Shown piece after piece: positions 1 through 64,000 of a stretch of 64,000 nt of DNA. The stretch is from an uncultured Acidimicrobiales bacterium. GTDB lineage: Bacteria; Actinomycetota; Acidimicrobiia; Acidimicrobiales; CAWCAL01. Location: assembly GCA_963695075.1 (NCBI GenBank), contig CAVOFR010000007.1, forward strand, positions 1,616,904 through 1,680,903. The letters run 5' to 3'. Under the pieces are notes generated by a model. The model ran no database searches and was not told the origin of the DNA. It saw only the letters and a program-made list of their open reading frames with translations. Within the stretch, counting starts at the first letter, position 1, and the number at the start of each line of letters is the position of its first letter. Position numbers and translations under genes: made by a program.

Positions 1-544
1 AGCGGCGACACAGCATCCACATCTCGCGCGCCCGCTTCGCACCGACCACCTTGGTCAGGTAGGGGACGAAGAAGCCATCGGCGGGACTCGACACCTTCGG
101 CCCGGCCTGGCCGAACTTGGCATCGTCGGAGGCGATCGTGAAGTCGCAGCAGTAGGCCATGTGGTTGTGGCCTCCGAGGCAGTAGCCCTGAACGGCGGCG
201 ATCACCGGTTTGCGCGACAGCCGGATCAGGCGGTTGTGGGGATAGCGATTGTAGAAGGCCTCGCGTAGGCCCCACTTCTCCCAGTCCACGTTCCCGCCGG
301 CACCGAAGTTGCGGCCACTGCCCGCGACGACGATCGCGCCGATCGACGTGTCGTGGTTGGCGTCGTAGAAGGCGCGGAACATCTCGTCGACGGTCGCGAG
401 GGTCATCGTGTTGTACTCGTCGGGCTTGTCGATCGTGACCCGTGCCATGCCGCCTTCGAGGTCGGTGTGGAACCGTTTCTCGTAGCGGATCTCGTCGAAA
501 TCGAAACCCTCGCCGTCCACCTGTTCCCAAGCATCCCATGCCAT
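1..544 (-). CDS. MenB/BadI-like crotonase-fold enzyme (enoyl-CoA hydratase superfamily); C-terminal part cut by the window edge
   Basis: Not in the ORF track because it runs off the window. My own minus-strand translation from the ATG at 544 gives MAWDAWEQVDGEGFDFDEIRYEKRF..GMARVTIDKPDEYNTMT..VVAGSGRNFGAGGN..KPVIAAVQGYCLGGHNHMAYCCDFTIASDDAKFGQAGPKVSSPADGF..GAKRAREMWMLCRR. This resembles the MenB/BadI signature (FGQTGPKVGSFD..KKAREIWFLCR). Confidence 0.75.
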   Translation of the reverse strand, partial: MAWDAWEQVDGEGFDFDEIRYEKRFHTDLEGGMARVTIDKPDEYNTMTLATVDEMFRAFYDANHDTSIGAIVVAGSGRNFGAGGNVDWEKWGLREAFYNRYPHNRLIRLSRKPVIAAVQGYCLGGHNHMAYCCDFTIASDDAKFGQAGPKVSSPADGFFVPYLTKVVGAKRAREMWMLCRR

Positions 545-667
545 TGCGTTCACGTGTCCTTTGCGATTCGGTCGGCCGGTGGTGGACTATCGTCGAGCGA
601 GTCTAGACATCACTCAGAGGAGGGGACCGGGTCCGGTGGTGAGATACACGTTGATCCGGGCGGCGAG

Positions 668-1831
668 ATGAGCAGACCGGGACGCGACGGCTTCGTCGCC
701 TCCGAGGAGGCCTTCCACGCGAAGGCTCGAGAGGTCGCGGGGCTCGACGATTTCGGGGATTCGAGCTACAGAACGGGGCTCGGGATGCTTCTCGAGTCGC
801 TCGACCGCGACGCCGATCTCAGCGCCACCGGCAAGGCGATCTTCGAGGCTCAGATCGTCGCCGTCCTGGCGACGCGGCTGCGCGTGGAGCAGCGGCTCGA
901 TGACCAGGCCGCGGCGTCGATGCACGAGATCTCGCGCCCGATCGTGATCACCGGTCTGGTCCGCACGGGGAGCACGGCGCTGCACTACCTGATGGGACAG
1001 GATCCCGACCTGCAGAAGCTGGAGTACTGGCTCGCCGCCCATCCCCAACCCCGCCCTCCGAGGCAGGACTGGGACAGCCACCCGGACTTCCGGAGCTCCG
1101 CGGCGGAGCTGGCTCTTCTCTACGAGAACGCTCCGTCGCTCATGGCGGTGCACGAGATGCGAGCGGATTGGCCGGAGGAGTGCCGCCACATCCTGGAGCA
1201 GAGCTTCACCGATGACCGTTTCGAGGCTGCCGCCACGCTCCCGACCTACGCCGAGTGGTATCGCAACACGTCGCATGACGAAACGTATCGACGCCACAGG
1301 AGGCTGATCCAGCTCATCGGCTCCACCGACCCCGACCGCCGCTGGCTGCTGAAGTATCCCGTGCACCTGCGCCAGCTGCCGGCCCTCCTCGCGACGTACC
1401 CGGATGCATGCGTCGTCCAGACCCACCGGGACCCGTGTGCGGTCATCGCCTCATACACGAGCTTCGTGTCGAAGATCCGCGCCCTCCACGAGAACAGGGT
1501 CGACACACGAGCACTCGCCCGAGAGCTGGTCGAGAGCTGGGCCCATGCCGCCGAGGAAGGAATGGCAGCTCGTGACGAGCACGACCGCGACCGGTTCTTC
1601 GACCTGCACTTCTCCGGCTTCAGGTCCGACCCGATCGGCTCGGTGAGGAAGATCTACGACCACTTCGGTCAGGAGATGAGCCCGGAGGGCGAACGCAGGC
1701 TGGAGGCCTGGCAGGCCGATCACCCCGAAGGCGAACACGGACGACACGAGTACGCCAAGCGCGACATCGGTATCGGCGAAGACGAGATCCGGGATCGATT
1801 CTCGGAGTACATCGACCGCTTCGGTCTCTAG
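668..1831 (+). CDS. Sulfotransferase-family protein
   Basis: Internal ATG at 668 of track ORF 353..1831; the upstream part overlaps the divergent crotonase gene. It has a PAPS-loop-like PIVITGLVRTGSTALHYLM and the typical WLLKYPVHL / THRDP region. Third-codon-position GC is high. Confidence 0.65.
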   Translation: MSRPGRDGFVASEEAFHAKAREVAGLDDFGDSSYRTGLGMLLESLDRDADLSATGKAIFEAQIVAVLATRLRVEQRLDDQAAASMHEISRPIVITGLVRTGSTALHYLMGQDPDLQKLEYWLAAHPQPRPPRQDWDSHPDFRSSAAELALLYENAPSLMAVHEMRADWPEECRHILEQSFTDDRFEAAATLPTYAEWYRNTSHDETYRRHRRLIQLIGSTDPDRRWLLKYPVHLRQLPALLATYPDACVVQTHRDPCAVIASYTSFVSKIRALHENRVDTRALARELVESWAHAAEEGMAARDEHDRDRFFDLHFSGFRSDPIGSVRKIYDHFGQEMSPEGERRLEAWQADHPEGEHGRHEYAKRDIGIGEDEIRDRFSEYIDRFGL

Positions 1832-1849
1832 TTGCCTCCGCCGGCCGAG

Positions 1850-3157
1850 ATGCATCGTCTCCAGCGCAAGCGTCGGACCGACTACGAGCAGCGCCTGATC
1901 GACAGCGCGGCGACGCTCCTCCCGGCGTGCGCGCTCACGCCGACCATGTCGCTCGATTCCGCGATGGTCATCGAGCGCGCGCAGGGTTCGAGGATCGTCG
2001 ACATGAGCGGCAACGAGTACATCGACTACCTGCTCGGGTCGGGACCGATGCTGCTCGGGCACGCCCATCCGGCCGTCGTCGCCGCCGTCCGGGACCAGGT
2101 CGGCCGGGGCAGCAGCTATCTACTGCCCAACGAGCCGTCCATCCTGTTGGCGGAGGAGCTCGTCGCGGCCGTGCCGTGTGCCGAACGGATCGCCTACTGC
2201 AGCACCGGCTCCGACAGCGTCTTCTTCGCCCTGCGCCTCGCCCGTGCCCATCGGAACAGGAGCATGATCCTGAAGTTCGAGGGCGGCTATCACGGCCAGG
2301 CCGACCATGTCTCGATGAGCAACCAGTGGACTCGGGCACCCCAGCCGTTCCCGACGCCGGTGCCCAACTCCGAGGGCATTCCCGGATCGGTCGAGAGCGA
2401 AGTGCTGATCGCCCCCTTCAACGACCTCGAGACCTCGTCGGCGATCATCGACCGATTCTCCGACCAGCTCGCGGCGGTCGTCGTCGAGCCGATGCAGAGG
2501 ACGATCCCACCGGCGCCCGGCTTTCTCGAGGGCATCCGCCGGACGACGGCCGAGCACGGCATCCCCCTTGTCTTCGACGAAGTCGTGACCGGTTTCCGCC
2601 TGGGCTACGGCGGCGCTCAGCGCTACTACGGCGTGGTCCCCGATCTGTGTGCCCTGGGCAAGAGCCTGTCCGGTGGGCATCCCATCGGGGTGATCTGCGG
2701 CTCGAACGAGATCATGCAGCATGCCGAGGGAGTCCGACGGTTGACGGGTGGCTACGTGGCGATGACGGGGACCTTCAGCGGCAATCCGGTCTCGTGTGCG
2801 GCAGCGCTGGCCGTGCTGAAGGAGCTGCGGGCCGAGGGCACCTACGATCGGCTCTTCGCGAGGGGCCGCCGGCTCATGTCCGCGTTGGAGGCCGCCTGCG
2901 ACGACGCCGGGGTTCCCGTCCGGGTCACCGGCGAGCCACCGGCGTTCGAACCCTGGTTCACCGATGAGGAGGTCACCGACTTCCGGTCATCGCAGACGGC
3001 GGACTCGAGGTCGCGTTTCCGCTTCTCCCAGTCGTTGCTCGACCTCGGTGTCGTCAAGGGGCATGAGAAGTTCTTCGTGTCGACTGCGCACACCGACGCG
3101 GACATCGACTTCACCATCGACGTCATCACCGAGGCGGTCGCCCGGCTCGAAGCGTGA
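1850..3157 (+). CDS. Class-III (PLP) aminotransferase, glutamate-1-semialdehyde-aminomutase-like
   Basis: ORF 1832..3157. Motifs seen: YIDYLLGSGPMLLGHAHP, FEGGYHG, PLVFDEVVTGFR and ALGKSLSGG (PLP Lys). The start was placed at ATG 1850 and is uncertain. Confidence 0.8.
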   Translation: MHRLQRKRRTDYEQRLIDSAATLLPACALTPTMSLDSAMVIERAQGSRIVDMSGNEYIDYLLGSGPMLLGHAHPAVVAAVRDQVGRGSSYLLPNEPSILLAEELVAAVPCAERIAYCSTGSDSVFFALRLARAHRNRSMILKFEGGYHGQADHVSMSNQWTRAPQPFPTPVPNSEGIPGSVESEVLIAPFNDLETSSAIIDRFSDQLAAVVVEPMQRTIPPAPGFLEGIRRTTAEHGIPLVFDEVVTGFRLGYGGAQRYYGVVPDLCALGKSLSGGHPIGVICGSNEIMQHAEGVRRLTGGYVAMTGTFSGNPVSCAAALAVLKELRAEGTYDRLFARGRRLMSALEAACDDAGVPVRVTGEPPAFEPWFTDEEVTDFRSSQTADSRSRFRFSQSLLDLGVVKGHEKFFVSTAHTDADIDFTIDVITEAVARLEA

Positions 3158-3288
3158 TCCGGATCGCGCTGCGACTTGAGTTCACCGCTGGTTTTGCGAT
3201 AGACGAAGTAGTCTTCACCGTTTGGTAGCAAAACATAACCACAACGTTCAATCGGGTTCGGCCCGGGAGTCAGCGGGAAGGTGATGAC

Positions 3289-4101
3289 ATGCGAATCGTT
3301 GTCTGCATCAAAGAGGTCCTCGATCCCGACGCCGTGAACTCGTACGCCCTCGCCGGAGGTCTGGTGATCGGCGAGGACGGCAAGACGCTCACCCAGACCA
3401 CGATCCCGAGGCTGATGAACGGCTACGACGAACAGGCGATCGAAGCGGCCCTTCGGCTGCGCGACACCGGAACCGAAGCCACGATCTGTGCCGTCTCGGT
3501 CGGCTCCGATCCAACGGTCCCGTTGCGCCACGCCATGTCACTGGGGGTCGACGAGATCGTCGCCATCGAGCCTCCGCCCGACACCGACGACCACCATGTC
3601 GTGGCCGCCCTCCTGGCCGGATATGTCCGTTCCAGCGGAGGGGCCGATCTGGTGCTGTGCGGCCGCCAGGCGTCTGATGACGACCAGGGGGTGATCCCGG
3701 CGTTGATCGGTGAGACGCTCGGGATGACCACGGTGACCGTCGCCCGCAGCGTCGAGGTGTCGGGTCCCCCCGAAGCACCTGTGGTCAGGGTCACGAGGGT
3801 CACGCCCGAGGGAGACGAGCTCACCGAAGCGACGTGTCCGGCCGTGGTGACGATCAGCAACGAATTGGGTGAACCTCGGTATCCGACGATGCCGATGAAG
3901 ATGGCGGCACGGAAGGTGAAGCCCACCGTCGTCCGGTTCGGGGATCTCCCGGTCGATCCCGGGGACCTGGAGCCTCGGGTGGTGCTGGCCCGACAGTTCG
4001 TACCCGCGGTCCACGGCGATTGTGAGCTCATCTCCGGAGACGAGCCGGCCGAGCTCGCGGATGCGCTCGTCGCCAAGCTCGTCGGGGACAAGGTCCTTTG
4101 A
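3289..4101 (+). CDS. etfB: Electron transfer flavoprotein, beta subunit
   Basis: MRIVVCIKEVLDP.. N-terminus, 270 aa, immediately followed by the ETF alpha gene. Confidence 0.85.
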   Translation: MRIVVCIKEVLDPDAVNSYALAGGLVIGEDGKTLTQTTIPRLMNGYDEQAIEAALRLRDTGTEATICAVSVGSDPTVPLRHAMSLGVDEIVAIEPPPDTDDHHVVAALLAGYVRSSGGADLVLCGRQASDDDQGVIPALIGETLGMTTVTVARSVEVSGPPEAPVVRVTRVTPEGDELTEATCPAVVTISNELGEPRYPTMPMKMAARKVKPTVVRFGDLPVDPGDLEPRVVLARQFVPAVHGDCELISGDEPAELADALVAKLVGDKVL

Positions 4102-4159
4102 GACCGGTGCGAGTGGCCATCGGTTCCTCGAACGGGACTACGGAGAGGCAGGCGAGGTC

Positions 4160-5143
4160 ATGACGGCACCTGTGGTCGTGTGCAGTTGGCGCGGCGTTCG
4201 CGAGGAACCCGTCGAGGAGACCGAGGCGGCGCTCACGCTCGGGCGCGAGGTGAGCCGCGCTCTCGAGGTCGAGCTGCATTGGCTCGTGTTGGGACCGGCC
4301 CCGGATCATCTTCTCGAGACCGCAGCCGGATACGGCGTCGGAGCCGTCGACCGGATCGAGGACGCGAAGCTCGAGACCGGCCGGCCCGACGCCCTCGTCG
4401 AGGCGTTCGCGCAGTATTGCGCGGACCGTCCGGCCCGGCTGTTGTTGGTCAACCAGAACTTCGCGTCCCGTCTCGTCGCGCCTCGCGTCGCGGGGAGGTT
4501 GGGTTGCGCCGTCGTGATGAACGGTCTCGAGATCGCGGTCGAGGGCGATCGCCTCGATGTGACGGCCGCGGCGTACGGAGGCGATACCAGGGCTCTCTAC
4601 GAGGTAGCGGGCGGGAGTCCCTGTGTCGTCGCGTTGTTGGCGAACGCGGTCGCGCCCGAGCCCCTCGAAGGGCCGGTCCCCACGGTGAGCGACGTCGAGG
4701 TAGATCTCTCCGGTGTCGAGGAGCGGATCCGAATACTCGAGCCGGCGCGTACCGAGGGCCCCCGACTCGAGGATGCCGAGGTCATCGTCGCCGGGGGTCG
4801 AGGGCTCGGTTCGGAGGAGAACTTCGCCCTGGTCGAGGAGCTCGCCTCGGCCTTGGGCGGGATGGCTGCCGCTTCGCGGCCGCTCGTCGACGACGGTTGG
4901 ATCGATTCGTCCCGTCAGGTGGGGCTCACCGGCAAGATCACGCGACCCGGCCTCTACGTCGCGGCCGGGATATCCGGCGCGACGCAGCACATGGTCGGAT
5001 GCTCCGCCGCCAAGACGATCGTGGCGATCAACACCGACCCCGATGCGGCGATCTTCCGCCACGCCCGCTACGGGATCGTCGGGGACTGCTCGGAGGTCCT
5101 CCCGGAATTGATCCGGGCCGTGAACCAGAGAGGTGACTCCTGA
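4160..5143 (+). CDS. etfA: Electron transfer flavoprotein, alpha subunit
   Basis: Internal ATG at 4160 of ORF 4022..5143. C-terminal FAD-binding signature GRGLGSEENF..GLTGKITRPGLYVAAGISGATQHMVG..IVAINTDPDAPIF-like. Confidence 0.85.
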   Translation: MTAPVVVCSWRGVREEPVEETEAALTLGREVSRALEVELHWLVLGPAPDHLLETAAGYGVGAVDRIEDAKLETGRPDALVEAFAQYCADRPARLLLVNQNFASRLVAPRVAGRLGCAVVMNGLEIAVEGDRLDVTAAAYGGDTRALYEVAGGSPCVVALLANAVAPEPLEGPVPTVSDVEVDLSGVEERIRILEPARTEGPRLEDAEVIVAGGRGLGSEENFALVEELASALGGMAAASRPLVDDGWIDSSRQVGLTGKITRPGLYVAAGISGATQHMVGCSAAKTIVAINTDPDAAIFRHARYGIVGDCSEVLPELIRAVNQRGDS

Positions 5144-5580
5144 TGCCGACCGAACGCACCCCTGTCGTCGAGGGGCTGTTCAGTGATACCGCCGAGGGAC
5201 CGCGTCTGTTGGGATCGCGGTGTGGCGCCTGCGACGTGCCCTACTTCCCGAAGTCTGCTCTGTGCCACAACCCGGACTGCACGACCTCTGACATGAATGA
5301 CGCCGGTTTCGGTCCCTTGGGAACGGTGTGGAGCTACTCGATCCAGAACTACCCGCCTCCGCCGCCGGCCCGCTTCGACGAGCCCTACCGACCGTACGCG
5401 CTGGCCGTGGTCGATCTGGCCGACGGGCTGAGGGTCGTGGGCCGGATGGCCGTCGAGGACCCCGAGAGCGTGTCGGTCGGCGACCGGGTGGAGCTCGTGT
5501 TGGCGCCCATCTGCCGTGAAGAGGACGGGACCGAGCCGATCAGTTGGATGTTCCAGCCGATTCCGAGCCCGCAGACCTAG
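5143..5580 (+). CDS. DUF35 (Zn-ribbon + OB-fold, acyl-CoA-associated) protein
   Basis: CGACDVPYFPKSALCHNPDC zinc-ribbon followed by an OB-fold region. The ATG overlaps the etfA TGA (ATGA). It is followed by a thiolase-like gene. Confidence 0.8.
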   Translation: MPTERTPVVEGLFSDTAEGPRLLGSRCGACDVPYFPKSALCHNPDCTTSDMNDAGFGPLGTVWSYSIQNYPPPPPARFDEPYRPYALAVVDLADGLRVVGRMAVEDPESVSVGDRVELVLAPICREEDGTEPISWMFQPIPSPQT

Positions 5581-5601
5581 GCCGAACAGGGAGTGACGAC
5601 C

Positions 5602-6780
5602 ATGAGAGACGTAGCGGTCCTGGGAGTGGGTATGCACCCCTGGGGGAAGTTCCCGGACATCTCGATCACCGAGCTGTGCCGCCACGCCGTCGTGGAGGCG
5701 TTGGACGACGCCGGGGTGTCGTGGAACGAGATCGAGGCCGTGGCCGCGGCCAGTTCCCGGTTCTCGGGGGGCAAGGGCTGGGGTCTCAACGGCAACGACG
5801 TCGTCGAGGACATGGGTTCGACCGGGATCCCGGTCTACAACATGTCGGCCGGCTGTGCGGCGGGGGGAAACGCCTTCAATGTCGGCTACTCCCTGGTGGC
5901 CGGCGGCATCCATGACACGGTTCTCGTCTTCGGCGGCGAGAAGATGCCCAAGGGCTTCATCCAGACGTCGGGTGTCGAGGACGAGACCGACCCGGAGTTC
6001 CTCCGCCAGCGTTGTGTCGGCATGCCGGGCCCGGCGTTCTGGGCCCTGTTGTGTCGGAGGCGCATGGCCGAGCTGGGGACCACCGAGGAGCAGCTGGCCA
6101 AGGTCGCCGTGAAGGCGCATGAGATCGGGAAGCACAACGAGAACGCGCGTTTTCGTCAGGAGTTCACCCTGGAACAGGTGCTCGAATCCAGCATGGTGAG
6201 CGACCCGCTCCGCCTCTACGAGATCTGCCCCGTGAGCGACGGAGCGGCGGCGACGATCATCTGCTCCGCGGAAAAGGCCCGTCAGATCACGACGAACCCG
6301 GTCTGGGTCGCGGGCAGCGCCGTGGCCACAGCCCGGTTCGACGACGGCCTCCCGCGGGGCCTCGCCGGGATGGTCCCTCCGGGCGCCAGCTATCACAGTG
6401 AGGCCGCGCTCGCCGTCGAGAAGGCCCTCGCTCAGGCCGGTGCGGTGCCGGGCGACCTCGATTTCGTCGAGCTCCAGGACAACACCGTCTACTACGAGCT
6501 CGCCTTCCCCGAGGACTGGGGCCTCTGCGAGCCCGGTGAGGCCGAGCACCTTCTGGAGAGCGGCGAGACGCTGCCGACCGGCAAGATGCCGATCAACCCG
6601 AGCGGCGGCTTCCTCTGCTTCGGCGAGGCGACGACCGCAATGGGGGTTTTCCAGATCTGCGAGCTGACGTGGCAGCTGCGCGGCGACGCGGGAGCCCGAC
6701 AAGTGCCCGGGGCGAAGCTCGGTCTCGCTCAGACCCTGGGGTTGGGCGGCAACGGAACCGCGGTCGTGTTGAAACGTTAG
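5602..6780 (+). CDS. SCP-x-type thiolase-like protein (nucleophilic Cys present)
   Basis: ORF 5593..6780. I prefer ATG 5602 because GGGAG lies 9 nt upstream. Motifs: VLGVGMHPWGKF, NMSAGCAAGGNAF, C-terminal GLGGNG. Confidence 0.8.
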   Translation: MRDVAVLGVGMHPWGKFPDISITELCRHAVVEALDDAGVSWNEIEAVAAASSRFSGGKGWGLNGNDVVEDMGSTGIPVYNMSAGCAAGGNAFNVGYSLVAGGIHDTVLVFGGEKMPKGFIQTSGVEDETDPEFLRQRCVGMPGPAFWALLCRRRMAELGTTEEQLAKVAVKAHEIGKHNENARFRQEFTLEQVLESSMVSDPLRLYEICPVSDGAAATIICSAEKARQITTNPVWVAGSAVATARFDDGLPRGLAGMVPPGASYHSEAALAVEKALAQAGAVPGDLDFVELQDNTVYYELAFPEDWGLCEPGEAEHLLESGETLPTGKMPINPSGGFLCFGEATTAMGVFQICELTWQLRGDAGARQVPGAKLGLAQTLGLGGNGTAVVLKR

Positions 6781-6847
6781 ATATCATATCGATGAGAGGG
6801 GGCGTGGCCTTCTCTCGACGCCAATAACCAAGGTGGGAGTAGTGCAG

Positions 6848-8329
6848 ATGAGCGACCAGGAATACGAAGTCATCGTCATCGGGAGCGGCCCCGGCGGCCT
6901 GGCGTGTGCCGCACTCCTCCAGAAGCGCGGTACGCGAACCCTGCTCGTCGAGAAGAACAACGTGCTCGGCGGCAAGATGATGAGCATCGACGCCGACGGC
7001 TGGGCCTACGACCTCTTCCCCCACGGGCAGGTACCGATGCGGGGCTCGGCTTTCGAAACCGTCTTCGCCGAGCTCGGCGTTGCCGACGAGTTCGAGCCTG
7101 CGCTCGAGCCCGATGACGGGCGCGACGTCATCACGCTCGCCTACCGGCGGCACGACTGGGACGAGTACAAGACCGTCACCCAGAAACAGGCCATGGCCGA
7201 TCCCCAACCGTTCTTCGAGCTGTGGGGAGCGACCGAGGACGAGCAGGCGAGGGCCCTCGAGATCATGACCGAGATGGCCACGATCACCGACGAAGGGCTC
7301 GCCGAGCTCGACGAGGTGACGATGGAGGAGTGGCTGCTCGAGCGCGACGCGCCGGCACCGCTGTACAACTACATGGGATTCCACGCGAACGCGTCGCTGG
7401 CCGAGCCCTTGGACCTCGTGGCCGCCTCCGAACAGATGCTGATCATGAGACAGATCATGCTCCAGGGCGGGGGCGGTCAGTACAAGGGCGGCTTCGGCAA
7501 TCTCACCACGGTGATGGCACGCGAGTTCGAGAAGAACGGCGGGACCATCGTCAAGGGCGCCAGGGTCGAGAAGATCACGGTCGACAACGGTGCCGTGACG
7601 GGCGTGGAGACAGAGGCCGGCAGCTTCTCCGCACCTGTCGTCGTGAGCTCGGCCGGCATTCAGCCGACCGTTCTCAAGCTCGTCGGCGAGGAGTACTTCG
7701 ACCGGAGCTATGTCGATTACGTCAAGGGCCTGGTGCCGGGGTGGGCGTTCACGAGCGTCCGCTACTTCCTCTCCCGGCCGGTCATGGACACGGCGATGTA
7801 CGCGGTCTGGTCGGATGACAGCTGGCTCGACACCGAGCGCTTCCGCAAGCAGAAGGAGGGCGTCGAGCCCGACGAGGTGATCCTCTTCATGGTCAATCAC
7901 TCGTTCTACGACGAGCACGCCGCCCCGTCGGGCAAGCAGGTGCTCGTCTCGGGGACCGTCTGCTCGGCGGATCCGGATGCCACCGAGATCAAGGGCCTCT
8001 GGAGCCGCATGGACAAGCAGATGCAGGAGCTGTTCCCCGACATCTGGGATGCCACCGAACGCAAGGAGTACAACGGCCCGAAGGAGATCTCGTCGCTCAC
8101 CCGCGACGCGGTGCTGCCCGGGCAGGGCGGGGAGTGTGTCGGCCTCGCCCAGATCGTCGGCCAGTGCGGGTCGTTGAAGCCCAAGTCGGAGACGTCCATT
8201 CGTGGGCTGTACCTGGCGGGCGCCGACGCCGGTGCCGCCGGCATGGGTACACATCAGGCGTCCCTGTCCGGCATCGAAGTCGCCCGCCTCGCTCAACACT
8301 GTCTCAAGAAGATGTACAAGGCCCAGTAG
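6848..8329 (+). CDS. FAD-dependent oxidoreductase, phytoene-desaturase (CrtI) family (paralog A)
   Basis: YEVIVIGSGPGGLACAALLQKRGTRTLLVEKNNVLGGK dinucleotide-binding fold. ATG 6848 lies after AAGGTGGGAG. Confidence 0.8.
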   Translation: MSDQEYEVIVIGSGPGGLACAALLQKRGTRTLLVEKNNVLGGKMMSIDADGWAYDLFPHGQVPMRGSAFETVFAELGVADEFEPALEPDDGRDVITLAYRRHDWDEYKTVTQKQAMADPQPFFELWGATEDEQARALEIMTEMATITDEGLAELDEVTMEEWLLERDAPAPLYNYMGFHANASLAEPLDLVAASEQMLIMRQIMLQGGGGQYKGGFGNLTTVMAREFEKNGGTIVKGARVEKITVDNGAVTGVETEAGSFSAPVVVSSAGIQPTVLKLVGEEYFDRSYVDYVKGLVPGWAFTSVRYFLSRPVMDTAMYAVWSDDSWLDTERFRKQKEGVEPDEVILFMVNHSFYDEHAAPSGKQVLVSGTVCSADPDATEIKGLWSRMDKQMQELFPDIWDATERKEYNGPKEISSLTRDAVLPGQGGECVGLAQIVGQCGSLKPKSETSIRGLYLAGADAGAAGMGTHQASLSGIEVARLAQHCLKKMYKAQ

Positions 8330-8339
8330 GGGGCCGTTC

Positions 8340-9662
8340 ATGGACCTCGCCGTCGACGTGGCGGTCATCGGTGGCGGCCTGGCCGGTCTGGCCGCGGCCG
8401 AGCGGCTGCAACGGGAAGGGCGGGAGCCCGTCGTGTTCGAGGCGACCGATCGCGTCGGGGGCCGCCAGCGCACCACGAAGCTGGCCGGCGAGGTGCTCGA
8501 AGAGGGCGCGGTCTTCTTCGGCAGCAATTACCCGGTGCTCCAGGATTGCCTGCGCCGGACGGGACTCAGCGACCAGCTGAAGACCTTCGACCCCCTCGAG
8601 CGGCCGCCGCTGCCCGTCGGGGAGGCGATCAACGAGCCTGGGAGGAGGGGGCGAGCGTCGCCGACCGCGCTGATGCGCTCGCGTCGGATCCCCTGGAACG
8701 AGGCACTGAAGCTCGCGCCGTTCGGCGCCACCCTGCGGCTGCAGGGCCGTGAGATCCGCGACTCGCTCGGAAACCCCGAAAGCACGGCCTTGGCCCGCCG
8801 ACTCGACGGGGTCGACGCCGAGGACTACCTGCGCCGGCGGGTCGGGCCGGCCTTCGTCGAGTGGTTCGCCAGCCCGTTCCTCGAGGCACTGGGATTCGCG
8901 CCGGCGCGGGACTGGTCGGCGCTCGGCGCGCTCCAGATCCTGGTGTTCGCCGGCATGGCCCAGCTCTACGGAATCGAGGCCGGCAACGACGAGCTCGCCC
9001 GCCGGCTGGCCACCGACCTGGAGGTCAGGTTCGAGGCGCTCGCCACGGCGCTGGCCCCTGCGCCGGCCGGTGTCGAGCTCGAGATCGCCGACGCCGAGGG
9101 TTCGCAGACCATCGGATGCCGAGATGTGGTGTTGGCCATCCCCGCTCCCGCAACCCGCCGGCTGCTCTCGGGCGCGCTGCGCGAAGCCGTCGGGCGGTTC
9201 CGGTACAGCTCGTCGGTGGTGATCGCCGTCGGACTCGAGGATCTCGCCATCGAACTGCCAGCGTCGTCGGTATTCGGGGGGCCGGACGGCTACGGGCGCA
9301 TCAGCGGGATGGTGGCCGAGCGATCCCGGCCCGGAGCGCCGGTGATCGCCTACGGCGCACTGCGCCATCCGTGGCAGTACGAGATGTTCGAAGCCACCGA
9401 CGACGAGGTCGTCCCCCTCCTCACCGACGTTCTCGACGAGGCCAACGGGTCTCCCGTCCAGGTACTGGAGGAGCGGGTCGTGCGCTGGAAGCACTCGGTA
9501 CCGGTCACCGCTCCCGGCTCGATCGGGTTGCGCCGCGCCGCCCTCGCCCTGGCCGCTGAGCAGCCTCACCTCTTCCTCGCCGGGGACTGGATCGTCTCAC
9601 CCAGCCAGGAGGGTGCGCTCGTCTCGGGTCTGCTCGCCGCCGATTCCTTGCTGGACGGTTGA
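8340..9662 (+). CDS. FAD-dependent oxidoreductase, amine-oxidase/protoporphyrinogen-oxidase-like (paralog B)
   Basis: Internal ATG at 8340 of ORF 8202..9662. N-terminus VAVIGGGLAGLAAAERLQREGREPVVFEATDRVGGR. Confidence 0.75.
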   Translation: MDLAVDVAVIGGGLAGLAAAERLQREGREPVVFEATDRVGGRQRTTKLAGEVLEEGAVFFGSNYPVLQDCLRRTGLSDQLKTFDPLERPPLPVGEAINEPGRRGRASPTALMRSRRIPWNEALKLAPFGATLRLQGREIRDSLGNPESTALARRLDGVDAEDYLRRRVGPAFVEWFASPFLEALGFAPARDWSALGALQILVFAGMAQLYGIEAGNDELARRLATDLEVRFEALATALAPAPAGVELEIADAEGSQTIGCRDVVLAIPAPATRRLLSGALREAVGRFRYSSSVVIAVGLEDLAIELPASSVFGGPDGYGRISGMVAERSRPGAPVIAYGALRHPWQYEMFEATDDEVVPLLTDVLDEANGSPVQVLEERVVRWKHSVPVTAPGSIGLRRAALALAAEQPHLFLAGDWIVSPSQEGALVSGLLAADSLLDG

Positions 9663-9699
9663 GGCGTGGAGACCACCGCCAGCAGATGGAGGAGTGCAC

Positions 9700-11277
9700 A
9701 TGGGTGTTGAATTCGATGACGGCGATGTCGACGTCGTCGTCGTCGGCGCCGGTCTCGGTGGTCTCACCGCAGCGGCCCACCTGTGCGCGATCGGTCGACG
9801 GGTCGTCGTGGTCGACCGCCACGACGTCGCCGGCGGGAACGCCACGGTCTTCTGCCACGAGGACTTCGAGTTCGACGTCGGCGTCCATTACCTCGGGGAC
9901 TGCGGACCGCAAGGCCCGATACCGACCATCCTGGGTCGTCTGGGCATCGATGTGACCTTCCGCGAGCTCGATCCGGACGGCTTCGACACGGTCGTGCTCC
10001 ACGACGGAACGACATTGCGCATACCGCGTGACGTCGAGTTGTTCCGGTCGCGTGTTCTCGAGGCCTTCGACCGCGAAGCCAGTGCGGTGAACAGCTATGT
10101 CGACACGATCATCGCCATGGACCGGGAGCTGACCGGCCGGGCCGTTCCCGAGGTCGTGATCCGCTGGATGGACGCCACCCTCGCGGACTTCTACGACGAG
10201 GTCGGTGCCTCACCGCGGTTGCGTTCGGTTCTGGGAGCCCAGCACATCGCCTATGCCCTCCCGCCGTCGAAGGCGTCGATGTTGGTGCATGCCGGTCTGG
10301 CGATGCACTACTTCAAGGGCGCCTTCTACCCCGAGGGCGGCGGGCAGATCATCGCGGACCGGTTGGTCGAGTTCATCTCGGCCCACGGCGGTGAGGTGAT
10401 CCTGCGCTCGACGGTGGAGCGGATCCTCGTGGAGGACGGTAGGGCGTGTGGGATCCGGCTACGGCCACCCTCGCCGGAACGGGCCAGAGGCGTTCCCAGC
10501 GAGATCCGCGCGCCGGTCGTCGTGTCGAACGCCGATCTGAAGCACACCGTCGAGGATCTGGTCGGGCCGCAGTCGTTCCCCGATGAGTTCGTAGCCAAGG
10601 TGCGGGGCTACGAGATGGCACCGCCCATGTTCGTGCACTACCTCGTCATCGACCGGGACCTGACGGCCGAGGGGTTCGCCAACTCCAACATCTACGTAGT
10701 TCCCCACGACGACGTCGAAGGCGACTACGAGCGTCTCGAGGTCGGAGAGATGCCCGAGTGGCCGTCCGTGCTCATGACGTTCACCAGTATCAAGGACCCG
10801 GGCAACCAACGGCTGTGCCGACCCGGGCAGACCAACCTGCAGGTGATGACCCCCTGTCCGAGCGACTACGCGTTCTGGGGGCTCGAGAAAGGGCCGGCAC
10901 GAGGCGAGCGATACCGGACGAACGAGACGTACCTGGCCCGCAAGAAGGAGATCCGGGACCGGCTGTTGGCGGTGGCCGAGATCGCCGTGCCCGGCATCGG
11001 CCGGTCGATCGTCTACGAGGACACGGCAACGGCGATCACTCACGAGCGCTTCACGCGCTCCACCGGCGGGACGTCCTATGGCATCGCCGCGACGCCGGGC
11101 CAGAGCGCCCTGAACCGACCTGCACTGGGATCGCCCATCGAGGGCCTGTTCTTCGTAGGTGCCAACGTCATGCCGGCCCACGGCATCATGCCGGTGATGA
11201 CCGGTGGCGAGAACTGCGCCGGTCTCGTCGAAGGCCGGCCCATCGACGAGCTCGTGGCCGAGATCAGCACTCACTGA
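9700..11277 (+). CDS. FAD-dependent oxidoreductase, phytoene-desaturase (CrtI) family (paralog C)
   Basis: Internal ATG at 9700 of ORF 9613..11277. N-terminus VDVVVVGAGLGGLTAAAHLCAIGRRVVVVDRHDVAGG; length and C-terminal region are CrtI-like. Confidence 0.8.
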   Translation: MGVEFDDGDVDVVVVGAGLGGLTAAAHLCAIGRRVVVVDRHDVAGGNATVFCHEDFEFDVGVHYLGDCGPQGPIPTILGRLGIDVTFRELDPDGFDTVVLHDGTTLRIPRDVELFRSRVLEAFDREASAVNSYVDTIIAMDRELTGRAVPEVVIRWMDATLADFYDEVGASPRLRSVLGAQHIAYALPPSKASMLVHAGLAMHYFKGAFYPEGGGQIIADRLVEFISAHGGEVILRSTVERILVEDGRACGIRLRPPSPERARGVPSEIRAPVVVSNADLKHTVEDLVGPQSFPDEFVAKVRGYEMAPPMFVHYLVIDRDLTAEGFANSNIYVVPHDDVEGDYERLEVGEMPEWPSVLMTFTSIKDPGNQRLCRPGQTNLQVMTPCPSDYAFWGLEKGPARGERYRTNETYLARKKEIRDRLLAVAEIAVPGIGRSIVYEDTATAITHERFTRSTGGTSYGIAATPGQSALNRPALGSPIEGLFFVGANVMPAHGIMPVMTGGENCAGLVEGRPIDELVAEISTH

Positions 11278-11322
11278 GCTGACGGGAGAGTGGCTGTCAT
11301 ACCCCCTGCGTAGTGTTGGAGC

Positions 11323-12672
11323 ATGGAGTCGGGCCGAAAGAGGAGAGAAGCAACCGAAGCCGTCGACCGGCTCGGTGATCTGACCGTGCGGCTCGACGGG
11401 GTGCTGTCGGAGTTGGCCGGGTTGGATCTGGAAGCTGCGACCGATCCGGAGTTGTTGGACGCGGTTCCGGTGTTGGTGGCTGCGTCCCGTCGGTTGGGTT
11501 CGGTCGAGGCCAGGGTGTTGGATCGGGTCGATCGCACCGGCGCGTACAGGCCTGATGGGCACATGTCGGCCAAGGTCATGATCCGCCACCTGGGCCGTCT
11601 CTCGGGTGCCGAAGCGAACCGGCGCCACAAGCGGGTTCGGATGCTACGCGACCTGCCCGCGGTCTCGGCCGCGTTTTCGGCGGGCGAGGTCGGGTCCTGT
11701 CAGGTCGACGCCCTGGCCCGCACCCACGCCAACCCCAGGGTGGCCGAGTTCATGCCCGCGGCCGAAGAACTGCTGCTCGAAGACGCTCGGACCCATTCGT
11801 TCAGAGAGTTCACCGGGTTGCTGGGGTCCTGGGAGCGTCATGTCGACGCCGACGGCGCCGCCCAGAAAGCCAAGGCCGCCCACGACGGGCGCGACGTCCG
11901 GATCACGAAGGACTTCGATGGCGGTTGGCACCTGGAGGGCCGGTTCGGGTCGACTCAGGGGTCGATCATCAAACACATCCTGGGCGGCTTCACCCGAGCC
12001 GAAACCGCGGTCGACTGGGACAAAGCCAAGGCCGAACACGGCGACCGGGCCACCCAAGCCAACCTGGCCCGCACCGCAGCCCAACGCAGGGCTGACGGGT
12101 TCTGGGAGCTCTGCCGCCGCGCCGTGACCCAACCCGCCGACGGGACCACCCCCGAACCGTTGGTCAACATCGTCATCGACCACCAGACCGCCCTCGAACA
12201 AGCCGCAGGCACACGGCCTGACCCGGTGACCGACCCGGCCGGGTACCGCACCCGCCGGTGCTCCACGCTGGCCGGCGACCCCATCGAACCATCCGACGCC
12301 TTCGCGGCGATCCTGACCGGACAACTCCGAAGGGTCGTGTTCGACACCCGCAGCGTCGTCACCGACCTCGGACGCAAATCACGGTTCTTCACCGGATCAG
12401 CCCGACAAGCCGCAAGACTGGCCCGAGCGATCTGTGCCTGGACCGGCTGCGAGATCCCCTCCGAACACTGCGAAATCGACCACGCCACCGAATGGCAAGC
12501 AAACGGCGAATCCAACCAAGCCAACGGGCCCCCACTCTGCAAATACCACAACCTCTTCAAACACAACCACCACTTCACCATCACCCTCCAAGACGACGGC
12601 ACCGCAGCGGATTATCGATGCGGCCAGGCACGCTGGCACATCTACCGCCCCGACGGCACCGAGCTGGCGTGA
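11323..12672 (+). CDS. DUF222 / HNH-endonuclease protein (REP13E12-type actinobacterial family)
   Basis: N-terminal DUF222-like region (..DPELLDAVPVLVAASRRLGSVEARVL..). C-terminal HNH motif CEIDHATEW..NGPPLCKYHNLFKH. Confidence 0.8.
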   Translation: MESGRKRREATEAVDRLGDLTVRLDGVLSELAGLDLEAATDPELLDAVPVLVAASRRLGSVEARVLDRVDRTGAYRPDGHMSAKVMIRHLGRLSGAEANRRHKRVRMLRDLPAVSAAFSAGEVGSCQVDALARTHANPRVAEFMPAAEELLLEDARTHSFREFTGLLGSWERHVDADGAAQKAKAAHDGRDVRITKDFDGGWHLEGRFGSTQGSIIKHILGGFTRAETAVDWDKAKAEHGDRATQANLARTAAQRRADGFWELCRRAVTQPADGTTPEPLVNIVIDHQTALEQAAGTRPDPVTDPAGYRTRRCSTLAGDPIEPSDAFAAILTGQLRRVVFDTRSVVTDLGRKSRFFTGSARQAARLARAICAWTGCEIPSEHCEIDHATEWQANGESNQANGPPLCKYHNLFKHNHHFTITLQDDGTAADYRCGQARWHIYRPDGTELA

Positions 12673-13080
12673 GCCAGGCTTGGTTGATGGCCATCGACGG
12701 TGATGGGAGGTTGGCCAGGCCGGTGTCTTTGGCGTCGCAGATCCGTCGTTCGACTCGGCCCCGTTCCCGGTAGAGCGCATCGAAGTAGGCCACGTCGTAT
12801 GTCTTCGAGGTCGGTGACCAGATCTGGAAGCGGTGGGCGTCGTAGTCGGTGAAGGTGAGCTGGGCGCCGACATGGGTGTGCTCGCGGCGGGCGATCATTC
12901 GGGTCCCGTCGGGCCAGCCCGAAAGTCAACGTGCTCGGTGATCTCGACGACTTGGGCCCAGGTCCGCTCTTCGGTTCCATCCGCGGAGATCGCCGTCTGC
13001 CACGCCGCCTCGGATGTGTCGACGCCACCTCGTCGAACAGCTTCGGCTGGTCGAACGACACCGACGAGGGAACCAAGCCG
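12671..13080 (-). pseudogene. IS1380-family transposase relic (internal fragment, frameshifted)
   Basis: Two minus-strand frames carry consecutive pieces: ..AAWQTAISADGTEERTWAQVVEITEHVDF.. and, after a frame change near 12915-12925, WPDGTRMIARREHTHVGAQLTFTDYDAHRF..LYRERGRVERRICDAKDTGLANLPSPSMAINQAWL. Both transposase ends are missing. Confidence 0.65.
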
Positions 13081-13082
13081 GG

Positions 13083-13904
13083 CTAGTGGCCCTTGAACTC
13101 CGGCGGGCGCTTCTCCACGAAGGCACTGGTGCCCTCGCGGGCGTCGTCGGTGTGGGCGGACATGGTGGAGGCCACCGCTTCGTAGTCGAGCATCTCGTCG
13201 AGCGTCGACGTCAGCGACTTGTGGATGAAGCGGCGAGCCAGATCGACTGCGACGCTGGGCCCGGTCGCCAGTTCCTTCGCGTAGCGCAGCGCGGCGGGTA
13301 GGGCTTCGCCTTCCTCGACGAGCTCGTCGATCAGGCCCTCGCGGGCACATTCGTCGGCCTCGAGGATTCTCCCTGTCTCCACCATCATCAGGGCGGTCGA
13401 GAGGCTCGTGATGCGCGGCAGGAAGTAGGTGATACCGCAGTCGGGAGCGAAACCGAGGCGTACCATGGCTGCGCTCATCCTCGTCGTGGAGTCGGCGATG
13501 CGCCGGTCGCAGGCCAGCGCGAAAGCGAGACCTGCGCCCATCGCCGGGCCGTGGACGGCGGCGATCACCGGCTTGTCCACATCCACGATCATGCGAGCGA
13601 ACTCGGCGACGGGTCCCGCCGGGGTCTTTCGTTGGTAGCGCTCGAGGGGGGCGTCGGAGAGCCCCGGCATGCCCCGCTCATCGGAGCCGCTGAGCCAGTC
13701 GGCGTCGCCGCCCGAGCAGAAACCGCGGCCGGCTCCGGTCAGTACGATCACGCGGACCTCGTCGCGCTGGCGAAGGTCGCGGAACAGTTCGATCAGATCG
13801 CGCGACAGGTCCCACGTGATCGCATTGAGGCGTTCGGGGCGGTTCAGCGTCACGACACCCACCCCCTCGTCGATCTCGAAGAGATACTCCTCCTCAGATG
13901 CCAT
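13083..13904 (-). CDS. Enoyl-CoA hydratase/isomerase (crotonase)
   Basis: VGVVTLNRPERLNAI, LTGAGRGFCSGGD, KPVIAAVHGPAMGAGLAFALACD, C-terminal EGTSAFVEKRPPEF. Confidence 0.85.
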   Translation of the reverse strand: MASEEEYLFEIDEGVGVVTLNRPERLNAITWDLSRDLIELFRDLRQRDEVRVIVLTGAGRGFCSGGDADWLSGSDERGMPGLSDAPLERYQRKTPAGPVAEFARMIVDVDKPVIAAVHGPAMGAGLAFALACDRRIADSTTRMSAAMVRLGFAPDCGITYFLPRITSLSTALMMVETGRILEADECAREGLIDELVEEGEALPAALRYAKELATGPSVAVDLARRFIHKSLTSTLDEMLDYEAVASTMSAHTDDAREGTSAFVEKRPPEFKGH

Positions 13905-13919
13905 GGTGTGTCCCTTCGT

Positions 13920-14999
13920 TCATCTCGGCTGCCCTTCCTGCTGAAGGGCAGACACCGTTTCCCCCACCCAGTCGTGGTCCTTGCGCAGCGCCGGCGGAAT
14001 GTCGAGAAGAACCGTCGAATAGAGGTCGCCGCAGCGTTGCCCGAGCATCGCGGCGAGGTCGTCGCGGGTACCGCTGATCGCCCATTCGTCGAGCATCTCG
14101 TCGCCGATGAGCTCGGGCATCTCCTTCCATCTGCCCTCCTTGGACATCCGGTGGAGCTCCAGGCCGATGTCGATCCAGCCGTGGAACTCGAGCACCGCGT
14201 GGTAGGTCCTGGTGGAGCAGTAGAAGGCGATGTGCTGTTTCAGCATCTGCCTGACCTTCGCGACCCCCTCCTCGTCCTCGGCGATCGCGAGGAAGGGTGC
14301 GCCGATCACGTCGATGTCGTCGATGGAGCGCCCGGCGGCCGCGGCACCCGCCTCGACCGCGGGCCGAACGACTTCTCGGATGTAGCGGAATGTCGCGACC
14401 GGGTGGATGCGTAGACCGTCGCACAGCTCTCCCGACAAGCGCGCCATGTAGGGGTTGACAGCGGCGAGCTGGATCGGGACGTGCGGGTGTTCGATGGGCC
14501 CCGGGTTGAAGAAGGGGTTCATCAGGGTGAAGCGGTAGTGCTCCCCGTCGAAGGCGGGGGTGTCGCCCTCTTGGAAGGTCTCGAACATCGCTTTGAGACA
14601 GAGGACGTATTCGCGTAGGCGCGGCCCGGGCGGTCCATCCCAGGTGGATGCGTAGCGTCGCTCCACGTGCCCCCGGACCTGTGTGCCCAGACCCAACTGG
14701 AACCGGCCGCCGGAGAGCTGTTGCAGGTCCCACGCCAGCTGGGCGGTCACCATCGGGCTTCGGGGAAAGGCGATCGCGACGTTGGTGCCCAGCGCGATGT
14801 GCGTCGTGTGCTCCGCGGCGATGACGAGCTGGAGGAAGGGGTCGTGGCCGGCCTCGGGAGCCGTCACGCCGTCGAAGCCGAGCTCCTCGGCGCTGCGGGC
14901 TGCGGCCGCGATGGTGGCGAGGTCGGCCGTCGTCTGGCCCTCCCCGGCGTACTGGCTCGTGTCGGGAGCCATCATCACCGTCTGGACCTGAAACGCCAT
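13920..14999 (-). CDS. Luciferase-like (LLM class) flavin/F420-dependent oxidoreductase
   Basis: Internal ATG at 14999 of ORF 13920..15065. Motifs: GFDGVTAPEAGHDPF, GRFQLGLGTQV..ERRY. The cofactor cannot be decided from sequence alone. Confidence 0.7.
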   Translation of the reverse strand: MAFQVQTVMMAPDTSQYAGEGQTTADLATIAAAARSAEELGFDGVTAPEAGHDPFLQLVIAAEHTTHIALGTNVAIAFPRSPMVTAQLAWDLQQLSGGRFQLGLGTQVRGHVERRYASTWDGPPGPRLREYVLCLKAMFETFQEGDTPAFDGEHYRFTLMNPFFNPGPIEHPHVPIQLAAVNPYMARLSGELCDGLRIHPVATFRYIREVVRPAVEAGAAAAGRSIDDIDVIGAPFLAIAEDEEGVAKVRQMLKQHIAFYCSTRTYHAVLEFHGWIDIGLELHRMSKEGRWKEMPELIGDEMLDEWAISGTRDDLAAMLGQRCGDLYSTVLLDIPPALRKDHDWVGETVSALQQEGQPR

Positions 15000-15035
15000 T
15001 CCATACCCCCTCCGGGAGCCCCTCTGAGCCCGAGT

Positions 15036-15064
15036 TTCCACCACCCTAGCCAAGTGGTTATACA
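15036..15064 (+). promoter_or_regulatory. Candidate promoter (TTCCAC-17 nt-TATACA) in the AT-richer divergent intergenic region
   Basis: This is the only AT-rich patch between the divergent LLM and DUF35/thiolase operons. The hexamers were read by eye and the match is weak. Confidence 0.3.
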
Positions 15065-15153
15065 TTACTACCAGGTGGTGAAAGGGCCCCCCATGTCGAT
15101 AGAGTCCCCGACGTGACCATGGGAGACCGCGAGCATGCCCCGGGGAGGGTGTC

Positions 15154-15585
15154 GTGACCGTTGAATCCGATCCTGAGCGTCCGACGCCGCATCCTGCGCT
15201 GTGGGGGGTGCTCTACCGGAGCAGCGCCCCTTTCTGGGATGCGATCAAGCGCCACGAGCTGGAGCTGCAGCGCTGCAGCGACTGCCACCGCTGGCTGGTA
15301 CCGCCCCGACCGATGTGCCCGAACTGCCAGTCGGCCGACTCGGAGTGGGTGGCGGTGTCGGGCAACGGCACGATCTACAGCTGGGTCACCTACACGGAGT
15401 CGCCCCACGAGGGATTCGACTCACCCCACACCGTCGTCCTCGTCGAGCTCGACGAAGGTCCTCGCCTGATCAGCGTGCCGGTCGGCATCCCCACCGAGGA
15501 GCTCGAGATCGGGATGCGCGTCAGCGCGGTGTACGAGGACATCGACGACGACCTGACCCTGTTCAAGTTCGAAAGGGCGGCGTAG
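15154..15585 (+). CDS. DUF35 (Zn-ribbon + OB-fold) protein
   Basis: CSDCHRWLVPPRPMCPNCQS ribbon. GTG start after GGGGAGGG. Paralog of 16855..17286, with the same C-terminus DDLTLFKF. Confidence 0.8.
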   Translation: MTVESDPERPTPHPALWGVLYRSSAPFWDAIKRHELELQRCSDCHRWLVPPRPMCPNCQSADSEWVAVSGNGTIYSWVTYTESPHEGFDSPHTVVLVELDEGPRLISVPVGIPTEELEIGMRVSAVYEDIDDDLTLFKFERAA

Positions 15586-15623
15586 CCGGACCCGCGTCCC
15601 GCAACCGCAAGAAGGAGCCCCAG

Positions 15624-16853
15624 GTGCTACAGGACTACATCGAACGAAGCTTCCGGCGGGATCTGCGCCCGAGCGTCGAGTCGAACACCATCAAGGACAA
15701 CGCCGCGATCGTGGGCGTCGGGCAGACCGAGTACACCCGGAACTCCGGGCGCGACGAGCTCGACATGGCTTGTGAAGCGATCAAGGCCGCCGTCGATGAT
15801 GCCGGGTTGACCATGGCCGACATCGACGGCCTCGAGGCCTTCACCCTCGAGCGCACGTCGATGCCGACGCTGGTCGGTTCGCTCGGCATACCCAACCTGC
15901 GGTTCGCGAGCGCGATCAGCTACGGAGGCGGTGCCAGCTGCGCCAACATCATGCAGGCGGCCGCAGCGGTCACCACCGGTGCGGCCAACTACGTGGTCTG
16001 CTACCGCTCGCTCAACGAGGCATCCGGCCACCGCTACGGCCGGGGCGACGGGTACGCCACCTACCTCAGCGAGGCGCCCACCCTGCACTACGGCTACTAC
16101 TTCCCCTTCGGCCTGCTCACGCCGCTGTCGTGGGCGAGCATGTACGGCCGGCGTTGGATGCACGAGTACGAGATCGATCCCGACCAGCTCGGCTGGTACT
16201 CGGTGGTGCTGCGCGAGAACGCGGTACGCAACCCGAAGGCGATATTCCACGACAAGCCGGTCACCCATCAGGACTACCTGGAGTCCCAGATGATCGTCGA
16301 ACCTCTCCGCCTGCTCGACTGCTGCGTCGACACCGACGGCGCCGCGGCGGTCATCGTCACCACCGCGGAGCGGGCCAAGGACCTCAAACAGACCCCGGCC
16401 TACGTGCTCGCCGCCGCACAGGCAGCGACACCCGTGTCGGAGATCCAGACCTCCTACAACCGCACGCCGATGTCGGGCCTACCCGACACCTGGCACGTGG
16501 GCCAGGAGCTGTATCGGATCGCAGGGGTGGGTCCGGCGGACATCGACGTGGCCCAGTTCTACGACCCGTTCAGCATGGCCGCACTTCTGCAGCTCGAGGA
16601 GCTCGGCTTCTGCGGGCGCGGTGAGAGCGCTTCGTTCTGCGAGGGCGGCGATCGCATCCGCCCCGGCGGGGAGATACCGCTCAACACCTCGGGCGGCCTG
16701 CTGTCCGAGGCCTACATCCACGGCTACAACCTGATCATCGAGGCGGTGCGCCAGATCCGGGGCACCTCCACGAGCCAGGTCGACGACGTGGAGCTGTCGA
16801 TGGTCACCGGCGGCCCAGGGCTGCCCACGAGCGGGATGATCCTGAGGAAGTGA
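15624..16853 (+). CDS. SCP-x-type thiolase-like protein (nucleophilic Cys present)
   Basis: GTG 15624 after GAAGGAG; the 5' extension of track ORF 15201 overlaps the DUF35 gene out of frame. Motifs: IVGVGQTEYTR, GGGASCANIMQAA. Confidence 0.8.
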   Translation: MLQDYIERSFRRDLRPSVESNTIKDNAAIVGVGQTEYTRNSGRDELDMACEAIKAAVDDAGLTMADIDGLEAFTLERTSMPTLVGSLGIPNLRFASAISYGGGASCANIMQAAAAVTTGAANYVVCYRSLNEASGHRYGRGDGYATYLSEAPTLHYGYYFPFGLLTPLSWASMYGRRWMHEYEIDPDQLGWYSVVLRENAVRNPKAIFHDKPVTHQDYLESQMIVEPLRLLDCCVDTDGAAAVIVTTAERAKDLKQTPAYVLAAAQAATPVSEIQTSYNRTPMSGLPDTWHVGQELYRIAGVGPADIDVAQFYDPFSMAALLQLEELGFCGRGESASFCEGGDRIRPGGEIPLNTSGGLLSEAYIHGYNLIIEAVRQIRGTSTSQVDDVELSMVTGGPGLPTSGMILRK

Positions 16854-16854
16854 G

Positions 16855-17286
16855 ATGACCATGGAGTACGTCCCGGGGATCCCGATCCTCAAGGCCTCCC
16901 TCGATGACGACAACCGCCCCTTCTGGGATGCGGTGTCGCGCCACGAGCTCGTGCTGCAACGTTGCGGCGCGTGTGACCTCTACCTCCAACCCCCGCGACC
17001 GATGTGCCCGGAGTGCCGCTCGATGGACACCCTCGAATGGGTGGAGTCACCCGGCCGGGGGGAGATCTACTCCTATGTGAACTTCACCACCGACCGGATG
17101 GCGTATCCGGCCATGAAGGTGCCCTACTCGGTGGTCCTGGTGGAGCTCGAGGAGGGAGTGAGGCTCGTGTCCAACATGATCGACCTCGAACCCGACGAGG
17201 TCGAGATCGGCACACCGGTCGAGGTCGTCTTCGACGACATCTCCGACGACCTGACCCTGTTCAAGTTCAAGGTCCGGGAAGCCTGA
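16855..17286 (+). CDS. DUF35 (Zn-ribbon + OB-fold) protein
   Basis: CGACDLYLQPPRPMCPECRS ribbon. The gene starts 2 nt after the previous stop. Confidence 0.8.
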   Translation: MTMEYVPGIPILKASLDDDNRPFWDAVSRHELVLQRCGACDLYLQPPRPMCPECRSMDTLEWVESPGRGEIYSYVNFTTDRMAYPAMKVPYSVVLVELEEGVRLVSNMIDLEPDEVEIGTPVEVVFDDISDDLTLFKFKVREA

Positions 17287-17298
17287 GGGAGCGACGGC

Positions 17299-18462
17299 AT
17301 GCAGAGCATCAAGGACACAACCGCCATCGTCGGTGTCGCCACGACCGGGTTCTCCACCGACTCCGGCCGCACCGAGTACTCCCTCGCATGTGAGGTGATC
17401 AAGGCTGCGGTCGACGACGCCGGACTCCGTCTCGAGGAGATCGACGGCATCGTGAAGGACGTCGTCGACGGCATCGACGCGATGTACGTGCAGAAGGCCC
17501 TGGGCATGGAGACGCTCAGCTACTCCAGCGACTCCTACTGGGGCACGAGCCCGATGATGAACGCCGTCACCGCGATCGCATCGGGGACCGCCAACCACGT
17601 CGTCTACTACCGCTCCGCCAACAACGGGTCGGGAAAGCGGGCCGGGTCCGACTTCCGGGCTGCCAAGGAGACCAAGGACAACTCCCTGGACATGATCGGC
17701 TACGACTTCTACGCCCCCTTCGGGCTGCTCACCCCTGCCGGCTCGATCGGCATGGCGGTTCGTCGCTACTACGACGACTACGGCACCACACCCGAACAGG
17801 TCGGATGGGTGCCGGTCGTGTGCAGCGAGCACGCCGCGGCGAACCCCCATGCCATCTTCTTCGACGCACCCGTCGAGATCGGTGACTACCTCGCGTCGGA
17901 CATCGTGGTCGACCCGCTGCGTCGCCTCGATTGCGCGCCCGAGGTCGACGGCGCGATGGCCATCGTGATCACCTCGGCCGAGCGCGCCCCCGATCTGGCC
18001 AACGCCCCGGCATACGTGATGTCGGCGGCGGTGGGCACTTCCAGCGAGGGCGAGAACCTGTCCAGCTACAACCGCACGACGCTCTCGACGTTGCCCGAGA
18101 TGGCGCTCATGGGCCGGGAACTGTTCCGTGTGGCGGGAATCGGCCCCGACGACATCGATGTGGCTCAGCTCGACGACCGTTTCGCCCCGCTGGTGCCGAT
18201 GCAGCTGGAGGCACTCGGGTTCTGCGGCGAGGGCGATGGAGCCGCGTTCTGCGAGGGCGGTGACAACCTGCGAAACGGCGGTCGTCTCGCCATGAACACC
18301 AACGGTGGCTTCCTCGGCGAGGGGTTCGCCCACGGGGCAAATGTCATCGAGGCGGTCCGCCAGATCCGGGGGACATCCTCCAACCAGGTGAGCGGAGCCG
18401 AGCTCGTCCTCGTCGCCAGCGGAGCGGGCGGGCCGGCCGATGGTCTCGTTCTCAGAGCGTAG
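17299..18462 (+). CDS. Thiolase-fold protein lacking the nucleophilic Cys (Ltp2-like retro-aldolase candidate)
   Basis: Aligns with 15624..16853 throughout. At GGGASCANIMQAA of the paralog it reads SYWGTSPMMNAVT (Cys to Thr by my manual alignment). Confidence 0.7.
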   Translation: MQSIKDTTAIVGVATTGFSTDSGRTEYSLACEVIKAAVDDAGLRLEEIDGIVKDVVDGIDAMYVQKALGMETLSYSSDSYWGTSPMMNAVTAIASGTANHVVYYRSANNGSGKRAGSDFRAAKETKDNSLDMIGYDFYAPFGLLTPAGSIGMAVRRYYDDYGTTPEQVGWVPVVCSEHAAANPHAIFFDAPVEIGDYLASDIVVDPLRRLDCAPEVDGAMAIVITSAERAPDLANAPAYVMSAAVGTSSEGENLSSYNRTTLSTLPEMALMGRELFRVAGIGPDDIDVAQLDDRFAPLVPMQLEALGFCGEGDGAAFCEGGDNLRNGGRLAMNTNGGFLGEGFAHGANVIEAVRQIRGTSSNQVSGAELVLVASGAGGPADGLVLRA

Positions 18463-18471
18463 GGAGCCGAA

Positions 18472-19944
18472 GTGAGCAATGACGCCTACATAGCCGGTCA
18501 CGGCGCATATGTTCCGCCCCGGCGGCTGCAGCGCTCCGAGATGGCCTCACTGTGGGGCGGGCCCGCCGTACCCGGCGTGCGGGCCGTGGCCGGTCGTGAC
18601 GAGGACACCCTGACCATGGCGGTGGAGGCCGCACACGACTGCCTCGAGGCGGGCCCCGCCCCCGGTGACATCGACGCGGTCTTCTTCGCGAGCACCACGC
18701 CCCCGTACGCCGAGAAACATGCGGCGGCCACCCTGGCGGCGGTGCTGGGCCTGCGCCGTGACGTCTTCACCGCCGACATCACCGACACGCTGCGGGCGGG
18801 TACGTCGGCATTGCGACTCGCGATCGAGGCCGTGCGGGCCGGGTCGGCGGCGAACGCCCTCGTCGTAGCTTCGGAGGCGCGGCTGGGCGAACCTGATTCG
18901 ATCACCGAGCAGATGTTGGGAGACGCCGCGGGCGCTGTCCTCGTGTCCAGCGCCGGCCCCGTGCGGGTCGCCGAGGCGATCGCGATCGCCGATGAGTTCA
19001 CCGGCCCGTGGCGACGAACCGGGGACACGGCGATTCGCTCCTTCCAAGGCAAGTTCGAGACCGAGTACGGCTGCCGACGGATTCTCGTCGAAGCGGCCGA
19101 GGCCGTGTTGGCTCGCGCCGAGCTGGCGCCCGGGGACGTCTCGAAGATGATCCTGGCCGCCCCCGACCCGCGCACCGCCCGTGGTGCGGCCGCTCCCTTC
19201 GGTTTCGACGGTGGCGAACCTCACGACGATCTGTTCATGGAGATGGGCTATTCCGGAGCGGCCTATCCCTTGATCTGCCTCGGGGCCATCCTGGAAGGGA
19301 CCGAGAGCGGAGAGCGGCTCCTTCTGGCGGCCCACGGCGAGGGAGCCGACGGGTTCTTGTTCGACGTCGAAGCCACGCCGTCACGACCGGAATCCTGGCG
19401 GGGTGTCGCAGGGGCTCTGGCCCACCGGCTCGGCGATGCCAGCTACGGCGACTACCTCGCGTCGCGAGAGCTCGTGGCGCGAGAGCGGGTCGAGATGCGT
19501 TCGTCGCCGGTGCTCTATCAGCGTGATCTGTCCCGGGAACTGGACCTGTCCGCCGGACGCTGCACCGAATGCGGCCTGGTGCAGTATCCGGGAGGCCGTG
19601 TCTGCGACGGTTGCGGCGGCTATCGGACCCTCGAGGACGTCCGGCTCTCCCGGACCGGCACGGTCTTCACCAACACGCTCGATCACATCGATCAGAACTG
19701 CTACCTGACCGAGCCGATCCCCCGGGCGGTGGTCGACCTGGATGGTGGCGGCCGCATCTTCCTCGACGTGACCGACTGCGAGTCCGGCGACGTCCATCCG
19801 GGGCTTTCGGTCGAGCTGACCTTCCGACGCATTCACGCTGGGGGCGGGTACAACAACTACTACTGGAAGTGCCGACCGGCCAGGAGCTCGGGGGACGACA
19901 CGTCCGATGGTGGTGGACCCCGGACCGACAACGGGAGGGCCTGA
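18472..19944 (+). CDS. HMG-CoA-synthase/KAS-III-like domain fused to a C-terminal DUF35 Zn-ribbon/OB-fold domain
   Basis: N-terminal condensing-enzyme-like region (..FFASTTPPYAEKHAAAT..ITDTLRAGTSALRLA..). C-terminal CTECGLVQYPGGRVCDGCGG plus an OB-fold. GTG start after AGGGAG. Confidence 0.7.
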   Translation: MSNDAYIAGHGAYVPPRRLQRSEMASLWGGPAVPGVRAVAGRDEDTLTMAVEAAHDCLEAGPAPGDIDAVFFASTTPPYAEKHAAATLAAVLGLRRDVFTADITDTLRAGTSALRLAIEAVRAGSAANALVVASEARLGEPDSITEQMLGDAAGAVLVSSAGPVRVAEAIAIADEFTGPWRRTGDTAIRSFQGKFETEYGCRRILVEAAEAVLARAELAPGDVSKMILAAPDPRTARGAAAPFGFDGGEPHDDLFMEMGYSGAAYPLICLGAILEGTESGERLLLAAHGEGADGFLFDVEATPSRPESWRGVAGALAHRLGDASYGDYLASRELVARERVEMRSSPVLYQRDLSRELDLSAGRCTECGLVQYPGGRVCDGCGGYRTLEDVRLSRTGTVFTNTLDHIDQNCYLTEPIPRAVVDLDGGGRIFLDVTDCESGDVHPGLSVELTFRRIHAGGGYNNYYWKCRPARSSGDDTSDGGGPRTDNGRA

Positions 19945-19947
19945 CCC

Positions 19948-21129
19948 ATGACGCAGGGAATCCGTGACCGAGCAGCCATCGCCGGCGTGGGCTGCACACC
20001 CTTCGGTGAGCACTGGGAAGCCGGGACCTCCGACATGCTCGCCGACGCGTGCTTCCAGGCATTCGAGGACGCCGGTATCGAACCGGCGGACGTCGATGCC
20101 ATCTGGGTGGGATCTCTCTACCCGTTCACCGGTCTGTCCGGGGCCATGGCGGCCGACGCGCTCAAGCTGTACGGCAAGCCGGTCACCCACGTCGAGAACT
20201 TCTGTGCCTCCGGCCTCGACGCGTTCCGCAACGCCTGCTACGCGGTCGCCGCCGGCATCTGTGACGTCGCCCTGGCCTGCGGGGTCGAGAAGATCCTCGA
20301 CCAGTCGGCGTCGGGCCTGCCCCTCGACGTGCTCGGGGGTCACCCGGTCATGGGCTCGGTGTCGGCCCCCGCGGTCTTCGCGTTGGCCGCGACGCGGGCG
20401 ATGAACGAATGGGGCTGGACCCGCGAAGACCTGGCCGCCGTGGCGGTCAAGAACCACGACAACGGCTCGGACCATCCCCTCGCCCACTTTCGCCGGCAGG
20501 TGACCGTCGACCAGGTTCTGGGCTCTCCCTGCCTGGCCGCGCCGCTGGGTCGGCTCGACGCCTGTGGTGTGTCCGACGGGGCGGCCGCCGTGGTCATCAC
20601 CCGGCCCGAGATAGCCCGCGAGCTCGCCCACAAGGACGACTTCCCCTGGGTCAAGGCCGTTCAGTTGTCGGTCCACACCGGGTGGCCCGTGTACAAGTCC
20701 GACTTCGACTACCTCGGGTTCCCGGCCACGCGCCAGGCCGCGACCCAGGCATACGAGGAAGCCGGCATCACCAACCCCCGGGCCGATATCGGTCTCGCCG
20801 AGGTCCACGACTGCTTCACGATCACCGAACTGCTGAACATCGGGGATCTCGGACTCTGTGAGCAGTCCGAAGCAGCAGCGTTCGTCAACGCCGGGCACGC
20901 GGACCACGACGGTCGGATACCGATCAACCCTTCCGGCGGCCTGAAGAGCTTCGGGCATCCCATCGGAGCGACGGGATGTCGGATGATCTACGAGATCACA
21001 CGCCAGATCCAAGGGCGTGCCGACGGTCGGCAGGTGAAGGACGCCTCCTTCGGACTAGCCCACAATCTCGGCGGTCAAGGCTCCGCTGTCGCCGTCGCGG
21101 TCCTCGGAGCGAACGACACCGGCCCCTGA
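19948..21129 (+). CDS. SCP-x-type thiolase-like protein (nucleophilic Cys present)
   Basis: AIAGVGCTPFGEHW, ENFCASGLDAFRNA, NPSGGLKSFGHPIGATG, C-terminal NLGG. Confidence 0.8.
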   Translation: MTQGIRDRAAIAGVGCTPFGEHWEAGTSDMLADACFQAFEDAGIEPADVDAIWVGSLYPFTGLSGAMAADALKLYGKPVTHVENFCASGLDAFRNACYAVAAGICDVALACGVEKILDQSASGLPLDVLGGHPVMGSVSAPAVFALAATRAMNEWGWTREDLAAVAVKNHDNGSDHPLAHFRRQVTVDQVLGSPCLAAPLGRLDACGVSDGAAAVVITRPEIARELAHKDDFPWVKAVQLSVHTGWPVYKSDFDYLGFPATRQAATQAYEEAGITNPRADIGLAEVHDCFTITELLNIGDLGLCEQSEAAAFVNAGHADHDGRIPINPSGGLKSFGHPIGATGCRMIYEITRQIQGRADGRQVKDASFGLAHNLGGQGSAVAVAVLGANDTGP

Positions 21130-21579
21130 GGTCGACCCGGCACCTTTCATCGGCGTTCGTTTCCCGTCGAGCGTCGGGGAGACAGGGCCGCAGGCGAGGG
21201 TCGCCGCCCTTCGGACCTTGGGACAGATGACCTTGCGGCCGTGGTCGCAGCGCACGCAGAGCCAGCCGTCGACGCCGGGTTCCTTCCACAGCGAGTTGCC
21301 GCACCCGGGGCACCGCCGTCGACCCTCGGCGCAGGTCCACCCCTCGAACCGATTCGACGAGAGGGGACAACCGCGGCCCCAGCACACCGCCCAGGCCGGG
21401 TCCGGGGCGATGGCGCCGGTGGGACAAACGACCACACACTTGCCGCAGTCGTTGCAGTCGAGGGCGGTGATCGCCACCGGGGCCGGGTCCCGCCGGGGGA
21501 CCGCACGTATGGCCCCGATCGGGCAGGCTCGCAGGCAGATGCCACAGTCGATGCACCCGTCGCCGACCCCGTAGCTCAT
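21055..21579 (-). CDS. 2x[4Fe-4S] ferredoxin domain protein with a Cys-rich (zinc-ribbon-like) C-terminal extension
   Basis: Internal ATG at 21579 of ORF 21055..21606. Motifs: CIDCGICLRACPIGAI and CNDCGKCVVVCPTGAI, then CAEGRRRCPGCG..CVRCDHG. The last 75 nt overlap the convergent thiolase gene, so the 3' end is uncertain. Confidence 0.65.
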   Translation of the reverse strand: MSYGVGDGCIDCGICLRACPIGAIRAVPRRDPAPVAITALDCNDCGKCVVVCPTGAIAPDPAWAVCWGRGCPLSSNRFEGWTCAEGRRRCPGCGNSLWKEPGVDGWLCVRCDHGRKVICPKVRRAATLACGPVSPTLDGKRTPMKGAGSTSGAGVVRSEDRDGDSGALTAEIVG

Positions 21580-21676
21580 CCGGCCCCTTTCGGTGGTTCG
21601 CCCCACTCTACCGGCCGGACCGGGGCGGCCCGAAGGGGACCGTCCGGGGGGCCGCCCGGCGGTCGAATGTCACATG

Positions 21677-21705
21677 TTGACATTACTAGCTCGAATACCT
21701 AGAGT
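21677..21705 (+). promoter_or_regulatory. Candidate housekeeping-type promoter TTGACA-17 nt-TAGAGT upstream of Mo-enzyme alpha-1
   Basis: Consensus -35 hexamer at 21677-21682, a 17-nt spacer, and a TANNNT-type -10 at 21700-21705, inside the only AT-rich patch of the 182-nt intergenic region. Confidence 0.5.
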
Positions 21706-21761
21706 TCGGCCGCGTGCCCCCATCACGAGGCCCTGCTGGCGATGAAACCGACTGAGCATCG

Positions 21762-24545
21762 ATGAGTGCCTCGACGGGTCAGGCCGGCACCGAGGCGTCC
21801 TACAGCCGTCGATGGACCTGGGACCGGGTCGCCTGGGGGACCCACTGCCTCAACTGCCTGGCCACCTGTCCCTACCGCGTCTTCGTACGCGACGGGTCGG
21901 TCGCCTTCGAAGAGGTGGGTGGCACGCTCCCCGTCGTCGAAGCGGGCGTGCCGGACATGAACCCCCTCGGGTGCCAGAAGGGGGCCGCCTGGAGCACCCA
22001 GCTCGACAGCGAAGACCGCATCCTGCACCCGATGCGCCGGGTGGGGGAGCGGGGTTCGGGTCGATGGGAGACGATCAGCTGGGACGAGGCCCTCGAAGAG
22101 GTCGCCGAGGCGCTCGTCGAGGCCATCGACCTCGAGGGACCGGAATCGATCATCTTCGAGGAGACGGTCGAGGGCGGGCTCATGACCCAGGCGCCCTTCC
22201 TGCGCTTCGCCGGCCTGCTGGGTGCCGTCACGCTCGACGCCAACGGCTTGGTCAACGACTTTCCCGTCGGCCAGCACATGACGTTCGGGAAGTTCTCCAG
22301 CGCGAGCAGCGTCGACGACAACTTCCACACCGAGTTGATGCTGTTGTGGCATTCGAACCCCGGCTACACATGGATCCCGTATCACCACTACCTGACCGAG
22401 GCCCGCTATCACGGGGCGCATCTCGTCACCATCGCGCCCGACTACAACGCGACCGCGGTCAGCTCCGACCAGTTCGTGCCCGTCGAGCCCGCCACCGACG
22501 CCGCTCTGGCCCTGGCGATGTGTGCAACGGTGATCGAGGAGGATCTGGCCGACCTGGCGTTCGTCCGGTCCCAGACGGATCTTCCCCTCCTCGTACTGAC
22601 CGAGAACGGCCGGTTCCTCCGGGGTCCCGACGTCGAGGCCGGGCTGGTCGAGGATCAGTTCTACACATGGCATCCCGAGGACGGGCTGACCAGGGCCGAC
22701 CGGGGCAGCCTGCTGTTGGATCACGAACCGGCGCTCGACGGCACCTGGTCGGTCACCCTCGACGACGGTACCGAGGTCGAGGTGACCACGGTGTGGGCGC
22801 TGATGCGGGAGCGTCTCGCGGACTACACGCCAGAACTGGCTTCGGAGATCTGCGGGGTGAACGCCGAGGTGATCCGGGATCTGGCACGCCGGGTGGCGCG
22901 GCAGCGCACCAAGATCCTCGAAGGCTTCAACGCTCCCAAGTACTACCACGGCGACCTCATGGAACGGTCCATGATCCTGTTGCTGGCGCTGACGGGGAAC
23001 TGGGGTCGACCGGGCACCGGTATCCAGGGGCTGGCCCTCGCGGGCCTCGACGGTTACATGCTGTTCTCCATGAAGTCCGCCGCGGGTGTCGATGAGACGG
23101 CTCGGTTGCTCGACGGCATCGACGGGGCGGTCGAGGACCTGCGCGGACGCGATCCCGACCAGTCCGAGGAGATCATCGGCAACCAGCTCCTGCAGATGGC
23201 CGTGGTGTCGGGCACGTCGACACCACCGGTCTTCTTCAACTACCACCACTGCGGGTACGACGACGCGTGGAACCGGGCCGAGTGGTCCGATCCGCACATG
23301 GAGAAGACCTTCGGCGAGTACATGGCCGAGGCGGTCCAGCGCGGTTGGTGGGGAGGCCTGACGCGGCCCGGCCAGGCGACCGATCCCCAGGTGCTGGTCG
23401 TCGTCGGCACCAATCCCCTGCGGCGGGCGCGTGGCGGGCGTACCAAGATGCTGGAGAACCTGTGGCCGAAGCTCGAGAAGGTCGTCGTCGTCGACTTTCG
23501 GATGTCGACCACAGCGCTTCACGCCGACATCGTCCTGCCCGCCGCCATGCACTACGAACGGCCGAACCTCCAGTACGCCATCACCCACACCTTCCGGCTG
23601 ACCTTCGCCGACGAGGTCGTCGAACCACCTGGCGAGGCGCGCACCGAGTGGCAGATCTTCCGGGCCCTGTCAGAGGCGGTGGAGGTGGCTGCAGAGCAAG
23701 CCGGCGTGACCGAGTATCTCGACGGGCGCCGCCAGACCCGCCGCCTCGATGCCGTCGTCGACGGCTTCACCTCCGGTGGCGTGTTCGAGACCGAGGAAGC
23801 CGTGATCGACGAGTGGGTTCGTGACTCCGTCGAGGCCGGAACCCTTCCCCCGGGGACCTCGATCGACAGCTTGCGGGAGGACGGGAGCGTCCGCTTCATC
23901 GGGCTCGGGAACTTCGCGCCCGGTCTCTCGGTCGCCGCTGATGTGGAACCGGACAAGGTCCTCACCTCCTACAAGTGGCACGCCGAGGACGGGATCCCGT
24001 TTCCGACCCTCACGCGGCGGGCGCAGTTCAACATCGATCACCCGTGGTTCCAGGCCGCCGACGAGGCGCTCCCGCGCCACAAGGCGCCGCCGAAGGTGGG
24101 CGGCGAGTACCCGTTCCTGGTCACCAGTGGCCACTCCCGCTGGACCGTGCACTCAATCGCGATGGGCAACCGTGCCGTCCTGGAGACCCACCGCGGGAGG
24201 CCGCTCGTGATCGTGAACACGGGCGAGGCCGCCGATCGCGACATCGCCGACGGAGATTGCGTGCGCGTGTGGAACGACCACGGGGACTACGAGGCGATGG
24301 CAAGGATCAGCGAGCGGGTCCGACCCGGCCAGATGATCGTGTACAACGGGTTCGAACCGCACATGTTCGCCGGGTGGCGAGGGGCCAACGAGGTGGAGCC
24401 GGGCATGGTCAAATGGCTGCACCTGGTCAGCCGGTACGGGCATCTCCGATACTTGCCGTTCGGGTGGCAACCAATTCCGGCTGATCGTGCCGTCTTCGTG
24501 GAAATCGAGAGGGTCCCGGAAGCCGGCCGGCAAGGAGGGGACTGA
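21762..24545 (+). CDS. Molybdopterin oxidoreductase catalytic subunit, type II DMSO-reductase family (EBDH/S25DH-like), alpha-1; no Tat signal
   Basis: 927 aa. FS0 motif THCLNCLATC..NPLGCQKG begins about 27 residues from the N-terminus. Candidate Mo-ligand Asp166 in GLVNDFPVGQHMTFG. Paralogous to three other genes in the window. Confidence 0.85.
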   Translation: MSASTGQAGTEASYSRRWTWDRVAWGTHCLNCLATCPYRVFVRDGSVAFEEVGGTLPVVEAGVPDMNPLGCQKGAAWSTQLDSEDRILHPMRRVGERGSGRWETISWDEALEEVAEALVEAIDLEGPESIIFEETVEGGLMTQAPFLRFAGLLGAVTLDANGLVNDFPVGQHMTFGKFSSASSVDDNFHTELMLLWHSNPGYTWIPYHHYLTEARYHGAHLVTIAPDYNATAVSSDQFVPVEPATDAALALAMCATVIEEDLADLAFVRSQTDLPLLVLTENGRFLRGPDVEAGLVEDQFYTWHPEDGLTRADRGSLLLDHEPALDGTWSVTLDDGTEVEVTTVWALMRERLADYTPELASEICGVNAEVIRDLARRVARQRTKILEGFNAPKYYHGDLMERSMILLLALTGNWGRPGTGIQGLALAGLDGYMLFSMKSAAGVDETARLLDGIDGAVEDLRGRDPDQSEEIIGNQLLQMAVVSGTSTPPVFFNYHHCGYDDAWNRAEWSDPHMEKTFGEYMAEAVQRGWWGGLTRPGQATDPQVLVVVGTNPLRRARGGRTKMLENLWPKLEKVVVVDFRMSTTALHADIVLPAAMHYERPNLQYAITHTFRLTFADEVVEPPGEARTEWQIFRALSEAVEVAAEQAGVTEYLDGRRQTRRLDAVVDGFTSGGVFETEEAVIDEWVRDSVEAGTLPPGTSIDSLREDGSVRFIGLGNFAPGLSVAADVEPDKVLTSYKWHAEDGIPFPTLTRRAQFNIDHPWFQAADEALPRHKAPPKVGGEYPFLVTSGHSRWTVHSIAMGNRAVLETHRGRPLVIVNTGEAADRDIADGDCVRVWNDHGDYEAMARISERVRPGQMIVYNGFEPHMFAGWRGANEVEPGMVKWLHLVSRYGHLRYLPFGWQPIPADRAVFVEIERVPEAGRQGGD

Positions 24546-26026
24546 TGCCCGATCTGGAGTTCACGTCTGCGTCGCGGCCCGAGCCGACGCCGCTCCCTCT
24601 CAGTGCGGACGAGCAGGCGGCGATCGCCCGGGCGTTCGAGGGCCCCTCGTCGCTCTTCTCCAACCTGAGCACCCTGCGGACGCGCCGGGTCGGCCTCGGT
24701 TACCAGATCGAGACCGGCGAGCCCGAGACGTTCGAGTGGTCGAGCGGCCAGACCGTCACCCAGGCGGTCGGTCCGTTGGCCTACGCGTCGCCCTCCGACC
24801 CGGTACCGCTGTCGGAGGTCGAAGAAGCGCTACTGGCCTGGGCGGCTCTGGGCCCCAACGGCGTCGCACTCGCCGACATCCCGGTCCAGGGCGGCCTGTC
24901 GGGAATGCTGTCGTGGGCGGGGCGCACGATCCCCGCTTCGTCGAATGACCTCTCCGTCGACCTTTTCGTCATCAACGACGAGGGCGTGTGGCGGTACCGG
25001 CCCGACCCCGAGCGGCTCGCACCCGTCGAGATAGCCGGGCCGGACGACTACTGGAAGATCCTCCACTGGTATCGCGAGAACCGCGTGAAGGTCGCCGATG
25101 CTCGTCCTGATGTCGGCTGGTTCAGCGCTCCCGAGGGCACGCACAGTGTCAACGCCATGGGACCGGGGCAGTACAACCTCAACCGTCCGGGTAGCACGTG
25201 GTTCCTCCCCGTCGGCGACCTCGGGCTCGAGTGGTACAACATGTTGCTCAGCTCCTATGAGTGGTCGGGCTTCTACCTGATGGATCCCGACACCCAGAAG
25301 GCGGCGGGCGTCGAGGAGTACATCCGGCCGGGCTTCCTGGAGGTCGGGTTCCCGATCCCGGTGTTCGACGACCTGGTCCGGCTTCTTCACGCCAGCCAGG
25401 TCGGGTGCGCGGTCCAGAATCTCCGGCTGGCGGCCGAGGCGCTCGGCCTGGGCGCCTGGCCGATGGGCTCGTACGCCGACGACCTGGTTCTCGGTGCCTA
25501 CCCGGATGTGGCCACCGGGCTCGGTTTCGATTTCCTCGAGCGTGACCCGGACCGGAACCCCGCGTTCACCACCACCTGTCTCGGCAAGCCCGGTGTGAAG
25601 GAGCCGGTCGTCGTACCCTCGCCTCAGTTCCCGACCGCGGCGGATGCGGTCACCTACGTCAAGTCGCTGCGGTACGGGCCCGGCGGTCATCTGAGTCGGG
25701 AGGCGAACTGGGCCGAACGGAACGAGGGTCCCTACCGACCCGAGGTCATGCGGGACATCCTCGAGCACCCGAAGAGCCACATCTCCGAGTGGGTCGAAAA
25801 GGCGGCCGTCGCCACCGTCGAGCACATCGTCGAGAAGTACGGATGCTGCCCGGCCTGGATCGACCCGGTGCGGGCCAAGTTCTCGGTCCAGGTACACCAC
25901 GTAGACGTGGAGTGGTACCGGCGGTTCACGGTGGGCGACGATCGACCGTACGCGGTCACCAAGGCCATTGCCGAGCACTTCGCGGACTGGCACCCCGACC
26001 GGCCCGATCCCACGGGAGGGGCGTGA
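24545..26026 (+). CDS. Large nitroreductase-superfamily-like protein (function unknown)
   Basis: 493 aa. The ATG overlaps the alpha-1 TGA. Nitroreductase-like segments LSEVEEALLAWAALGPNG and VGCAVQNLRLAAEALGLGAWPMG. Assignment is by motif only. Confidence 0.5.
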   Translation: MPDLEFTSASRPEPTPLPLSADEQAAIARAFEGPSSLFSNLSTLRTRRVGLGYQIETGEPETFEWSSGQTVTQAVGPLAYASPSDPVPLSEVEEALLAWAALGPNGVALADIPVQGGLSGMLSWAGRTIPASSNDLSVDLFVINDEGVWRYRPDPERLAPVEIAGPDDYWKILHWYRENRVKVADARPDVGWFSAPEGTHSVNAMGPGQYNLNRPGSTWFLPVGDLGLEWYNMLLSSYEWSGFYLMDPDTQKAAGVEEYIRPGFLEVGFPIPVFDDLVRLLHASQVGCAVQNLRLAAEALGLGAWPMGSYADDLVLGAYPDVATGLGFDFLERDPDRNPAFTTTCLGKPGVKEPVVVPSPQFPTAADAVTYVKSLRYGPGGHLSREANWAERNEGPYRPEVMRDILEHPKSHISEWVEKAAVATVEHIVEKYGCCPAWIDPVRAKFSVQVHHVDVEWYRRFTVGDDRPYAVTKAIAEHFADWHPDRPDPTGGA

Positions 26027-26556
26027 TGGAGACCGAGCTCGTGCGGGTGTTGGCCGCGTGGCTGCACGCCCTCGGCGTGGCGACCTACGTGGGAGGGGCG
26101 ATCATCATGGAGTTCGTCGTCGGCCCGGCCCAGAAGGCCATCCCGCCCGCCCAGGCGCAGGTCATGGGCAAGAAGGCGGCGGACCGGTTTCTCTGGTTCG
26201 CATGGGGATCGTTGGGTCTGATCGCCGTCTCGGGTCTACTGCGCCTGTTCTCCACCAACGCCGAGAAGCTGTTGTTCGGCTCCGCGGCGTTTGACGTCTC
26301 GCTCGGACGGACCTATCTCGTGAAGTCCGTCCTGTGGTTGGTGCTGGTGGTGAACGGCCTGATCATCACATTCGTGCTCAGGCCGAAGCTGTCGGCGCGG
26401 TCCGGGTCGGGTACGTCGGCCACCCAGGCTCAGTCCCATCAGCAGGACCAGGTCCGCGCCGCGAACCGGATACTGTGGCTGACCCGAGTCGACCTGGCGG
26501 TCGCCGTCGTGTTGGTGCTGCTCGGTTCGTCACTCGGGTTCGGTGGATTCCTCTGA
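26026..26556 (+). CDS. 4-TM integral membrane protein (DUF4149/CopD-like topology), paralog 1
   Basis: Internal ATG at 26026 of ORF 25789..26556, overlapping the previous TGA. Four hydrophobic stretches. N-terminus LAAWLHALGVATYVGGAIIMEFVVGPAQ matches the next gene. Confidence 0.6.
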   Translation: METELVRVLAAWLHALGVATYVGGAIIMEFVVGPAQKAIPPAQAQVMGKKAADRFLWFAWGSLGLIAVSGLLRLFSTNAEKLLFGSAAFDVSLGRTYLVKSVLWLVLVVNGLIITFVLRPKLSARSGSGTSATQAQSHQQDQVRAANRILWLTRVDLAVAVVLVLLGSSLGFGGFL

Positions 26557-26574
26557 GCGGGGACGAGGTTCCTC

Positions 26575-27111
26575 TTGGACGCTTGGGCATCGGTACTGGC
26601 CGGATTCCACGGCCTCTGCTGGGCGACGTATGTCGGCGGCGCGCTCGTGATGGAGTTCGTCTGGCGTCCCGCACAACAGGACCTTCCCGGGGCGCAGACG
26701 GCCGTGGCCTGTCAGAGGATGGGCTTGCGCTATCGCTGGATCGCCCTGGCGTCGCTCCTCGGCGTCGCGGTGAGTGGGGTCGGGCTGCTGTTCGAGGCCG
26801 GCCACCTCGCTACCTCGGCACCCGTCGTGCGCGAATCGTTGTCGTTGTCGGCCGGCTACGGTCGCACGATGGCGGCGCTCGGTGTGGTCTGGGTCGCTCT
26901 GATGGCCAACCTGGCGTTGCTGACCTTCATCGCTCACCCCGGGCTCCACGTCCGCATGACGACCGATCTCACCGAGTCCGAGATGCGTCGGGCACGCGAA
27001 AAGGTCGGCCGGGCGATCCGCCGGATGGATCGGGTGCTGCGATTCGACCTGGGTCTCGCTCTGCTGGCCATGTTGTTGGGGGCATCGCTACCGTCGGGTG
27101 GCCTGCTGTGA
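26575..27111 (+). CDS. 4-TM integral membrane protein, paralog 2 (tandem duplicate of 26026..26556)
   Basis: LAGFHGLCWATYVGGALVMEFVWRPAQ aligns with paralog 1. TTG start after GACGAGG. Confidence 0.6.
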   Translation: MDAWASVLAGFHGLCWATYVGGALVMEFVWRPAQQDLPGAQTAVACQRMGLRYRWIALASLLGVAVSGVGLLFEAGHLATSAPVVRESLSLSAGYGRTMAALGVVWVALMANLALLTFIAHPGLHVRMTTDLTESEMRRAREKVGRAIRRMDRVLRFDLGLALLAMLLGASLPSGGLL

Positions 27112-27150
27112 GCGCGTGTCGCGCTCGTTCGACCGGGAGGACGTGAGCCG

Positions 27151-28347
27151 ATGCCGAAGACCATCGCCATCACACCGTCGTGGTACTGGCCGACCGGCTG
27201 TCCGCGCGTGACCGGCGTGCCGCCGTTCCGACTCGACGAGATACTGGTCGAGAGGTGGGCGCGTCACCGGCCCGATGAGCCGGCGGTCGTCGACGAGCAT
27301 CAGCGCCTGTCTTTCTCGGAGCTGCTCGCCGTTGTCGACGAGGCGGCGGGGGCGTTGAGGGACCGGGCCGGCGAAGGCCCGGTGGCCTTCTGCGCCGGTC
27401 CGAGCGTCGAAGGGGCGGTGCTCCTGTTGGCCCTGGCGCGCTCCGGTGTGCGCGCCCACTTCCTCGATCCTTCGCTTCCGGCGAGCGCGATACCGGGAGC
27501 GACGATGGCCTGCGCGGACGAGGTCGGGTCGGCGACAGCAGCGGCCGCCGGGCTAGCGGTGTCACGGCTGGCTGACCTGTCGGGATCCGCGTCGACCGGA
27601 GCGTCGTCCCAGCCGGGCACCGGCCTGAACGACCCGGTCGTCGCCGTGGCCGGCGGCGATGACCTCGTGTGGCACTCCAACCGGTCGCTGCTCGCGGGTG
27701 CGGTGTCGCTCGGAACCTTCCTCGGAACCGGGTCCGGCAGGCCATGGCTCAGCACGGCCGCTCCATCCACGTGGGAGGGGATCTACGGTCTGGCCGTGCC
27801 GCTGGCCTCCGGTGTGACAGCGGTCCTGGCGCCACCGGGGGAGGCAGCGCTGGATCTCATGTCGCGCGAAGGAGTCGGCGCTTCCTGTTGGACACTCGAG
27901 GACGCCTTCGCGGCGACTCGCGAGGCCAAGAGGCAGGTCAAGGCGCTCAGGGGGGTTCAGGACTTCATGGTGCTCACCACCGGACGCCTGTTCGACCCCG
28001 ATCAGCGGCGACGGGTGGGGAAGCTGTTCGACACCGCGGCTCTGACCGTGTTCGGCCAGGCCGAGACGGGGCCGATCTTCGCTTCCCATGCCTCCTGGTA
28101 TCTCGACGAATCGGTGGGTATCCCGCTCTCGAACGCGTGGGTCGTCCCGGTCGATCCGCGATCGGGCAACCCGATCCCGACGCTGTGGGAGCTCGTCGAG
28201 TCGGCCATGGTCACCGTGTGGTCCCCTTCCCTGTTCGTCGGCTACGGGGGTGAGGCTCATCCGGAGCGGTTCCGCGACGGCAGGTTCTCGACGGGGATCA
28301 TCGCCAGCTCCGACGCCAACGGCATGATCTACCTGCTGCCCGACTGA
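27151..28347 (+). CDS. Adenylate-forming (ANL/acyl-CoA-synthetase) homolog, degenerate and lacking the C-terminal subdomain
   Basis: 398 aa. ANL-like HRPDEPAVVDEHQRLSFSELL, FGQAETGP (YGxTE-like) and FSTGIIASSDANGMIYLLPD, then a stop. No SGTTGxPKG P-loop; the corresponding stretch reads VAVAGGDDLVWHSN. Confidence 0.55.
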   Translation: MPKTIAITPSWYWPTGCPRVTGVPPFRLDEILVERWARHRPDEPAVVDEHQRLSFSELLAVVDEAAGALRDRAGEGPVAFCAGPSVEGAVLLLALARSGVRAHFLDPSLPASAIPGATMACADEVGSATAAAAGLAVSRLADLSGSASTGASSQPGTGLNDPVVAVAGGDDLVWHSNRSLLAGAVSLGTFLGTGSGRPWLSTAAPSTWEGIYGLAVPLASGVTAVLAPPGEAALDLMSREGVGASCWTLEDAFAATREAKRQVKALRGVQDFMVLTTGRLFDPDQRRRVGKLFDTAALTVFGQAETGPIFASHASWYLDESVGIPLSNAWVVPVDPRSGNPIPTLWELVESAMVTVWSPSLFVGYGGEAHPERFRDGRFSTGIIASSDANGMIYLLPD

Positions 28348-28360
28348 GCCAGGTGGCGAT

Positions 28361-28975
28361 TCAGCCCGCCTGCGGTCGAGCGGTCCCGCCGTGATACGAA
28401 AAGCGGGCCTCGAGCGCCTCCCACTGGGCCGTGGTGATGGGATGGCGCGGCGGGTAGTGGCGGCGGGTGAGCTCGTCGAGCAGTGGCCCGTCGGTGGGGA
28501 CGAGCTCGCTGGACGACCACCTCACGAGAGCGAGCACGAAGGCGGCGAAACGCTGTTCGGGAGCCGGCTCCCGGGAGAGCAGCGGCTCGCAGAGATCCAC
28601 CGCTCGCTCGAGGCTGGCCTGGTGGGCCACCCAGAGGGACCGCTGGGGGTCTTCGGACCCACCGGCGAACCGGGCCCAGGCCGCGACGATGCCCGACGAT
28701 CGCTCGTCGACGTCGCAGACCGATGCCGCCTCGATGTCGGCCACCATGAGCCCGTTGACCGCGGACCACCATCGCGAGCCGGGCACCCGCCCCGAGTCGA
28801 TCTCCCAGTCCTGGAACTCGATCAGGGCCCGGCCGAGGCCGGGGGCCCGGCGTCCCGTCCCGGGGAACCGGCCGAAGAACCTCGTCATGGCGTCGCGCCG
28901 ACGCTCTGCGGGCAGCGCGGCGGCATCCTCGACCGCACGACAGGTGCCGCTCCGGCTGGTATCGTTCGGCTTCAT
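28361..28975 (-). CDS. Hypothetical protein (no recognisable domain)
   Basis: 204-aa ORF with strong third-position GC bias, divergent from the Rrf2 gene. I recognised no motif. Confidence 0.5.
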   Translation of the reverse strand: MKPNDTSRSGTCRAVEDAAALPAERRRDAMTRFFGRFPGTGRRAPGLGRALIEFQDWEIDSGRVPGSRWWSAVNGLMVADIEAASVCDVDERSSGIVAAWARFAGGSEDPQRSLWVAHQASLERAVDLCEPLLSREPAPEQRFAAFVLALVRWSSSELVPTDGPLLDELTRRHYPPRHPITTAQWEALEARFSYHGGTARPQAG

Positions 28976-29049
28976 ATCGAGGGAAATCCTATCGTCGAGT
29001 TGCGGCGGGGGTTCGCCTCGGGCCGAGCAAGCACGAGATCGGGTTCGAT

Positions 29050-29484
29050 TTGCGGCTGACCCTTACCAGACGGGGCGAGTACGGGGTCCGGCTCGTCCTG
29101 CACCTGGCGGCGCAGCCTCCCGGCACTCGTATGACAGCGGCCGCGATAGGGCGAGCATGTGAGATCCCCGCGGGAAACGTGCCCACGATCGTGAACGTTC
29201 TGTCGCGTGCGGGGATCCTGTCGTGCAACCCGGGGCGCAAGGGGGGCTGCACGCTGGCGCGTGAACCCGCCCAGATCACGATCCTGGACGTCGTCGAGGC
29301 GCTCGAGGGCTCGTTCGACGCCCCCAACTGCCTGCTCGATTCCCGGCGGTGCCACGACCACGACCCCGAGTGCGCCGTGCACGTGGCGTGGTCCGAGGGT
29401 CGCAGCGCTGCACTCGCCGCGTTGGCCGACACTTCGCTGGCCGACGCAGTCGAGCGCGAACGTGAGATCGCCGCCCGGGGCTGA
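29050..29484 (+). CDS. Rrf2-family (IscR/NsrR-like) transcriptional regulator with three clustered Cys
   Basis: LTRRGEYGVRLVLHLA..MTAAAIGRACEIPAGNVPTIVNVLSRAGIL winged-helix region. CLLDSRRCHDHDPEC (C-x6-C-x6-C). TTG start. Confidence 0.8.
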   Translation: MRLTLTRRGEYGVRLVLHLAAQPPGTRMTAAAIGRACEIPAGNVPTIVNVLSRAGILSCNPGRKGGCTLAREPAQITILDVVEALEGSFDAPNCLLDSRRCHDHDPECAVHVAWSEGRSAALAALADTSLADAVEREREIAARG

Positions 29485-29547
29485 GCCCCTCGTCGCCGGT
29501 GGGACGGTCCCCGGGTCGTGGCCCGTTCCCCGTGTGACAAATGCCCG

Positions 29548-29576
29548 TTGCCCTGGCATGCAACCATCGTTATGAT
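29548..29576 (+). promoter_or_regulatory. Candidate promoter TTGCCC-17 nt-TATGAT upstream of alpha-2, overlapped by inverted repeat ATCGT-N10-ACGAT (29566..29585)
   Basis: Hexamers and spacing read directly. The repeat straddles the -10 element, and the site is 40 nt upstream of the GTG start at 29616. Confidence 0.45.
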
Positions 29577-29615
29577 CGCTACGATTTCTCATCTTGTCGA
29601 TGGAAGGGGCCCGTC

Positions 29616-32444
29616 GTGAGTGTGGCACCAACGTCCGCGCAGGAGACGCGTAGCGGCGAGCAGACGTACCGGTCGCGTTGGACGTGGGATTCGGTTGCGT
29701 ACGGAACCCATTGCGTGGACTGCTACCCCGGCAATTGCTCTTACAAGGTCTACGTGCGCGACGGCCGGGTCCTGCGCGAGGAGCCGGCGGCCCGTTTCGG
29801 AACTCTCGAGGAGGGTGTGCCCGACTTCAATCCGATGGGGTGCAACAAGGGTGCGGCGTGGAGCCAGCAGCTCTACGACGGGGATCGCCTGCTCCATCCG
29901 TTGCGCCGAGTGGGGGAGCGGGGCTCGGGCGAGTGGGAGCAGATCAGCTGGGACGAGGCCTGTACCGAGATCGCCGATGCAATGCTCGACGCCATCGAGG
30001 CCGGCGGCCCCGAGGACATCGCCCGGGAAGGTACGCCCGAGATCGCCACCGTGGTTCCGACGGACCGTTTCTTCAACGTCTTCGGCGGCCGGGCCATGGA
30101 CCTGCACGCCTCCTTCAACGACTTCTCCATCGGGCTGCACGAGACCTTCGGCAAGTTCTGTCCCGTGTCGTCGGCCGACGACTGGTTCAAGTCCGAGCTC
30201 ATCCTCATCTGGCACATGAATCCCGCGTACACGCGGATCCCGATCTACCACTTCATGAACGAAGCGCGGTACCACGGCGCCGAGGTCGTCTCGATCTCCC
30301 CGGACCTGAACGCGTCGCACATGCACGCCGACATCCACGTTCCGATGACGTCGGGCAACGACGTCCCGTTCGCGTTGGCCATGGTGCAGGTCATCCTCGA
30401 AGAGGGGATCGCGGACGAGACGTTCATGCGTGAGCAGACCGACCTGCCCCTGCTGGTACGCACCGACACGGCGCGCTATCTCCGCCAGACCGACGTCGAG
30501 GGCGAGGGAGGCGGCGCCCTCGAGGACCAGCTCTACCAGTGGGACCCCGATGCCGGCCTGATGAAGGCCGACCGGGGCGACCTCCACCTGCACGGCCGTG
30601 CGGTGGCCCTGGACGGCAAGTACGAAGTGACGCTGCACGACGGGACACAGGCCGAGGTGGAGCCGGTCCTGGCCCGCCTCCGTCGGATGATCGACGCCGA
30701 CTACACGCCGGAGAAACAGCAGGCGATCACCTCGGTGCATCCGGACGTGGTTCGCCGCATAGCTCGGAAAGCGGCCACCAGTCGCACCAACATCATGTTG
30801 GGCTGGAACTCGTGCAAGTACTTCCACGGGGACCTGATCGAGCGATCGATGTGTCTGCTTCTGGCGGTGATCGGCAGCTGGGGCAAGCACGGCACGGGGA
30901 TCCGGTCCTGGACCGCCGGGATGATGGACGGTCAGGGCATGATCATGATGAAGGAGGCGCCCGGGCTGGAGGGCACCGAGCAGATCGTCAGCGCGCGCGA
31001 CACCGCCGTCGAGGCGATGCAGGCCATGGACCCGACCCTCACCGAGGAATTGGCGTCGCGAGCTATGGGCCGAGCTCTCATCCAGGCCACCGAGGGCGCC
31101 GCCGGAGGGTTCGGCGGCCCTGCCAGCGGTTCCGAGCCGTCGGTCGAGGCCTTCTGGTGGTACAACCACGCCGGTTTCGCCGAACGATGGAACACCCCGG
31201 GTTGGGGTGACGATTCGCTGCCCCGGAGCTTCGACGACTACTACAACGAAGCCATCGAGAGCGGGTGGTGGACCGGGCTCGACGGCCCCAAGCCCGAGCA
31301 TCCGCCCAAGGTGCTGATCGAATGCGGCGGCAACATGATCCGTCGTACCCGCGGGGGCAGGACGATCCTGTTGGACAGCTTGTGGCCCAAGCTCGACCTG
31401 ATCGTCTCGATCGATTTCCGGATCAGCGGCACCGGGCTGCACTCCGACATCCTCCTGCCCGCGGCGCAGCACTACGAGAAACTCGGCTACCACATCCCGA
31501 CGCCGCACCAGATGGTGTTGACGTTCTCGGACAAGGCGGCCGAGCCGGCGGGCGAGGCTCTGTCCGAGTGGGAGATCTATCAGCGGATCCTGAAGAAGCT
31601 CTCCGAACGTGCCGCAGACCGCGGGATCGAGGAGTACAAGAGCCGCAACGGACAGAAGTTCAAGACGGCTGACCTGTGGGAGCGCTACACGCTCGACGGA
31701 TACATGGCCGACGAGGAGGCGATGGCCGACGAGCTGGTTCGGGACGCGGCGTACATCGGTGTCGTCGACGAGACCACGTCGCTCGAGACCATGCGCGAAG
31801 AGGGTCAGGTGCGTCTCACCGGCTGGGGCATGTCGTCCTTCGCTCTGGCGCAGGCGTCACCGTTGGAGAAGGACCGTACCCACGTGCCGTTCCGCAACCA
31901 CGTCGAGCTGGGGCACCCGTTCCCGACCTACTCGCGGCGGGCCCAGTTCTACATCGACCATCCGTGGTGGCTCGAAGCCGGGGAGGAACTGCCGGTTCAC
32001 AAACCGAACCCGAAGGCCGGGGGAGATCACCCCCTGCGGATGACCTCGGGCCACAACCGGTGGAGCATCCACGCCATGAATCAGGCGAACCCGGTGATCC
32101 TCCAGACCCATCGGGGTGAGCCGTTGGTCGAGATCAGTCCGGGTGACGCCCAGGCCCGAGGGGTCGCTGACAACGACATGATCCGGATCTGGAACGACAT
32201 CGCCGAGTTCCGGTGCCGAGCCAAGGTGATGCCGAGCGTCATGCCCGGCCAGATCATCTCCTACAACGGCTGGGACCCGCATCAGTACCAGAACTGGGAT
32301 GGAGCCAACGAGATCGAGGCGGGGATGGTCAAGTGGATCGCCTTTGCCGGCGGCTACGGGCACATCAGCTACTCGCAGGCCGAGTGGCAGCCGATCCCCA
32401 CAGATCGCGGGGTCCCGTGCGACTTCGAGAGAGTTGAGGGATGA
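29616..32444 (+). CDS. Molybdopterin oxidoreductase catalytic subunit, EBDH/S25DH-like, alpha-2; no Tat signal
   Basis: GTG 29616 after GGAAGGGG, within ORF 29541..32444. Motifs: THCVDCYPGNC..NPMGCNKG. Candidate Mo-ligand Asp169 in ASFNDFSIGLHETFG. 942 aa. Confidence 0.85.
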   Translation: MSVAPTSAQETRSGEQTYRSRWTWDSVAYGTHCVDCYPGNCSYKVYVRDGRVLREEPAARFGTLEEGVPDFNPMGCNKGAAWSQQLYDGDRLLHPLRRVGERGSGEWEQISWDEACTEIADAMLDAIEAGGPEDIAREGTPEIATVVPTDRFFNVFGGRAMDLHASFNDFSIGLHETFGKFCPVSSADDWFKSELILIWHMNPAYTRIPIYHFMNEARYHGAEVVSISPDLNASHMHADIHVPMTSGNDVPFALAMVQVILEEGIADETFMREQTDLPLLVRTDTARYLRQTDVEGEGGGALEDQLYQWDPDAGLMKADRGDLHLHGRAVALDGKYEVTLHDGTQAEVEPVLARLRRMIDADYTPEKQQAITSVHPDVVRRIARKAATSRTNIMLGWNSCKYFHGDLIERSMCLLLAVIGSWGKHGTGIRSWTAGMMDGQGMIMMKEAPGLEGTEQIVSARDTAVEAMQAMDPTLTEELASRAMGRALIQATEGAAGGFGGPASGSEPSVEAFWWYNHAGFAERWNTPGWGDDSLPRSFDDYYNEAIESGWWTGLDGPKPEHPPKVLIECGGNMIRRTRGGRTILLDSLWPKLDLIVSIDFRISGTGLHSDILLPAAQHYEKLGYHIPTPHQMVLTFSDKAAEPAGEALSEWEIYQRILKKLSERAADRGIEEYKSRNGQKFKTADLWERYTLDGYMADEEAMADELVRDAAYIGVVDETTSLETMREEGQVRLTGWGMSSFALAQASPLEKDRTHVPFRNHVELGHPFPTYSRRAQFYIDHPWWLEAGEELPVHKPNPKAGGDHPLRMTSGHNRWSIHAMNQANPVILQTHRGEPLVEISPGDAQARGVADNDMIRIWNDIAEFRCRAKVMPSVMPGQIISYNGWDPHQYQNWDGANEIEAGMVKWIAFAGGYGHISYSQAEWQPIPTDRGVPCDFERVEG

Positions 32445-32445
32445 C

Positions 32446-33027
32446 ATGGAGCTGAAGCAATCCGATGGCGATCTCACATCGCCCGACGGCGACGGATGGT
32501 CCGAGGTGGAGGCCAGCGAGGTGACGTTGGCGCCGATACCCCTCGACGCCCAGCCCACCGAGTACATAAGGAACGCGTGGGCCGACCGTGGTTACGGGAC
32601 CGTCGGCCGGGCTTCGGTCGCGACAGCGCGCGCCGGCGATCAGGCTTTCGTGCGGATCGCCTGGGACGATCCGAGCGACGAGCACACCGAGTTCCATGAC
32701 GCGGCCGGCGTGTATTTCGGGGAGTCCGATTCCCCGGCCGCGACCATCGGAAGCGAATCGGCTCCGGTCGATCTGTGGTACTGGCAGGCGAACCTCGATG
32801 ACCCGAAGGGCCTGGTGGCCACCGGGCCGGGACGCTTCCGACCCAGCGAGTCCGAGGTCGGGGCGTCGGCGTCGCTGGAAGGCGGCCGCTGGACGGTCGT
32901 GTTGAGCGGCAGCCTCGATGGCCTCGGCTCCAACCTGGGTGTGGCCGTCTGGAACGGAACGAACGAGGAACGGGCGGGTATCGGCGCGGCGACCGCCGAC
33001 TGGGTCTCGCTGGAAATCGACCGATGA
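32446..33027 (+). CDS. EB_dh-type gamma subunit homolog (normally heme b binding); no signal peptide and no internal Met
   Basis: Internal ATG at 32446 of ORF 32299..33027. Family-typical VDLWYWQAN and VAVWNGTNEER. The position between alpha and beta supports the call. Confidence 0.65.
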   Translation: MELKQSDGDLTSPDGDGWSEVEASEVTLAPIPLDAQPTEYIRNAWADRGYGTVGRASVATARAGDQAFVRIAWDDPSDEHTEFHDAAGVYFGESDSPAATIGSESAPVDLWYWQANLDDPKGLVATGPGRFRPSESEVGASASLEGGRWTVVLSGSLDGLGSNLGVAVWNGTNEERAGIGAATADWVSLEIDR

Positions 33028-33040
33028 GGGAGGGCTCGAA

Positions 33041-34126
33041 ATGACCACGAGTGTGATGAAGCCGGAGTCGGGACCGATGCGACAGATCGCAATGGTGTTC
33101 GACCTGAACAAGTGCATGGGTTGCCAGGCGTGTTCGGTCGGTTGCAAGGTGCTGTGGACCCAGGAAGAGGGTGAAGAGCACCAGTGGTGGATGACCGTCA
33201 ACACCAAGCCCGGTCTGGGCACACCGAAGGGCTGGGAGGAGATGGGTGGCGGTGTCCACGGAGGCGAGCCGGTGCCGGGCCACCAGCCGACCCGTGCGGA
33301 GTTCGGCGGCGGCTGGGACTTCAACTATCAAGAGGTGTTCTACGGGGGCAAGGGCAACTCGGTACATCTCAAGCCCGAGGACAAGGGTGACGGAACGACC
33401 GAGTGGGGCATGAACTGGGACGAGGATCAAGGCGGCGGTGAGTACCCCAACGCCTACTACTTCTATCTTCCCCGCCTCTGCAACCACTGCACCCGGCCCG
33501 TGTGCGCCGAGGCGTGCCCCACGGGGGCCATGTACAAGCGCAGGGAGGACGGCATCGTCCTGCGCAACGAGGACGTGTGCCAGGGATCCCGGTTCTGCAT
33601 GGAGGCGTGCCCGTACAAGAAGATCTACTTCAACTACGCGCGGAACGTCGCCCAGCACTGCATCATGTGTTTCCCACGGCTCGAAGAGGGAGTCGCTCCG
33701 GTATGCGCCCGGCAGTGTCCGGGACGTCTCGCGTTCGTCGGGTACCTCGACGACGAGGAAGGGCCGATCCACAAGCTCGTGAACGAGTGGGGCGTGGCCC
33801 TGCCTCTCCACTCCGAGCACGGAACCGGTCCCAACATCTTCTACGTGCCACCGCTGGCGCCGCACCGGCTGAACGAGGACATGTCGATCGACTACGAGAC
33901 CCCGCGGATTCCGCCGGAGTACCTCGAGTCGCTCTTCGGGCCGAAGGTCCACACCGCCCTCGAGACGATCCAGTCCGAGCTCGAGACGGTACGCGGCGGC
34001 GGCTCTTCGGAGATCCTCGATACGCTCATCGTCTACCAATGGCAGGACCTGTTCGGGCCCTTCACGAACGATCCGGCTGATCTGGACCGGCCGCCGTCGA
34101 GCGTCCCGGTCGAGTTGAGGAGCTGA
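33041..34126 (+). CDS. Fe-S beta subunit (NarH/EbdB-like, four cluster motifs)
   Basis: CMGCQACSVGCK; CNHCTRPVCAEACP; CQGSRFCMEACPYKK; CIMCFPRLEEGVAPVCARQCPGR. At 361 aa it is EbdB/DdhB/SerB-sized rather than NarH-sized. Confidence 0.85.
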   Translation: MTTSVMKPESGPMRQIAMVFDLNKCMGCQACSVGCKVLWTQEEGEEHQWWMTVNTKPGLGTPKGWEEMGGGVHGGEPVPGHQPTRAEFGGGWDFNYQEVFYGGKGNSVHLKPEDKGDGTTEWGMNWDEDQGGGEYPNAYYFYLPRLCNHCTRPVCAEACPTGAMYKRREDGIVLRNEDVCQGSRFCMEACPYKKIYFNYARNVAQHCIMCFPRLEEGVAPVCARQCPGRLAFVGYLDDEEGPIHKLVNEWGVALPLHSEHGTGPNIFYVPPLAPHRLNEDMSIDYETPRIPPEYLESLFGPKVHTALETIQSELETVRGGGSSEILDTLIVYQWQDLFGPFTNDPADLDRPPSSVPVELRS

Positions 34127-34135
34127 GGTACCGAC

Positions 34136-34795
34136 ATGTTCGCCTATTCCCTGAGCGGCCTCGAGATCTCCGACGACGCCGGCGGCGTCACCGAGGTCGA
34201 GGAGAACGAGATCACAGCCCGCAGCGCCGTCTACCAGGTGCTGGGCCGGATCTTCACCGCGCCCGACACCGAGCACTACGAGATGGCCGGCAACGGGCAG
34301 TGGGTCAAGGAGCTCACCGAGGCGGCGGCTCTGCTCGACTTCGAGTGGGACATCGGTGAGTTCGCGCTGCCCGACGAGGCCGACAAGGCGGCCCACGTCG
34401 CCGAGTACGACCGGCTCTTCCTGGTGGCGAGTGGCGATGGAAAGCGCATCTGGGGCGGTGCGCGGGCCGATGACCGCGATCAGATGTTGACCGAGCTGGG
34501 CCGTTCCTATGAGTACTACGGCCTCGGTGGGGCCGGCGAGGACGTGCCGCTCGACCATCTCACCGCCGAGCTCGACTTCATGCAGTTCCTGACGTTCAAG
34601 GAGGCCGCTGCTTCGTCGCCCCGACTCGGCCGATCGTTCCGGCGGGCGCAGGTCGACTTCCTGGCCAAGCAGCTCGATTGGGTGACGGCGCTCGCCGCCG
34701 AGGCCAGGGACGACGACCCGTCGGTCTTCTGGGCGTGGGCCCTCGATCGGCTCGAGTCATTCCTCGAAGCGGACACCGAGGCCGCCGCCGGGTAG
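34136..34795 (+). CDS. TorD/NarJ-family maturation chaperone (delta subunit)
   Basis: 219 aa, acidic. SAVYQVLGRIFTAPD..EYDRLF..DHLTAELDFMQFL is typical of the family. It is the last gene of the alpha-gamma-beta-delta operon. Confidence 0.7.
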   Translation: MFAYSLSGLEISDDAGGVTEVEENEITARSAVYQVLGRIFTAPDTEHYEMAGNGQWVKELTEAAALLDFEWDIGEFALPDEADKAAHVAEYDRLFLVASGDGKRIWGGARADDRDQMLTELGRSYEYYGLGGAGEDVPLDHLTAELDFMQFLTFKEAAASSPRLGRSFRRAQVDFLAKQLDWVTALAAEARDDDPSVFWAWALDRLESFLEADTEAAAG

Positions 34796-34824
34796 GTGAA
34801 ACAGGGGTCGGCTCGACGTCTCGA

Positions 34825-34841
34825 CGAGCTCGGAGAGCTCG
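34825..34841. terminator. Possible bidirectional stem-loop (CGAGCTC-GGA-GAGCTCG) between convergent genes
   Basis: Perfect 7-bp stem with a 3-nt loop in the 50-nt gap between the stops at 34795 and 34846. No U-tract. Confidence 0.3.
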
Positions 34842-34845
34842 CCGG

Positions 34846-36108
34846 TCAGGATCGACCGTGGCAGTGCTTGAGCTTGCGGCCGCTGCCGCAGGGGCACGGG
34901 TCGTTTCGGCCGGCTCGGGCGAAGGACCGCCGCTTCTCGTCTTCGAGCATTCCGGTCACCTCGGTCACCGGCGCTCCTCGGTGCAACAGGTCCGCCATCA
35001 GCTCCATCGGATGGCGCACATGGGAGAAGAACGCCTCATAGCTCGGGCAGAGGTAGTTCAGCGGACGACCTTCGTCGCCGGTGGCCACGAAACGGTTCTT
35101 GGGACAGCCGCCCGCGCACGCGATGCGGACCGAGCAGTCGAGACAGTCCTGGGGAAGCGTGTCGCGCTTGTCGAGCCCGAAGCGGGTCTGCGCAGGTGAC
35201 CGAGCCAACTCCGCCATCGGTGTCACGGTGATGTTCCCCAGCAGATTCGAGGGACCGACGAAGTGGTCGCACGAGTAGAGATCGCCGTTGTGCTCGAGCG
35301 CCATCGCCGTTCCGCAGGTCTCGCTGAACGAACAGAGGGGTGAGGGTAGACCGGCGTAGGCGGCGAGCGCGACGTCGAAGATCTGCACGAAGACCTTCCC
35401 GACGTCTTCGCGGACCCACTCGTCGAACACCGCGATGAGGAAGTCGCCGTACTGGCGCGACCCCACGGAGCTCCCCGTCACGGTCGCCTCGGCGTCCTCG
35501 CCGCGCTCGACGATGGGGATGAACTGGATGTATTCGACACCCGCTTCGTCCCGGAGGAAGTGGTACACCTCGAGAGGGTGATCGCCCGTGACGTCGTTCA
35601 CGGTCGCGAGGACGTTGAACTCGGTGCCGTGCTGCTGGAGCAGACCCAGAGCATTCATGACCCGGTCGAAGCTGGGCCGACCGCGCTTGTCGACCCGGTG
35701 GGCGTCATGGAGCTCGCGAGGTCCGTCCAGACTGAGCCCGACGAGGAAGTCGTGCTCGACCAGGAACCGACACCAGTCGTCGTCGAGGAGGACACCGTTG
35801 GTCTGGATCCCATTCGTGAATTCGGTGCCCGGCGGGCAGTGCTTCTCCTGCAACTCGACGACCCGTTCGAAGAACGGGAGTCCCATCAGGGTGGGTTCGC
35901 CGCCTTGCCATGCGAACTCGGCGAGGCCCCCGCGCGCCGACTCGAAGCGCTGCCGAACGTACACCTCCGACGTCTCATCGGACATGCGGAACCCGGTCCC
36001 CTCGTAGAGGGCGACCTTGTCCTGGTAGAAGCAGTACCGGCAGTCGAGGTTGCAGATCGCCCCGCGGGGCTTCGCCATCACGTGGAAACGTCTGGCCACT
36101 CTCCGCAC
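34846..36108 (-). CDS. Radical-SAM/SPASM maturase of the anaerobic-sulfatase-maturating-enzyme (anSME) type with a C-terminal SEC-C motif
   Basis: FHVMAKPRGAICNLDCRYCFY (CxxxCxxC), GGEPTL, SPASM-like Cys clusters (CSFSETCG..YSCDHF..CLDCSVRIACAGGCPKNR), and the tail NDPCPCGSGRKLKHCHG. Confidence 0.8.
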   Translation of the reverse strand: MRRVARRFHVMAKPRGAICNLDCRYCFYQDKVALYEGTGFRMSDETSEVYVRQRFESARGGLAEFAWQGGEPTLMGLPFFERVVELQEKHCPPGTEFTNGIQTNGVLLDDDWCRFLVEHDFLVGLSLDGPRELHDAHRVDKRGRPSFDRVMNALGLLQQHGTEFNVLATVNDVTGDHPLEVYHFLRDEAGVEYIQFIPIVERGEDAEATVTGSSVGSRQYGDFLIAVFDEWVREDVGKVFVQIFDVALAAYAGLPSPLCSFSETCGTAMALEHNGDLYSCDHFVGPSNLLGNITVTPMAELARSPAQTRFGLDKRDTLPQDCLDCSVRIACAGGCPKNRFVATGDEGRPLNYLCPSYEAFFSHVRHPMELMADLLHRGAPVTEVTGMLEDEKRRSFARAGRNDPCPCGSGRKLKHCHGRS

Positions 36109-36157
36109 ACTCCCTCTGCACCCGGGTCCGAAGGCCCTGCCACCCCGAAGACCGATT

Positions 36158-38887
36158 CTACCGGTGTGTCGTCGGCTCGACCTCCACGCGGAACAGGCGG
36201 TCGGACTGCTGGGGCTGCCATTGGAGGTCGGAGTAGGCGAGGTGACCGTATCCCCCGGCGAAGTGCAGCGACTTCACCATGCCGGGTTCGACCCAGGTCA
36301 CATCCTTCCACTCGGGGTACAGGTACTGCTCCCATGACCCGTAGAGGATCACCTGGCCGGGCCGGACCGACGACGTCAGCCGAGCGCGCACCGCCAGCTC
36401 GCCGACGTCGTTGAAGACCCGGACCGTGTCGCCATCGGCGACCTGGCGGGCGTCGGCATCGTCGGTGTTGAGGTGGATCGTCGGCCCGCCCCGGGTCGTT
36501 TCGAGCATCATCCGGCTCGAGGTGTTGGTGGCGTGGATGCTCCAGCGGGGATGACCGCCGGTGAGCTGGAGTGGGTAGTCGCCGCCGGCCGGCGGTGGGT
36601 CCTTGTGGACGGGCAGGTGCTCGTCGGCTTCGAAGAACCACGGGTGGTCGAGGTAGAACTGAGCGCGGCCGGTCAGCGTCGGGAAGGGCATGCCTTCCAG
36701 GTGGTGTCGATAGGCGACGAACGGTCCGTCGTCGTCGAGGTCACCGGCACAGACGCCGGCCATGATGCGGGGGAGCTCGGTGGGTCGCACCCAGCCGGTC
36801 TCGCGCAAGCTGCTCACCGATGTCCCCGGCGGCACGCTCCCGGCCAGAGCGCTGTCACGCAGCACCTCGTCGATGGCCGCCTCCTCGGTTCGGACGGCGC
36901 CGCCCATCGTGACGGTGTCGAACACCCCGGAGTAGCTGCGCTTGCCGCCCCGGGAGTCGTCGAAGGTGTCGAGCCCACGCTCTGCCGCGCGCCGGGTGAT
37001 CGCCTCGGCCAGCCCCAGGAAGATCTGCCAGTCCGATCGCGATTCGCCCTCGGGCTCGACCGCCTTGTCGGCGAGCATCCGTTCCCACGAGTGCGAGTTG
37101 GCGGCGTGGAGGTCCAACCGCTCGTGCTCGCAGGCGACCGGCAGCACCAGGTCCGCGTACAGGCCGACCGTGCTCATCTTCCAGTCGAGTACGGCGATCA
37201 TGTCGAGCTTGGGCCACAAGTGGCGGAGCAGTTGGCGCTGGCCGCCCCGGGTTCGGCGCAGTGTGTTCGTACCGGCCTGGAGCAGCACGCGAGGGGTCAT
37301 CTGCGGCTTGGGGCGCACCAACCCGCTCCACCAGCCGCGGGACTGCGATTCGCGGATGTACTCGTCGTAGGGGCGGGGGCTGTCGCCCCAGCCTTCGTGG
37401 TCCCAGATCTCGTCGAAGCCGCAGTGGTACCAGAAGAAGAAGGCGGGTGGGGTCGAGGGCATGTTCGGCGCGTTGGCCTGCATCATCTGGAGCACGGCGC
37501 GACCGTCGGTCATGGCCGGGTCCGACGCCTTCATGGCATCGAGGTAGGCGTCGAGGCCGGCGACGGCGGCCTCGGCCGACTCGATTCCCGCGCCGCCCTT
37601 CAGCAGTCCCAGCACCTCCCCGTCGAGAAGGGCGATGATGTAGGTGTCGAGCCCACGGCCGGCCTGTCCCCAGTTGCCGGTGAGTGCGAGCACCAGGTCC
37701 ATGGCGCGTTCCATCAGGTCACCGTGATGGTGCTTGCAGCTGCCCAGCCCGTTGTACAGCTTGGTTCGGCCCGAGGAGACCATCCGGGCCAGCTCGCGGA
37801 TCGTGGCCGGCGCCACGTCGCAGATCTGCGACGCGTCCTCGGGCGAGTAGCCGGCCAGGCGCTCGCGCAGCAGTTCGAACACGGGTGTGACCTCGACCCG
37901 GGTGCCGTCCAGGAGCGACACCTCCCACCGGCCCTCCAACGCGACGTCGGACGGCGCCTTCGGATCATCGAGCCGGGTCTGATCGGAGGGAGTCAGGGAC
38001 CCGCCCCGCCAAACGTAGAACCGGTCGGCGCGCCCGTCCGGCTCGACGTCCTCGGAGCGGAGGAACCGCCGGGTGTCGGTACGCACCAGGAGTGGAAGGT
38101 CGGTCTGGGATCGGACGAAGTCGAGGTCGGCCAGGCCCTCGTCGACGATCACCCGGCACATCGAGAGCGAGAGGGCGGCGTCGGAGCCCGGCCGGACCGG
38201 CACGTGCATGTCGGTGTGCATGGCCGACGGGCTGTAGTCGGGGGCGATCAACACGACCTTGGCGCCGTGGTAGCGGGCTTCGGGCAGGTAGTGGAAGTAG
38301 GGGATGCGCGTGAAGGCGGGGTTGCAGTTCCACACGAGGATCACATCGGCTCGGAACGTGTCGTCGGCGCTCGAACCGCCCAGCAGGCTGCCGAACGTCA
38401 TCCAGTGCCCGAGGTGCACGTCGCTCACCGTCGAGTTGCTGTCGAACGTCACCGAGTCGAGTGCCGCGCCGAGACGGGCCCGGCCCAGGCCACCCGCCAC
38501 GCCCGACTCGGGCCCGGGGTCCATGATGATCGAGTGCGCTCCCTCGCCCTCGAGTCCGTCGATGACCGCGTCCGCGAGGCTGTCGAGAGCATCTTCCCAG
38601 CCGATGCGTTCCCACTCACCCGAGCCCCGCTCACCCACCCGCCGCAACGGATGGAGTAGCCGCTCGTCGCCCTGGGCCTGTGTGTGCCATGCACCGCCCT
38701 TCTGACAACCGAGCGGGTTCATGTCGGGCACACCGTCGTAGGACGGCAGACCCCCCGACTGTTCCTGGTAGACGACCTTCCCGTCCGCCGCGAAGAGGCG
38801 GTACGAGCAGTTGGCGATGCAGTTGCCGCAATGCGACGCCCAGGTCACTTGATCCCAGGTCCAGCGGTCCGCTGGGGTGGTGGTCAT
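36158..38887 (-). CDS. Molybdopterin oxidoreductase catalytic subunit, EBDH/S25DH-like, alpha-3; no Tat signal
   Basis: ATG 38887 preceded by GAGGAG, within ORF 36158..39010. Motifs: SHCGNCIANC..NPLGCQKG. Candidate Mo-ligand Asp156 in STVSDVHLGHWMTFG. 909 aa. Confidence 0.85.
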   Translation of the reverse strand: MTTTPADRWTWDQVTWASHCGNCIANCSYRLFAADGKVVYQEQSGGLPSYDGVPDMNPLGCQKGGAWHTQAQGDERLLHPLRRVGERGSGEWERIGWEDALDSLADAVIDGLEGEGAHSIIMDPGPESGVAGGLGRARLGAALDSVTFDSNSTVSDVHLGHWMTFGSLLGGSSADDTFRADVILVWNCNPAFTRIPYFHYLPEARYHGAKVVLIAPDYSPSAMHTDMHVPVRPGSDAALSLSMCRVIVDEGLADLDFVRSQTDLPLLVRTDTRRFLRSEDVEPDGRADRFYVWRGGSLTPSDQTRLDDPKAPSDVALEGRWEVSLLDGTRVEVTPVFELLRERLAGYSPEDASQICDVAPATIRELARMVSSGRTKLYNGLGSCKHHHGDLMERAMDLVLALTGNWGQAGRGLDTYIIALLDGEVLGLLKGGAGIESAEAAVAGLDAYLDAMKASDPAMTDGRAVLQMMQANAPNMPSTPPAFFFWYHCGFDEIWDHEGWGDSPRPYDEYIRESQSRGWWSGLVRPKPQMTPRVLLQAGTNTLRRTRGGQRQLLRHLWPKLDMIAVLDWKMSTVGLYADLVLPVACEHERLDLHAANSHSWERMLADKAVEPEGESRSDWQIFLGLAEAITRRAAERGLDTFDDSRGGKRSYSGVFDTVTMGGAVRTEEAAIDEVLRDSALAGSVPPGTSVSSLRETGWVRPTELPRIMAGVCAGDLDDDGPFVAYRHHLEGMPFPTLTGRAQFYLDHPWFFEADEHLPVHKDPPPAGGDYPLQLTGGHPRWSIHATNTSSRMMLETTRGGPTIHLNTDDADARQVADGDTVRVFNDVGELAVRARLTSSVRPGQVILYGSWEQYLYPEWKDVTWVEPGMVKSLHFAGGYGHLAYSDLQWQPQQSDRLFRVEVEPTTHR

Positions 38888-38952
38888 CGCGCTTCTCCTC
38901 GGTCGGGTGACGGTTGGCAGGGCCATGTCAGGGACTGCAATATGATCGGTCC

Positions 38953-39936
38953 GTGAGAGCTGTGGTGACGGGTGCGTACGGCCATGTGGGTGCCAACCTC
39001 GTGCGCGCACTGTTGGCGGCCGACTGGGAGGTGCGGGCGGCCGACCGACGGAGGACCGACGCGCTCGTCGGGCTCGACGTCGAACATGTCGATGTCGATG
39101 TGCTCGATCCGGGGAGTCTTCGCGCCGCGTTCGCAGATGCCGACGTGGTGTTCCACCTGGCCGCGGTCATCTCGATCGTCGGCGATCCAACGGGCGTCGT
39201 CTGGCGGGTGAACGTCGAGGGTCCGGGTAATGCGGCCGAGGCCGCACTCGCCTGCGATGTCGGCCGCTTCGTGCACTGCAGCTCGGTCCACGCGTTCGAC
39301 CTGGAGAAGTGCGGTCCGTCGATCGACGAAACCGCGGCGAGGGCGGTCGGGGATCACGCGCCGGCCTACGATCGTTCGAAGAACGCGGGGGAGAGCTCGG
39401 TACGCAGGGTCATCGAGAAGGGCCTCGACGCTGTCATCGTCAATCCGACCGGCGTGATCGGCCCTCACGACTACGGCCCGTCGCGTATGGGCGAAACGCT
39501 CGTTCGACTGGCCGAGCGCAAGATCCCGGTGAATGTGCCCGGTGGGTTCGACTTCGTCGATGTACGCGATCTCGTCACGGGAATGGTCTCCGCCGCCGAG
39601 CGGGGCAGAACCGGCGAGAACTACCTCCTGTCGGGCACACGGCTCTCGATCAAGGAGCTCGGTCGCCTCGTCGCCGACTCCACCGGCGTGCGGCCACCGC
39701 GAATCGATCTGCCGATGAGGCTGGTGGCGCCGCTCGCCCCCCTCGTGCTCAGGCTCACCCCCGACGATCGGACACCCCTGTTCACGCCCGACGCCATGCA
39801 CGCCTTGCGCTATTCCCCCGACGCCAGTCACCACCTGGCGGCCAGGGAGCTCGGCTACGTCGCCCGCCCGATCCACGAGACCGTGGCCGACACGCTCTCC
39901 TGGTTCGATGAGAGGGCTCTGTCGGGCCGCGGTTGA
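38953..39936 (+). CDS. NAD-dependent epimerase/dehydratase-family (extended SDR) protein
   Basis: GTG 38953 within ORF 38914..39936. VRAVVTGAYGHVGANLVRALL Rossmann motif and PAYDRSK (YxxxK). Confidence 0.75.
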   Translation: MRAVVTGAYGHVGANLVRALLAADWEVRAADRRRTDALVGLDVEHVDVDVLDPGSLRAAFADADVVFHLAAVISIVGDPTGVVWRVNVEGPGNAAEAALACDVGRFVHCSSVHAFDLEKCGPSIDETAARAVGDHAPAYDRSKNAGESSVRRVIEKGLDAVIVNPTGVIGPHDYGPSRMGETLVRLAERKIPVNVPGGFDFVDVRDLVTGMVSAAERGRTGENYLLSGTRLSIKELGRLVADSTGVRPPRIDLPMRLVAPLAPLVLRLTPDDRTPLFTPDAMHALRYSPDASHHLAARELGYVARPIHETVADTLSWFDERALSGRG

Positions 39937-40004
39937 ATCCGGATCCGGATGGGCCGACGCCACCCGGCCGGTCGACGACCGGCGCCGAGCCGGTGGTCCA
40001 CCGG

Positions 40005-40370
40005 TCAGGAGCTCGCCCTCGGCCTCGGCCCGCCCGGCGCGGGCGGAGCGCCCGTCCTGGTCCGGGGACGGGTGGTGTCGCACAGATACGACACCGACGG
40101 CCCGAGGAGCAGTGCGACGACCAGGGCCGGGATGATGTCGGAGCTGGCGGTGGAGTCGATGGTGAACGTCGCCACGACCACGAATACGCCGATGGACACC
40201 GATGGGGCGAGCGACCACCAGGTCAGCGGGTCGGTCGCGGAGCGGCTCGTCCGGTCGGGGTTCGCGGTGGATGAAGGTTCGTCGGGCACGGCGGTCCAAA
40301 CTCCCGGTATCCCTCGCGATGATATCTGTCTTTGGGCATCCCCCCGAACCCGGGTAGCGTCCTCGATCAC
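40005..40370 (-). CDS. Small hypothetical membrane protein (2 predicted TM segments)
   Basis: High third-position GC in this frame. Hydrophobic stretches WWSLAPSVSIGVFVVVATFTI and IIPALVVALLLGPSV. No homology recognised. Confidence 0.4.
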   Translation of the reverse strand: MIEDATRVRGDAQRQISSRGIPGVWTAVPDEPSSTANPDRTSRSATDPLTWWSLAPSVSIGVFVVVATFTIDSTASSDIIPALVVALLLGPSVSYLCDTTRPRTRTGAPPAPGGPRPRASS

Positions 40371-40411
40371 GAGGTACCGCTGATCGAGACACCGGAAGCC
40401 TGGTCAAACCC

Positions 40412-41989
40412 ATGACGACCACTCGCACTCACGAGCGGCCAGAGGTCCGGGTGGGGCAGCGCACCTACCCGGTCCTGCTCCCCAAGCTTGCCGACCCTCG
40501 CTTCAAGATCGCCGCCACGGTCGTCTCGGTTCACATCCTGGGCCAGGTCGGCCTCGATTTCCGGGTCTCGATAGCGCAGATCCTCGTCGCGGTGATCACC
40601 TGCGCGGTGATCGAGGTCATCGTGCTCTTCTGGCGGAAACGGGCGTTCGAGTGGCCGGCGAGCGCACTGCTGACCGGTGCGGGGGTGGCGCTCATCCTGC
40701 GAGTCGTCGGGACCGAGCACGGCGACTGGTGGAGCATGAAGGGCTGGTACATCTTCGCCGGGGTCGGCGCGGTCTCACTCCTGTCGAAGTACGTCATCCG
40801 TCCCCACGACACCCAGATCTTCAATCCCAACAACCTCGGCCTCACGCTCGGCTTCCTCGTGTTGGGAAGCACTCTCGTCGAGCCTCTCGACTTCTGGTGG
40901 GGGCCGATGTCCCCGGCGCTGGCGGTCGCGGTCATCATCATCATGACCGGCGGGATCTCCGTCACCTCGCAGGTTCGCATGCTGGCCATGCCCGTGGCGT
41001 TCTGGATCACGTTCGCGACGTTTCTGGCGATACTCGCCGCGAGTGGCCACTGCTTCACCGCCCGGTGGTCGCTCGAACCGGTGTGTGACGAATCGTTCTG
41101 GTGGGTCGTCGTCACCTCACCCGAGCTCCTCATCTTCCTGTTCTTCATGATCACCGACCCCAAGGCGATTCCCCGGGGTGATGTCGCGAGAGTGGCGCTC
41201 GCGGTGGTGGTCGCCATGTTGGCCGTGCTCTTCATGGCTCCCCAGCAGACCGAGTTCGGCGCCAAGGTGGCCCTGCTCGGCTCTCTCACCGTCTTCTGCG
41301 CCGTCCACAAGTACATCGAGCGGTTCTTCCCGGCAGCGCGGTCCGAGGAGGACCACCTCGGCGTGTGGGTGAGGAAGGTGACTCCGATACGGGGCGTCCT
41401 CGTGGCGGGGAGCGTCGGGGTCTTCGTCGTCGCCGTCCTCGTCGTCGGGGGGGCGGCGCGATCTCCGGCGTCGGGACCGGTGCCGGACACCGCCGCCAGT
41501 GGGCGTCCGGACGAGCCGATCGACCCGGCTTCGCTGCCACCGTTGGCGATCAGCGAGCAGGCGCGCCTCCTCGACGACGAGATCGGCGACCGACAGGCCG
41601 AGGCCATCGCCAGAGACCTCGTGGCCGACCTCGAGATCGAGGCGGATGCCCTGCGAAGCCGCGATCCGGTACTCGCCGAGACCGCCACCCGGGATTTCAG
41701 GCTCTCGAACACCAAGGAGCTGATCGCCGACGCAGAGCGGAGCGGCGAGATCGTCGTCGCGTCCTACTCATTCGATTCGATGGAGCTCATCGTGACCTAC
41801 CCTCTCGGACCCCAGGGCGGTCCGCGCCTGGGCATCGAAGCCCGCGGCAGGATCCATGAGGTGACCTACGGCGGGTCGGAGGGCACGACCGAGATGAGCG
41901 AGAACGAGTCTCGCTTCGAGTCGGTCTTCTCCATCGTCGAAACCCAGGATGGGCGCTACGTCATCGTCGACGAATTCCCGGTGTCCTGA
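40412..41989 (+). CDS. Polytopic membrane protein with NqrB/RnfD-like (UnbU-like) core and a soluble C-terminal domain
   Basis: About 9 hydrophobic segments in the first ~330 aa with an FFMITDPKAIP signature, then a ~190-aa hydrophilic tail. Confidence 0.5.
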   Translation: MTTTRTHERPEVRVGQRTYPVLLPKLADPRFKIAATVVSVHILGQVGLDFRVSIAQILVAVITCAVIEVIVLFWRKRAFEWPASALLTGAGVALILRVVGTEHGDWWSMKGWYIFAGVGAVSLLSKYVIRPHDTQIFNPNNLGLTLGFLVLGSTLVEPLDFWWGPMSPALAVAVIIIMTGGISVTSQVRMLAMPVAFWITFATFLAILAASGHCFTARWSLEPVCDESFWWVVVTSPELLIFLFFMITDPKAIPRGDVARVALAVVVAMLAVLFMAPQQTEFGAKVALLGSLTVFCAVHKYIERFFPAARSEEDHLGVWVRKVTPIRGVLVAGSVGVFVVAVLVVGGAARSPASGPVPDTAASGRPDEPIDPASLPPLAISEQARLLDDEIGDRQAEAIARDLVADLEIEADALRSRDPVLAETATRDFRLSNTKELIADAERSGEIVVASYSFDSMELIVTYPLGPQGGPRLGIEARGRIHEVTYGGSEGTTEMSENESRFESVFSIVETQDGRYVIVDEFPVS

Positions 41990-42003
41990 CGGCCGGGCGC
42001 AGG

Positions 42004-44736
42004 TCAGAGCTTGCGGACATCGACGCGATGGACGCGGTCGAACTGGACGGGCTGCCATTGCATCGGCATGAATCGCAGATGCCCCCAGCCGGTGGCCAGG
42101 TGAAGCCACTTGACCATCCCCGCCTCGATCTGCGTGCCGTCCCCCCAGCCGTCGAAACCGTAGGCCTCCCAGGCGGCGTACAGGATCACCTGGCCCGGCC
42201 GGGCGGCCGGCGAGAGGCGGACCCCGACGGTGAACCCGCCGATGTCGTTCTCCACCCGCACCAGCTCCTCCTCGGTGATGGCCCCGGCGGCGGCGTCAGC
42301 GGGGTTCATCACGAGCGTCGGGTGACCGCGGGTGGTCTGGAGAATGACGGGATTGGTGGCGTTGCAGGCGTGGATGCTCCAGCGGGGATGGCCGCCGGTG
42401 AGTACGAAGGGGTGGTTGCCGCCGATGGCCGGAGGCGACTTGTGCCGGGGGAGAGCTTCGTCGGCCTCGAGGAACCAGGGGTGATCGACGAAGAAGGTCG
42501 CCCGACCCGTCGTCGTCGAATAGGGCATGCCGTCCTCGACATGCCAGCGCAGGGCGCTGAAGGTCTCGTCGCCGCCGATCGGGCTGCCCATCCACCGTCC
42601 GATCGGCAGGCTCCCATTGCCCTCCACCCGCGCCCAACCGTGCTCGCGCATGCTCTCGAGCGACGTGCCGAGATCGAGCACGCCGGAAATGGCGGTGTCG
42701 CGAAGCAGCTCGTCGATCACGTCCTCGTCGTCGCGGAGGGCACCGTCGAAGTGGAACGCCGAGCCGACCTCGGCGAGGGGTCGCTCGCCTCCCCATCCGA
42801 CCATCCGGTCGCCCATTCCACGCTCGAGGGCTCGAGCGCCGATGGCGTCGGCGATATCGGCATAGATCTGCCAATCGGAGCGGGCCTCGCCGGCTGGTTC
42901 GACGGCCTGGTCCGAGAAGACCACTTCGAAGGAGTGCGAGATCGGATACTGGACGTTGACCCGCTCACCTTCGTGGGCCGCCGGGAGGACGATGTCGGCG
43001 TGGAGACCGGCCGAGTTGAATCTCTGGTCGATCGAGACGACCAGGTTCAGCTTGGGCCACAGGTTCTCGAGGAGCATTCGACCTCCACCGCGGGTGCGGC
43101 GCAGTGCGTTCGTGGCCCCTTCGATGAGGACGCGGGGCTCGATGTCGGGGCCGGGACGCCTGAACGGAGCCCATTCCGGCATGGCCTCCTCGAGGTACTC
43201 GCGAAATGGCCGGGGCGAGTCACCCCAGCTGACCTCGTCCCAGACCTCGCCATAGCCGCAGTGGTCGAGCCACAGGAAGAACGGCGGACTCGTGCTGCCG
43301 CTCATGGCGGCCATGCTCAGGAAGTCCCAGATGCCGGGCCGGGCCAGCGGCGGGGGCACACCCCCTTCCTCGTCGGCCTCGCCGAACGCCGCCCGCATGG
43401 CCGCCACCGCTCCCACGGCGAGCTCGACGCCGGTGCCGCCTTTCAGGTTCTGGAGATAGGTGCCGTCGAAAGGGAATGTCGAGTAGGTGTCGTGGCCGGC
43501 ACCCTTGCGCCCCCAGTTGCCCGTCAGGGCGAGGAGGAGATTCATCGACCGCTCCATGAGGTCGCCGTGGTAGTGCTTGGCGGTGTCGAACCCCTCGTGC
43601 AGTTTGGTGGCCCCGCCGGCCACCTTGCGAGCCAGCAGGCGGATGGTGTCGGGATGCACACCGCACACCTCGCCCGCCGCTTCGGGGCCGTAGTCGGCCA
43701 GCCGTTCGATGAGCAGATCGAAGACCGGTCGCACCTCGACCGAACTCCCGTCGGCCAGGGTCGCTTCGTATCGGCCGCGGAGCGCGGCGTCGCCCTCGAG
43801 GTGCAGGGTGTCCTCGGGTGCGACGGTGATGCCCCGGTCGGGGACCCACACGTGAAACCGCAGATCACCGCCACCCTCGACGACGTCGGCGCCGCGAAGC
43901 AGGCGTCCCGTGTCGGTTCTCACCAGCAACGCCATGTCGGTCTGCGTGCGGATGAAGGCTTCGTCGACCAGGCCCTCGTCCGCGATGACGTGACACATGC
44001 CGAGTGCGAGGGCGGCGTCGCTGCCCGGCACGACCGGCACGAAGTGGTCGGCGTGGACCGCGCTCGGGCTGTAGTCGGGGGCGATGAGGACGACCTCTGC
44101 ACCGCGGTATCGGGCTTCGGTGAGGTAGTGGAAGTACGGGATGCGGGTGTAAGCCGGATTGGCGTGCCAGATCAGAACGACGTCAGCGTGGAAGGTGTCG
44201 TCCGCGGTCGACCCGCCGACGATGTTGCCGAACGTCACATAGTGCCCGTGGGGGATGTCGTTGACGCTGGCGATCGCGTCCAGAGAAGTGGCCCCCAGGG
44301 TGTTGGCCAGACGTGACTGCCCGCCGATCGACAGAAGCCCACCCTCGGAGCTCTCGTCCACCAGGACCGCCATGGGTCCCGATTCCTCGACGGCGTCGCA
44401 GACCGCGTCGGCGATGTCGGTGAGGGCCTCGTCCCACGTGATCTGTTCCCACTGGCCACCGCCCCGCTCGCCGACCCGCCGCATGGGGTGCAGCAGGCGG
44501 TCACCGCCGTCGAGCTGGTGATGCCACGCGCCGCCCTTCTGGCAGCCCATGGGATTGCGATCGGGCACGCCTTGCTCGGTCGCGGGGAAGACGCCTGACT
44601 GCTCCTGGAACTCGATGGAACCGTCCGCGGTGTACACGCGATATGAACACGTCGAGAGGCAGTTGACGCAGTGCGTGCCCCAGGTGACACGCTCCCAGGC
44701 GAACCGGCTGCGATAGGAATTCTCCGTGGCGGTCAT
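42004..44736 (-). CDS. Molybdopterin oxidoreductase catalytic subunit, EBDH/S25DH-like, alpha-4 (orphan); no Tat signal
   Basis: ATG 44736 within ORF 42004..45366; the 210-aa upstream extension is low-complexity and overlaps the divergent ligase gene. Motifs: THCVNCLSTC..NPMGCQKG. Candidate Mo-ligand Asp160 in ASVNDIPHGHYVTFG. Confidence 0.85.
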   Translation of the reverse strand: MTATENSYRSRFAWERVTWGTHCVNCLSTCSYRVYTADGSIEFQEQSGVFPATEQGVPDRNPMGCQKGGAWHHQLDGGDRLLHPMRRVGERGGGQWEQITWDEALTDIADAVCDAVEESGPMAVLVDESSEGGLLSIGGQSRLANTLGATSLDAIASVNDIPHGHYVTFGNIVGGSTADDTFHADVVLIWHANPAYTRIPYFHYLTEARYRGAEVVLIAPDYSPSAVHADHFVPVVPGSDAALALGMCHVIADEGLVDEAFIRTQTDMALLVRTDTGRLLRGADVVEGGGDLRFHVWVPDRGITVAPEDTLHLEGDAALRGRYEATLADGSSVEVRPVFDLLIERLADYGPEAAGEVCGVHPDTIRLLARKVAGGATKLHEGFDTAKHYHGDLMERSMNLLLALTGNWGRKGAGHDTYSTFPFDGTYLQNLKGGTGVELAVGAVAAMRAAFGEADEEGGVPPPLARPGIWDFLSMAAMSGSTSPPFFLWLDHCGYGEVWDEVSWGDSPRPFREYLEEAMPEWAPFRRPGPDIEPRVLIEGATNALRRTRGGGRMLLENLWPKLNLVVSIDQRFNSAGLHADIVLPAAHEGERVNVQYPISHSFEVVFSDQAVEPAGEARSDWQIYADIADAIGARALERGMGDRMVGWGGERPLAEVGSAFHFDGALRDDEDVIDELLRDTAISGVLDLGTSLESMREHGWARVEGNGSLPIGRWMGSPIGGDETFSALRWHVEDGMPYSTTTGRATFFVDHPWFLEADEALPRHKSPPAIGGNHPFVLTGGHPRWSIHACNATNPVILQTTRGHPTLVMNPADAAAGAITEEELVRVENDIGGFTVGVRLSPAARPGQVILYAAWEAYGFDGWGDGTQIEAGMVKWLHLATGWGHLRFMPMQWQPVQFDRVHRVDVRKL

Positions 44737-44797
44737 GACGTGTCCCTTCCCGATCAGCTGCGATCGTAGGGCAGTTTCGAAGGTGCCACGGAAGGCT

Positions 44798-46414
44798 ATG
44801 GTCGGCGCGATGAACTGGCTCGAAATCCCCGATCCCGACGATCGGCTGCTCGGTCGTTGTCTGCGTCGACAGGCCGATGAGAACGGCGACACCGACTTCC
44901 TGATCGAGGACACGACCCATTTCACGTTCGCCCGAGCCAACGAGGTCGTCAACGGCTTCGCACGGGGTTTCGCCGAGTTGGGCGTATCGAAGGGCGATCC
45001 GGTCGCGTTCCTCATGGGGAGCGGCGCCGACGTCGTGTTCTCCGCTCTGGCGCTCAACAAGCTCGGAGCGATCTGGACCCCGGCCAATACCGAGTACAAG
45101 GGGGTCTGGCTGGAGGAGAACCTCCGAGCCGGCGGGGCGAAGCTCCTCGTGGCCGACGCCGACCTGCTGGCGAACGTGGCGGCGCTCGATTCCCTGCCGT
45201 TCGAACGAGTCCTCGTGCGCGGCGAGCCGCGGGTCGATCTCCCCGTTCCCGTCGAGCCGTTGGAGGCGTTCGCGGATCTGATCGGTGACGAACCGGACGA
45301 CAGCGACCTGCACAGCGGCGATCCCGCGTGCATCCAGTGGACCTCGGGAACGACTGGCCGCGCCAAGGGTGTGATCCAGAATCACAACGTGTGGATCCGA
45401 GCGGCGGACATCGGAGCGCGCACCGCCGGTCTACGCGAAGGTGACGTCATCCACAACTGCCTTCCGCTGTACCACTCCGGCGCCTGGGTGGCGAACATCT
45501 TCCGTGCGCTGGTCACCGGTGTCCCGTGTGGACTGGATCCGTCGTTCTCGGTGGGGGAGTTCTGGGATCGCACACGCCACTACGGGGCGACGATGGTGTT
45601 CACCCTCGGCGCGATGCACATGTTCCTGTGGAACCAGCCCGAACGCGACGACGACGCCGACAACCCCGTTCGTGTGGCCAGCTTCATCCCGCTGCCCGAA
45701 GACATGGTGCCCGGGTTCAAGGAGCGCTTCGGGATCGACGAGATCTTCCAGGGCTATGGCCAGAGCGAGTGCATGGCCTCGATCTCGCGGGTCCATGGCC
45801 GGACCTACAAGCCGAACTCGTTGGGCGAAGTGGTCGACGGTGTCGAGGTGGCATTGCTCGACGACCGTGATGTTCCCGTTGCCGTGGGCGAGACGGGCGA
45901 GCTGTGCATTCGCCCGACCGAGCCCGATGCCATCTTCAGCGGCTACTGGCAGAACCCTGCCGCCACCGTCGAAGCGTGGCGCAACCTGTGGTACCACAGC
46001 GGCGATCTGATGCGCTGCGACGCCGACGACGAGTACTTCTTCGTCGATCGCAAGCAGGACTTCATCCGCTACAAGGGTCGCAACATCTCCTCGTTCGCTG
46101 TCGAGGCGACGGTCAACGCGCACCCTGCTGTGGCCGAGTCGGCGGCGCACGGGGTGGTGTCCGCCGAGCTCGAAGCCGAAGCCGAGATGAAGGTCTGCGT
46201 GGTTCTCGTCGCCGGCGAGAGCCTGACCGCGGAGGAGCTGTGTCGGTTCGTCAATGACAACGCGCCCTACTTCTTCGTACCCCGCTATGTCGAGTTCATC
46301 GTCGAGCTGCCGCGAACCCCGACGGACCGGGTGCGCAAGTATCAGCTCAGGGAGCGCGGTGTCACCGCGGACACCTGGGACGGCATCGCGGCGGGATTCG
46401 AGATCAGGCGGTAG
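44798..46414 (+). CDS. Acyl-CoA synthetase (AMP-forming, full-length ANL enzyme)
   Basis: IQWTSGTTGRAKGV P-loop, GYGQSE, WYHSGDL..FFVDRKQDFIRYKGRNIS, C-terminal RVRKYQL. ATG 44798 after GAAGG; ATG 44810 is also possible. Confidence 0.85.
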   Translation: MVGAMNWLEIPDPDDRLLGRCLRRQADENGDTDFLIEDTTHFTFARANEVVNGFARGFAELGVSKGDPVAFLMGSGADVVFSALALNKLGAIWTPANTEYKGVWLEENLRAGGAKLLVADADLLANVAALDSLPFERVLVRGEPRVDLPVPVEPLEAFADLIGDEPDDSDLHSGDPACIQWTSGTTGRAKGVIQNHNVWIRAADIGARTAGLREGDVIHNCLPLYHSGAWVANIFRALVTGVPCGLDPSFSVGEFWDRTRHYGATMVFTLGAMHMFLWNQPERDDDADNPVRVASFIPLPEDMVPGFKERFGIDEIFQGYGQSECMASISRVHGRTYKPNSLGEVVDGVEVALLDDRDVPVAVGETGELCIRPTEPDAIFSGYWQNPAATVEAWRNLWYHSGDLMRCDADDEYFFVDRKQDFIRYKGRNISSFAVEATVNAHPAVAESAAHGVVSAELEAEAEMKVCVVLVAGESLTAEELCRFVNDNAPYFFVPRYVEFIVELPRTPTDRVRKYQLRERGVTADTWDGIAAGFEIRR

Positions 46415-48134
46415 TCCCGGGTTGGTCGGCCGCTCCCACCCCGAGGTTGAGCGGTACGTTTCCGAGGTTCTCGAGGAACCAATCGAGCGGTTGGGCCCGC
46501 CACCACGGGACATCCCGACATCCGAGATCCTCGGCGACCTCGACGGCGGTCAGATAGCCCGAGGCGAGATGCGTGGCGCCATAGGGGTGGATCGAGTTGG
46601 ACAGGTAGAGCCGTGGCAGGAAGCTGCGCGAAACCCCCCGGGTGATGATCCCGGGCAGCGGGCGGCTCTCGGCGTACTGCTCGGGGATCGCGCTGCCACC
46701 GATCATGTTGCCCCGGACCGCCGAGGGGTTGCCCATCTCCTGGTCGAGGGGGGTCATCACATGGCGTTCGACGATCTGGTTCGTGAACCCGGGTACGTAC
46801 TCCTCGAAGCGCGCCGTCACCGCGTCGGCCAGCGGCCCGGCGATACCCGGCCAGGCATCCCAACCGTCGAGGGCGGCGCCGCGCCACCGACGGGGGCAGG
46901 GCGGCACGCTGACCCAGAGGTAGGCGGTGTGGCACCCCACGGGGGCCTGGGTGGGGTCGGCGCGGGTCGGGATGAACCATCCGCCCATGAGCTCGTCGGG
47001 GATCAGGCCCTGTCCCAGCTGGGCGAAGCAGTGGCCCATCCCCGACAGTGTCTCACCGCCGAAATAGCCGACCCAGGAGCGCTGGACGCTGGCGTCATGA
47101 GCGGCGGAGGCGAAGACGGGGTCGCTGTCGAGGGCGTACATGACCGCGAACAGCTGCGGGTCGTCGTAGTTGAAGCGCTTCACGAGCCGGGAACGTTCCG
47201 CCCCGATGGTCTCCTCGCCGACCAGGTGGAGGAAGGTCGGGGCGAGCGTGAGGTTGGAGATGACCACGCGAGCGGTCACTCGTTCGCCGGGCCGTAGTGC
47301 ATCCGGCGCCAGTTCGACCCCGTAGGCCGAGTTGTCCTCCACGAGGATGCGCTCGACCGGGCAGGTACCCCAGATCTCACCGCCGTTGGCGACGACGCAC
47401 TTCACCAGGGAATGGGTCAGGGCATGGGAGCCACCCACCGCGGTGTGCACCGCCATCGGTTGCAGACCCGACAGGCTGAGGGCGAGCGGGCCCAGGCGCC
47501 GGTTGGTCGGCCACTGACCGGTGAACTCCCCGAGGGCTGCGGGAGTGGTGCGGACCTCCTCGGACTCGAAGAGCATCCCGAGCAGTTCCAGACCGCTCAT
47601 GCGCAGCACGTCGTCGCCGCTGAGGGGCAGCCCGAGACGATCCAACAGCCCGGCGTCGAAATCGGCCATGGCATCGAACACATCGGCGGTTGGCGGTCCG
47701 TAGAGCAGGCGGCGGTTCAGCGACAGGGTGTCGTCGAGGTGCTCGACCAGGTAGTCGGCGATCGTCGCCTGAACGCCGGCATCGTGGTCGGACGCCGCGG
47801 CGAGGCTCGCGGCGGTGATCTGGGGATCGAGGGCCTGCACCACGTTGCGTCCGGAGGAGAACGTCTTGGCGAACAGTACGTCGGTGCCCCGCAGGTGCAG
47901 TCCGGACGACTCGAGCTCGAGATCCGCCATGGCGGGGCTCATCGCGGGCACCAGCCACTGGGCATGGGTGTTGTGCAGGAAACCGGGCAGCCCCAGCTCG
48001 ACGGTGTCGCAATGCGCCCCGCACTGCCCCCTCGCCTCGAACACGGCCACGGCGAGTCCGGCCTTGGCCAGATAGGCGGCCGTCGTCAGTCCGTTGATTC
48101 CACCGCCGATGACGATGGCGTCATAGTCAGGCAA
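46404..48134 (-). CDS. FAD-dependent oxidoreductase, CrtI family (paralog F)
   Basis: YDAIVIGGGINGLTTAAYLAKAGLAVAVFEARGQCGA. C-terminal ..AEDLG..VPWW shared with paralogs D, E, G and H. Confidence 0.8.
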   Translation of the reverse strand: MPDYDAIVIGGGINGLTTAAYLAKAGLAVAVFEARGQCGAHCDTVELGLPGFLHNTHAQWLVPAMSPAMADLELESSGLHLRGTDVLFAKTFSSGRNVVQALDPQITAASLAAASDHDAGVQATIADYLVEHLDDTLSLNRRLLYGPPTADVFDAMADFDAGLLDRLGLPLSGDDVLRMSGLELLGMLFESEEVRTTPAALGEFTGQWPTNRRLGPLALSLSGLQPMAVHTAVGGSHALTHSLVKCVVANGGEIWGTCPVERILVEDNSAYGVELAPDALRPGERVTARVVISNLTLAPTFLHLVGEETIGAERSRLVKRFNYDDPQLFAVMYALDSDPVFASAAHDASVQRSWVGYFGGETLSGMGHCFAQLGQGLIPDELMGGWFIPTRADPTQAPVGCHTAYLWVSVPPCPRRWRGAALDGWDAWPGIAGPLADAVTARFEEYVPGFTNQIVERHVMTPLDQEMGNPSAVRGNMIGGSAIPEQYAESRPLPGIITRGVSRSFLPRLYLSNSIHPYGATHLASGYLTAVEVAEDLGCRDVPWWRAQPLDWFLENLGNVPLNLGVGAADQPGTTA

Positions 48135-49788
48135 GGTAGGTTCTCGTGTACTTGTCCATCTCGGGCGTGGGCTTCCACCAGCGCTCGACCCCGAGGTCGT
48201 CCGCGACCTTGTTGGCAGCCAGGTATCCCGGCCCGCCGATCACGAGCCCGCCGGGGTAGGTGGAGGCACCGCCGACGTACAGCCCCTCGATGGGCGTGTC
48301 GGTGCCCGAGCAGTCCTGGTTGGGTCGGTAGGCGCCCAGCTGCAGCGGGTTGTAGTCGCCGTGCTTGATCGATCCACGGCGCATGTTGGGCATGCGGATC
48401 TCGATGTCCTCCGGCGTCTCGGTCGCGGTCATCAAGATGTTGCCGGCTCCCATGTTCGGAGCCGCTCTGCGCCACTTCGCCAACATCGCCTCTTCGATCT
48501 CGGGCCGACGCGCCTCCCAGCCGCCGGCGATGTCGTAGGGCGCGTGCATCTGGAAGAACGACACGTGCTTGCCGGGCACGCGGCTGAGATGGGGATCGAA
48601 CTGCGTCTGCCAGGTGGTGTGGCCGCCGAAGGCGTCCATGTCGATCGCGCCCGCCTGGACCGCCTGCCAGTGGGCGAGCAGCTGGTCGGTGCTCTCGATA
48701 CCCACGATGGTCATGAAGCTGTCCCGAACCGAGGCGTCGCGGCAGTTGTACCCGGGGGGCTCGTCGGTGGCCACGTGCACCGTGGTGTAGCTCCACTTGT
48801 CGAGCTCCCAGCCCGATACGTCGTCCTCGAGATGCCCCGGCAGGTTCTCCGCGCCGACGAGATCGAGGAACGTCGTCTCTGGATCCAGGCTCGAGACGAC
48901 CACGTTGCTCGTGAGCGTGCGCCCCTCCCACAGCTCGACCCCTGTGACAGCACCGTCGTGGGTGGTGATCCGGTTGACCTGGGAGGAGTCGAGGATGCAG
49001 CCCCCGGCGCGGATGATCTCCTTGGCCAGCGACGAGGCCAGCTTGTGGGAGCCGCCCTGGCAGTAGGCCTTGTTCATGCCGCGGTCCAACAGGAGCGGCA
49101 CGAAGAACCCGACCCCGCTCTCGTCGGGGTCGAGACCCCACATGCACGTGGTGTACAGCAACAGGGCGCGTACCCTGTCGTCCTCGAAGTTCTCGGTGAT
49201 GATCTCGAGCGGGCTCTGTTCGCTGAGCTCGAGCAGAACTTCGCCGACCTCGGTGCGCTGCATGGCCTCGATCAGGTCCAGCGGTGCCATCGGTGGGATG
49301 TAGGTGGCAGGGGCGACGATCTCACGAGCGACCTTGCGCCAGGTCCGCATGATCTCGCCGAAGGCGACAGCGTCGCGCGTGGAGAACTTGTGGATCGAGT
49401 CGACCGTGTCCTCCAGCATGCGGGTGAGCTGCAGCGAGCTGCCGTCCTCGAAGACCATCGATGTCTGCTGGTTGGGTTTGATCCAGACGAGGCCGTGCTC
49501 GCTCAGCTCGAAGTCGCGCAGCACCGGCATGAAGTCGGTCATCATGTGGTAGACGGCGTGGATGTTGGAGTAGTACCCGGGAAAGAGGATCTCCTCGGTG
49601 GCCAGGCCACCACCTATCTCGTAGCGTCGTTCGACCAGCACCACCTTGAGGCCGGCTCGGGCCAGGTAGGCGGCGGTGATCAGGCCGTTGGGACCTGCAC
49701 CGATGACGACCACGTCCCACTCGCTCTCGATGGGGAACTCCGAGAAGAAGCTCTGGGGATGGGGTCGGCCGACCAGTTCCTTCGGCAT
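48127..49788 (-). CDS. FAD-dependent oxidoreductase, CrtI family (paralog E)
   Basis: The ATG at 49788 overlaps the stop of paralog D (ATGA). WDVVVIGAGPNGLITAAYLARAGLKVVLVERRYEIGGG. The stop overlaps the start of paralog F by 8 nt. Confidence 0.8.
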   Translation of the reverse strand: MPKELVGRPHPQSFFSEFPIESEWDVVVIGAGPNGLITAAYLARAGLKVVLVERRYEIGGGLATEEILFPGYYSNIHAVYHMMTDFMPVLRDFELSEHGLVWIKPNQQTSMVFEDGSSLQLTRMLEDTVDSIHKFSTRDAVAFGEIMRTWRKVAREIVAPATYIPPMAPLDLIEAMQRTEVGEVLLELSEQSPLEIITENFEDDRVRALLLYTTCMWGLDPDESGVGFFVPLLLDRGMNKAYCQGGSHKLASSLAKEIIRAGGCILDSSQVNRITTHDGAVTGVELWEGRTLTSNVVVSSLDPETTFLDLVGAENLPGHLEDDVSGWELDKWSYTTVHVATDEPPGYNCRDASVRDSFMTIVGIESTDQLLAHWQAVQAGAIDMDAFGGHTTWQTQFDPHLSRVPGKHVSFFQMHAPYDIAGGWEARRPEIEEAMLAKWRRAAPNMGAGNILMTATETPEDIEIRMPNMRRGSIKHGDYNPLQLGAYRPNQDCSGTDTPIEGLYVGGASTYPGGLVIGGPGYLAANKVADDLGVERWWKPTPEMDKYTRTYLA

Positions 49789-51533
49789 CAGCCCGCCACC
49801 GTCCATGCGTCGTTGGCGTTCGAACCGTGGGCGGAGCGCTTGCCCTCGGTCGGTATGTACCAGGGGGAGGCGTACCACCAGTCTCCCGGCTCGGCGACCT
49901 CGTCCTCGATGAGTATGTGCATCAGGTTGTAGGCGACCGCCATCAGGCAGAGGCCGCCGGGATGCGACGAGGACTGGTGGGCGAGGTACAACCCCTCGAT
50001 GCCCGGAACGCGGTTGCGGGAGAGCTCCGGAAGGGGTCGCTCGTTCCACCACTGGTCGCGGTCGCAACGGATGCCGTACCACGATCCGCCGAGCATGCCG
50101 GTGTTGCGCATCTCCTGCTCGTAGGGCGAGTCGGTGAACATGCGGATCAGATTGTCGTCATCCAGGTTCTCCACGATGCAGGCCAGGCTCGCCCGCATGA
50201 ACTCGGCCCAGCGCTTCTTCTCGTTCTCCTTGTCCATGGCATCCAGGCCGTCGACGTTGTACTCGGGCGTGGGGACCATCATCCACAGAGGTCCGTTGAT
50301 GTGTTGGCCCGGGCGGGTGCTCTGGGGGTTTGTGGGGTCGTACAGGGAGGCGGCCACCATGCCCCACATGGCCTCGTCGGGGGAGAGGGTGAGGTTCTCC
50401 TGGCGGCCGAGCACGTTCTCGACGTTCTTGAAGTAGATCTCGCGGGACTCCATGTTGAAGAAGGCGCCGGTGAACTGGTCGTTGGGAGGGGGTAGGCGGT
50501 ACTTCTCCCGGTAGCGGAACTCCTCATGGGTGAGGTAGTGCGACATGAAGAGGCTGCCGCCCTTGAGGCTGAGGTCGCGGATGCGCTGCAGGAATCCGGC
50601 GTCCAGGTGCCGGGGGCCGATCATGTCGAGGAACGTGTGCTTGATGTGGGCCGCGCTGATCACGGCCTTCCGGGCGTTGATGACCTTGGTTCCGAACGTG
50701 GAGTCGTCGCTGATGCGCACGCCGGTGGCACGGCCGTTGCTGATGATGATCTCCTCCACCGGGCAACAGGCGCGGAACACCGCGCCGTGGGCCGTCGCGC
50801 AGCGGAAGAGCGCATGGAAGTAGCCGTGCATGTTGCCCCGAGCGGCGACCGGCTTCGCGACCGCAGGGGGCATCACCGTGGCGGAACTGCACATGGCGGG
50901 GATGGCGACACCCTCCATGTGGCCGTGCGCTCCCGAGCTCAGAGCGATGTACGCCTGGGTCACCTTGAACGGCTCGGTGTCGAGGTACTCGTCCATGAGG
51001 TCGAACATGGTCATCTCGAGCAGTTCCGGAGTCCACACGTCGGGCTCGTACTGCTTGTAGACCTGCATGAACGGGATGTTGTACTCATCCAGTTCGACTT
51101 CGGCGGGGTGTGGGGGGCACCAGAAGGTGGCGCGCATGAGGTCGCGGAAGGCGTCGTCGCCCGCGAGCATGCAGGAGATCTTGGCCCAACCCATCATGTC
51201 CTTCTCGGTGACCTTGGAGAGCCCGTCACGGGTGAAGATGTAGCGGTCGGTGTTGAGCTCGACCTCGACGCGTGGGTCCCAGTCCATCCGGAAGCCGTAC
51301 TTCCAGAGCTCGAGCTGTTCCCATCCGGGAGCCGAGCCGCCGTAGTTGGCGATGGCGTGGGGCTGGATGCGCACCCCCGCGATGGGCTCGGTCGTCTCCT
51401 GGCCTCCACCGCACTCCGGGCGCTCCTCCAGCACGCAGACGCTGAGACCGGACTTCGCCAGGTAGGCGGCCGTGCTGGTGCCGTTGTGCCCGGCACCGAT
51501 GATCACCACATCGAAGGTCTCTTCCTTGGCCAT
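49788..51533 (-). CDS. FAD-dependent oxidoreductase, CrtI family (paralog D)
   Basis: ATG 51533 within ORF 49788..51665. FDVVIIGAGHNGTSTAAYLAKSGLSVCVLEERPECGGG. Confidence 0.8.
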   Translation of the reverse strand: MAKEETFDVVIIGAGHNGTSTAAYLAKSGLSVCVLEERPECGGGQETTEPIAGVRIQPHAIANYGGSAPGWEQLELWKYGFRMDWDPRVEVELNTDRYIFTRDGLSKVTEKDMMGWAKISCMLAGDDAFRDLMRATFWCPPHPAEVELDEYNIPFMQVYKQYEPDVWTPELLEMTMFDLMDEYLDTEPFKVTQAYIALSSGAHGHMEGVAIPAMCSSATVMPPAVAKPVAARGNMHGYFHALFRCATAHGAVFRACCPVEEIIISNGRATGVRISDDSTFGTKVINARKAVISAAHIKHTFLDMIGPRHLDAGFLQRIRDLSLKGGSLFMSHYLTHEEFRYREKYRLPPPNDQFTGAFFNMESREIYFKNVENVLGRQENLTLSPDEAMWGMVAASLYDPTNPQSTRPGQHINGPLWMMVPTPEYNVDGLDAMDKENEKKRWAEFMRASLACIVENLDDDNLIRMFTDSPYEQEMRNTGMLGGSWYGIRCDRDQWWNERPLPELSRNRVPGIEGLYLAHQSSSHPGGLCLMAVAYNLMHILIEDEVAEPGDWWYASPWYIPTEGKRSAHGSNANDAWTVAG

Positions 51534-51615
51534 CGTTGCCCCCTCGCCCGGAACCAGAGCTTGTATGGCTCCAGTATATGCGCCGAAAGCTTTCTGGGAA
51601 GGAACCTCGTCGGCC

Positions 51616-52161
51616 TCAGCGGCGGGTGCCGTCCTCGATGATGGTGAGCAGGCTCTGCACGGCATCGTTGATCGCCCCGAGGTCCGGGGCCGACTTGAGC
51701 AGTTCGTGGGTCCTGGTCAGGAAGGCCTGGAACGCCGCTTCCTCGACCTTCATACCTGCCGCCGTGAGACGAACGAGCTTGCTGCGCTTGTCGGAGGCGT
51801 TGGGTCCGCGCTCGACGAGCCCCACCGACTCCAGGCGCTTCAGCATCTTCGTCATGCCGCCCGAGGACCGCTCGAGGGCGGTGTAGAGCTCATTGGGAGC
51901 GAGTGTGTAGGGCGGTCCGACGCGGCGCAGCGCGGCGAGCACGGCATAGTCGCTCGGCATCAGGTCGAAGGGCTGGAGGGTGACCTGCTCGAACTCGTCC
52001 ATCAACTGGCTCAACCGCTCGAGGCGAGCGATCAGGAGCACGCCGGAGGTGTCCGCGGCATCGGGGTATTCCCGCGCCCACGCTTCGGTGAAGGCGTCAA
52101 CGCGCCGCGTCGTCGTCACGATCGTCTCACGCCGCGGACGATAGCCCTGAACCACGGGCAT
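51616..52161 (-). CDS. MarR-family transcriptional regulator
   Basis: PSDYAVLAALRRVGPPYTLAPNELYTALERSSGGMTKMLKRLESVGLVERGPNASDKRSKLVRLT. I chose ATG 52161 because the upstream part of track ORF ..52278 has AT-rich third positions and contains a palindrome. Confidence 0.75.
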   Translation of the reverse strand: MPVVQGYRPRRETIVTTTRRVDAFTEAWAREYPDAADTSGVLLIARLERLSQLMDEFEQVTLQPFDLMPSDYAVLAALRRVGPPYTLAPNELYTALERSSGGMTKMLKRLESVGLVERGPNASDKRSKLVRLTAAGMKVEEAAFQAFLTRTHELLKSAPDLGAINDAVQSLLTIIEDGTRR

Positions 52162-52241
52162 CGGCCATGTTCCGATGGTTGGATTCGCCGGGTCGGAATC
52201 ATCGTTTCCCTGGCTAGCGGCGCCAGCATTCAGCGGGTAGC

Positions 52242-52273
52242 CTCGAAAACTGGAACGCGTTTCAGTTTTCGAG
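52242..52273. promoter_or_regulatory. 32-bp near-perfect palindrome CTCGAAAACTGGAACGCGTTTCAGTTTTCGAG (candidate operator)
   Basis: 15 of 16 positions are self-complementary. It lies between the MarR gene and the SDR/ACAD operon, 8 nt upstream of the AGGAGGA ribosome-binding site of the SDR gene. Confidence 0.55.
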
Positions 52274-52292
52274 AACAAGCAGGAGGACGGCT

Positions 52293-53087
52293 ATGGAGAC
52301 ACCGAACGACGTGATCGTCGGCGGCGGGAAGGGCTCGGTGGGTCTCGAGGACCGGGTCGCGCTGGTGACGGGTGCCGCGTCGGGGATCGGCCGGGCGGCG
52401 GCAATCCGGATCGCCGGGGACGGCCTGCGGGTCGGCTGCTTCGATATCGACCGAGCCGGTACCGAGGAGACCGCGGCTGCGATATGCGATGCGGGCGGCG
52501 AGGCGCTCGCGATCACAGGGAGTGTGACCGACGAGATCGCCGCTAAGGCTGCTGTCGCGAGCACGGTGGAATGCTTCGGATCACTGGACGTGTTGGCGAA
52601 CGTGGCCGGGATCGGACATTACCGACACACGGCCGAGGAGTCACTCGAAGCCTGGAATCGTATTCTCGAGACGAACCTGACCGGCACCTTCCTCATGTGC
52701 CGAAGTGCGCTGCCCGAACTCCTCGACGGGGGTGGTGCCATCGTGAATGTGGGCTCGGTCGCCGGGGTGTCGGCTCACGCGTATGCCGCCGCCTACAGCG
52801 CGTCGAAGGGGGGCGTCATCGCACTGTCCAAGACGCTCGCGGCCGAGTACGCGATGCAGGGTGTTCGCGTGAACGTCGTGTGCCCGGGCGGGGTCCTCAC
52901 GCCGCTGCTCAGCAACTTCACGCCGCCCGACGGCGCCGACTCCGAGCTGGTGGCTCGGGCGGTTCCGCTGACGCGAACTCTTCTCGACCCCGACGAGGTC
53001 GCCAGCGCCATTGCGTTCTTCGCCCTGGGCTCCATGCCGAACACGACCGGGGCCGTGCTCCTCGTCGACGGCGGAACGGCCGCCTGA
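52293..53087 (+). CDS. Short-chain dehydrogenase/reductase (classical SDR)
   Basis: VALVTGAASGIGRAAA, NVAGI, YAAAYSASKGG (YxxxK), PGGVLTP. Confidence 0.85.
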   Translation: METPNDVIVGGGKGSVGLEDRVALVTGAASGIGRAAAIRIAGDGLRVGCFDIDRAGTEETAAAICDAGGEALAITGSVTDEIAAKAAVASTVECFGSLDVLANVAGIGHYRHTAEESLEAWNRILETNLTGTFLMCRSALPELLDGGGAIVNVGSVAGVSAHAYAAAYSASKGGVIALSKTLAAEYAMQGVRVNVVCPGGVLTPLLSNFTPPDGADSELVARAVPLTRTLLDPDEVASAIAFFALGSMPNTTGAVLLVDGGTAA

Positions 53088-53109
53088 CGGCGGCGGAAAC
53101 GAGACACGG

Positions 53110-54294
53110 ATGGATCTTTCCGACTCACCCGAGGAAGCGGCTTTCCGGTGCGAAGCGCGGACGTTCCTCGAGCGCCATGTTCATGCGACGCCGGAAGAGC
53201 TCGTCGACAGCTCCGGCGACTGGGAGGAGGCGCTCGCCGAGTCCAAGCGGTGGCAGCGGCTGCTCTTCGAGAACGGCTGGGCGGCGATCACCTGGCCAAA
53301 GGAGCACGGCGGGAGGGGAGGCAGCCCGGTCGAGCAGATCATCTGGAACCAGGAATGCGACCGTGCCCGTACCCCGTCGTCGGTCAACATCGTCGGCATT
53401 GGCATGGCCGGGCCGGCGCTCATCGGGCATGGCACCGATGAGCAGCGGGACCGTTACCTGTCGCGCATTCTGAGTGGCGAGGAGATCTGGTGTCAGCTGT
53501 TCAGCGAGCCGGATGCCGGCTCCGATCTGGCCGGGTTGACTACGCGGGCCGAGCGTGACGGCGACGAGTGGGTGGTGCACGGCCAGAAGGTGTGGTCTTC
53601 GGCAGCCCACTTCTCCCGCCGCGCCATTCTTCTCGCCCGCACCGACGCGAGTGTCGCCAAGCACAAGGGCATCACGTTCTTCGTCGTGGACATGGAGAGC
53701 CCCGGAGTGACGGTCCGGCCGTTGCAGCAGATGAACGGAGAGGTGCACTTCAACGAAGTGTTCCTCGACGGTGTACGGATTCCCGACGCTGACCGCGTGG
53801 ACGAGCCGGGCGAGGGCTGGCGGGTGGCCGTCACCACGATCATGCACGAGCGCATGGCGGTCGGGGGTTCACTCGGCCTGTTCCACATGGAGGAGCTGCT
53901 CGCGCTCGCCCGTGAGCAAGGGCACATGGGCCCGCACGATCGCGACATGATCGCCCGCGCCTACACCTACGACCGGTGTCTCGAGTTCCTGAACGCTCGG
54001 GTGATGTCGAAGCTCGCGGCCGGGGAAGTGCCCACCGCGGAAGGATCGATCGCCAAGCTCGCCGTGACCAGACTGCTTACCGCCGCGGCCGAGGCCGCGT
54101 TCGCCGTACTCGGTCCGCGAGCCGTGACCGAGCCCGGCCCGTGGCAGAACATATTCCTCATCGCCCCGGGTGTTCGCATCGGCGGCGGCACCGACGACAT
54201 CCAGCGGAACATGATCGCCGAGCGAGTGCTGGGCCTTCCTCGGGAGCCCGATGAGACCCGCAGCCTCCCCTTCAGCGAGGTCCGCCGAGCCTGA
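53110..54294 (+). CDS. Acyl-CoA dehydrogenase
   Basis: ATG 53110 within ORF 53011..54294. WCQLFSEPDAGSDLAGLTTRAERDGDEWVVHGQKVWSS and C-terminal GGTDDIQRNMIAERVLGLP. Confidence 0.85.
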   Translation: MDLSDSPEEAAFRCEARTFLERHVHATPEELVDSSGDWEEALAESKRWQRLLFENGWAAITWPKEHGGRGGSPVEQIIWNQECDRARTPSSVNIVGIGMAGPALIGHGTDEQRDRYLSRILSGEEIWCQLFSEPDAGSDLAGLTTRAERDGDEWVVHGQKVWSSAAHFSRRAILLARTDASVAKHKGITFFVVDMESPGVTVRPLQQMNGEVHFNEVFLDGVRIPDADRVDEPGEGWRVAVTTIMHERMAVGGSLGLFHMEELLALAREQGHMGPHDRDMIARAYTYDRCLEFLNARVMSKLAAGEVPTAEGSIAKLAVTRLLTAAAEAAFAVLGPRAVTEPGPWQNIFLIAPGVRIGGGTDDIQRNMIAERVLGLPREPDETRSLPFSEVRRA

Positions 54295-54321
54295 TCGTGG
54301 TGGCCGGGCTCGTCTCCGCGC

Positions 54322-54933
54322 TCAGGACACGTCTTCGGTGGTCTTCGCCCAGATTCCGACGCCCAGGAGGTCGTCGAGTGGCGGCCATGGGTAGTCGGGG
54401 TTGGAGATCATCAGCGATGTGAGACCGTGGATGCTCGCCCAGAGCGCGCACGAGATCGTGAAGGGATCACCCCCGGAGAACAGCCCGCTCGCGAGACATT
54501 CCTCGACCGCGGCCGTCAGGAGCCCGAAGGATTCGGCCGCCGACTGCGCCACGCCGCGGTTGGCTGTGGCGCCGGGCTGTTGCATGAACAGGATGCGATA
54601 TAGCTCGGGGTTCTCGAGCCCGTACTCCACGTAGGCTCGACCCCGGATCTTGAGGAGCTCGACGGGGTCGTCCTCGTCGGACCCCACGTCCTCGAGCGCG
54701 GCGACGAAGGTCCCGAAGTGTCGGGCGCAGACCTCGTACAGCAGGGCATCCTTGTCCGCGAAGTGCATGTAGATGGCCGGCGGGGTGCAGCCGACTCCGT
54801 CGGCGATGGTCTGGATGGATACGGCGGCCTCGCTGGCGGCCTCGAGGAGCAGCCGGTCGGCCACCTCCAGGATCTCGGCCCTCAGTTTGTCGCCTTCGCC
54901 GCGTTTGGCCCTCTTTCGGCGTACTTCGGCCAT
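54322..54933 (-). CDS. TetR-family transcriptional regulator
   Basis: N-terminal helix-turn-helix: ILEVADRLLLE..VSIQTIADGVGCTPPAIYMHFADKDALL. Confidence 0.85.
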   Translation of the reverse strand: MAEVRRKRAKRGEGDKLRAEILEVADRLLLEAASEAAVSIQTIADGVGCTPPAIYMHFADKDALLYEVCARHFGTFVAALEDVGSDEDDPVELLKIRGRAYVEYGLENPELYRILFMQQPGATANRGVAQSAAESFGLLTAAVEECLASGLFSGGDPFTISCALWASIHGLTSLMISNPDYPWPPLDDLLGVGIWAKTTEDVS

Positions 54934-55016
54934 CGGTCCTCCGTCGGTTCCGTCATTCGTGCACGCGTTCCACGAGTTTACTTATCGCGACTAACCCATG
55001 GCGAGGGCAGGGGTGA

Positions 55017-55748
55017 TCAGGTGTCCGGCGCGCCCAGATAGCTGGTCAGCAGCAGGTCGCGGCGGTTGCGCAGATCGGCGGCCGACCCCTCGATCGACAC
55101 TCGGCCCCGGCTCAACACGTAGGCGCGGTCGGCGACGCTGAGCGCGGCCGGAACGTGCTGTTCGACCAGCAGGACGCCGGCGCCCGTGTCGTCGGCTATG
55201 TCGCGCACGATCGGGAGCAGTTGCTGGACGATGACGGGTGCCAGCCCGAGGCTCATCTCGTCGATCATGAGCAGGCGTGGTCGGCGGGCGAGCGCTCGAG
55301 CCAGGGCCAGCATCTGCTGTTCGCCTCCCGACAGCAGTCCGGCTCGGCGGTGTCGGAGCGGCTCCAGTTGGGGAAACAGCCGCATGGCCGTTTCGACGGC
55401 CTCGTGGTCTGACCTGCGGGCCCCGAGCCGGAGGTTCTCGACGGTGGTCAGGTCGAAGAACAACGAGCGGTCCTCGGGCACGTGGCCCAGCCCCCGGTTG
55501 GCCAGCTTCGGGGTGGTTCTCCTGCCACCGCGCGAACGGCCTCGTTCCGACCGGCCCAGGACGGTGACGTCGCCGGCCAGGCGGGGGATGAGGCCCGAGA
55601 TCGTGCGCAGGATGGTGGTCTTCCCGGCCCCGTTGGGGCCGAGGAGGGCCACGACCTCGCCCTCCTCGACCGTCAGGTCCAGGTCGCGAACGACAGGTGT
55701 GCCGTCGTAGCCGGCATCGACTCCCTTCAGCGCCAGCAACGCGGTCAC
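55017..55748 (-). CDS. Branched-chain-amino-acid-type ABC transporter, ATP-binding protein (LivF-like)
   Basis: [28 protein letters not shown] overlap with the upstream gene. Confidence 0.85.
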
Positions 55749-56503
55749 AGCTGCTCCTCGGTACCGAGATAGGCCTCGACAACGGACGGTTCGGCCTTCA
55801 CCTCGTCAGGCGTGCCCGATGCGATCACGTGACCGAAGTCGAGCACGTGGATCTCCTGGCAGGTGCTGTGCACGAGGCTCATGTCGTGGTCGATCAGCAG
55901 GACCGAGATGCCGAGGCCCGGCAGCGAGCTGAGTTGCCGGGCCAGCGCCTCGCTCTCGAACGTGTCGAGTCCGGCGGCCGGTTCGTCGAGGAGCACGAGG
56001 CGGGGGCGAGAAGCCAGAGCCCGAGCGAGACCTGCGAGGCGTCGGTGGCCGTGGGTCAGCTCGCTGGGATAGTCATCGCCGCAGCCGTCGAGGCCGACCG
56101 CCTCGAGCGCCCAGTCGACATCGGCGCTTCCGTGCCGGCCCGACCAGATCGCGTGGAGGAACGGTGACCACCATTTGGTATCGGTCGCGGCGACGAGAAG
56201 ATTCTCGCGGATCGTCAGATCGTCGAACAGCTCCACGGACTGGAACGTACGGACCAGGCCGCTCTTCGCTCGCCGGTGGGGAGGCCAGTCTCCGATGTCT
56301 CTGCCTGCCAGCAGCACCCGGCCCGATGCCGCCGGAACGAACCCGCTGAGTGCATCGATGCAGGTCGTCTTACCGGCCCCGTTGGGTCCGATCAGACCGA
56401 CGACGGCGCCCTCCGGTACCGAGAAGGAGGCCTCGGACACGGCGTGGAGGCCACCGAAGGAGACGGTGAGGCCGATCACCTCGAGAAGCGGTGTAGGGCT
56501 CAT
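55745..56503 (-). CDS. Branched-chain-amino-acid-type ABC transporter, ATP-binding protein (LivG-like)
   Basis: [40 protein letters not shown]. Confidence 0.85.
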
Positions 56504-58533
56504 GTGACGGACCCGTGCTCTTCCGGTTTCAAGCCGGCTGCGGCGAGGTTCGTGTCGGCCGGTCTGCCGGGTTCAGGTGAGCGGTCGGTGAGGAGCGCGG
56601 CCAGTCCGGCCACCGCGCTGCGCAGGCCCCCGGAGATCCCCTCGCGGTACAGCACGGCGACGACGATGAGCGCGATGCCGCTGACCGCGAACGCGAAGTC
56701 GGACTGACTTCCGCTCTGGCCGCCCGCGAGGTGGGTGAAGACCCCTCCGCTGAAGAGGACGCCGGCGACGACCGCGCCGCTCAGGCTGGCGATGCCGCCC
56801 AGGTAGGTCAGAGCGAGGAAGGCCAGGGCGCCGAAGACCGTGAACGACTCGGGCGCCAGCGACCCTCGATAGGCCAGCAGCACTCCGCCGATGCCGGCGA
56901 TCATGGAAGAGACGGCGAAGGCCGACAGCTTGGCCACCGTGACGTTGACTCCGGCCGCGGCGGCGGCCCGCTCGTTGGCGCGAACGGCGAGCCATCGGAG
57001 TCCGGTGGGGCTTCGGCGCAGGTTCGCCACCGCGACGAAGCTGAGGGTCGCGATGATGAGCACGAAGATCCCGAATTCGGGGCGGAAGTTGTCGTCGCCG
57101 GTGGCGAAGAACCCGAGGTCGATGTCGAACAGGCCAGGCCGGGGTACACGCTGCTGGTTGAGGCCACCGAGCGCCTCCGACTTGAAGATGAGCTCCTCGA
57201 TCGCGAGCGCCGCTCCAGCGGTCACGACGGCCAGCGTCATGCCGCGGATGCGTACCGCGGGCAGGCCGACGAGGACGCCGACCCCCGTCGTGAGGGCGAT
57301 CGCGAGGAGGGGTGCCCAGGGGAACGGGATCCCGGCGGCGACGGTGAGCTTCGCGGTCGCGAATCCGGCGAGCCCGGCGAACGCGAGCTGAGCCAGGGAG
57401 ATCTGCCCCACGTAACCCGTCAACACGACGCTCGACAGAGCTATGAGTGCCGCGATCATCGAAACGACGATGGCGAGTCGCCACTGACTGTCCAGGGTGA
57501 TGAGCCCGATCGAGACGATGGCGAACGAGCCGAGGGTGGTGGCCAGGACATACCTGGGCCGCGGTGAGGTCGGCATGTTCGACTGGAGCGTCACGCTGCG
57601 CCCGGGCAGCTTCTCGCCGCGCAGTGTCAGGGCGATGATGATGAGGATGAACGGGAGGGCGGAGTTGATTCCGCCCTGGGGGATCCACGAGGGGATCCAA
57701 TCGGCTCGGGTGGTGAAGTTCAGGACCCCCGACTGGACCATGCCGATGGCGAGTCCCGCGAACGCCGTCAGGATGAACGATCGCAGACCGCCGAGGAGCA
57801 TCGCGGCGAGGGCCGGCACGACCAGGAGGCTCGTGGTCAGGGGGTCCAGTTGCTTGGTCACCGAGGCGATCAGGATCACCGAGCCTCCGGCGAGCACCGC
57901 GGCGATGGCCCAGTTCGTGGCTGCGAGGCGGTCGGGCACCTGTCCGATCAGCAGGGCGCCCTTCTCGTTCTCGGCCGCGGCGCGGGTTGCCAGACCGAAA
58001 CGGGTGAAGCGGAAGACCGCCGACAGCGCACCAGCGACGACGAGAGTGAACGCCGCGAGGACCACCCGGTTGTTCGGGACGATCACCCCGGAGATCTCGA
58101 AGCTGCCCTGGGGAAGTATGGAGCCTAGCGGCAGCTCGCCCGCGGTGAGCGGGAAGCGGAGCTTGGCGACGGCCAGGAGGTAGAGGAGCAGGCCGAGCGA
58201 CGCGACGACCCTGGCCAGCGGCGGCGCCGTCACGAGCCAGCGGAACACGGCGAAGTAGATGAGAAGTCCGAGCAGCGCGGCGAGGACGAGGGCCGCGGTG
58301 AACGCCGTGGCCACGGTCGGCGTATCGACCAGATGAATGCGGTCGGGAAGGCCGAGCAGTGGCAGGACGAGGTCGCCGGTGCTGCGGAGCTCGAAATAGA
58401 CGAACGCCACGTACATGCCGACCGCGGCATGGGCGAAGTTGACGACGCCCGAAGCTCGATGGGTGAGCACGAGCCCCAAGGCCAGGAGTGCGATGACCGC
58501 GCCGGTTCCGAGACCGGTGAGCGCGTACCCCAC
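56500..58533 (-). CDS. Fused LivH/LivM-type ABC permease
   Basis: 677 aa, hydrophobic throughout; two permease halves in one ORF. GTG start. Confidence 0.8.
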   Translation of the reverse strand: MGYALTGLGTGAVIALLALGLVLTHRASGVVNFAHAAVGMYVAFVYFELRSTGDLVLPLLGLPDRIHLVDTPTVATAFTAALVLAALLGLLIYFAVFRWLVTAPPLARVVASLGLLLYLLAVAKLRFPLTAGELPLGSILPQGSFEISGVIVPNNRVVLAAFTLVVAGALSAVFRFTRFGLATRAAAENEKGALLIGQVPDRLAATNWAIAAVLAGGSVILIASVTKQLDPLTTSLLVVPALAAMLLGGLRSFILTAFAGLAIGMVQSGVLNFTTRADWIPSWIPQGGINSALPFILIIIALTLRGEKLPGRSVTLQSNMPTSPRPRYVLATTLGSFAIVSIGLITLDSQWRLAIVVSMIAALIALSSVVLTGYVGQISLAQLAFAGLAGFATAKLTVAAGIPFPWAPLLAIALTTGVGVLVGLPAVRIRGMTLAVVTAGAALAIEELIFKSEALGGLNQQRVPRPGLFDIDLGFFATGDDNFRPEFGIFVLIIATLSFVAVANLRRSPTGLRWLAVRANERAAAAAGVNVTVAKLSAFAVSSMIAGIGGVLLAYRGSLAPESFTVFGALAFLALTYLGGIASLSGAVVAGVLFSGGVFTHLAGGQSGSQSDFAFAVSGIALIVVAVLYREGISGGLRSAVAGLAALLTDRSPEPGRPADTNLAAAGLKPEEHGSVT

Positions 58534-58554
58534 GTAGTCAGAGATCGGGGGCTC

Positions 58555-59931
58555 CTAGGTCGCCGGTTCGATGAGGTCGGCGACTTGGATCCAGTCGGTG
58601 ATGGCGACCAGTTCGCCGTCGACCATCTGGGCGAGGATCTGCTGAGGTGAGCAGATGGCCGGCAACTCGCCACCCATCTGCTGGCCGTCACAGGTATAGG
58701 GGTGGCCCAGGAAGCTCGGACGATCGACCGCTCCGGCGAGTTGCTCGACGATCGCCTCGGCCGAGATGTCGTCGGCACCGATCTCCCGCAGCTCGGCATA
58801 GAGATTCATCAACGAGGCGAACGAGACCGTGGCCACGCTGCCGGCGTCGAAGGTGTCGTTGCCGTACCGTTCGACGACCTCGTTGTAGAGGAGATTGTCG
58901 GGGTCGTCGACGTCGAGCGGGCTCTCGATGCCGTAGATGTTGCCCTCCACGTTCTCGGCCCCGATCGTGTCGACGATGGTCGGCTCGAGGCACGTCCCCG
59001 ACCAATAGGTCTGAGCGGTGATGCCGATTTCCTGAATCGCCTGGGCGGCGGCGGTGCAGGCCTGGCCTCCGACGAGAACGATGATGGCGTCCGGGTCGGG
59101 CTCGTTCGCGACGGTCAGGGGCGCGAGCACGTCCTCGGCGACGATCGGGATCGGAATCATGTGGATGTCGTCGTCCGAGAGGCCCTGTCCGATCAGAGAC
59201 CGTCGGGCCCATTCCGCTCCGTCGGCCACGGACCCGAAATCGCCGTAGATCATGGAGACGCTCTCGGCCTCGAGCACCTCGGTGATGTGATGTACGAGAC
59301 CGAGGTTCTGGCCCCACGACCCGCCGCTGAACTGGAACGAGATGGGGCTCTCGACCGAGGCAGCGCTGACCGGCACCCCGCCGACGAGCGGGATCCCGTT
59401 GTCCTCGAGGACCTGGATGCCGTCTCCGAAGACGTCGAGGCCTCCCAGCACCGCGACGACATCTTCTTCGACCATCTGCTGGCCACAGGACTGCGATCCC
59501 GTAGGGGAGAACGCGACGTCGCACGCGACCAGCTCGATGGGTCGACCGTCGACGCCGCCCATCTCTTCGTTGAGCCACCGCACTCCTGCCTCGGTTCCGA
59601 GCGTGAGCTCGGGAAACGCGGTGGCCGCTCCGGTGTCGGTGTTCATCATGCCGATCCTGATCGGCTCTCCCTCGGCGGTGACGGGCGCTTCGGGGATCAG
59701 GTCGTCGATCGCCGTTCCGTCGGGCGCGCACGCGACGATCGACTCGTCGACGCACTCGGGGATCGATGTCGAACCGGCCGGGCCGGTCTCCTCCGAGCCG
59801 GTCTCGCCACCGGCCGCGTCGTCACTGCTGCTCTGTTCGCTGCACGCCGCCGCGACGAGAACCAGGGCCGCCAGGAGGGCGATCCATGCATGGCGCGGCA
59901 ACCAGGGCCTGGTCATCCCGGGTCGTGACAT
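58555..59931 (-). CDS. Liv-type periplasmic/extracellular substrate-binding lipoprotein
   Basis: Signal peptide with lipobox LVLVAAAC-SEQ followed by a type-I PBP-like body. Start chosen at 59931; 59916 and 59979 are also possible. Confidence 0.75.
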   Translation of the reverse strand: MSRPGMTRPWLPRHAWIALLAALVLVAAACSEQSSSDDAAGGETGSEETGPAGSTSIPECVDESIVACAPDGTAIDDLIPEAPVTAEGEPIRIGMMNTDTGAATAFPELTLGTEAGVRWLNEEMGGVDGRPIELVACDVAFSPTGSQSCGQQMVEEDVVAVLGGLDVFGDGIQVLEDNGIPLVGGVPVSAASVESPISFQFSGGSWGQNLGLVHHITEVLEAESVSMIYGDFGSVADGAEWARRSLIGQGLSDDDIHMIPIPIVAEDVLAPLTVANEPDPDAIIVLVGGQACTAAAQAIQEIGITAQTYWSGTCLEPTIVDTIGAENVEGNIYGIESPLDVDDPDNLLYNEVVERYGNDTFDAGSVATVSFASLMNLYAELREIGADDISAEAIVEQLAGAVDRPSFLGHPYTCDGQQMGGELPAICSPQQILAQMVDGELVAITDWIQVADLIEPAT

Positions 59932-60020
59932 GGACTTGCTCCCTGGTCGGCTGGCTCCGTCCGGTGAGAATAGCCCCAACGGTCGCTTAGGACGAGTAAC
60001 TTAGCTATATTAAGTGAGCC

Positions 60021-60416
60021 ATGGATCTCTGGTCGAAGGGTCTCGGAAAGCGAGTGCTGAGCTTGGCGCTTCGCGAGCGTGACTCCACGAACATCATCGA
60101 CGACGAGCTCGTGATCGAGGGCGTCATGCATTCCCCGACGTTCTGGGACTACGCGGTCACCCTCGACCGCCGTGACGTCACCGAGTTCCTCGGGTTGCTC
60201 CAGGAGCCCGAGGCCGTGCGCTTCGTCGGCGAGGACGAGCATCGCACCGAGATCCTGAGGACGGCGTTGTCCAGTGCAGTAGTGTTCGCGGCGCGTACCC
60301 TGCGGATGCTCGTCATCGGGCCGCCGGCGCCCGAACCGGCGAGTGTCAACCCGAGCGATGACAGGGCGACCCACGACAACCCGATCGACAGGGAGCTGAC
60401 CGATGGCGGGACCTGA
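60021..60416 (+). CDS. Small conserved hypothetical protein (MDLWSKGLGKR.. family), copy 1
   Basis: 131 aa, high third-position GC. Clear paralog of the ORF starting at 63765. Overlaps the next gene by 14 nt. Confidence 0.6.
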   Translation: MDLWSKGLGKRVLSLALRERDSTNIIDDELVIEGVMHSPTFWDYAVTLDRRDVTEFLGLLQEPEAVRFVGEDEHRTEILRTALSSAVVFAARTLRMLVIGPPAPEPASVNPSDDRATHDNPIDRELTDGGT

Positions 60417-62115
60417 TTCCGAGTACGACGTCATCGTCGTCGGGGGTGGCATCAACGGTCTGACCGCGGCCACCTACCTCCAGAAGTCGGGTCTGAGTGT
60501 CGCGTGCTTCGAGCGGAAGCTGGAAGCGGGCGCCGGGGCATGTACCGAGGAAGTGATGCACCCTGGCGTCAAGGTCAACCTCTGCGCCTGCAACATGGTC
60601 ACGCTGTGGTCACCGGCCTACGGAGACCTCGAGCTCGAGAAGTTCGGCCTCGAGATGCTCACCTCCAGTGGATGGGGCATGTTCCACCCGTTCAAGGATC
60701 GCTCGGCGGTGATGTTCCACTCGTGGGACGCACAGAAGACCTACGAACAGTGGTCGACGATCAACAGCAACGACGCCGACATGTTCAAGACCGCCTACAA
60801 CGCCCTGGCGCCGATGATGGACGTCACGCTCCACTCGACCCAGTACGAGCAGGCGCTGCAAGGACCCGAGGAGGTGGCCGCTCCGGGAGGGATGGTGCAG
60901 ATGCTCCGGGCGCTGCTCCCCCAGATTCCCGAGAACGTCCACGAACTCAACGCCATCGACCTGGCCGAGGCTGTCTACGAGGACGAGAAGATCCGCACCG
61001 CGGTCCTCTCGGCCTGCGTCATGGCCGGCGCGCACCCCTGGGATCGCGGCATGACGACGCTCATGCCGATCATCTTCCCGATCCTCCAGTCCGTGCAGAG
61101 CGTGACGTGGACCTGTCGCGGTGGTAGCCACTCGTTGACCCACGCCCTCTGCTCCGCATTCGCGGCCCATGGCGGCCGACTGTTCACCGGCTGCCCGGTC
61201 GACCAGATCATCATGGACGGAGACGAGGCGAAGGGCATCGTCCTGTCGGAGCACGCTGCCTATCCCGAAGCCGAGGTGAGAGCCCGCCGAGCCGTAATCA
61301 GCAACCTCTCGTGCCACCCGACCTTCCTCGACCTCATCGGCGAGGAGAAGCTCCCCGACTGGGTCGCCGACGGGGTGCACGCCTACAAGAACGACGAGAC
61401 GGTGCTGTTCGCCAACTACTGGGTGCTCGACAAGCCGCCCAGTTGGGACGGCTATCCCGAAGGGCTCGACACCGCCTTCGGTTTCAACTACGGGCTCGAG
61501 ACCGTCGAGGACATCCGTCGGCTGGAGCACTGTCTCGAGAATGACGTCCTGCCCGACCCACCGATCGTCTCCGGCCTCTCGGTGCAGGGCTTCGCCCTGG
61601 CCGATCCCACCCAGGCACCCCCCGGGCAGTACACGATGATGTCGTGGGCCAACGTGCCGTACAAGCTCCCCGAGCACGGTGGTTCCGAGAACTGGGACGC
61701 GATCCGCGAGGGCTACGGCGACAAGGTCGACGCGCTCCTGGCCGAGTACAACCCGGGTCTGATGGACTCGGTGGTCGCCCGTTACTGCAACTCCCCGCTC
61801 GACTACTACCGCAAGAACCCCAGCCAGGTCATGGGGTCGACGACCAGCGGGGCCACGAGCCTCCAGTGGTTCGGCAACGCACGTCCCTTCCCGGGCTGCG
61901 GCGCGCCGCGCACCCCGTTCGGCAACCTCTACCTGTCGAATTCGATCTGGCCTTTCGGTACGACGACGTTGGGCGCCGGATACGTGGCCGCCACCATCGT
62001 CGCCGACGACCTCGGTGTCCGTGGGGGCCAGGAGTGGTGGCGCTATCGAGCCCTCGAGGCTGGAAAGGAGACCCTGGCCAGACGCGGCATCGAGACCGGT
62101 GCTCCGATCGTCTGA
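60403..62115 (+). CDS. FAD-dependent oxidoreductase, CrtI family (paralog G)
   Basis: YDVIVVGGGINGLTAATYLQKSGLSVACFERKLEAGAG. C-terminal ADDLGVRGGQEWW. Confidence 0.8.
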   Translation: MAGPDSEYDVIVVGGGINGLTAATYLQKSGLSVACFERKLEAGAGACTEEVMHPGVKVNLCACNMVTLWSPAYGDLELEKFGLEMLTSSGWGMFHPFKDRSAVMFHSWDAQKTYEQWSTINSNDADMFKTAYNALAPMMDVTLHSTQYEQALQGPEEVAAPGGMVQMLRALLPQIPENVHELNAIDLAEAVYEDEKIRTAVLSACVMAGAHPWDRGMTTLMPIIFPILQSVQSVTWTCRGGSHSLTHALCSAFAAHGGRLFTGCPVDQIIMDGDEAKGIVLSEHAAYPEAEVRARRAVISNLSCHPTFLDLIGEEKLPDWVADGVHAYKNDETVLFANYWVLDKPPSWDGYPEGLDTAFGFNYGLETVEDIRRLEHCLENDVLPDPPIVSGLSVQGFALADPTQAPPGQYTMMSWANVPYKLPEHGGSENWDAIREGYGDKVDALLAEYNPGLMDSVVARYCNSPLDYYRKNPSQVMGSTTSGATSLQWFGNARPFPGCGAPRTPFGNLYLSNSIWPFGTTTLGAGYVAATIVADDLGVRGGQEWWRYRALEAGKETLARRGIETGAPIV

Positions 62116-62136
62116 TCCCTCCGCCAGGAACAAGCC

Positions 62137-63765
62137 ATGGCCAATCTCGAGCGTGAGTACGACGTCATCATCGTCGGCGGTGGACCCAACGGGCTCGTCG
62201 CCGCCTCGTATCTCGGCCGGGCCGGGGCGAAGGTGCTGCTGTTGGAGCGGCACCACGAGCTCGGCGGGGGACTGATCACCGAGGAGTGGTCGGGCTTCCG
62301 TTTCAACACCCACGCCAAGCTCATGATGATGATGGACGTGGCCCCGGCCTACACCGATCTCGAGCTCGAGAGTTGGGGCTGCACGTACAAGAGGCCCGAC
62401 GCGGCGGCTGCCATCTTCACGCGCGACGGGCGGGCGCTGACCCTGTACTCCGACATCGAGCGCACCGCGGCATCGATCGCCCGATTCTCGCCGACCGACG
62501 CGGACACTTACGTCGAGGTCATGAACGAGTGGGATCTCATCGTCGACGAGGCGCTCGTCCCCGCGACATTCACGCTGCCGATGCCGATGCTCGACATGGT
62601 GGTCTCGTACCAGCAGACCGACATCGGCGAGGCCGTCAACGAGATGGCCGAGGAGACGTTCCTCGAGACACTCGACGCCGCCGGTTTCGAGAGCGAACTG
62701 CTCAAGACGGCCATCCTCTACCTCGGCACGATGTACGGCATGGATCCCGACGGCGGCCTGGGCTTCCTCCTCCCGCTGTTCTACAACCGCATCCTGCGAT
62801 CGAGCATCATCTCGAACGGCTCGCATCAGCTGGCAGGCTCGCTGGCGCGCTTCGCGAACAACAACGGAGTGACCCTCGAGAGGGCAGCACCGGTCGCCAG
62901 GATCCTCTGCGACGGGACCAAGGCCGTAGGCGTCCGGCTCGAGTCCGGCGACGAGGTCTTCGCCAAGAAGATCGTCACGACCACCGACCCGCAGATGACG
63001 TTCCTCGAGATGGTCGGCGAGGACGTGTGCAACCAGGCGTCTCCCACCCTGGTCGATCAGACCAAGGCGTGGGAGTGGGAGTCGACCAGCACGGTCAACG
63101 TGCACTACGCGCTCGATCGGCGGCCGGAGCACACCGCCGCCGCCTTCGATCCCGACGCCGACCGCGCCCTCGTCAAGATCATGGGCGTCGAGACGGTCGA
63201 GGAGCTCCTCGCTCACATCGACGGCGTCCGCGGCGGTCGGTTCGGCCTGGTGGGCGCCGGGATGACGCTGACCGACTTCGACCCCATGCAGGCGCCGATC
63301 GATGTGGAGCCGGGCTCGGCGGTCGCGTGCTGGGAGACGCTCGCCCCCTACGACAACGCGGACGGCGACTGGGACGATCTGGCCGAGGGCTACTCGAAGC
63401 AGATCCTCGACTCGTGGGCCGAATACGCGCCGAATCTGGCCGACGCGACGGTGGTCCGCAGTTACGTCAACCACCCTCGCTACATCGAGGCCAAACTGCC
63501 GAACATGAAGAGGGGCTCGATCAAGCACGGGGCGTACGTCACCACGCAGATGCTGTCCAACCGGCCCAACGTCGACTGCTCGAGTCATCGGACCCCGATC
63601 GAGAACCTCTACCTCGCCGGCGCGAGCGTCTGGCCGGGGGGAATGGTGCTGCTCGCGGGTGGGTACAACGCCGCTGGTGTCGTCGCCGACGACCTGGGAA
63701 TCGACCGTTGGTGGGACGAGCCCGACTTCGTCATCGCGGCCCGCGAGCAAGGGCTGGTGGGCTGA
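62137..63765 (+). CDS. FAD-dependent oxidoreductase, CrtI family (paralog H)
   Basis: YDVIIVGGGPNGLVAASYLGRAGAKVLLLERHHELGGG. C-terminal ADDLGIDRWW. Confidence 0.8.
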   Translation: MANLEREYDVIIVGGGPNGLVAASYLGRAGAKVLLLERHHELGGGLITEEWSGFRFNTHAKLMMMMDVAPAYTDLELESWGCTYKRPDAAAAIFTRDGRALTLYSDIERTAASIARFSPTDADTYVEVMNEWDLIVDEALVPATFTLPMPMLDMVVSYQQTDIGEAVNEMAEETFLETLDAAGFESELLKTAILYLGTMYGMDPDGGLGFLLPLFYNRILRSSIISNGSHQLAGSLARFANNNGVTLERAAPVARILCDGTKAVGVRLESGDEVFAKKIVTTTDPQMTFLEMVGEDVCNQASPTLVDQTKAWEWESTSTVNVHYALDRRPEHTAAAFDPDADRALVKIMGVETVEELLAHIDGVRGGRFGLVGAGMTLTDFDPMQAPIDVEPGSAVACWETLAPYDNADGDWDDLAEGYSKQILDSWAEYAPNLADATVVRSYVNHPRYIEAKLPNMKRGSIKHGAYVTTQMLSNRPNVDCSSHRTPIENLYLAGASVWPGGMVLLAGGYNAAGVVADDLGIDRWWDEPDFVIAAREQGLVG

Positions 63766-64000
63766 TGGACTTCTGGTCGAAGGGCCTCGGCAAGCGCACG
63801 GTCAGCCTGCGGTTGAGCGACGGTGAGGCCATCAAGAGCGGAGACCGGCTCTATGTCAGGGGGACGACCGAGGAGCCGGTCGTGTGGGACTACATCATGC
63901 CGTTGCAGGGCGACGACCTCGTCGAGGTCGTCGGTCTCCTGGGTGATCGGCGCGTCGTCGAGTACCTGTACCGGTCGCCGGATCGGTGGCGGCTCTACGG
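63765..64000 (+). CDS. Small conserved hypothetical protein (MDFWSKGLGKR.. family), copy 2; truncated by the window end
   Basis: My own translation: MDFWSKGLGKRTVSLRLSDGEAIKSGDRLYVRGTTEEPVVWDYIMPLQGDDLVEVVGLLGDRRVVEYLYRSPDRWRLY.. The ATG overlaps the TGA of paralog H. Confidence 0.6.
   Translation, partial: MDFWSKGLGKRTVSLRLSDGEAIKSGDRLYVRGTTEEPVVWDYIMPLQGDDLVEVVGLLGDRRVVEYLYRSPDRWRLY

What the first reader, a model, noticed from the sequence alone, without database searches (positions are those of the whole stretch)
21762..44736. Four signal-less EBDH/S25DH-type molybdoenzyme alpha subunits served by a single gamma-beta-delta set
Seen in the sequence:
- There are four paralogous alpha genes (927, 942, 909 and 910 aa).
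- Each has an H-x3-C-x3-C...C FS0 motif only 8-30 residues from the N-terminus: THCLNCLATC, THCVDCYPGNC, SHCGNCIANC, THCVNCLSTC, each followed by NP[LM]GC[QN]KG.
- Each has an Asp in [NS]-D-[FVI]..H..TFG (D166, D169, D156, D160 of the respective proteins) at the place where I expect the Mo-ligating Asp of NarG/EbdA.
- None has an RRxF[LK] twin-arginine motif with a hydrophobic stretch, and in-frame stops exclude longer N-termini for alpha-1.
- The window contains only one NarH/EbdB-like beta, one EB_dh gamma and one TorD-like delta.

Established knowledge:
- Ethylbenzene dehydrogenase, steroid C25 dehydrogenases and p-cymene dehydrogenase are Tat-exported periplasmic enzymes that hydroxylate C-H bonds with water.
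- Sterolibacterium denitrificans carries more alpha paralogs than beta/gamma copies, and the alphas share them.

Inference: this is a cytoplasmic, multi-specificity, O2-independent hydroxylase set in a high-GC Gram-positive-type genome. That localisation and host would be unusual for this enzyme clade.
Basis: partly seen in the sequence, partly recalled or inferred. Interest (0 to 1): 0.85.

Follow-up and report, generated by a model that had tools for sequence, protein, structure and literature searches.

The report
Cytoplasmic, heme-less ethylbenzene-dehydrogenase-type molybdoenzyme set
This actinobacterial gene island encodes four versions of a molybdenum enzyme related to the oxygen-free C-H hydroxylases of anaerobic bacteria, but all lack the export signal, and their shared small subunit lacks both heme-binding residues, which marks a widespread, unstudied, probably cytoplasmic branch of that enzyme class.

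Summary
The window contains four intact alpha genes (927, 942, 909 and 910 aa) and exactly one gamma, one beta and one delta. Each alpha has the FS0 His/Cys motif 19-32 residues from its start. Each has an Asp aligned with the Mo ligand Asp223 of EbdA. None has a Tat signal.

- In a tree of 88 relatives, all 40 signal-less alphas form one clade (100% bootstrap). That clade sits inside the EbdA-containing group and outside chlorate reductase and archaeal nitrate reductase.
- The clade occurs in Acidimicrobiia, Chloroflexota, Myxococcota, marine Gammaproteobacteria and other phyla.
- The gamma subunit here, and its closest relatives, has lost both heme b axial ligands (Met to Ile/Leu, Lys to Gly/Ala/Arg). 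One signal-less subclade has no gamma nearby at all.
- A conserved operon recurs in three phyla: alpha2, gamma, beta, delta, alpha1, an FMN-nitroreductase-fold protein, two CopD-like membrane proteins and an adenylase-like protein.
- The neighbours are CtmAB/delta-24-desaturase-like flavoproteins, thiolase/DUF35 pairs and a 3-beta-HSD-like reductase. They point to oxygen-independent isoprenoid or sterol catabolism.

Verdict: a new variant of a known kind. Hydroxylase activity, substrate and electron acceptor remain inferred.

The parts
21762..24545 (+). alpha-1 (927 aa), Mo-bisPGD catalytic subunit, FS0 HCLNCLATC, Asp166, no signal peptide
   Evidence: It carries PF00384 and PF01568. It aligns end to end with EbdA 2IVF_A (E 2e-210), and D166 falls on D223. 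An in-frame stop lies 2 codons upstream. Orthologues in L012, L021, L083 and L085 are 61-67% identical.
24545..26026 (+). p493: conserved unknown protein with an FMN-nitroreductase-superfamily fold, always directly downstream of alpha-1-type genes
   Evidence: It has no Pfam hit above cut-off. Homologues, all named 'hypothetical', are 57-88% identical. The AF2 model has pLDDT 76.6 and pTM 0.83. Foldseek matches FMN nitroreductases and ThcOx. Synteny is seen in L012, L021, L083, L084 and L085.
26026..26556 (+). M1: CopD-like 4-TM membrane protein
   Evidence: PF05425 CopD scores 35 bits against a cut-off of 32.1. It has a coding GC3 pattern. The motif H..Y.GG...ME in TM1 is conserved. Orthologues occupy the same position in five loci.
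26575..27111 (+). M2: paralogue of M1 (33% identity), CopD-like membrane protein
27151..28347 (+). AMP-binding (ANL)-like protein of 398 aa that lacks the usual C-terminal domain; the last gene of the conserved module
   Evidence: PF00501 gives a partial match. Orthologues sit in L012, L021, L083, L084 and L085.
29050..29484 (+). Rrf2-family regulator upstream of the alpha-2 operon
   Evidence: PF02082, E 9e-29.
29616..32444 (+). alpha-2 (942 aa from GTG; alternative ATG at 29541), FS0 HCVDCYPGNC, Asp169; first gene of the alpha-gamma-beta-delta operon
   Evidence: The stretch 29541-29615 has GC3 0.56, which is non-coding.
32446..33027 (+). gamma (193 aa), EB_dh/DOMON-like subunit with both heme b axial ligand positions substituted (Ile101, Gly180)
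   Evidence: PF09459 gives E 3e-10. The match to EbdC 2IVF_C gives E 3.5e-16, with M108 replaced by I and K201 replaced by G. Its closest relatives show the same loss and have no conserved replacement ligand.
33041..34126 (+). beta (361 aa), four-cluster Fe-S subunit
   Evidence: It scores 433 bits against EbdB 2IVF_B over residues 13-346, and all Cys groups are kept. TIGR03478 scores 457 against a cut-off of 480.7.
34136..34795 (+). delta (219 aa), TorD/NarJ-type assembly chaperone
   Evidence: PF02613 scores 35.9 bits against a cut-off of 22.2. TIGR03482 scores 82 bits, below its cut-off of 152.
34846..36108 (-). radical-SAM/SPASM anaerobic sulfatase maturase-type enzyme with a C-terminal SEC-C motif; recurs beside related operons
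   Evidence: TIGR03942 scores 459 bits against a cut-off of 349. Homologues lie in L006 (59%) and L012 (56%).
36158..38887 (-). alpha-3 (909 aa), FS0 HCGNCIANC, Asp156, orphan alpha
   Evidence: Orthologues in L051 (70%) and L061 have no beta or gamma within 6 kb.
38914..39936 (+). NAD-dependent SDR, 3-beta-HSD / HpnA / SdmB-like, divergent from alpha-3
   Evidence: PF01370 and PF01073. TIGR03466 HpnA scores 221 bits and NF052578 SdmB scores 205 bits. Both are below cut-off.
42004..44736 (-). alpha-4 (910 aa), FS0 HCVNCLSTC, Asp160, orphan alpha
   Evidence: The upstream ORF extension is antisense to the ligase gene and is not coding. The orthologue in L030 is 65% identical.
44726..46414 (+). 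acyl-CoA synthetase, divergent from alpha-4
   Evidence: PF00501 and PF13193.
46404..51665 (-). three CtmAB / delta-24-steroid-desaturase-like flavoproteins (CrtI/CrtO family). The first carries the covalent-FMN motif GFLHNTHA
   Evidence: Pfam, NCBIfam and motif search. The motif is as defined in PMC11061730.

Best explanation
**What it is.** The region encodes a cytoplasmic variant of the ethylbenzene-dehydrogenase / steroid-C25-dehydrogenase class of Mo-bisPGD enzymes.

**Proposed workings.**
- Four anciently diverged catalytic alpha subunits each carry the Asp Mo ligand, its Lys partner and the FS0 cluster.
- All four are matured by one TorD/NarJ-type delta.
- Each is proposed to dock in turn onto the single four-cluster beta and a gamma that keeps the EB_dh fold but no longer ligates heme b.
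- By analogy with EbdA, S25DH and S26DH, each alpha would oxidise a different alkyl or isoprenoid C-H position with water as the oxygen source. Electrons would pass from Mo to FS0 and then through FS1-FS4 of beta.
- With no heme b and no periplasmic cytochrome c, the electrons must leave by another route. The best candidate is the strictly co-conserved module downstream of alpha-1: an FMN nitroreductase-fold protein followed by two CopD-like membrane proteins.
- The surrounding genes are CtmAB/delta-24-desaturase-like flavoproteins, thiolase/DUF35 pairs, ETF, hydratases, CoA ligases and a 3-beta-HSD-like SDR. They place the system in oxygenase-independent degradation of isoprenoid, sterol or hopanoid-type lipids.

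**Shown versus inferred.**
- Shown: family placement, cofactor-ligand residues, absence of signals, loss of heme ligands, and synteny across phyla.
- Inferred: cytoplasmic location, hydroxylase chemistry, sharing of beta/gamma/delta, the electron exit route and the substrate class.
For: **Family**
- a1 aligns with EbdA at 704 bits end to end. beta aligns with EbdB at 433 bits. gamma aligns with EbdC at E 3.5e-16.
- The Asp223 and Lys450 equivalents are present in all four alphas.
- In the NJ tree of 88 alphas, the signal-less clade (40 sequences) has 100% support. Its grouping with a small Tat-bearing sister clade has 100%, and the grouping with EbdA has 100%. ClrA and pNarG fall outside.

**No export**
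- None of the alphas, gamma, beta or delta has a twin-arginine motif followed by a hydrophobic stretch.
- The upstream extensions are non-coding.
- 40 of 40 clade members lack Tat signals, whereas the neighbouring clades carry clear ones.

**Heme loss**
- M108 is replaced by I and K201 by G.
- Every gamma found beside a signal-less alpha shows the same loss (window, L002, L003, L012, L013, L016, L021), except L010. Every gamma beside a Tat-bearing alpha keeps both ligands.
- Among 150 representative gammas, the roughly 16 closest to this one lack both ligands and have no conserved substitute.
- One signal-less subclade has alpha plus beta with no gamma.

**Sharing**
- The order alpha2(-alpha2')-gamma-beta-delta-alpha1 is conserved in Actinomycetota, Gammaproteobacteria and Chloroflexota.
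- Orthologues of a3 and a4 are orphans.
- There is precedent in S. denitrificans (PMC6016249; PMC6153880).

**Context**
- The covalent-FMN motif of delta-24-SD/CtmAB is present in two neighbouring proteins.
- An SdmB/HpnA-like SDR lies beside a3.
- Thiolase/DUF35 pairs and ETF are present.
Against: - No member of the signal-less clade has been characterised, so the chemistry is extrapolated from relatives about 38% identical.
- All curated NCBIfam cut-offs are missed: TIGR03479 scores 761-842 against 984.75, and the EbdA equivalog scores 630-727 against 2000.
- The EBDH-specific His192 is absent. S25DH also lacks it.
- The tree is distance-based.
- Localisation rests on sequence only. No dedicated predictor was available.
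- Relatives can carry extra beta/delta or complete sets nearby. The rest of the 2.2 Mb contig was not visible, so sharing is not proven.
- L010 pairs a signal-less alpha with a gamma that keeps Met and Lys.
- The role of p493 and the CopD-like proteins as an electron exit is conjecture.
Confidence: 0.58

Rival explanations
1. The enzymes are cytoplasmic but do different chemistry. Options include reduction of an oxyanion or N-/S-oxide (NarG-, Clr- or Ser-like), or only alcohol/allylic oxidation or hydration, rather than water-dependent C-H hydroxylation.
For: - The clade is uncharacterised and misses every curated family cut-off.
- Type II DMSO reductases span reductases and dehydrogenases (PMC10100899).
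- His192 of EBDH is missing.
- Loss of the high-potential heme could suit a reductive direction.
Against: - The clade nests with EbdA and excludes ClrA and pNarG at 100% bootstrap.
- There are four or more paralogues per locus, set in lipid-catabolic islands beside delta-24-desaturase/CtmAB-like enzymes, thiolases and CoA ligases.
- No oxyanion transporter, chlorite dismutase or NarI is present.
- S25DH also lacks the His.
Confidence: 0.22
2. The complex is exported or externally anchored after all. It would hitch-hike on an unidentified Tat-bearing partner, or the true N-termini are mis-called or mis-assembled.
For: - Beta and gamma of EBDH themselves have no signal and are co-exported with alpha (EbdC is 214 aa with no signal).
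- a3 and a4 have long in-frame upstream ORFs. The a4 extension contains an 'RRFSSS...VLAGVQIAPSLL' stretch.
Against: - No subunit in the operon has a Tat signal.
- a1 has a stop two codons upstream of its start.
- The extensions have non-coding or antisense codon patterns.
- Orthologues in 40 of 40 clade members from independent assemblies are equally short.
- Loss of the heme ligands fits a changed compartment.
- In L002 and L003, Tat-bearing and signal-less sets lie side by side, each with its own beta.
Confidence: 0.06
3. The four alphas do not share one beta-gamma-delta. Only alpha-2, or alpha-2 and alpha-1, uses the set in the window. Alpha-3 and alpha-4 would use sets encoded elsewhere, work as alpha-beta or alone, or be little-used spares.
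For: - Relatives have additional beta-delta or alpha-gamma-beta-delta sets within 10 kb.
- One signal-less subclade is alpha-beta only.
- Only 64 kb of a 2.2 Mb contig is visible.
Against: - Conserved synteny places two or three alphas around one gamma-beta-delta in three phyla.
- Orthologues of a3 and a4 are orphans in other genomes too.
- All four alphas are intact, with coding GC3 and conserved ligand residues.
- Sharing is documented for S25DH.
Confidence: 0.3

Closest known systems
Ethylbenzene dehydrogenase EbdABCD (Aromatoleum aromaticum; PDB 2IVF)
   Same: - It is the best structural and sequence relative of alpha (36-39% identity end to end), beta (433 bits) and gamma.
- It shares the Asp Mo ligand, Lys450, FS0, the four beta clusters and a TorD-like delta.
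   Different: - EbdA has a Tat signal and the enzyme is periplasmic.
- EbdC ligates heme b through Met108 and Lys201. Here those positions are Ile and Gly.
- His192 is absent here.
- The gene order here is alpha-gamma-beta-delta.
- The equivalog cut-offs are missed by a wide margin.
Steroid C25 / C26 dehydrogenases S25DH1-4 and S26DH (Sterolibacterium denitrificans)
   Same: - There are several alpha paralogues with fewer beta/gamma sets and a dedicated chaperone.
- The alphas are exchangeable on one beta-gamma.
- There is no active-site His.
- The enzymes work alongside delta-24 desaturase-type flavoproteins in oxygen-independent side-chain degradation (PMC6016249, PMC6153880, PMC11061730).
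   Different: - S25DH and S26DH carry Tat signals, contain heme b and are assigned to the periplasm (PMC7411048).
- The Tat-bearing 'HxxNCWYQxxC' clade, which JGI labels steroid C-25 hydroxylase, is a separate branch from the signal-less clade.
Respiratory nitrate reductase NarGHJI
   Same: - The alpha lacks a Tat signal, and the alpha-beta unit faces the cytoplasm.
- A NarJ/TorD-type chaperone is present.
- It uses the same Asp-ligated Mo-bisPGD/FS0 architecture.
   Different: - NarG scores only 196 bits against a1 and is about 300 residues longer.
- No NarI-type diheme cytochrome b is present.
- Here there is a soluble EB_dh-fold gamma, and CopD-like membrane proteins take the place of a NarI.
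Chlorate / perchlorate reductases ClrABDC and PcrAB
   Same: They belong to the same type II DMSO-reductase family. PcrA scores 437 bits against a1.
   Different: - They are Tat-exported reductases, and ClrC keeps Met and Lys.
- ClrA falls outside the EbdA-plus-signal-less clade in the tree.

Membership tests
Type II (Asp-ligated) DMSO reductase family, alpha subunit | N-terminal FS0 motif H-x3-C-x3/4-C...C | tested here: met
   All four alphas have it. a2 has C-x4-C spacing.
Type II (Asp-ligated) DMSO reductase family, alpha subunit | Asp Mo ligand aligned with EbdA Asp223 / NarG Asp222, with the Lys450 partner | tested here: met
   D166, D169, D156 and D160 occupy the ligand column, and a conserved Lys occupies the K450 column.
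Type II (Asp-ligated) DMSO reductase family, alpha subunit | Score above the curated NCBIfam TIGR03479 cut-off (984.75 bits) | tested here: not met
   Scores are 761-842 bits. The profile match starts at positions 35-51, so the signal region is missing.
Type II DMSO reductase beta / delta partners | NarH/EbdB-like four-cluster beta and a TorD/NarJ chaperone encoded alongside | tested here: met
   Beta scores 433 bits against EbdB with all Cys groups kept. Delta matches PF02613 above cut-off.
EBDH / S25DH / CmdA alkyl-chain hydroxylase subcluster | Phylogenetic placement with EbdA, excluding oxyanion reductases | tested here: met
   NJ tree with 100 bootstraps. The grouping with EbdA has 100% support, and ClrA and pNarG fall outside.
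EBDH / S25DH / CmdA alkyl-chain hydroxylase subcluster | Twin-arginine signal on alpha (periplasmic enzyme) | tested here: not met
   None is present in any alpha or partner subunit.
EBDH / S25DH / CmdA alkyl-chain hydroxylase subcluster | Heme b gamma subunit with Met/Lys axial ligands | tested here: not met
   Ile101 and Gly180 occupy the ligand columns, and no conserved substitute exists.
EBDH / S25DH / CmdA alkyl-chain hydroxylase subcluster | Water-dependent hydroxylation of a C-H bond | not testable with these tools
   This needs an enzyme assay. It is inferred only from phylogeny and gene context.
Ethylbenzene dehydrogenase proper (NCBIfam equivalogs EbdA/B/C/D) | Equivalog cut-offs (2000 / 740 / 400 / 360 bits) and active-site His192 | tested here: not met
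   Scores are 630-727, 433, 63.5 and 46.6 bits. The His192 column is a gap.
NarGHI-type cytoplasmic nitrate reductase | NarG-length alpha (about 1240 aa) and a NarI diheme membrane subunit | tested here: not met
   NarG scores only 196 bits, in fragments. TIGR01580 scores 192-242 against a cut-off of 1084. No NarI-like gene lies in the window.

The most novel reading that the evidence does not exclude
The signal-less clade is a NarGHI-like, cytoplasm-facing respiratory hydroxylase. In this reading the heme function of gamma was given up. Electrons from oxygen-independent C-H hydroxylation of isoprenoid, sterol or hopanoid lipids flow from beta through the FMN protein p493 into a heterodimer of CopD-like membrane proteins, possibly holding a His/Met-ligated cofactor, and on to the quinone pool. 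Interchangeable alpha subunits would set substrate specificity. Such a system would let abundant uncultured marine, soil and sponge-associated Acidimicrobiia, Chloroflexota and Gammaproteobacteria attack inert lipid side chains without oxygenases.
Probability: 0.2. Interest if true: 0.85.

Novelty: new variant of a known kind. Interest (0 to 1): 0.68.

Why it matters
Every characterised member of this hydroxylase group (EbDH, S25DH, S26DH, p-cymene dehydrogenase) is a Tat-exported periplasmic heme b enzyme from denitrifying Betaproteobacteria. That location forces sterol intermediates to shuttle across the membrane (PMC7411048).

A large cytoplasmic branch without the heme ligands would change three things:
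- where oxygen-independent C-H activation is thought to take place;
- which organisms are thought to perform it, including many uncultured Acidimicrobiia, Chloroflexota, Myxococcota and marine Gammaproteobacteria;
- how its electrons are thought to reach the respiratory chain.

It would also offer hydroxylases that need neither Tat export nor heme insertion. That is attractive for biocatalysis such as 25-hydroxyvitamin D3 synthesis. The strictly conserved p493/CopD/CopD/ANL-like module is a defined, testable candidate for the missing electron acceptor.

Tried and rejected
- **Genome scan for labelled references.** ClrA and Haloferax NarG were recovered from plasmids instead. An S25dA-like label came only from a JGI name on P0440.
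- **S25DH sources.** Dermer & Fuchs 2012 is not held. The supplementary Tat alignment of PMC7411048 covers only the first 50 columns.
- **Literature.** Searches for an earlier description of signal-less EBDH-like enzymes found none. Subscription reviews are not searchable, so this is absence of evidence only.
- **Longer N-termini.** Extensions for a2, a3 and a4 were considered and rejected on codon-position GC. The 'SRRW' in a1 was rejected as a Tat motif because it is the conserved pre-FS0 motif.
- **Wrong ORF.** ORF 26334-27146 was rejected as the wrong frame. The real genes there are M1 and M2.
- **p493.** Sequence searches against Pfam, NCBIfam and PDB gave only a 30-residue nitroreductase motif. 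Only the fold search was informative.
- **RNA.** Rfam and tRNA scans of the window were empty, so there is no Moco riboswitch.

Full report

Gene calling by codon-position GC picks out four large ORFs in 21.7-44.8 kb (GC3 0.86-0.88). All four carry PF00384 and PF01568.

The four FS0 motifs are HCLNCLATC, HCVDCYPGNC, HCGNCIANC and HCVNCLSTC. Their His residues lie at positions 28, 32, 19 and 22, and each motif is followed by NP[LM]GC[QN]KG.

a1 aligns with ethylbenzene dehydrogenase alpha (2IVF_A) from residue 5 to 917, at E 2e-210 and 704 bits. In that alignment, and in a five-sequence MAFFT alignment, D166, D169, D156 and D160 occupy the column of the Mo ligand Asp223. The Lys450 column is conserved. 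The EBDH-specific His192 column is a gap.

A tblastn of beta, gamma and delta against the whole 64 kb finds one copy of each:
- gamma at 32446-33027 (PF09459);
- beta at 33041-34126 (433 bits to EbdB, all Cys groups kept);
- delta at 34136-34795 (PF02613).

These three follow alpha-2 tightly, so the operon is alpha2-gamma-beta-delta.

**2. Are they really signal-less?**

- a1 has an in-frame stop two codons before its ATG.
- a2, a3 and a4 have longer in-frame ORFs. The a2 and a3 extensions have GC3 of 0.56 and 0.59. The a4 extension shows the mirrored codon pattern of the acyl-CoA ligase gene on the other strand. None of them is coding.
- No candidate N-terminus combines a twin-arginine motif with a hydrophobic stretch. 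Tat-bearing relatives show textbook signals.
- The 'SRRWTWD' of a1 is the conserved YRx[RK]WxWD element. It also precedes FS0 in EbdA.
- Gamma, beta and delta have no signal either. Hitch-hiking on a partner within the operon is therefore excluded.

No dedicated Tat or Sec predictor was available, so localisation remains a sequence inference.

**3. What are they related to?**

PDB scores fall from EbdA (704 bits) to PcrA (437), NarG (196) and NxrA (76). NCBIfam finds TIGR03479 and the EbdA equivalog as best models for all four alphas, but every score is below the curated cut-off. The profile matches start at positions 35-51, where the signal region ends.

The closest database proteins come from MAGs:
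- Acidimicrobiia/Acidimicrobiales, 70-79% identity;
- Dehalococcoidia and other Chloroflexota, about 66%;
- marine Gammaproteobacteria, about 63%.

All are 913-990 aa.

A genome scan gave 80 loci. ClrABDC of Ideonella and pNarGH of Haloferax were added from plasmids. Reading the sequence upstream of FS0 in every locus gives a clean split:
- EbdA-like, 'HxxNCWYQxxC', Clr, Nar and Campylobacterota-type alphas carry Tat signals.
- The HCVDCYPGNC, HSVDCYPGGC, HCLNCLA, HCGNCIANC and HCVNCLS types do not.

An NJ tree was built from 88 sequences and 893 columns, with 100 bootstraps:
- All 40 signal-less alphas form one clade (100%).
- That clade is sister to four Tat-bearing Dehalococcoidia and delta-proteobacterial sequences (100%).
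- Next comes EbdA (100%), then the WYQ clade (96%).
- ClrA and pNarG lie outside.
- a1, a3 and a4 form one deep subclade and a2 another. Each has orthologues in other phyla, so the four are old paralogues (44-51% identical to each other).
- The WYQ clade contains a protein that JGI names steroid C-25 hydroxylase alpha.

Two caveats apply. The tree is distance-based, and it lacks labelled S25dA, CmdA, SerA, DdhA and PcrA sequences.

**4.

In the alignment to EbdC, and also to NxrC, the heme b axial ligands Met108 and Lys201 correspond to Ile101 and Gly180.

Across the loci:
- Every gamma next to a signal-less alpha has I/L at the Met position and G/A/R at the Lys position (window, L012, L013, L016, L021, L002, L003). 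L010 is the one exception.
- Every gamma next to a Tat-bearing alpha keeps Met and Lys.

Among the 150 best representatives from a search of 1.84 billion cluster representatives, 92 keep Met and Lys. The roughly 16 closest to this gamma lack both. They have no conserved His, Met, Lys or Cys that could take over.

One signal-less subclade (HSVDCYPGGC) has only alpha plus beta nearby, with no gamma.

Loss of the signal and loss of the heme site therefore go together. This is good circumstantial evidence for a real change of compartment and electron partner.

**5. Conserved architecture**

The gene order alpha2(-alpha2')-gamma-beta-delta-alpha1-p493-CopD-CopD-ANL-like recurs in three phyla:
- Actinomycetota MAGs (L012, L021);
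- Gammaproteobacteria (L013, L016, L083, L084);
- Ca. Amarobacter glycogenicus, Chloroflexota (L085).

In the window the alpha1 module lies 5 kb upstream of alpha2. Two or three alphas flanking one gamma-beta-delta is thus an ancestral trait. Orthologues of a3 and a4 are orphans elsewhere. This supports subunit sharing, as documented for S25DH. It does not prove it, because relatives also carry extra beta-delta or complete sets.

The proteins of the accessory module look like this:
- p493 has 57-88% identical 'hypothetical' homologues and no Pfam family. Its AF2 model has pLDDT 76.6 and pTM 0.83. The fold matches FMN nitroreductases and ThcOx.
- M1 and M2 are paralogous 4-TM CopD-like proteins. 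They share a conserved H..Y.GG...ME motif in helix 1.

I propose this module as the electron exit. That is conjecture.

**6. Context and likely role**

The window is a catabolic island. It contains:
- five thiolase-like genes, most paired with DUF35/ChsH2-OB genes;
- ETF alpha and beta;
- enoyl-CoA hydratases;
- an acyl-CoA dehydrogenase;
- CoA ligases;
- an ABC uptake system;
- MarR, TetR and Rrf2 regulators;
- eight CrtI/CrtO-family flavoproteins.

Two of the flavoproteins carry the exact covalent-FMN consensus G-F-[LR]-x-[NS]-[TL]-H-A. That consensus was defined for the delta-24-steroid desaturase of S. denitrificans and for limonene dehydrogenase CtmAB. Their neighbours carry variants of it. 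In Sterolibacterium that desaturase feeds the Mo-dependent C26 hydroxylase.

The SDR beside a3 resembles HpnA and the sterol demethylase SdmB, in both cases below cut-off.

The most likely job is therefore oxygenase-independent functionalisation of isoprenoid, sterol or hopanoid-type side chains, with a different alpha for each position or substrate. This is inference from context.

**7. Comparison, novelty and verdict**

All characterised relatives are described as Tat-exported, periplasmic heme b enzymes. I found no paper describing the signal-less clade. Subscription reviews could not be searched.

The system works like an EBDH/S25DH-type enzyme, but it fails two defining features of that group: the Tat signal and the heme b ligands. 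It also misses the curated cut-offs. I file it as a new variant of a known kind.

It gains interest from the heme-ligand loss, the clade-wide distribution and the conserved accessory module. It loses some novelty because the arrangement is common in metagenomes rather than peculiar to this genome.

Noticed in passing
window 24545-28347: A strictly conserved four-gene module lies downstream of alpha-1-type genes in three phyla. It comprises an unknown 493-aa protein with an FMN-nitroreductase/ThcOx-like fold (57-88% identical homologues, all 'hypothetical'), two paralogous CopD-like 4-TM proteins with a conserved H..Y.GG...ME motif, and a truncated AMP-binding-like protein. Its function is unknown.
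   Followed up: partly
window 34846-36108 (-): An anaerobic-sulfatase-maturase-type radical SAM/SPASM enzyme scores above the TIGR03942 cut-off and has a C-terminal SEC-C zinc motif. It lies directly after delta. Homologues sit beside related operons in L006 and L012. No sulfatase gene was seen in the window, but a sulfotransferase lies at 353-1831.
   Followed up: partly
window 46404-51665 (-) and 60403-63765 (+): Five CrtO/CrtI-family flavoproteins are arranged as adjacent pairs or a triplet. 46404-48134 (GFLHNTHA) and 62137-63765 (GFRFNTHA) carry the covalent-FMN histidine motif of delta-24-steroid desaturase / limonene dehydrogenase CtmAB. 60403-62115 has Cys in place of that His.
   Followed up: partly
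window 5143-6780 and 15201-21129: Repeated thiolase-like (Thiolase_C_1) genes are paired with DUF35/ChsH2 OB-fold genes, giving at least five thiolase-like ORFs. One 490-aa ORF (18472-19944) appears to fuse thiolase-like and OB domains. ETF alpha and beta lie at 3289-5143.
   Followed up: no
L015, L017, L018, L022, L035, L047: A signal-less subclade with FS0 motif HSVDCYPGGC (Myxococcota, Dehalococcoidia, Spirochaetales MAGs) has alpha followed by beta but no gamma or delta within 6 kb. These may be gamma-less two-subunit enzymes.
   Followed up: no
L002 and L003 (Dehalococcoidia MAGs): A signal-less alpha-gamma-beta set (gamma ligands Leu/Arg) lies immediately next to a Tat-bearing alpha with its own second beta. 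One genome therefore keeps both the cytoplasmic-type and the exported-type enzyme side by side.
   Followed up: partly
L034, L036-L043, L049 (5160), L080: In a Tat-bearing clade of EBDH-like alphas, my FS0 regular expression found no H-x3-C motif. Either the FS0 ligands differ or the cluster is lost. L083 and L084 also contain a DUF3237-beta-delta-alpha set without gamma.
   Followed up: no
window 40412-41989 (+): A 525-aa protein has about seven N-terminal TM helices, a weak RnfD/NqrB-like Pfam hit below cut-off, and a soluble C-terminal domain. It ends 15 bp before the stop of alpha-4, in convergent orientation. It is not conserved in the related loci.
   Followed up: no
window 38887-38914 and 44726-44736: Alpha-3 with the SDR gene, and alpha-4 with the CoA ligase gene, are divergent pairs whose annotated starts are 26 bp apart or even overlap. 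Alpha-1 has no Shine-Dalgarno sequence. This suggests leaderless transcripts or later true starts for the neighbouring genes.
   Followed up: no
window 11323-12672 (+): A DUF222 (HNH-endonuclease-associated, 13E12-repeat-type) gene typical of Actinomycetota interrupts the catabolic island. It may be a mobile-element remnant.
   Followed up: no
L010 (Acidobacteria MAG) 669-1526: This is the one exception to the correlation. A gamma that keeps Met and Lys is encoded upstream of a signal-less alpha (HCIDCYPGNC), in gamma-beta-alpha order.
   Followed up: no

What the first reader, a model, noticed from the sequence alone, without database searches (positions are those of the whole stretch)
21762..28347. 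Alpha-1 is translationally coupled to a nitroreductase-like protein, two 4-TM paralogs and a truncated ANL protein: a possible new electron-transfer module
Seen in the sequence:
- Five co-directional genes have ATGA stop/start overlaps at 24543-24547 and 26024-26028. The remaining gaps are 18 and 39 nt.
- The genes are a Mo-bisPGD alpha, a 493-aa protein with nitroreductase-superfamily-like motifs, two paralogous 4-TM proteins, and a degenerate adenylate-forming homolog.
- No beta or gamma gene follows this alpha.

Inference: the flavoprotein-like partner and the membrane pair may replace the usual beta/gamma(heme) wire. They could link a cytoplasmic Mo hydroxylase to the quinone pool or to another acceptor. 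I know of no described type II DMSO-reductase-family enzyme with such partners. This is an argument from gene context only.
Basis: inference. Interest (0 to 1): 0.85.

Follow-up and report, generated by a model that had tools for sequence, protein, structure and literature searches.

The report
Conserved partner genes of cytoplasmic molybdenum hydroxylase
A molybdenum hydroxylase gene of the ethylbenzene/steroid-C25 dehydrogenase type is always followed by the same four uncharacterised genes in Actinomycetota and Chloroflexota, which points to a new, untested way of wiring this enzyme class to the membrane.

Summary
Five co-directional genes sit at 21762-28347: an EbdA/S25DH-like Mo-bisPGD alpha, a 493-aa nitroreductase-fold protein (X493), two paralogous CopD-type 4-TM proteins, and a catalytically dead ANL N-domain. 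They are joined by TGATG stop/start overlaps and by 18- and 39-nt gaps.

The order is conserved in every related locus with enough flank, in two sets. One was selected by X493 (about 31 genome loci). The other was selected by alpha-1 (23 of 23 orthologs at 56% identity or more). None of 52 loci with more distant alpha paralogs carries these genes.

The claim that the partners replace beta/gamma is only partly supported. The window has four alpha paralogs but one gamma-beta-delta set, 5 kb downstream. In Chloroflexota the order is alpha2-gamma-beta-delta-alpha1-X493-TMA-TMB-ANL on one strand, so alpha-1 most likely shares beta, as S25DH isoenzymes do.

However, the module-linked gamma has lost the Lys heme ligand of EbdC in 31 of 32 lineages, and usually the Met ligand too. 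Gammas of paralogous systems keep them. No alpha-1 ortholog has a Tat signal.

Best reading, by inference: X493 plus the membrane pair form an alternative, membrane-bound electron exit or anchor for a cytoplasmic hydroxylase. This is a new variant of a known kind, with no biochemistry behind it.

The parts
21677..21705 (+). Sigma-70-like promoter candidate (TTGACA-17-TAGAGT), 57 nt upstream of alpha-1. It overlaps a perfect inverted repeat, ATGTCA-N5-TGACAT, at 21667-21683.
   Evidence: It is the only + strand promoter-like site ahead of the five genes. The palindrome is not conserved in related loci.
21762..24545 (+). [quoted passage not shown]
   Evidence: 2ivf_A, E 2e-210. One search shows the Mo-ligand Asp in VNDFPVG and the FS0 motif H-x3-C-x3-C. 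An in-frame TGA lies 9 nt upstream of the ATG. None of 48 orthologs has a Tat-like motif.
24545..26026 (+). X493: 493-aa soluble protein with a nitroreductase-superfamily fold. It is a probable flavoprotein. There is no invariant Cys and no Pfam family above threshold.
   Evidence: Homologs are 57-88% identical and all annotated 'hypothetical'. The family is small: 570 representatives among 1.84 billion proteins.
26026..26556 (+). TMA: CopD-family 4-TM protein. It has an invariant His15 in TM1 and an invariant cytoplasmic loop, GPAQ..IPPAQAQVMG.
   Evidence: PF05425, 34.8 bits against a cut-off of 32.1. Also (pLDDT 91, four long helices; positive-inside topology).
26575..27111 (+). TMB: paralog of TMA with a TTG start. 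Invariant residues are His12, Cys46 and His121.
   Evidence: 33% identity, E 5e-23. Also.
27151..28347 (+). ANL*: N-terminal domain of an adenylate-forming (ANL) enzyme. It lacks the P-loop, the A7 Asp and the C-terminal domain. The N-terminus PKTIAITPSWYWP is invariant.
29541..32444 (+). alpha-2: paralogous Mo-bisPGD alpha (46% identical to alpha-1). It heads the only gamma-beta-delta set of the window. The true start is probably downstream of 29541.
32446..33027 (+). gamma: EB_dh-family subunit. It has no signal peptide, and both EbdC heme ligands are replaced (Met108 to Ile101, Lys201 to Gly180).
33041..34126 (+). beta: four-cluster Fe-S subunit (DMSO_red_II_bet / EbdB-like). It is the only copy in the window.
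34136..34795 (+). delta: NarJ/EbdD-type assembly chaperone. It is the only copy in the window.

Best explanation
The five genes are one conserved operon module. It belongs to a cytoplasmic, S25DH/EBDH-type molybdenum hydroxylase system of single-membrane bacteria (Acidimicrobiia and other Actinomycetota, Chloroflexota).

- alpha-1 is a working catalytic subunit. It has the Mo-ligand Asp and the FS0 cluster motif.
- It most likely pairs with the shared Fe-S beta subunit and the delta chaperone encoded with alpha-2. Several S25DH alphas share beta/gamma in this way in Sterolibacterium.
- The classical electron exit (gamma heme b to periplasmic cytochrome c) is unavailable. The enzyme has no Tat signal, and the associated gamma has lost its heme ligands.
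- I infer that X493, a nitroreductase-fold and probably flavin-binding protein, takes over. It would act with the TMA/TMB heterodimer, two CopD-type 4-TM proteins each with an invariant His in TM1 that may hold a heme or bind quinone.
- Together they would tether the hydroxylase to the membrane and carry its electrons to the quinone pool or another membrane acceptor.
- The dead ANL N-domain would serve as a scaffold.

Shown here: gene identities, folds, conserved synteny, translational coupling, loss of the gamma heme ligands, and absence of a Tat signal.

Inferred only: physical complex formation, flavin and heme binding, the direction and acceptor of electron flow, and the substrate. The substrate is probably an isoprenoid or sterol side chain, judging from the surrounding genes.
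For: Synteny:
- alpha1-X493-TMA-TMB-ANL occur in the same order in about 31 genome loci found through X493.
- The same order holds in 23 of 23 metagenome loci found through alpha-1 orthologs at 56% identity or more with downstream flank. It holds in 0 of 52 loci with alpha paralogs at 52% identity or less.

Translational coupling:
- Stop/start overlaps are conserved: alpha1/X493 in 20 of 30 loci and X493/TMA in 21 of 30. In the window both are TGATG.

Shared beta/gamma/delta:
- The window has only one gamma, one beta and one delta for four alphas.
- Chloroflexota carry alpha2-gamma-beta-delta-alpha1-X493-TMA-TMB-ANL on one strand.
- Shared beta/gamma has a precedent (PMC6016249).

Loss of the classical exit:
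- The gamma Lys ligand is lost in 31 of 32 module-linked gammas, and Met is mostly lost too. There is no invariant His, Met, Cys or Lys.
- Non-module gammas keep Met/Lys (24) or Met/His (7).
- None of 48 alpha-1 orthologs has a Tat motif.

Partner proteins:
- X493 has a nitroreductase fold.
- Distant X493 relatives also sit next to multi-TM proteins and lipid-binding SRPBCC proteins. One is fused to a heme-dependent MpaB/Lcp oxygenase domain.
- TMA and TMB share an invariant His in TM1 and a conserved cytoplasmic loop.
- From my own knowledge, not tested here: HemJ, which I recall as belonging to the same CopD-like superfamily, is a b-type heme protein (Skotnicova 2018, cited in PMC11662147).
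Against: - No direct evidence shows that any of the four partners binds a cofactor or contacts alpha-1, beta or gamma.
- X493 is coupled to alpha-1 rather than to beta/gamma. That is not what one would most simply expect of an acceptor for the beta/gamma end of the wire.
- alpha-2 would use the same heme-less gamma without a partner set of its own.
- One module-bearing locus (L069) keeps a Met/Lys gamma.
- Many paralogous alphas without the module also lack Tat signals (98 of 116). Cytoplasmic location alone therefore does not require the module.
- The TMA model has no significant structural match to any cytochrome b (best Foldseek E 0.8).
- CopD proteins are annotated as copper transporters.
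- The invariant His lies near the outer face by the positive-inside rule, far from a cytoplasmic donor.
- Delivering electrons from a hydroxylation with a midpoint near 0 V to menaquinone would be thermodynamically tight (my own knowledge).
Confidence: 0.4

Rival explanations
1. X493 is a substrate-converting flavoenzyme, not a wire. It would be a SagB/McbC/AlbA-like dehydrogenase or desaturase acting on the same hydrophobic substrate just before or after alpha-1. It might make an allylic double bond that alpha-1 then hydroxylates, or oxidise the alcohol product. TMA/TMB would anchor it at the membrane and take its electrons.
For: - The nearest sequence and fold relatives include AlbA, McbC, ThcOx and BmdC, all FMN dehydrogenases that introduce double bonds.
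- The strict coupling to one alpha orthogroup, rather than to beta/gamma, fits consecutive steps on one substrate.
- The known anaerobic sterol pathway alternates a desaturation or dehydration step with Mo-dependent allylic hydroxylation (PMC7411048, PMC11061730).
- Distant X493 relatives neighbour lipid-binding SRPBCC proteins, and one is fused to an isoprenoid-cleaving oxygenase domain.
Against: - It does not explain the loss of the gamma heme ligands.
- The window already encodes many CtmAB/delta-24-desaturase-like flavoprotein pairs for such steps.
- No active-site motif of the SagB/McbC class was identified. Similarity is limited to the central helix-strand motif.
Confidence: 0.25
2. alpha-1 works without beta and gamma. 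Its FS0 cluster passes electrons directly to the flavin of X493, and from there to the TMA/TMB pair and the quinone pool.
For: - The alpha-1/X493 overlap is conserved.
- In Microthrixaceae loci L002 and L003 no beta/gamma gene lies within 10 kb of the module.
- From my own knowledge: direct electron transfer between FS0 and a flavoprotein has a precedent in flavodoxin-dependent assimilatory nitrate reductases.
Against: - gamma-beta-delta lie directly upstream of alpha-1 in all Chloroflexota loci, and 5 kb downstream here.
- alpha-1 is 46-48% identical to paralogs that must use that beta.
- Shared beta/gamma is the documented solution in this enzyme clade.
- X493 has no Fe-S motif.
Confidence: 0.12
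3. The four partners are accessory factors rather than redox subunits. They would handle maturation, metal or cofactor supply, or extraction of the substrate from the membrane. For example, a CopD-like transporter pair would work with a pseudo-ANL and a nitroreductase-fold chaperone.
For: - CopD family members are annotated as copper transporters.
- Maturation genes are also coupled to alpha-1: delta in Chloroflexota and MobB in Microthrixaceae.
- ANL* is catalytically dead.
Against: - High sequence conservation (57-88% for X493 across phyla) and 1:1 translational coupling are more typical of structural subunits.
- The alpha paralogs do without these factors.
- No known Mo-enzyme maturation step uses such proteins (my own knowledge).
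Confidence: 0.1

Closest known systems
Steroid C25/C26 dehydrogenases (S25DH1-4, S26DH) of Sterolibacterium denitrificans
   Same: - The alpha is an EBDH-clade type II DMSO reductase alpha.
- There are several alpha paralogs but fewer beta/gamma sets, so beta/gamma are shared (PMC6016249).
- The gene order is gamma before beta.
- A delta chaperone is present.
- The genomic context has thiolase/DUF35, ACAD, ECH and CtmAB/delta-24-desaturase-like flavoprotein genes.
   Different: - The S25DH enzymes are periplasmic, with a Tat signal and a heme b gamma.
- Here there is no Tat signal on any alpha-1 ortholog and the gamma heme ligands are lost.
- Here there are four extra conserved genes that have no counterpart in Sterolibacterium. 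Homolog searches found X493 and TMA mostly in Actinomycetota and Chloroflexota MAGs, apart from a few MAGs labelled Gammaproteobacteria, Pseudomonadales or Acidobacteria.
Ethylbenzene dehydrogenase EbdABC(D) (PDB 2ivf)
   Same: - It is the best solved relative of alpha-1 (E 2e-210), beta and gamma.
- The Mo-ligand Asp223 and the FS0 motif are conserved.
   Different: - The active-site His192 is not conserved (Thr in alpha-1).
- EbdC Met108 and Lys201 are replaced in the local gamma.
- This system is cytoplasmic, not periplasmic.
- This system has additional partner genes.
Respiratory nitrate reductase NarGHI
   Same: This is a functional analogy only. NarGHI is a cytoplasm-facing type II alpha-beta unit that docks on an integral membrane subunit, which links the Fe-S wire to the quinone pool.
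   Different: - TMA/TMB are CopD-type 4-TM proteins, not NarI (5 TM, two hemes).
- No homology was detected.
- NarGHI has no flavoprotein or ANL-like subunit.
- Electron flow here would run from substrate to quinone.
Nitroreductase superfamily, especially the double-size or dehydrogenase members (ThcOx, McbC, SagB, BmdC, AlbA; 3eo7)
   Same: - The fold matches (Foldseek E down to 1.7e-5).
- The central helix-strand motif VGCAVQNLRLAAEALGLGAW is shared.
- The size is about 460-490 aa, as in ThcOx and 3eo7.
   Different: - X493 scores below the Pfam and TIGRFAM thresholds.
- The family is a separate small group with no annotation.
- No RiPP or NRPS context is present.
- It is linked to membrane proteins and a Mo enzyme.
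CopD / HemJ-like 4-TM membrane protein superfamily
   Same: - All 18 members tested match PF05425 at E of 1 or less (best E 5e-11), with weaker DUF4149 and DUF2214 matches. Only TMA was shown to exceed the Pfam cut-off.
- There is an invariant His in TM1. From my own knowledge, HemJ has one that ligates heme b.
   Different: - These are a dedicated heterodimeric pair found only in this module.
- No CopC partner or copper-resistance context is present.
- Heme or copper binding is untested.

Membership tests
Type II DMSO reductase family, EBDH/S25DH clade (alpha-1) | Mo-bisPGD binding domains (Molybdopterin plus Molydop_binding) and a full-length match to the type II alpha model. | tested here: met
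   PF00384 E 4e-37 and PF01568 E 2e-14. TIGR03479 E 5e-249, although at 829 bits it is below the curated cut-off of 985; 2ivf_A E 2e-210.
Type II DMSO reductase family, EBDH/S25DH clade (alpha-1) | Aspartate ligand to Mo (EbdA Asp223) and the FS0 [4Fe-4S] motif H-x3-C-x3-C...C. | tested here: met
   Asp aligned in VNDFPVG. The motif H28-x3-C32-x3-C36 is present, and C71 lies in NPLGCQKG.
Type II DMSO reductase family, EBDH/S25DH clade (alpha-1) | N-terminal twin-arginine signal and periplasmic location, as in all characterised hydroxylases of the clade. | tested here: not met
   an in-frame stop lies 9 nt upstream of the ATG; the alignment to EbdA starts at its residue 59; none of 48 orthologs has an RR motif. 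PMC10100899 lists EbdA, CmdA and S25dA as periplasmic.
Type II DMSO reductase family, EBDH/S25DH clade (holoenzyme) | Alpha-beta-gamma complex whose gamma carries heme b with Met/Lys ligation. | tested here: not met
   The gamma is present (PF09459), but Met108 is replaced by Ile and Lys201 by Gly. The Lys is lost in 31 of 32 module-linked gammas. Actual heme content is not testable here.
Nitroreductase superfamily (X493) | Alpha+beta nitroreductase fold. | tested here: met
   all five hits with E of 0.001 or less, and nearly all of the top 50, are nitroreductase-superfamily structures. TM-scores are low (0.2 normalised by query, about 0.5 by target) because the query is twice the domain size.
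Nitroreductase superfamily (X493) | Sequence match above the Pfam PF00881 gathering score. | tested here: not met
   21.8 bits against a cut-off of 23.5, over residues 285-313 only. TIGR03605 scores 19.2 against 78.4.
Nitroreductase superfamily (X493) | Bound FMN. | not testable with these tools
   Invariant Arg45, Arg47, Arg48 and Arg333, and the GLGAW motif, are compatible with flavin binding. No ligand modelling was possible.
CopD family PF05425 (TMA, TMB) | Pfam match above the gathering score. | tested here: met
   TMA scores 34.8 bits against 32.1. TMB alone gave no hit at E of 0.01 or less; all 18 aligned members, including TMB, match CopD at E of 1 or less (best 5e-11).
CopD family PF05425 (TMA, TMB) | Copper transport or resistance role, with a CopC partner. 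| tested here: not met
   No CopC or copper-resistance gene appears in any of the loci examined. Transport itself is not testable.
ANL adenylate-forming superfamily (ANL*) | AMP-binding N-terminal domain. | tested here: met
   PF00501 E 3.5e-22, in two stretches; weak matches to several acyl-CoA synthetase models.
ANL adenylate-forming superfamily (ANL*) | Catalytic motifs: P-loop (T/S)SG(T/S)TGxPK, the A7 (S/T)GD, the hinge, and the C-terminal domain with the A10 Lys. | tested here: not met
   none of 25 family members has a P-loop or [ST]GD. The protein ends at ...YLLPD, before the hinge. The control ANL at 44726-46414 has TSGTTGRAK and SGD.
NarGHI-type membrane-anchored complex | NarI-type di-heme b membrane subunit. 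| tested here: not met
   No NarI-like gene is in the module. The TMA model has no significant match to cytochrome b structures. Only two members give weak Ni_hydr_CYTB hits (best E 0.002).

The most novel reading that the evidence does not exclude
X493, TMA/TMB and the dead ANL domain form a previously unknown membrane-bound flavo-(heme) complex. In single-membrane bacteria it would replace the gamma-heme/cytochrome c exit of EBDH/S25DH-type hydroxylases. That would couple oxygen-independent C-H hydroxylation in the cytoplasm directly to the membrane quinone pool. [quoted passage not shown]
Probability: 0.35. Interest if true: 0.8.

Novelty: new variant of a known kind. Interest (0 to 1): 0.62.

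Why it matters
All characterised hydroxylases of the EBDH clade (EbdABC, CmdABC, S25DH, S26DH) are periplasmic enzymes of Proteobacteria. They hand electrons from a heme b gamma subunit to cytochrome c.

This module marks a widespread, uncultured counterpart in Acidimicrobiia, Thermoleophilia, Dehalococcoidia and Anaerolineae. It is cytoplasmic, has a gamma without heme ligands, and is invariably tied to three protein families with no known function.

If the partners are the electron exit, three things follow:
- It would explain how bacteria without a periplasm run oxygen-independent hydroxylation of sterol-like or isoprenoid substrates.
- It would assign a function to three uncharacterised families.
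- It would give enzyme engineers a quinone-coupled version of a biotechnologically used enzyme class (25-hydroxyvitamin D3 synthesis).

If they are not, the strict co-occurrence still defines a clean, testable gene set.

Tried and rejected
- PDB sequence searches with X493, alone and as a 26-sequence profile, gave only sub-significant hits to the central nitroreductase motif.
- A Foldseek search with the high-confidence TMA model gave no significant match (best E 0.8). Hits were generic four-helix bundles, so no structural support for a cytochrome b was obtained.
- BLASTP of ANL* against the genuine ANL in the window was uninformative. My first P-loop pattern failed on the positive control and had to be relaxed.
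- The palindrome at the promoter (21667-21683) is not conserved upstream of alpha-1 in related Acidimicrobiia loci. I do not count it as an operator.
- I tested for a three-way correlation between the module, loss of heme ligands and cytoplasmic location. It holds only in part, because most paralogous alphas without the module also lack Tat motifs.
- I considered that X493 might be the unidentified 25-phosphosteroid lyase, or related to the delta-24 steroid desaturase. The desaturase is CtmAB-like, with covalent flavin, and so is unrelated. Nothing supports a lyase role.
- I considered F420 as the acceptor, because the two phyla use F420 and a CofD gene lies near L002. I rejected this on thermodynamic grounds (my own knowledge).
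- Three literature searches found no paper on this gene combination. One search was swamped by the disease acronym COPD.

Full report
**Observation**

The window is high in G+C (about 67%). Between 21762 and 28347 it carries five co-directional ORFs with strong third-position GC bias:
- alpha-1: 21762-24545, 927 aa.
- X493: 24545-26026, 493 aa.
- TMA: 26026-26556, 176 aa.
- TMB: 26575-27111, 178 aa, TTG start.
- ANL*: 27151-28347, 398 aa, an ANL-like protein.

The stop TGA and the start ATG share one base. The remaining gaps are 18 and 39 nt. Each start is preceded by a GGAGG-like element. The coordinates and the coupling are correct; only the label 'ATGA' is inexact. A sigma-70-like promoter candidate lies 57 nt upstream of alpha-1.

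**Identities**

- It keeps the Mo-ligand aspartate and the FS0 motif H-x3-C-x3-C.
- It has no room for a Tat signal, because an in-frame stop lies 9 nt upstream of the ATG.

*X493.* It has only a sub-threshold nitroreductase/SagB match over about 30 residues.
- An AlphaFold model built on 26 homologs (pLDDT 76, pTM 0.83) hits almost only nitroreductase-superfamily structures in the PDB. These include 3hj9 (E 1.7e-5), 3hoi and 8cqs, then McbC, ThcOx, BmdC and AlbA.
- It has no invariant cysteine, so an Fe-S cluster is unlikely.

*TMA and TMB.* They are paralogs (33% identity, E 5e-23) of the CopD family.
- The TMA model is a confident four-helix bundle (pLDDT 91). It has no significant structural neighbour.
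- Each protein has an invariant His at the start of TM1. This His is also kept in more distant relatives.
- Loop 1 (GPAQ..IPPAQAQVMG in TMA) is nearly invariant. By the positive-inside rule it faces the cytoplasm.

*ANL\*.* It is an AMP-binding N-domain.
- In all 25 family members examined it lacks the P-loop and the A7 (S/T)GD motif. It stops before the hinge and C-terminal domain.
- A genuine ANL elsewhere in the window has TSGTTGRAK and SGD.
- Its N-terminus PKTIAITPSWYWP is invariant.

**Conserved linkage**

X493 homologs are 57-88% identical across Acidimicrobiia, other Actinomycetota, Dehalococcoidia and Anaerolineae, plus a few MAGs labelled Gammaproteobacteria. All are annotated 'hypothetical'.

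*Set 1, selected by X493.* There are 42 species-representative genome loci.
- Every close ortholog with enough flank has alpha1-X493-TMA-TMB-ANL* in that order.
- Seven distant paralogs (28-31% identity) have no Mo-alpha neighbour.
- In five of those seven (L036-L040) the paralog sits beside other multi-TM proteins, and in L037 and L039 beside lipid-binding SRPBCC proteins. L041 and L042 were not examined.

*Set 2, selected by alpha-1.* These are 80 metagenome loci.
- All 23 loci whose alpha is at least 56% identical to alpha-1, and which have downstream DNA, carry X493 next. TMA, TMB and ANL* follow where sequence remains.
- None of 52 loci with alpha paralogs at 52% identity or less has any of the four genes.

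The linkage is therefore specific in both directions. The stop/start overlaps are conserved too: alpha1/X493 in 20 of 30 loci and X493/TMA in 21 of 30.

**Where beta and gamma are**

The window holds four alpha paralogs, 46-48% identical to each other. They lie at 21762-24545 (+), 29541-32444 (+), 36158-39010 (-) and about 41986-44727 (-). There is only one gamma, one beta and one delta.

The gamma (32446-33027, PF09459) was hidden inside an over-extended ORF between alpha-2 and beta.

In Chloroflexota the arrangement is alpha2-gamma-beta-delta-alpha1-X493-TMA-TMB-ANL* on one strand. In Acidimicrobiia the same two blocks are swapped and separated by an Rrf2 regulator gene.

In Sterolibacterium denitrificans there are also fewer beta/gamma genes than alpha genes, and S25DH1 is alpha1-beta3-gamma3 (PMC6016249). 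An alpha without its own beta/gamma is therefore ordinary in this clade. It does not show that beta is replaced.

**An unexpected point in favour of a different electron exit**

Aligned to EbdC (2ivf_C), the local gamma has Ile in place of the heme ligand Met108 and Gly in place of Lys201.
- Across genome loci, all module-linked gammas have Gly or Ala at the Lys position and Met, Leu or Ile at the Met position. They have no invariant His, Met, Cys or Lys at all.
- A second gamma type in the same Chloroflexota keeps Met and usually Lys.
- The metagenome set repeats this. Twelve of 13 module-linked gammas lack both ligands. Non-module gammas are Met/Lys (24) or Met/His (7).
- The exception is L069, a divergent module with a Met/Lys gamma.

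None of 48 alpha-1 orthologs has a Tat-like motif, against 18 of 116 paralogs. A review lists every characterised hydroxylase of this clade as periplasmic (PMC10100899).

**Interpretation**

The best-supported reading is as follows. alpha-1 is a functional cytoplasmic hydroxylase that shares beta, delta and a heme-less gamma with alpha-2. X493 and the TMA/TMB pair provide a membrane anchor and an alternative electron exit. ANL* acts as a scaffold.

What is shown: the genes, the folds, the synteny, the coupling, the gamma ligand loss and the lack of export signals. What is inferred: the complex, its cofactors, the acceptor and the substrate.

Points against:
- X493 is tied to alpha-1 rather than to beta/gamma.
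- alpha-2 would face the same exit problem without its own partners.
- Most cytoplasmic paralogs do without the module.
- The invariant His is predicted near the outer face.
- CopD proteins are known as copper transporters, and nothing shows heme binding.

Rivals:
- *X493 as a SagB/AlbA-like desaturase or dehydrogenase* acting on the same substrate. This would explain the alpha-1-specific coupling, and it fits the alternation of desaturation and allylic hydroxylation in anaerobic sterol degradation (PMC7411048, PMC11061730).
- *A maturation or substrate-delivery role.*

A single representative (P0314) fuses an X493-like domain to an MpaB/Lcp heme-oxygenase domain. This hints at either heme-partner or isoprenoid chemistry for the family.

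**Context**

The surrounding genes include:
- ChsH2-type OB-fold and thiolase-like proteins.
- An enoyl-CoA hydratase, an acyl-CoA dehydrogenase and an ETF subunit.
- Several pairs of roughly 55-65 kDa DAO/amine-oxidase-type flavoproteins.

These pairs resemble the CtmAB/delta-24-steroid-desaturase class. The authors of that work say its closest relatives include Acidimicrobiales proteins. The island therefore looks like an oxygen-independent pathway for sterol-like or isoprenoid side chains. The substrate of alpha-1 itself is unknown.

**Novelty and verdict**

No paper on this gene combination was found.
- X493 belongs to a small unannotated family (570 representatives among 1.84 billion).
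- Nearly all TMA/TMB-type CopD proteins recovered (44-100% identity) resemble the module's own, and the six loci checked lie in the module. The genomic context of most hits was not examined.

This is a new variant of a known enzyme kind. The conserved module and the heme-less gamma are solid. The mechanism is inference from gene context and folds.

Noticed in passing
window 32446-33027 (+): A gamma (EB_dh) gene lies hidden between alpha-2 and beta, inside an over-extended ORF (32299-33027). That ORF overlaps the mis-extended beta ORF. The true beta start is probably the ATG at about 33041, not 32918. The gamma has no signal peptide and lacks both EbdC heme ligands.
   Followed up: yes
window 21762-24545, 29541-32444, 36158-39010 (-), about 41986-44727 (-): The window has four EbdA/S25DH-like alpha paralogs, 46-48% identical to each other. 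It has only one gamma-beta-delta set. None has a recognisable Tat signal.
   Followed up: partly
window 34846-36108 (-): A radical-SAM/SPASM protein with a C-terminal SEC-C motif lies immediately downstream of alpha-3 and convergent with delta. It may be a maturase. Its role is unknown.
   Followed up: no
window 6833-11277 (+), 46404-51665 (-), 60403-63765 (+): Clusters of adjacent 486-651 aa DAO/amine-oxidase-type flavoprotein genes. They are reminiscent of the heterodimeric, covalently flavinylated limonene dehydrogenase CtmAB and delta-24 steroid desaturase class (PMC11061730).
   Followed up: partly
window 21667-21683 (+): A perfect inverted repeat, ATGTCA-N5-TGACAT, overlaps the -35 of the promoter candidate upstream of alpha-1. 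An Rrf2 regulator gene lies at 29050-29484. The repeat is not conserved in related loci.
   Followed up: yes
L002:6586-7185 and L003:6609-7172; L003:726-1637: In Microthrixaceae a MobB gene (molybdopterin-guanine dinucleotide synthesis) ends in a stop/start overlap with alpha-1. This extends the coupled unit to MobB-alpha1-X493-TMA-TMB-ANL*. An ApbE flavin-transferase gene lies nearby in L003, and a CofD gene next to the module in L002.
   Followed up: partly
protein P0314 (863 aa): A single representative fuses an MpaB/Lcp (heme-dependent isoprenoid-cleaving oxygenase) catalytic domain to an X493-like domain. This is a possible Rosetta-stone hint about the family's partner or substrate.
   Followed up: partly
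window 28361-28975 (-): A 204-aa protein with no family match lies convergent with ANL* and divergent from the Rrf2 gene. It is conserved at the same place in several Acidimicrobiia loci (L001, L004, L028, L030, L046).
   Followed up: no
L052:8643-10488: One metagenome locus carries only short X493 and ANL* fragments after alpha-1. It looks like a deletion of most of the partner genes, or an assembly error.
   Followed up: no
window 40412-41989 (+): A 525-aa membrane protein has a weak, sub-threshold match to the NqrB/RnfD family (E 1e-5). It lies between alpha-3 and alpha-4. It could be another candidate membrane redox partner.
   Followed up: no
L004, L005, L028, L030: Several MAG loci show the module genes broken into many frame-shifted pieces. 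These are most likely assembly or indel errors rather than pseudogenes. They inflate the apparent intergenic distances.
   Followed up: no

What the first reader, a model, noticed from the sequence alone, without database searches (positions are those of the whole stretch)
32446..34795. Non-canonical alpha-gamma-beta-delta order, and a gamma subunit that cannot keep the Met heme ligand
Seen in the sequence:
- The EB_dh-like gamma gene sits between alpha-2 and beta. Characterised operons that I recall are ABCD (ebd, pcr) or ABDC (ser, ddh).
- The 193-aa gamma has no signal peptide; its N-terminus is MELKQSDGDLTSPDGDGW.
- It has no methionine other than the initiator, and only two lysines (K4 and DDPKG).
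- Where relatives that I recall have ..MG..W.WKA it reads TIGSESAPVDLWYWQAN.
- Its C-terminal ERAGIGAATADW stretch has no Lys.

Established knowledge: EbdC-type gamma subunits bind heme b through Met/Lys axial ligation.

Inference: this gamma is either heme-free (a structural or adaptor subunit) or uses other ligands, for example the His residues in DEHTEFHD. That fits a cytoplasmic enzyme which must hand electrons to a different acceptor such as ferredoxin, ETF or a flavoprotein.
Basis: partly seen in the sequence, partly recalled or inferred. Interest (0 to 1): 0.7.

Follow-up and report, generated by a model that had tools for sequence, protein, structure and literature searches.

The report
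Heme-ligand-less gamma subunit, cytoplasmic molybdenum hydroxylase
A molybdenum enzyme of the ethylbenzene/steroid-C25 dehydrogenase type has no export signal, and its third subunit has lost both residues that normally hold the heme; the same is true of a large uncultured bacterial lineage, so these enzymes probably exchange electrons by a route not yet described.

Summary
Window 32446-33027 encodes a 193-aa EB_dh-fold protein that sits between a molybdopterin alpha subunit and the Fe-S beta and delta genes.

- **Ligands lost.** Against both solved relatives, the heme b ligands fall on Ile101 and Gly180 (EbdC Met108/Lys201; Kuenenia NXR-C Met155/Lys305).
- **A clade, not a one-off.** 66 distinct gammas from Acidimicrobiia, Chloroflexota and a few Gammaproteobacteria MAGs all have Gly or Ala at the Lys column and a variable Met column. 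They also lack a His, an Arg and a ~10-residue loop that heme-type relatives conserve. No His, Met, Lys or Cys is conserved in them.
- **Derived state.** On a beta-subunit tree the clade is monophyletic and nested among Met/Lys lineages.
- **Cytoplasmic.** Its alphas lack Tat signals. Proteobacterial relatives ordered gamma-beta-alpha keep Tat, Met and Lys.
- **Still functional.** Gamma keeps the EbdC fold (TM 0.84) and is under purifying selection (dN/dS 0.21).
- **Clade-specific partners.** A module of a nitroreductase-fold protein, two CopD-like membrane proteins and an AMP-binding-like protein accompanies only this clade.

Best reading: a heme-free scaffold or adaptor gamma, with electrons exchanged at the beta [3Fe-4S] cluster. 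The His-ligand alternative is rejected. Heme absence is inferred from sequence, not measured. I rate it a new variant of a known kind.

The parts
32446..33027 (+). Gamma subunit, 193 aa. EB_dh/EbdC fold, with both heme b axial-ligand positions substituted (Ile101, Gly180).
   Evidence: ORF and sequence. Pfam EB_dh 40.8 bits. EbdC and NXR-C alignments. AF2 pLDDT 91.9 and Foldseek 2ivf_C TM 0.84. dN/dS 0.21.
29541..32444 (+). Alpha-2, the Mo-bisPGD catalytic subunit. The longest ORF is 967 aa; the likely start is the GTG near 29607, which gives about 945 aa as called in L085. No Tat signal.
   Evidence: Pfam. EbdA 2ivf_A 675 bits with the Mo-ligand Asp223 conserved. N-terminus without an RR motif. 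TIGR03479 scores 842 bits, below its cut-off of 984.75.
33041..34126 (+). Beta subunit, 361 aa. Four Cys motifs. The FS4 motif CQGSRFC lacks the middle Cys, which is the [3Fe-4S] type.
   Evidence: EbdB 2ivf_B 433 bits. Motifs. Pfam Fer4_11.
34136..34795 (+). Delta, a NarJ/EbdD-type assembly chaperone, 219 aa.
   Evidence: Pfam Nitrate_red_del. TIGR03482 scores 82 bits, below its cut-off.
21762..24545 (+). Alpha-1, a paralogous catalytic subunit (927 aa, 46% identical to alpha-2). No Tat signal. In most relatives it lies directly after delta.
24545..26026 (+). X493, a conserved 'hypothetical' protein with a nitroreductase-superfamily (FMN) fold. It is the first gene of the accessory module specific to the heme-ligand-less clade.
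   Evidence: Homologues 57-88% identical and all unnamed. AF2 pLDDT 80, then Foldseek 3hoi E 1.2e-4. Found in 42 loci.
26026..26556 (+). M1, a CopD-like membrane protein (hydropathy scan: three segments; four helices by eye, not formally predicted) with an invariant His14 in the first hydrophobic segment.
   Evidence: Pfam CopD 35 bits. Hydropathy scan. Conservation. Co-occurrence.
26575..27111 (+). M2, a paralogue of M1 and also CopD-like.
27151..28347 (+). AMPl, an AMP-binding (adenylate-forming) N-terminal domain protein of 398 aa with no C-terminal subdomain. It is the last gene of the accessory module.
21055..21606 (-). 2x[4Fe-4S] ferredoxin with a Cys-rich tail, divergent from alpha-1. 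It is a candidate redox partner. A ferredoxin directly follows delta in several related loci.
   Evidence: Loci L001, L007, L009, L011.
36158..39010 (-). Alpha-3, a third paralogous catalytic subunit with no gamma or beta of its own.
42004..44736 (-). Alpha-4, a fourth paralogous catalytic subunit. The real start is MTATENSY; the mechanical ORF runs on to 45366.

Best explanation
The operon encodes a cytoplasmic member of the ethylbenzene-dehydrogenase / steroid-C25-dehydrogenase branch of type II DMSO-reductase-family molybdoenzymes.

- **Shared module.** One beta/gamma/delta set probably serves four paralogous catalytic alphas. This is inferred by analogy with Sterolibacterium.
- **Intact wire.** The chain Mo-bisPGD -> FS0 -> FS1-3 -> FS4 ([3Fe-4S]) appears complete at sequence level.
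- **Gamma without heme.** Gamma keeps the EbdC beta-sandwich but has lost the Met/Lys-ligated high-potential heme b. It now acts as a heme-free scaffold or docking subunit on beta.
- **Electron exchange at FS4.** Electrons therefore leave, or enter, at FS4 and pass directly to a separate partner rather than through a gamma heme to a periplasmic cytochrome c.
- **Candidate partners.** In decreasing genomic support: the clade-specific module (nitroreductase-fold X493 plus the CopD-like membrane pair M1/M2), a 2x[4Fe-4S] ferredoxin, and ETF.

Shown here: homology, loss of the ligands and other pocket positions, absence of Tat, purifying selection, and clade-specific synteny. Inferred: actual heme absence, the partner's identity, the direction of electron flow, and the substrate. 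The substrate is probably a sterol or isoprenoid side chain, judging from neighbouring Ltp2/ChsH2-type, thiolase, CoA-ligase, 3beta-HSD-like and phytoene-desaturase-like genes.
For: 1. **Ligand columns.** Two solved structures give the same columns: EbdC M108/K201 and NXR-C M155/K305 face I101/G180 (PMC8840923; PMC8387239).
2. **Clade-wide loss.** In 66 distinct gammas the Lys column is G (35) or A (31), never K. The Met column is L/I/M/V/F.
3. **Further pocket losses.** EbdC-H64 (H in 15/15 Met/Lys sequences) becomes S/H/T. R166 (15/15) becomes G in 55/66. A loop of about 10 residues (EbdC ~171-181) is deleted in 66/66.
4. **No substitute ligand.** No His, Met, Lys or Cys is conserved at 90% or more in the clade. 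Only Y40 and Y50 are, and these are shared with the proteobacterial Met/Lys gammas.
5. **Met/Lys is the family norm.** An exhaustive phmmer search gave 213 representatives at E <= 1e-3. Of about 128 that could be aligned, 93 are Met+Lys. About 20 have neither Lys nor a basic residue at that column, and they include 11 of the 12 best-scoring alignable hits.
6. **Single derived loss.** On a beta-subunit NJ tree rooted on EbdB, the 63 no-Lys loci are monophyletic and nested within Met/Lys lineages.
7. **Correlation with export.** Alphas beside no-Lys gammas have no twin-arginine motif. Eight of the ten complete alphas in the proteobacterial gamma-beta-alpha loci with Met/Lys gammas show SRRNFLKAG-type Tat signals in the printed N-terminal stretch.
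8. **Fold kept and gene constrained.** AF2 pLDDT is 91.9 and Foldseek gives 2ivf_C at E 3.4e-17, TM 0.84. dN/dS is 0.21 against the closest relative.
9. **Catalytic core intact.** The Mo-ligand Asp is kept in all four alphas. All beta Cys motifs are present, with a [3Fe-4S]-type FS4.
10. **Co-variation in beta.** The non-Cys residue inside the FS4 motif is aromatic or His in 14/14 Met/Lys loci, but D/S/A/G in 50/63 no-Lys loci.
11. **Clade-specific module.** X493-M1-M2-AMPl occurs in 42 no-Lys loci and in 0 of 12 Met/Lys loci with equal flanks. X493 has an FMN-nitroreductase fold.
Against: - No spectroscopic or metal data exist. Heme absence rests on sequence alone.
- 14 of the 66 distinct clade gammas still have Met at the first ligand column, so a five-coordinate or otherwise ligated heme cannot be excluded for them.
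- Two Tat-less Chloroflexota loci (L067, L072) keep Met+Lys. A cytoplasmic location therefore does not by itself force heme loss.
- Thermodynamics is unresolved. From general knowledge, hydroxylating an unactivated C-H with water needs a fairly high-potential acceptor, and a 2x[4Fe-4S] ferredoxin would be a poor one. That would point either to a membrane or flavin route or to reductive operation.
- The partner assignment rests on synteny only.
- Sharing of one beta/gamma set among four alphas is an analogy, not a demonstration.
Confidence: 0.65

Rival explanations
1. Gamma still binds heme b, but with different ligation. Possibilities are a five-coordinate heme, Tyr or carboxylate ligation, a ligand supplied by beta, or lineage-specific His such as H80/H84.
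For: The fold is fully retained. 14 of 66 clade members keep Met at the first column. Y40 and Y50 are conserved. This sequence has two His in DEHTEFHD.
Against: H80 and H84 are not conserved in relatives. Y40 and Y50 are equally conserved in the proteobacterial Met/Lys gammas, so they are not replacements. Besides both ligands, a conserved His, a conserved Arg and a ~10-residue loop were also lost. The Lys-loop region is the least confident part of the model (pLDDT 68).
Confidence: 0.1
2. The former heme pocket of gamma has been re-used to bind a different hydrophobic ligand next to FS4. One option is a quinone, giving direct FS4-to-quinone transfer as in the heme-less DmsC/PsrC anchors. Another is the sterol or isoprenoid substrate itself, making gamma a carrier or delivery subunit.
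For: The fold is retained under purifying selection. Hydrophobic residues (I/L/V/F) replace the Met ligand. The wider fold group also contains non-heme ligand binders (my own knowledge, not tested). The gene context is lipid and sterol catabolism.
Against: No binding motif could be identified. The loop deletion and the R166G change suggest the pocket shrank rather than being remodelled. No experimental hint exists.
Confidence: 0.15
3. The complex works as a reductase, not a hydroxylase or dehydrogenase. A low-potential cytoplasmic donor (the ferredoxin) feeds electrons through FS4 to Mo. The high-potential Met/Lys heme would have been an obstacle to this and was discarded.
For: A 2x[4Fe-4S] ferredoxin gene lies next to alpha-1 here, and one directly follows delta in L001, L007, L009 and L011. 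The cited EbDH paper describes its Met/Lys heme b as high-potential and suited to electron exit to cytochrome c (PMC8840923). None of the four alphas keeps EbdA His192.
Against: The nearest characterised relatives (EbdA 675 bits; JGI labels some homologues 'steroid C-25 hydroxylase gamma') are hydroxylases. Neighbouring genes point to oxidative side-chain catabolism. Most loci carry the X493/M1/M2 module rather than a ferredoxin.
Confidence: 0.12
4. Gamma is a decaying relic with no function, and the enzyme is effectively alpha-beta.
For: Gamma is the least conserved core subunit: 35-58% identity across loci, against 63-88% for beta within the no-Lys clade.
Against: dN/dS is 0.21. 32 positions are conserved at 90% or more across three phyla. 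Length and position are conserved in more than 60 loci. The gene is translationally coupled to alpha-2. The fold prediction is confident.
Confidence: 0.03

Closest known systems
Ethylbenzene dehydrogenase EbdABC(D) of Aromatoleum aromaticum (PDB 2IVF)
   Same: - The alpha, beta, gamma and delta subunits are all homologous: 675, 433 and 63 bits for alpha, beta and gamma against the 2IVF chains, and delta matches the EbdD model.
- The Mo-ligand Asp, the FS0 His/Cys motif and the four beta cluster motifs (with a [3Fe-4S] FS4) are shared.
- Gamma has the same fold (TM 0.84).
   Different: - EbdA carries a Tat signal and the enzyme is periplasmic.
- EbdC ligates heme b through Met108 and Lys201. 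Here these are Ile and Gly, and a His, an Arg and a loop are also lost.
- Gene order is ABCD there and A-C-B-D here.
- All four proteins score below the NCBIfam type II cut-offs.
Steroid C25 / C26 dehydrogenases (S25DH1-4, S26DH1/2) of Sterolibacterium denitrificans
   Same: - Several alpha paralogues outnumber the beta/gamma sets.
- Gamma precedes beta in the operon (gamma-beta-alpha).
- The context is sterol side-chain catabolism, with phytoene-desaturase-like flavoproteins nearby (PMC7411048, PMC6153880, PMC11061730).
   Different: - These enzymes are periplasmic by Tat signal, and S26DH1 contains 0.89 heme b per enzyme.
- The proteobacterial relatives found here keep Met, Lys and Tat.
- The window's clade has none of these features and carries an extra X493/M1/M2/AMPl module.
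Kuenenia stuttgartiensis nitrite oxidoreductase NXR-C (PDB 7B04)
   Same: The EB_dh fold (TM 0.74) sits on a type II beta subunit next to FS4.
   Different: NXR-C binds heme b through Met155/Lys305. Its substrate and cellular compartment (the anammoxosome) differ.
Heme-less third subunits of other DMSO-reductase-family enzymes (DmsC, PsrC/NrfD type)
   Same: This is a functional analogy only, from my own knowledge: a third subunit without heme, where the last Fe-S cluster of the beta subunit exchanges electrons directly with the acceptor or donor.
   Different: The fold is unrelated. Those are integral membrane proteins, whereas gamma here is a soluble beta-sandwich; its sequence shows no long hydrophobic stretch, though it was not run through the hydropathy scan.

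Membership tests
EB_dh / type II DMSO-reductase gamma ('heme b subunit'; PF09459, TIGR03477) | Sequence homology to the family model | tested here: inconclusive
   Pfam EB_dh scores 40.8 bits, above its cut-off of 33.3. NCBIfam TIGR03477 scores only 91.4 bits against a curated cut-off of 169.85, and EbdC NF042980 scores 63.5 against 400.
EB_dh / type II DMSO-reductase gamma ('heme b subunit'; PF09459, TIGR03477) | EbdC-type beta-sandwich fold | tested here: met
   AF2 pLDDT 91.9. Foldseek gives 2ivf_C at E 3.4e-17 (TM 0.84/0.77) and 7b04_C at TM 0.75.
EB_dh / type II DMSO-reductase gamma ('heme b subunit'; PF09459, TIGR03477) | Met axial heme ligand (EbdC M108 / NXR-C M155) | tested here: not met
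   The residue is Ile101 here. Across the clade the column is L/I/M/V/F.
EB_dh / type II DMSO-reductase gamma ('heme b subunit'; PF09459, TIGR03477) | Lys axial heme ligand (EbdC K201 / NXR-C K305) | tested here: not met
   The residue is Gly180 here. It is G or A in 66/66 clade members and K in 15/15 heme-type relatives.
EB_dh / type II DMSO-reductase gamma ('heme b subunit'; PF09459, TIGR03477) | Stoichiometric heme b in the purified protein | not testable with these tools
   This needs UV-vis and pyridine hemochrome measurements on the purified complex.
EBDH-like (type II DMSOR) molybdenum hydroxylases | Alpha subunit with an Asp ligand to Mo and an N-terminal His/Cys FS0 motif | tested here: met
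   EbdA D223 aligns to Asp in all four alphas. The FS0 motif is H-x3-C-x4-C in alpha-2 (HCVDCYPGNC) and H-x3-C-x3-C in alpha-1, alpha-3 and alpha-4 (e.g. HCLNCLATC).
EBDH-like (type II DMSOR) molybdenum hydroxylases | Beta subunit with three [4Fe-4S] motifs and one [3Fe-4S] motif | tested here: met
   Four Cys groups align with EbdB. The FS4 motif CQGSRFC lacks the middle Cys.
EBDH-like (type II DMSOR) molybdenum hydroxylases | Tat signal on alpha and a periplasmic location | tested here: not met
   All four alphas start about 25-35 residues before FS0 and have no RRxF[LI]K motif. Related proteobacterial alphas have one.
EBDH-like (type II DMSOR) molybdenum hydroxylases | Dedicated NarJ/EbdD-type chaperone in the operon | tested here: met
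   Delta matches Pfam Nitrate_red_del, and TIGR03482 at 82 bits, which is below that model's cut-off.
EBDH-like (type II DMSOR) molybdenum hydroxylases | Water-dependent C-H hydroxylation activity | not testable with these tools
   Only gene context suggests a sterol or isoprenoid substrate.
Heme-less DmsC/PsrC (NrfD-type) anchors | Integral membrane protein with a quinone site next to FS4 | not tested
   Gamma was not run through a transmembrane or hydropathy scan. Its sequence shows no long hydrophobic stretch and the model is a soluble beta-sandwich. The comparison is a functional analogy only.

The most novel reading that the evidence does not exclude
The heme-ligand-less gamma marks a previously unrecognised, phylogenetically broad class of cytoplasmic, oxygen-independent C-H hydroxylases in Acidimicrobiia, Chloroflexota and some Gammaproteobacteria. 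In this class the periplasmic heme b / cytochrome c exit would be replaced by a new electron route. That route would run from FS4 to a dedicated flavoprotein (X493), and perhaps on to a CopD-like membrane pair (M1/M2, with an invariant His in its first hydrophobic segment that could hold a b-type heme) linking to the quinone pool. Mostly aerobic or facultative uncultured bacteria in soils, sludge and sponges could then hydroxylate sterol or isoprenoid side chains with water inside the cell.
Probability: 0.25. Interest if true: 0.85.

Novelty: new variant of a known kind. Interest (0 to 1): 0.66.

Why it matters
Every characterised EBDH-like hydroxylase (EbDH, S25DH, S26DH, and p-cymene dehydrogenase as listed in PMC10100899) is described as a Tat-exported periplasmic enzyme. 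The reviews consulted say these enzymes hand electrons from a Met/Lys heme b to a high-potential cytochrome c (PMC6153880, PMC8840923).

A large, constrained, monophyletic clade with neither the export signal nor the heme ligands means that model does not cover a substantial part of the family.

- **Testable question.** What accepts, or donates, electrons at FS4 in the cytoplasm, and how is the thermodynamic demand of C-H hydroxylation met there? The candidate genes are named here.
- **Annotation.** These proteins are currently labelled 'heme b subunit', and the conserved partners are labelled 'hypothetical protein'.
- **Ecology.** It bears on estimates of oxygen-independent sterol or isoprenoid turnover by abundant uncultured Acidimicrobiia and Chloroflexota.
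- **Biotechnology.** S25DH is used to make 25-hydroxyvitamin D3. A cytoplasmic, heme-independent version could be easier to express.

Tried and rejected
- **His residues of DEHTEFHD as replacement ligands.** Rejected because they are not conserved.
- **Composition bias as the explanation for few Lys and Met.** It accounts for the low overall counts in a 67% G+C genome. It does not account for clade-wide substitution of exactly the ligand columns, together with the loss of a conserved His, an Arg and a loop.
- **Misalignment of the ligand columns.** Rejected. Two independent structure-anchored alignments (EbdC and NXR-C) agree, and no Lys or Met lies within about 10 residues.
- **Pseudogene or relic.** Rejected on dN/dS 0.21 and conservation across phyla.
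- **A second gamma or beta in the window for the other alphas.** None found by tblastn.
- **Exact-sequence lookup of the window's gamma.** Not on record, so context came from relatives.
- **Literature.** Six full-text searches found no description of a Tat-less or heme-ligand-less EBDH/S25DH-like clade. This covers only the library held.
- **M1 and X493 against PDB sequences.** No hit for M1, and only E 0.02 for X493.
- **M1 against cytochrome b561 in Pfam.** E 0.17, not significant. The idea that M1/M2 is a b-type cytochrome remains a lead from recalled similarity to HemJ-type proteins, not a result.


Full report
**1. What is in the window**

The window is 65-70% G+C. Between 29541 and 34795 on the + strand lie four tightly packed genes:
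- Alpha-2, 29541-32444 (longest ORF 967 aa; probable GTG start near 29607).
- Gamma, 32446-33027 (193 aa). Its ATG lies one base after the alpha stop and is preceded by GAGGGA.
- Beta, 33041-34126 (361 aa), preceded by GGAGGG.
- Delta, 34136-34795 (219 aa).

Pfam assigns Molybdopterin + Molydop_binding, EB_dh (40.8 bits against a cut-off of 33.3), Fer4_11 and Nitrate_red_del respectively.

Gamma begins MELKQSDGDLTSPDGDGW. It has only the initiator Met, two Lys (K4, K121), two His (H80, H84) and no Cys.

**2. Is gamma an EbdC homologue, and where are the ligand columns?**

phmmer against all PDB chains finds only two relatives: EbdC (2IVF_C, E 3.5e-16, residues 14-191 against 17-212) and Kuenenia NXR-C (7B04_C, E 7.5e-7).

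EbdC and NXR-C bind heme b through Met and Lys (PMC8840923). In NXR-C the ligands are Met155 and Lys305, 'as in EBDH' (PMC8387239). Counting along the printed alignments gives:
- EbdC M108 and NXR-C M155 both face Ile101 of the query (AATIGS).
- EbdC K201 and NXR-C K305 both face Gly180 (ERAGIGA).

An AlphaFold2 model built on 32 homologues is confident (pLDDT 91.9, pTM 0.90). Its weakest stretch is 171-180, the former Lys loop. Foldseek matches 2ivf_C at E 3.4e-17 (TM 0.84/0.77), then NXR-C at TM 0.75, and more weakly the cytochrome domain of cellobiose dehydrogenase.

So the fold is kept and both ligands are gone.

**3. It is a clade, not an accident**

A search of 5.8 billion proteins returned 52 relatives of about 195 aa. 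A scan of GTDB species genomes returned 80 loci. They come from Acidimicrobiia and other Actinomycetota, Chloroflexota (Dehalococcoidia, Anaerolineae), and some proteobacterial MAGs.

I aligned all gammas with EbdC and compared the two groups column by column.

*Loci ordered alpha-gamma-beta-delta (66 distinct gammas):*
- The Lys column is Gly (35) or Ala (31), never Lys.
- The Met column is L (27), I (23), M (14), V or F.

*Proteobacterial loci ordered gamma-beta-alpha, plus L004, L067 and L072 (15 distinct gammas):*
- All keep Met and Lys.

The no-Lys group has also lost other positions that the Met/Lys group conserves:
- EbdC H64: H in 15/15 of the Met/Lys group, but S/H/T in the no-Lys group.
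- EbdC R166: R in 15/15, but G in 55/66.
- A loop of about 10 residues (EbdC ~171-181): deleted in 66/66.
- EbdC position 135: I in 13/15 of the Met/Lys group (Phe in EbdC itself), replaced by an invariant Pro.

No His, Met, Lys or Cys is conserved at 90% or more in the no-Lys group. The only possible ligand-type residues, Y40 and Y50, are equally conserved in the proteobacterial Met/Lys gammas.

An exhaustive phmmer search of 1.84 billion cluster representatives gave 213 hits at E <= 1e-3. Of about 128 that could be aligned, 93 have Met+Lys. About 20 have neither Lys nor another basic residue at that column, and they include 11 of the 12 best-scoring alignable hits. Met/Lys is therefore the family norm.

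A neighbour-joining tree of the beta subunits, rooted on EbdB, places all 63 no-Lys loci in one clade. That clade is nested inside Met/Lys-bearing lineages. The loss is thus a single derived event.

Gamma is not decaying. Against the closest relative (L085) its dN/dS is 0.21, compared with 0.08 for beta, 0.13 for alpha-2 and 0.23 for delta.

**4. Cytoplasmic location**

A gamma without a signal peptide proves nothing, because Met/Lys gammas of exported relatives lack one too. The alphas are what matter.
- All four alphas in the window, and every alpha beside a no-Lys gamma, begin only about 25-35 residues before the FS0 motif (HCVDCYPGNC or HCLNCLATC). None has a plausible twin-arginine motif in its coding N-terminus; the motif scan flagged three chance matches in upstream stop-to-stop sequence.
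- Eight of the ten complete alphas in the proteobacterial gamma-beta-alpha loci show classical Tat signals in the printed N-terminal stretch (SRRNFLKAGALAA, TRRSFLKAG, DRRGFLKSA and similar).
- Two Chloroflexota loci are intermediate. L072's operon alpha is Tat-less yet its gamma keeps Met and Lys; L067 groups with it on the beta tree, but its operon alpha is off the contig. Relocation to the cytoplasm therefore probably preceded heme loss and does not by itself force it.

**5. The rest of the enzyme is intact but divergent**

- Alpha-2 aligns to EbdA over its full length (675 bits). The Mo-ligand Asp223 is conserved, and this holds in all four alphas. EbdA His192 is not conserved in any of them.
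- Beta aligns to EbdB (433 bits) with all four Cys groups. The FS4 motif (CQGSRFC) lacks the middle Cys, as in [3Fe-4S] FS4 clusters.
- The non-Cys residue in that motif is aromatic or His in 14/14 Met/Lys loci, but D/S/A/G in 50/63 no-Lys loci. This co-variation in beta is consistent with loss of the heme neighbour. The structural reading of it is an inference.
- All four proteins score below the curated NCBIfam cut-offs for the type II families: alpha 829-842 against 984.75, beta 457 against 480.7, gamma 91 against 169.85, delta 82 against 152.3.

**6. Gene order and context**

The order alpha-gamma-beta-delta is conserved in the loci whose contigs include the upstream alpha and the downstream delta, usually followed by a second alpha. 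Gamma-before-beta is not unique, however. Sterolibacterium S26DH1 is encoded gamma-beta-alpha (PMC7411048), and so are 12 of the 13 proteobacterial Met/Lys loci that have beta and alpha on the contig.

The window holds four alpha paralogues that are 43-52% identical:
- 21762-24545 (+)
- 29541-32444 (+)
- 36158-39010 (-)
- 42004-44736 (-)

It holds only one gamma, one beta and one delta. This recalls the eight alphas that outnumber the beta/gamma sets in Sterolibacterium (PMC6153880).

A four-gene module is conserved immediately after alpha-1. It occurs in 42 no-Lys loci and in none of 12 Met/Lys loci with equal flanks. Its members are:
- X493 (24545-26026).
- M1 (26026-26556).
- M2 (26575-27111).
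- AMPl (27151-28347).

What is known about these proteins:
- X493 belongs to a family of unnamed proteins that are 57-88% identical. Its predicted fold (pLDDT 80) matches FMN nitroreductases (3hoi, E 1.2e-4) and, more weakly, ThcOx-type oxidases.
- M1 and M2 are paralogous CopD-like membrane proteins; a hydropathy scan finds three hydrophobic segments in each. M1 has an invariant His in the first segment.
- Several Acidimicrobiia loci lack the module and instead have a small ferredoxin directly after delta. The window has a 2x[4Fe-4S] ferredoxin divergent from alpha-1.

The surrounding genes are:
- ETF.
- At least seven phytoene-desaturase / amine-oxidase-fold flavoproteins. This is the fold the stigmasterol delta-24-desaturase paper cites (phytoene desaturase, limonene dehydrogenase; PMC11061730).
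- Ltp2/ChsH2-type proteins and thiolases.
- CoA ligases, an enoyl-CoA hydratase, an acyl-CoA dehydrogenase and a 3beta-HSD-like protein.

Together these point to sterol or isoprenoid side-chain catabolism.

**7. Mechanism**

*Shown:*
- The catalytic and Fe-S wire is complete at sequence level.
- Gamma is a constrained EbdC-fold protein with no recognisable heme ligation.
- The enzyme is not Tat-exported.
- A clade-specific accessory module exists.

*Inferred:*
- Gamma is heme-free and acts as a scaffold or docking subunit.
- Electrons are exchanged at FS4 with an external partner.

The heme-less DmsC/PsrC anchors of other family members offer a functional precedent, from my own knowledge, for direct exchange between FS4 and an acceptor.

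The direction of flow and the partner are open. A low-potential ferredoxin is a poor acceptor for C-H hydroxylation. Either the flavoprotein/membrane module provides the exit, or some members run reductively.

**8. Literature**

Reviews and primary papers describe every EBDH-like hydroxylase as periplasmic and heme b-containing. Six full-text searches found no description of this clade. That is absence from the library held, not proof of novelty.

**9. Verdict**

- The heme-free reading is the best supported, with confidence of about 0.65 for the full statement. Confidence is higher for 'no Met/Lys heme' and for 'cytoplasmic'.
- The His alternative is rejected.
- The 'non-canonical order' claim is qualified.
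- This is a new variant of a known enzyme kind. It is of real interest to molybdoenzyme and steroid-degradation specialists, and biochemical confirmation is still needed.

Noticed in passing
window 24545-28347 (+); same module in 42 related loci, e.g. L024 13061-16540: A conserved four-gene module lies directly after alpha-1. It comprises a 493-aa nitroreductase-fold 'hypothetical' protein, two paralogous CopD-like membrane proteins and a 398-aa AMP-binding N-domain protein. It occurs only with heme-ligand-less gammas (0 of 12 Met/Lys loci). Its function is unknown. It may be the electron exit route, or a substrate-activation step.
   Followed up: partly
window 21762-24545, 29541-32444, 36158-39010 (-), 42004-44736 (-): Four Tat-less molybdopterin alpha paralogues (43-52% identical) lie within 24 kb, but there is only one gamma/beta/delta set. 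All four keep the Mo-ligand Asp and none keeps EbdA His192.
   Followed up: partly
window 6833-11277, 46404-51665, 60403-62115: At least seven amine-oxidase / phytoene-desaturase-fold flavoprotein genes, plus ETF beta/alpha at 3289-5143. This is the fold group that the stigmasterol delta-24-desaturase paper cites (phytoene desaturase, limonene dehydrogenase), which suggests an oxygen-independent isoprenoid or sterol side-chain pathway.
   Followed up: no
window 34846-36108 (-): A radical SAM + SPASM protein with a C-terminal SEC-C metal-binding motif lies immediately downstream of delta on the opposite strand. A homologue was seen in only one related locus. A sulfotransferase-family gene sits at 353-1831.
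   Followed up: no
window 21055-21606 (-): A 2x[4Fe-4S] ferredoxin with an unusual Cys-rich, zinc-ribbon-like C-terminal extension lies divergent from alpha-1. In loci L001, L007, L009 and L011 a ferredoxin follows delta directly.
   Followed up: partly
L072 4947-10393 and L067 (Chloroflexota MAGs): These are intermediate forms. L072's operon alpha is Tat-less and has a different FS0 motif (C-x4-C-x3-C, no His), yet gamma still has Met and Lys; L067 keeps Met/Lys too, but its operon alpha is off the contig. They could help order the events of relocation and heme loss.
   Followed up: partly
beta subunits, FS4 motif (window 33041-34126, residues 180-191): The non-Cys residue inside the [3Fe-4S] motif C-x2-X-x2-C is aromatic or His in all 14 Met/Lys-type enzymes, but mostly Asp, Ser or Ala in the heme-ligand-less clade.
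   Followed up: partly
window 11323-12672 (+): A DUF222-domain protein sits inside the catabolic island. From my own knowledge, this domain is usually linked to HNH-endonuclease / 13E12-type mobile repeats in Actinomycetota.
   Followed up: no
L085 (GCA_024449835.1, contig JAANTA013465007.1): The closest relative of the operon (gamma 76%, beta 90% identical) sits on an 11.7-kb contig of an assembly whose contig numbers run into the millions. That may be a host genome or a very large metagenome carrying a symbiont or contaminant. The window's proteins are also markedly acidic.
   Followed up: no
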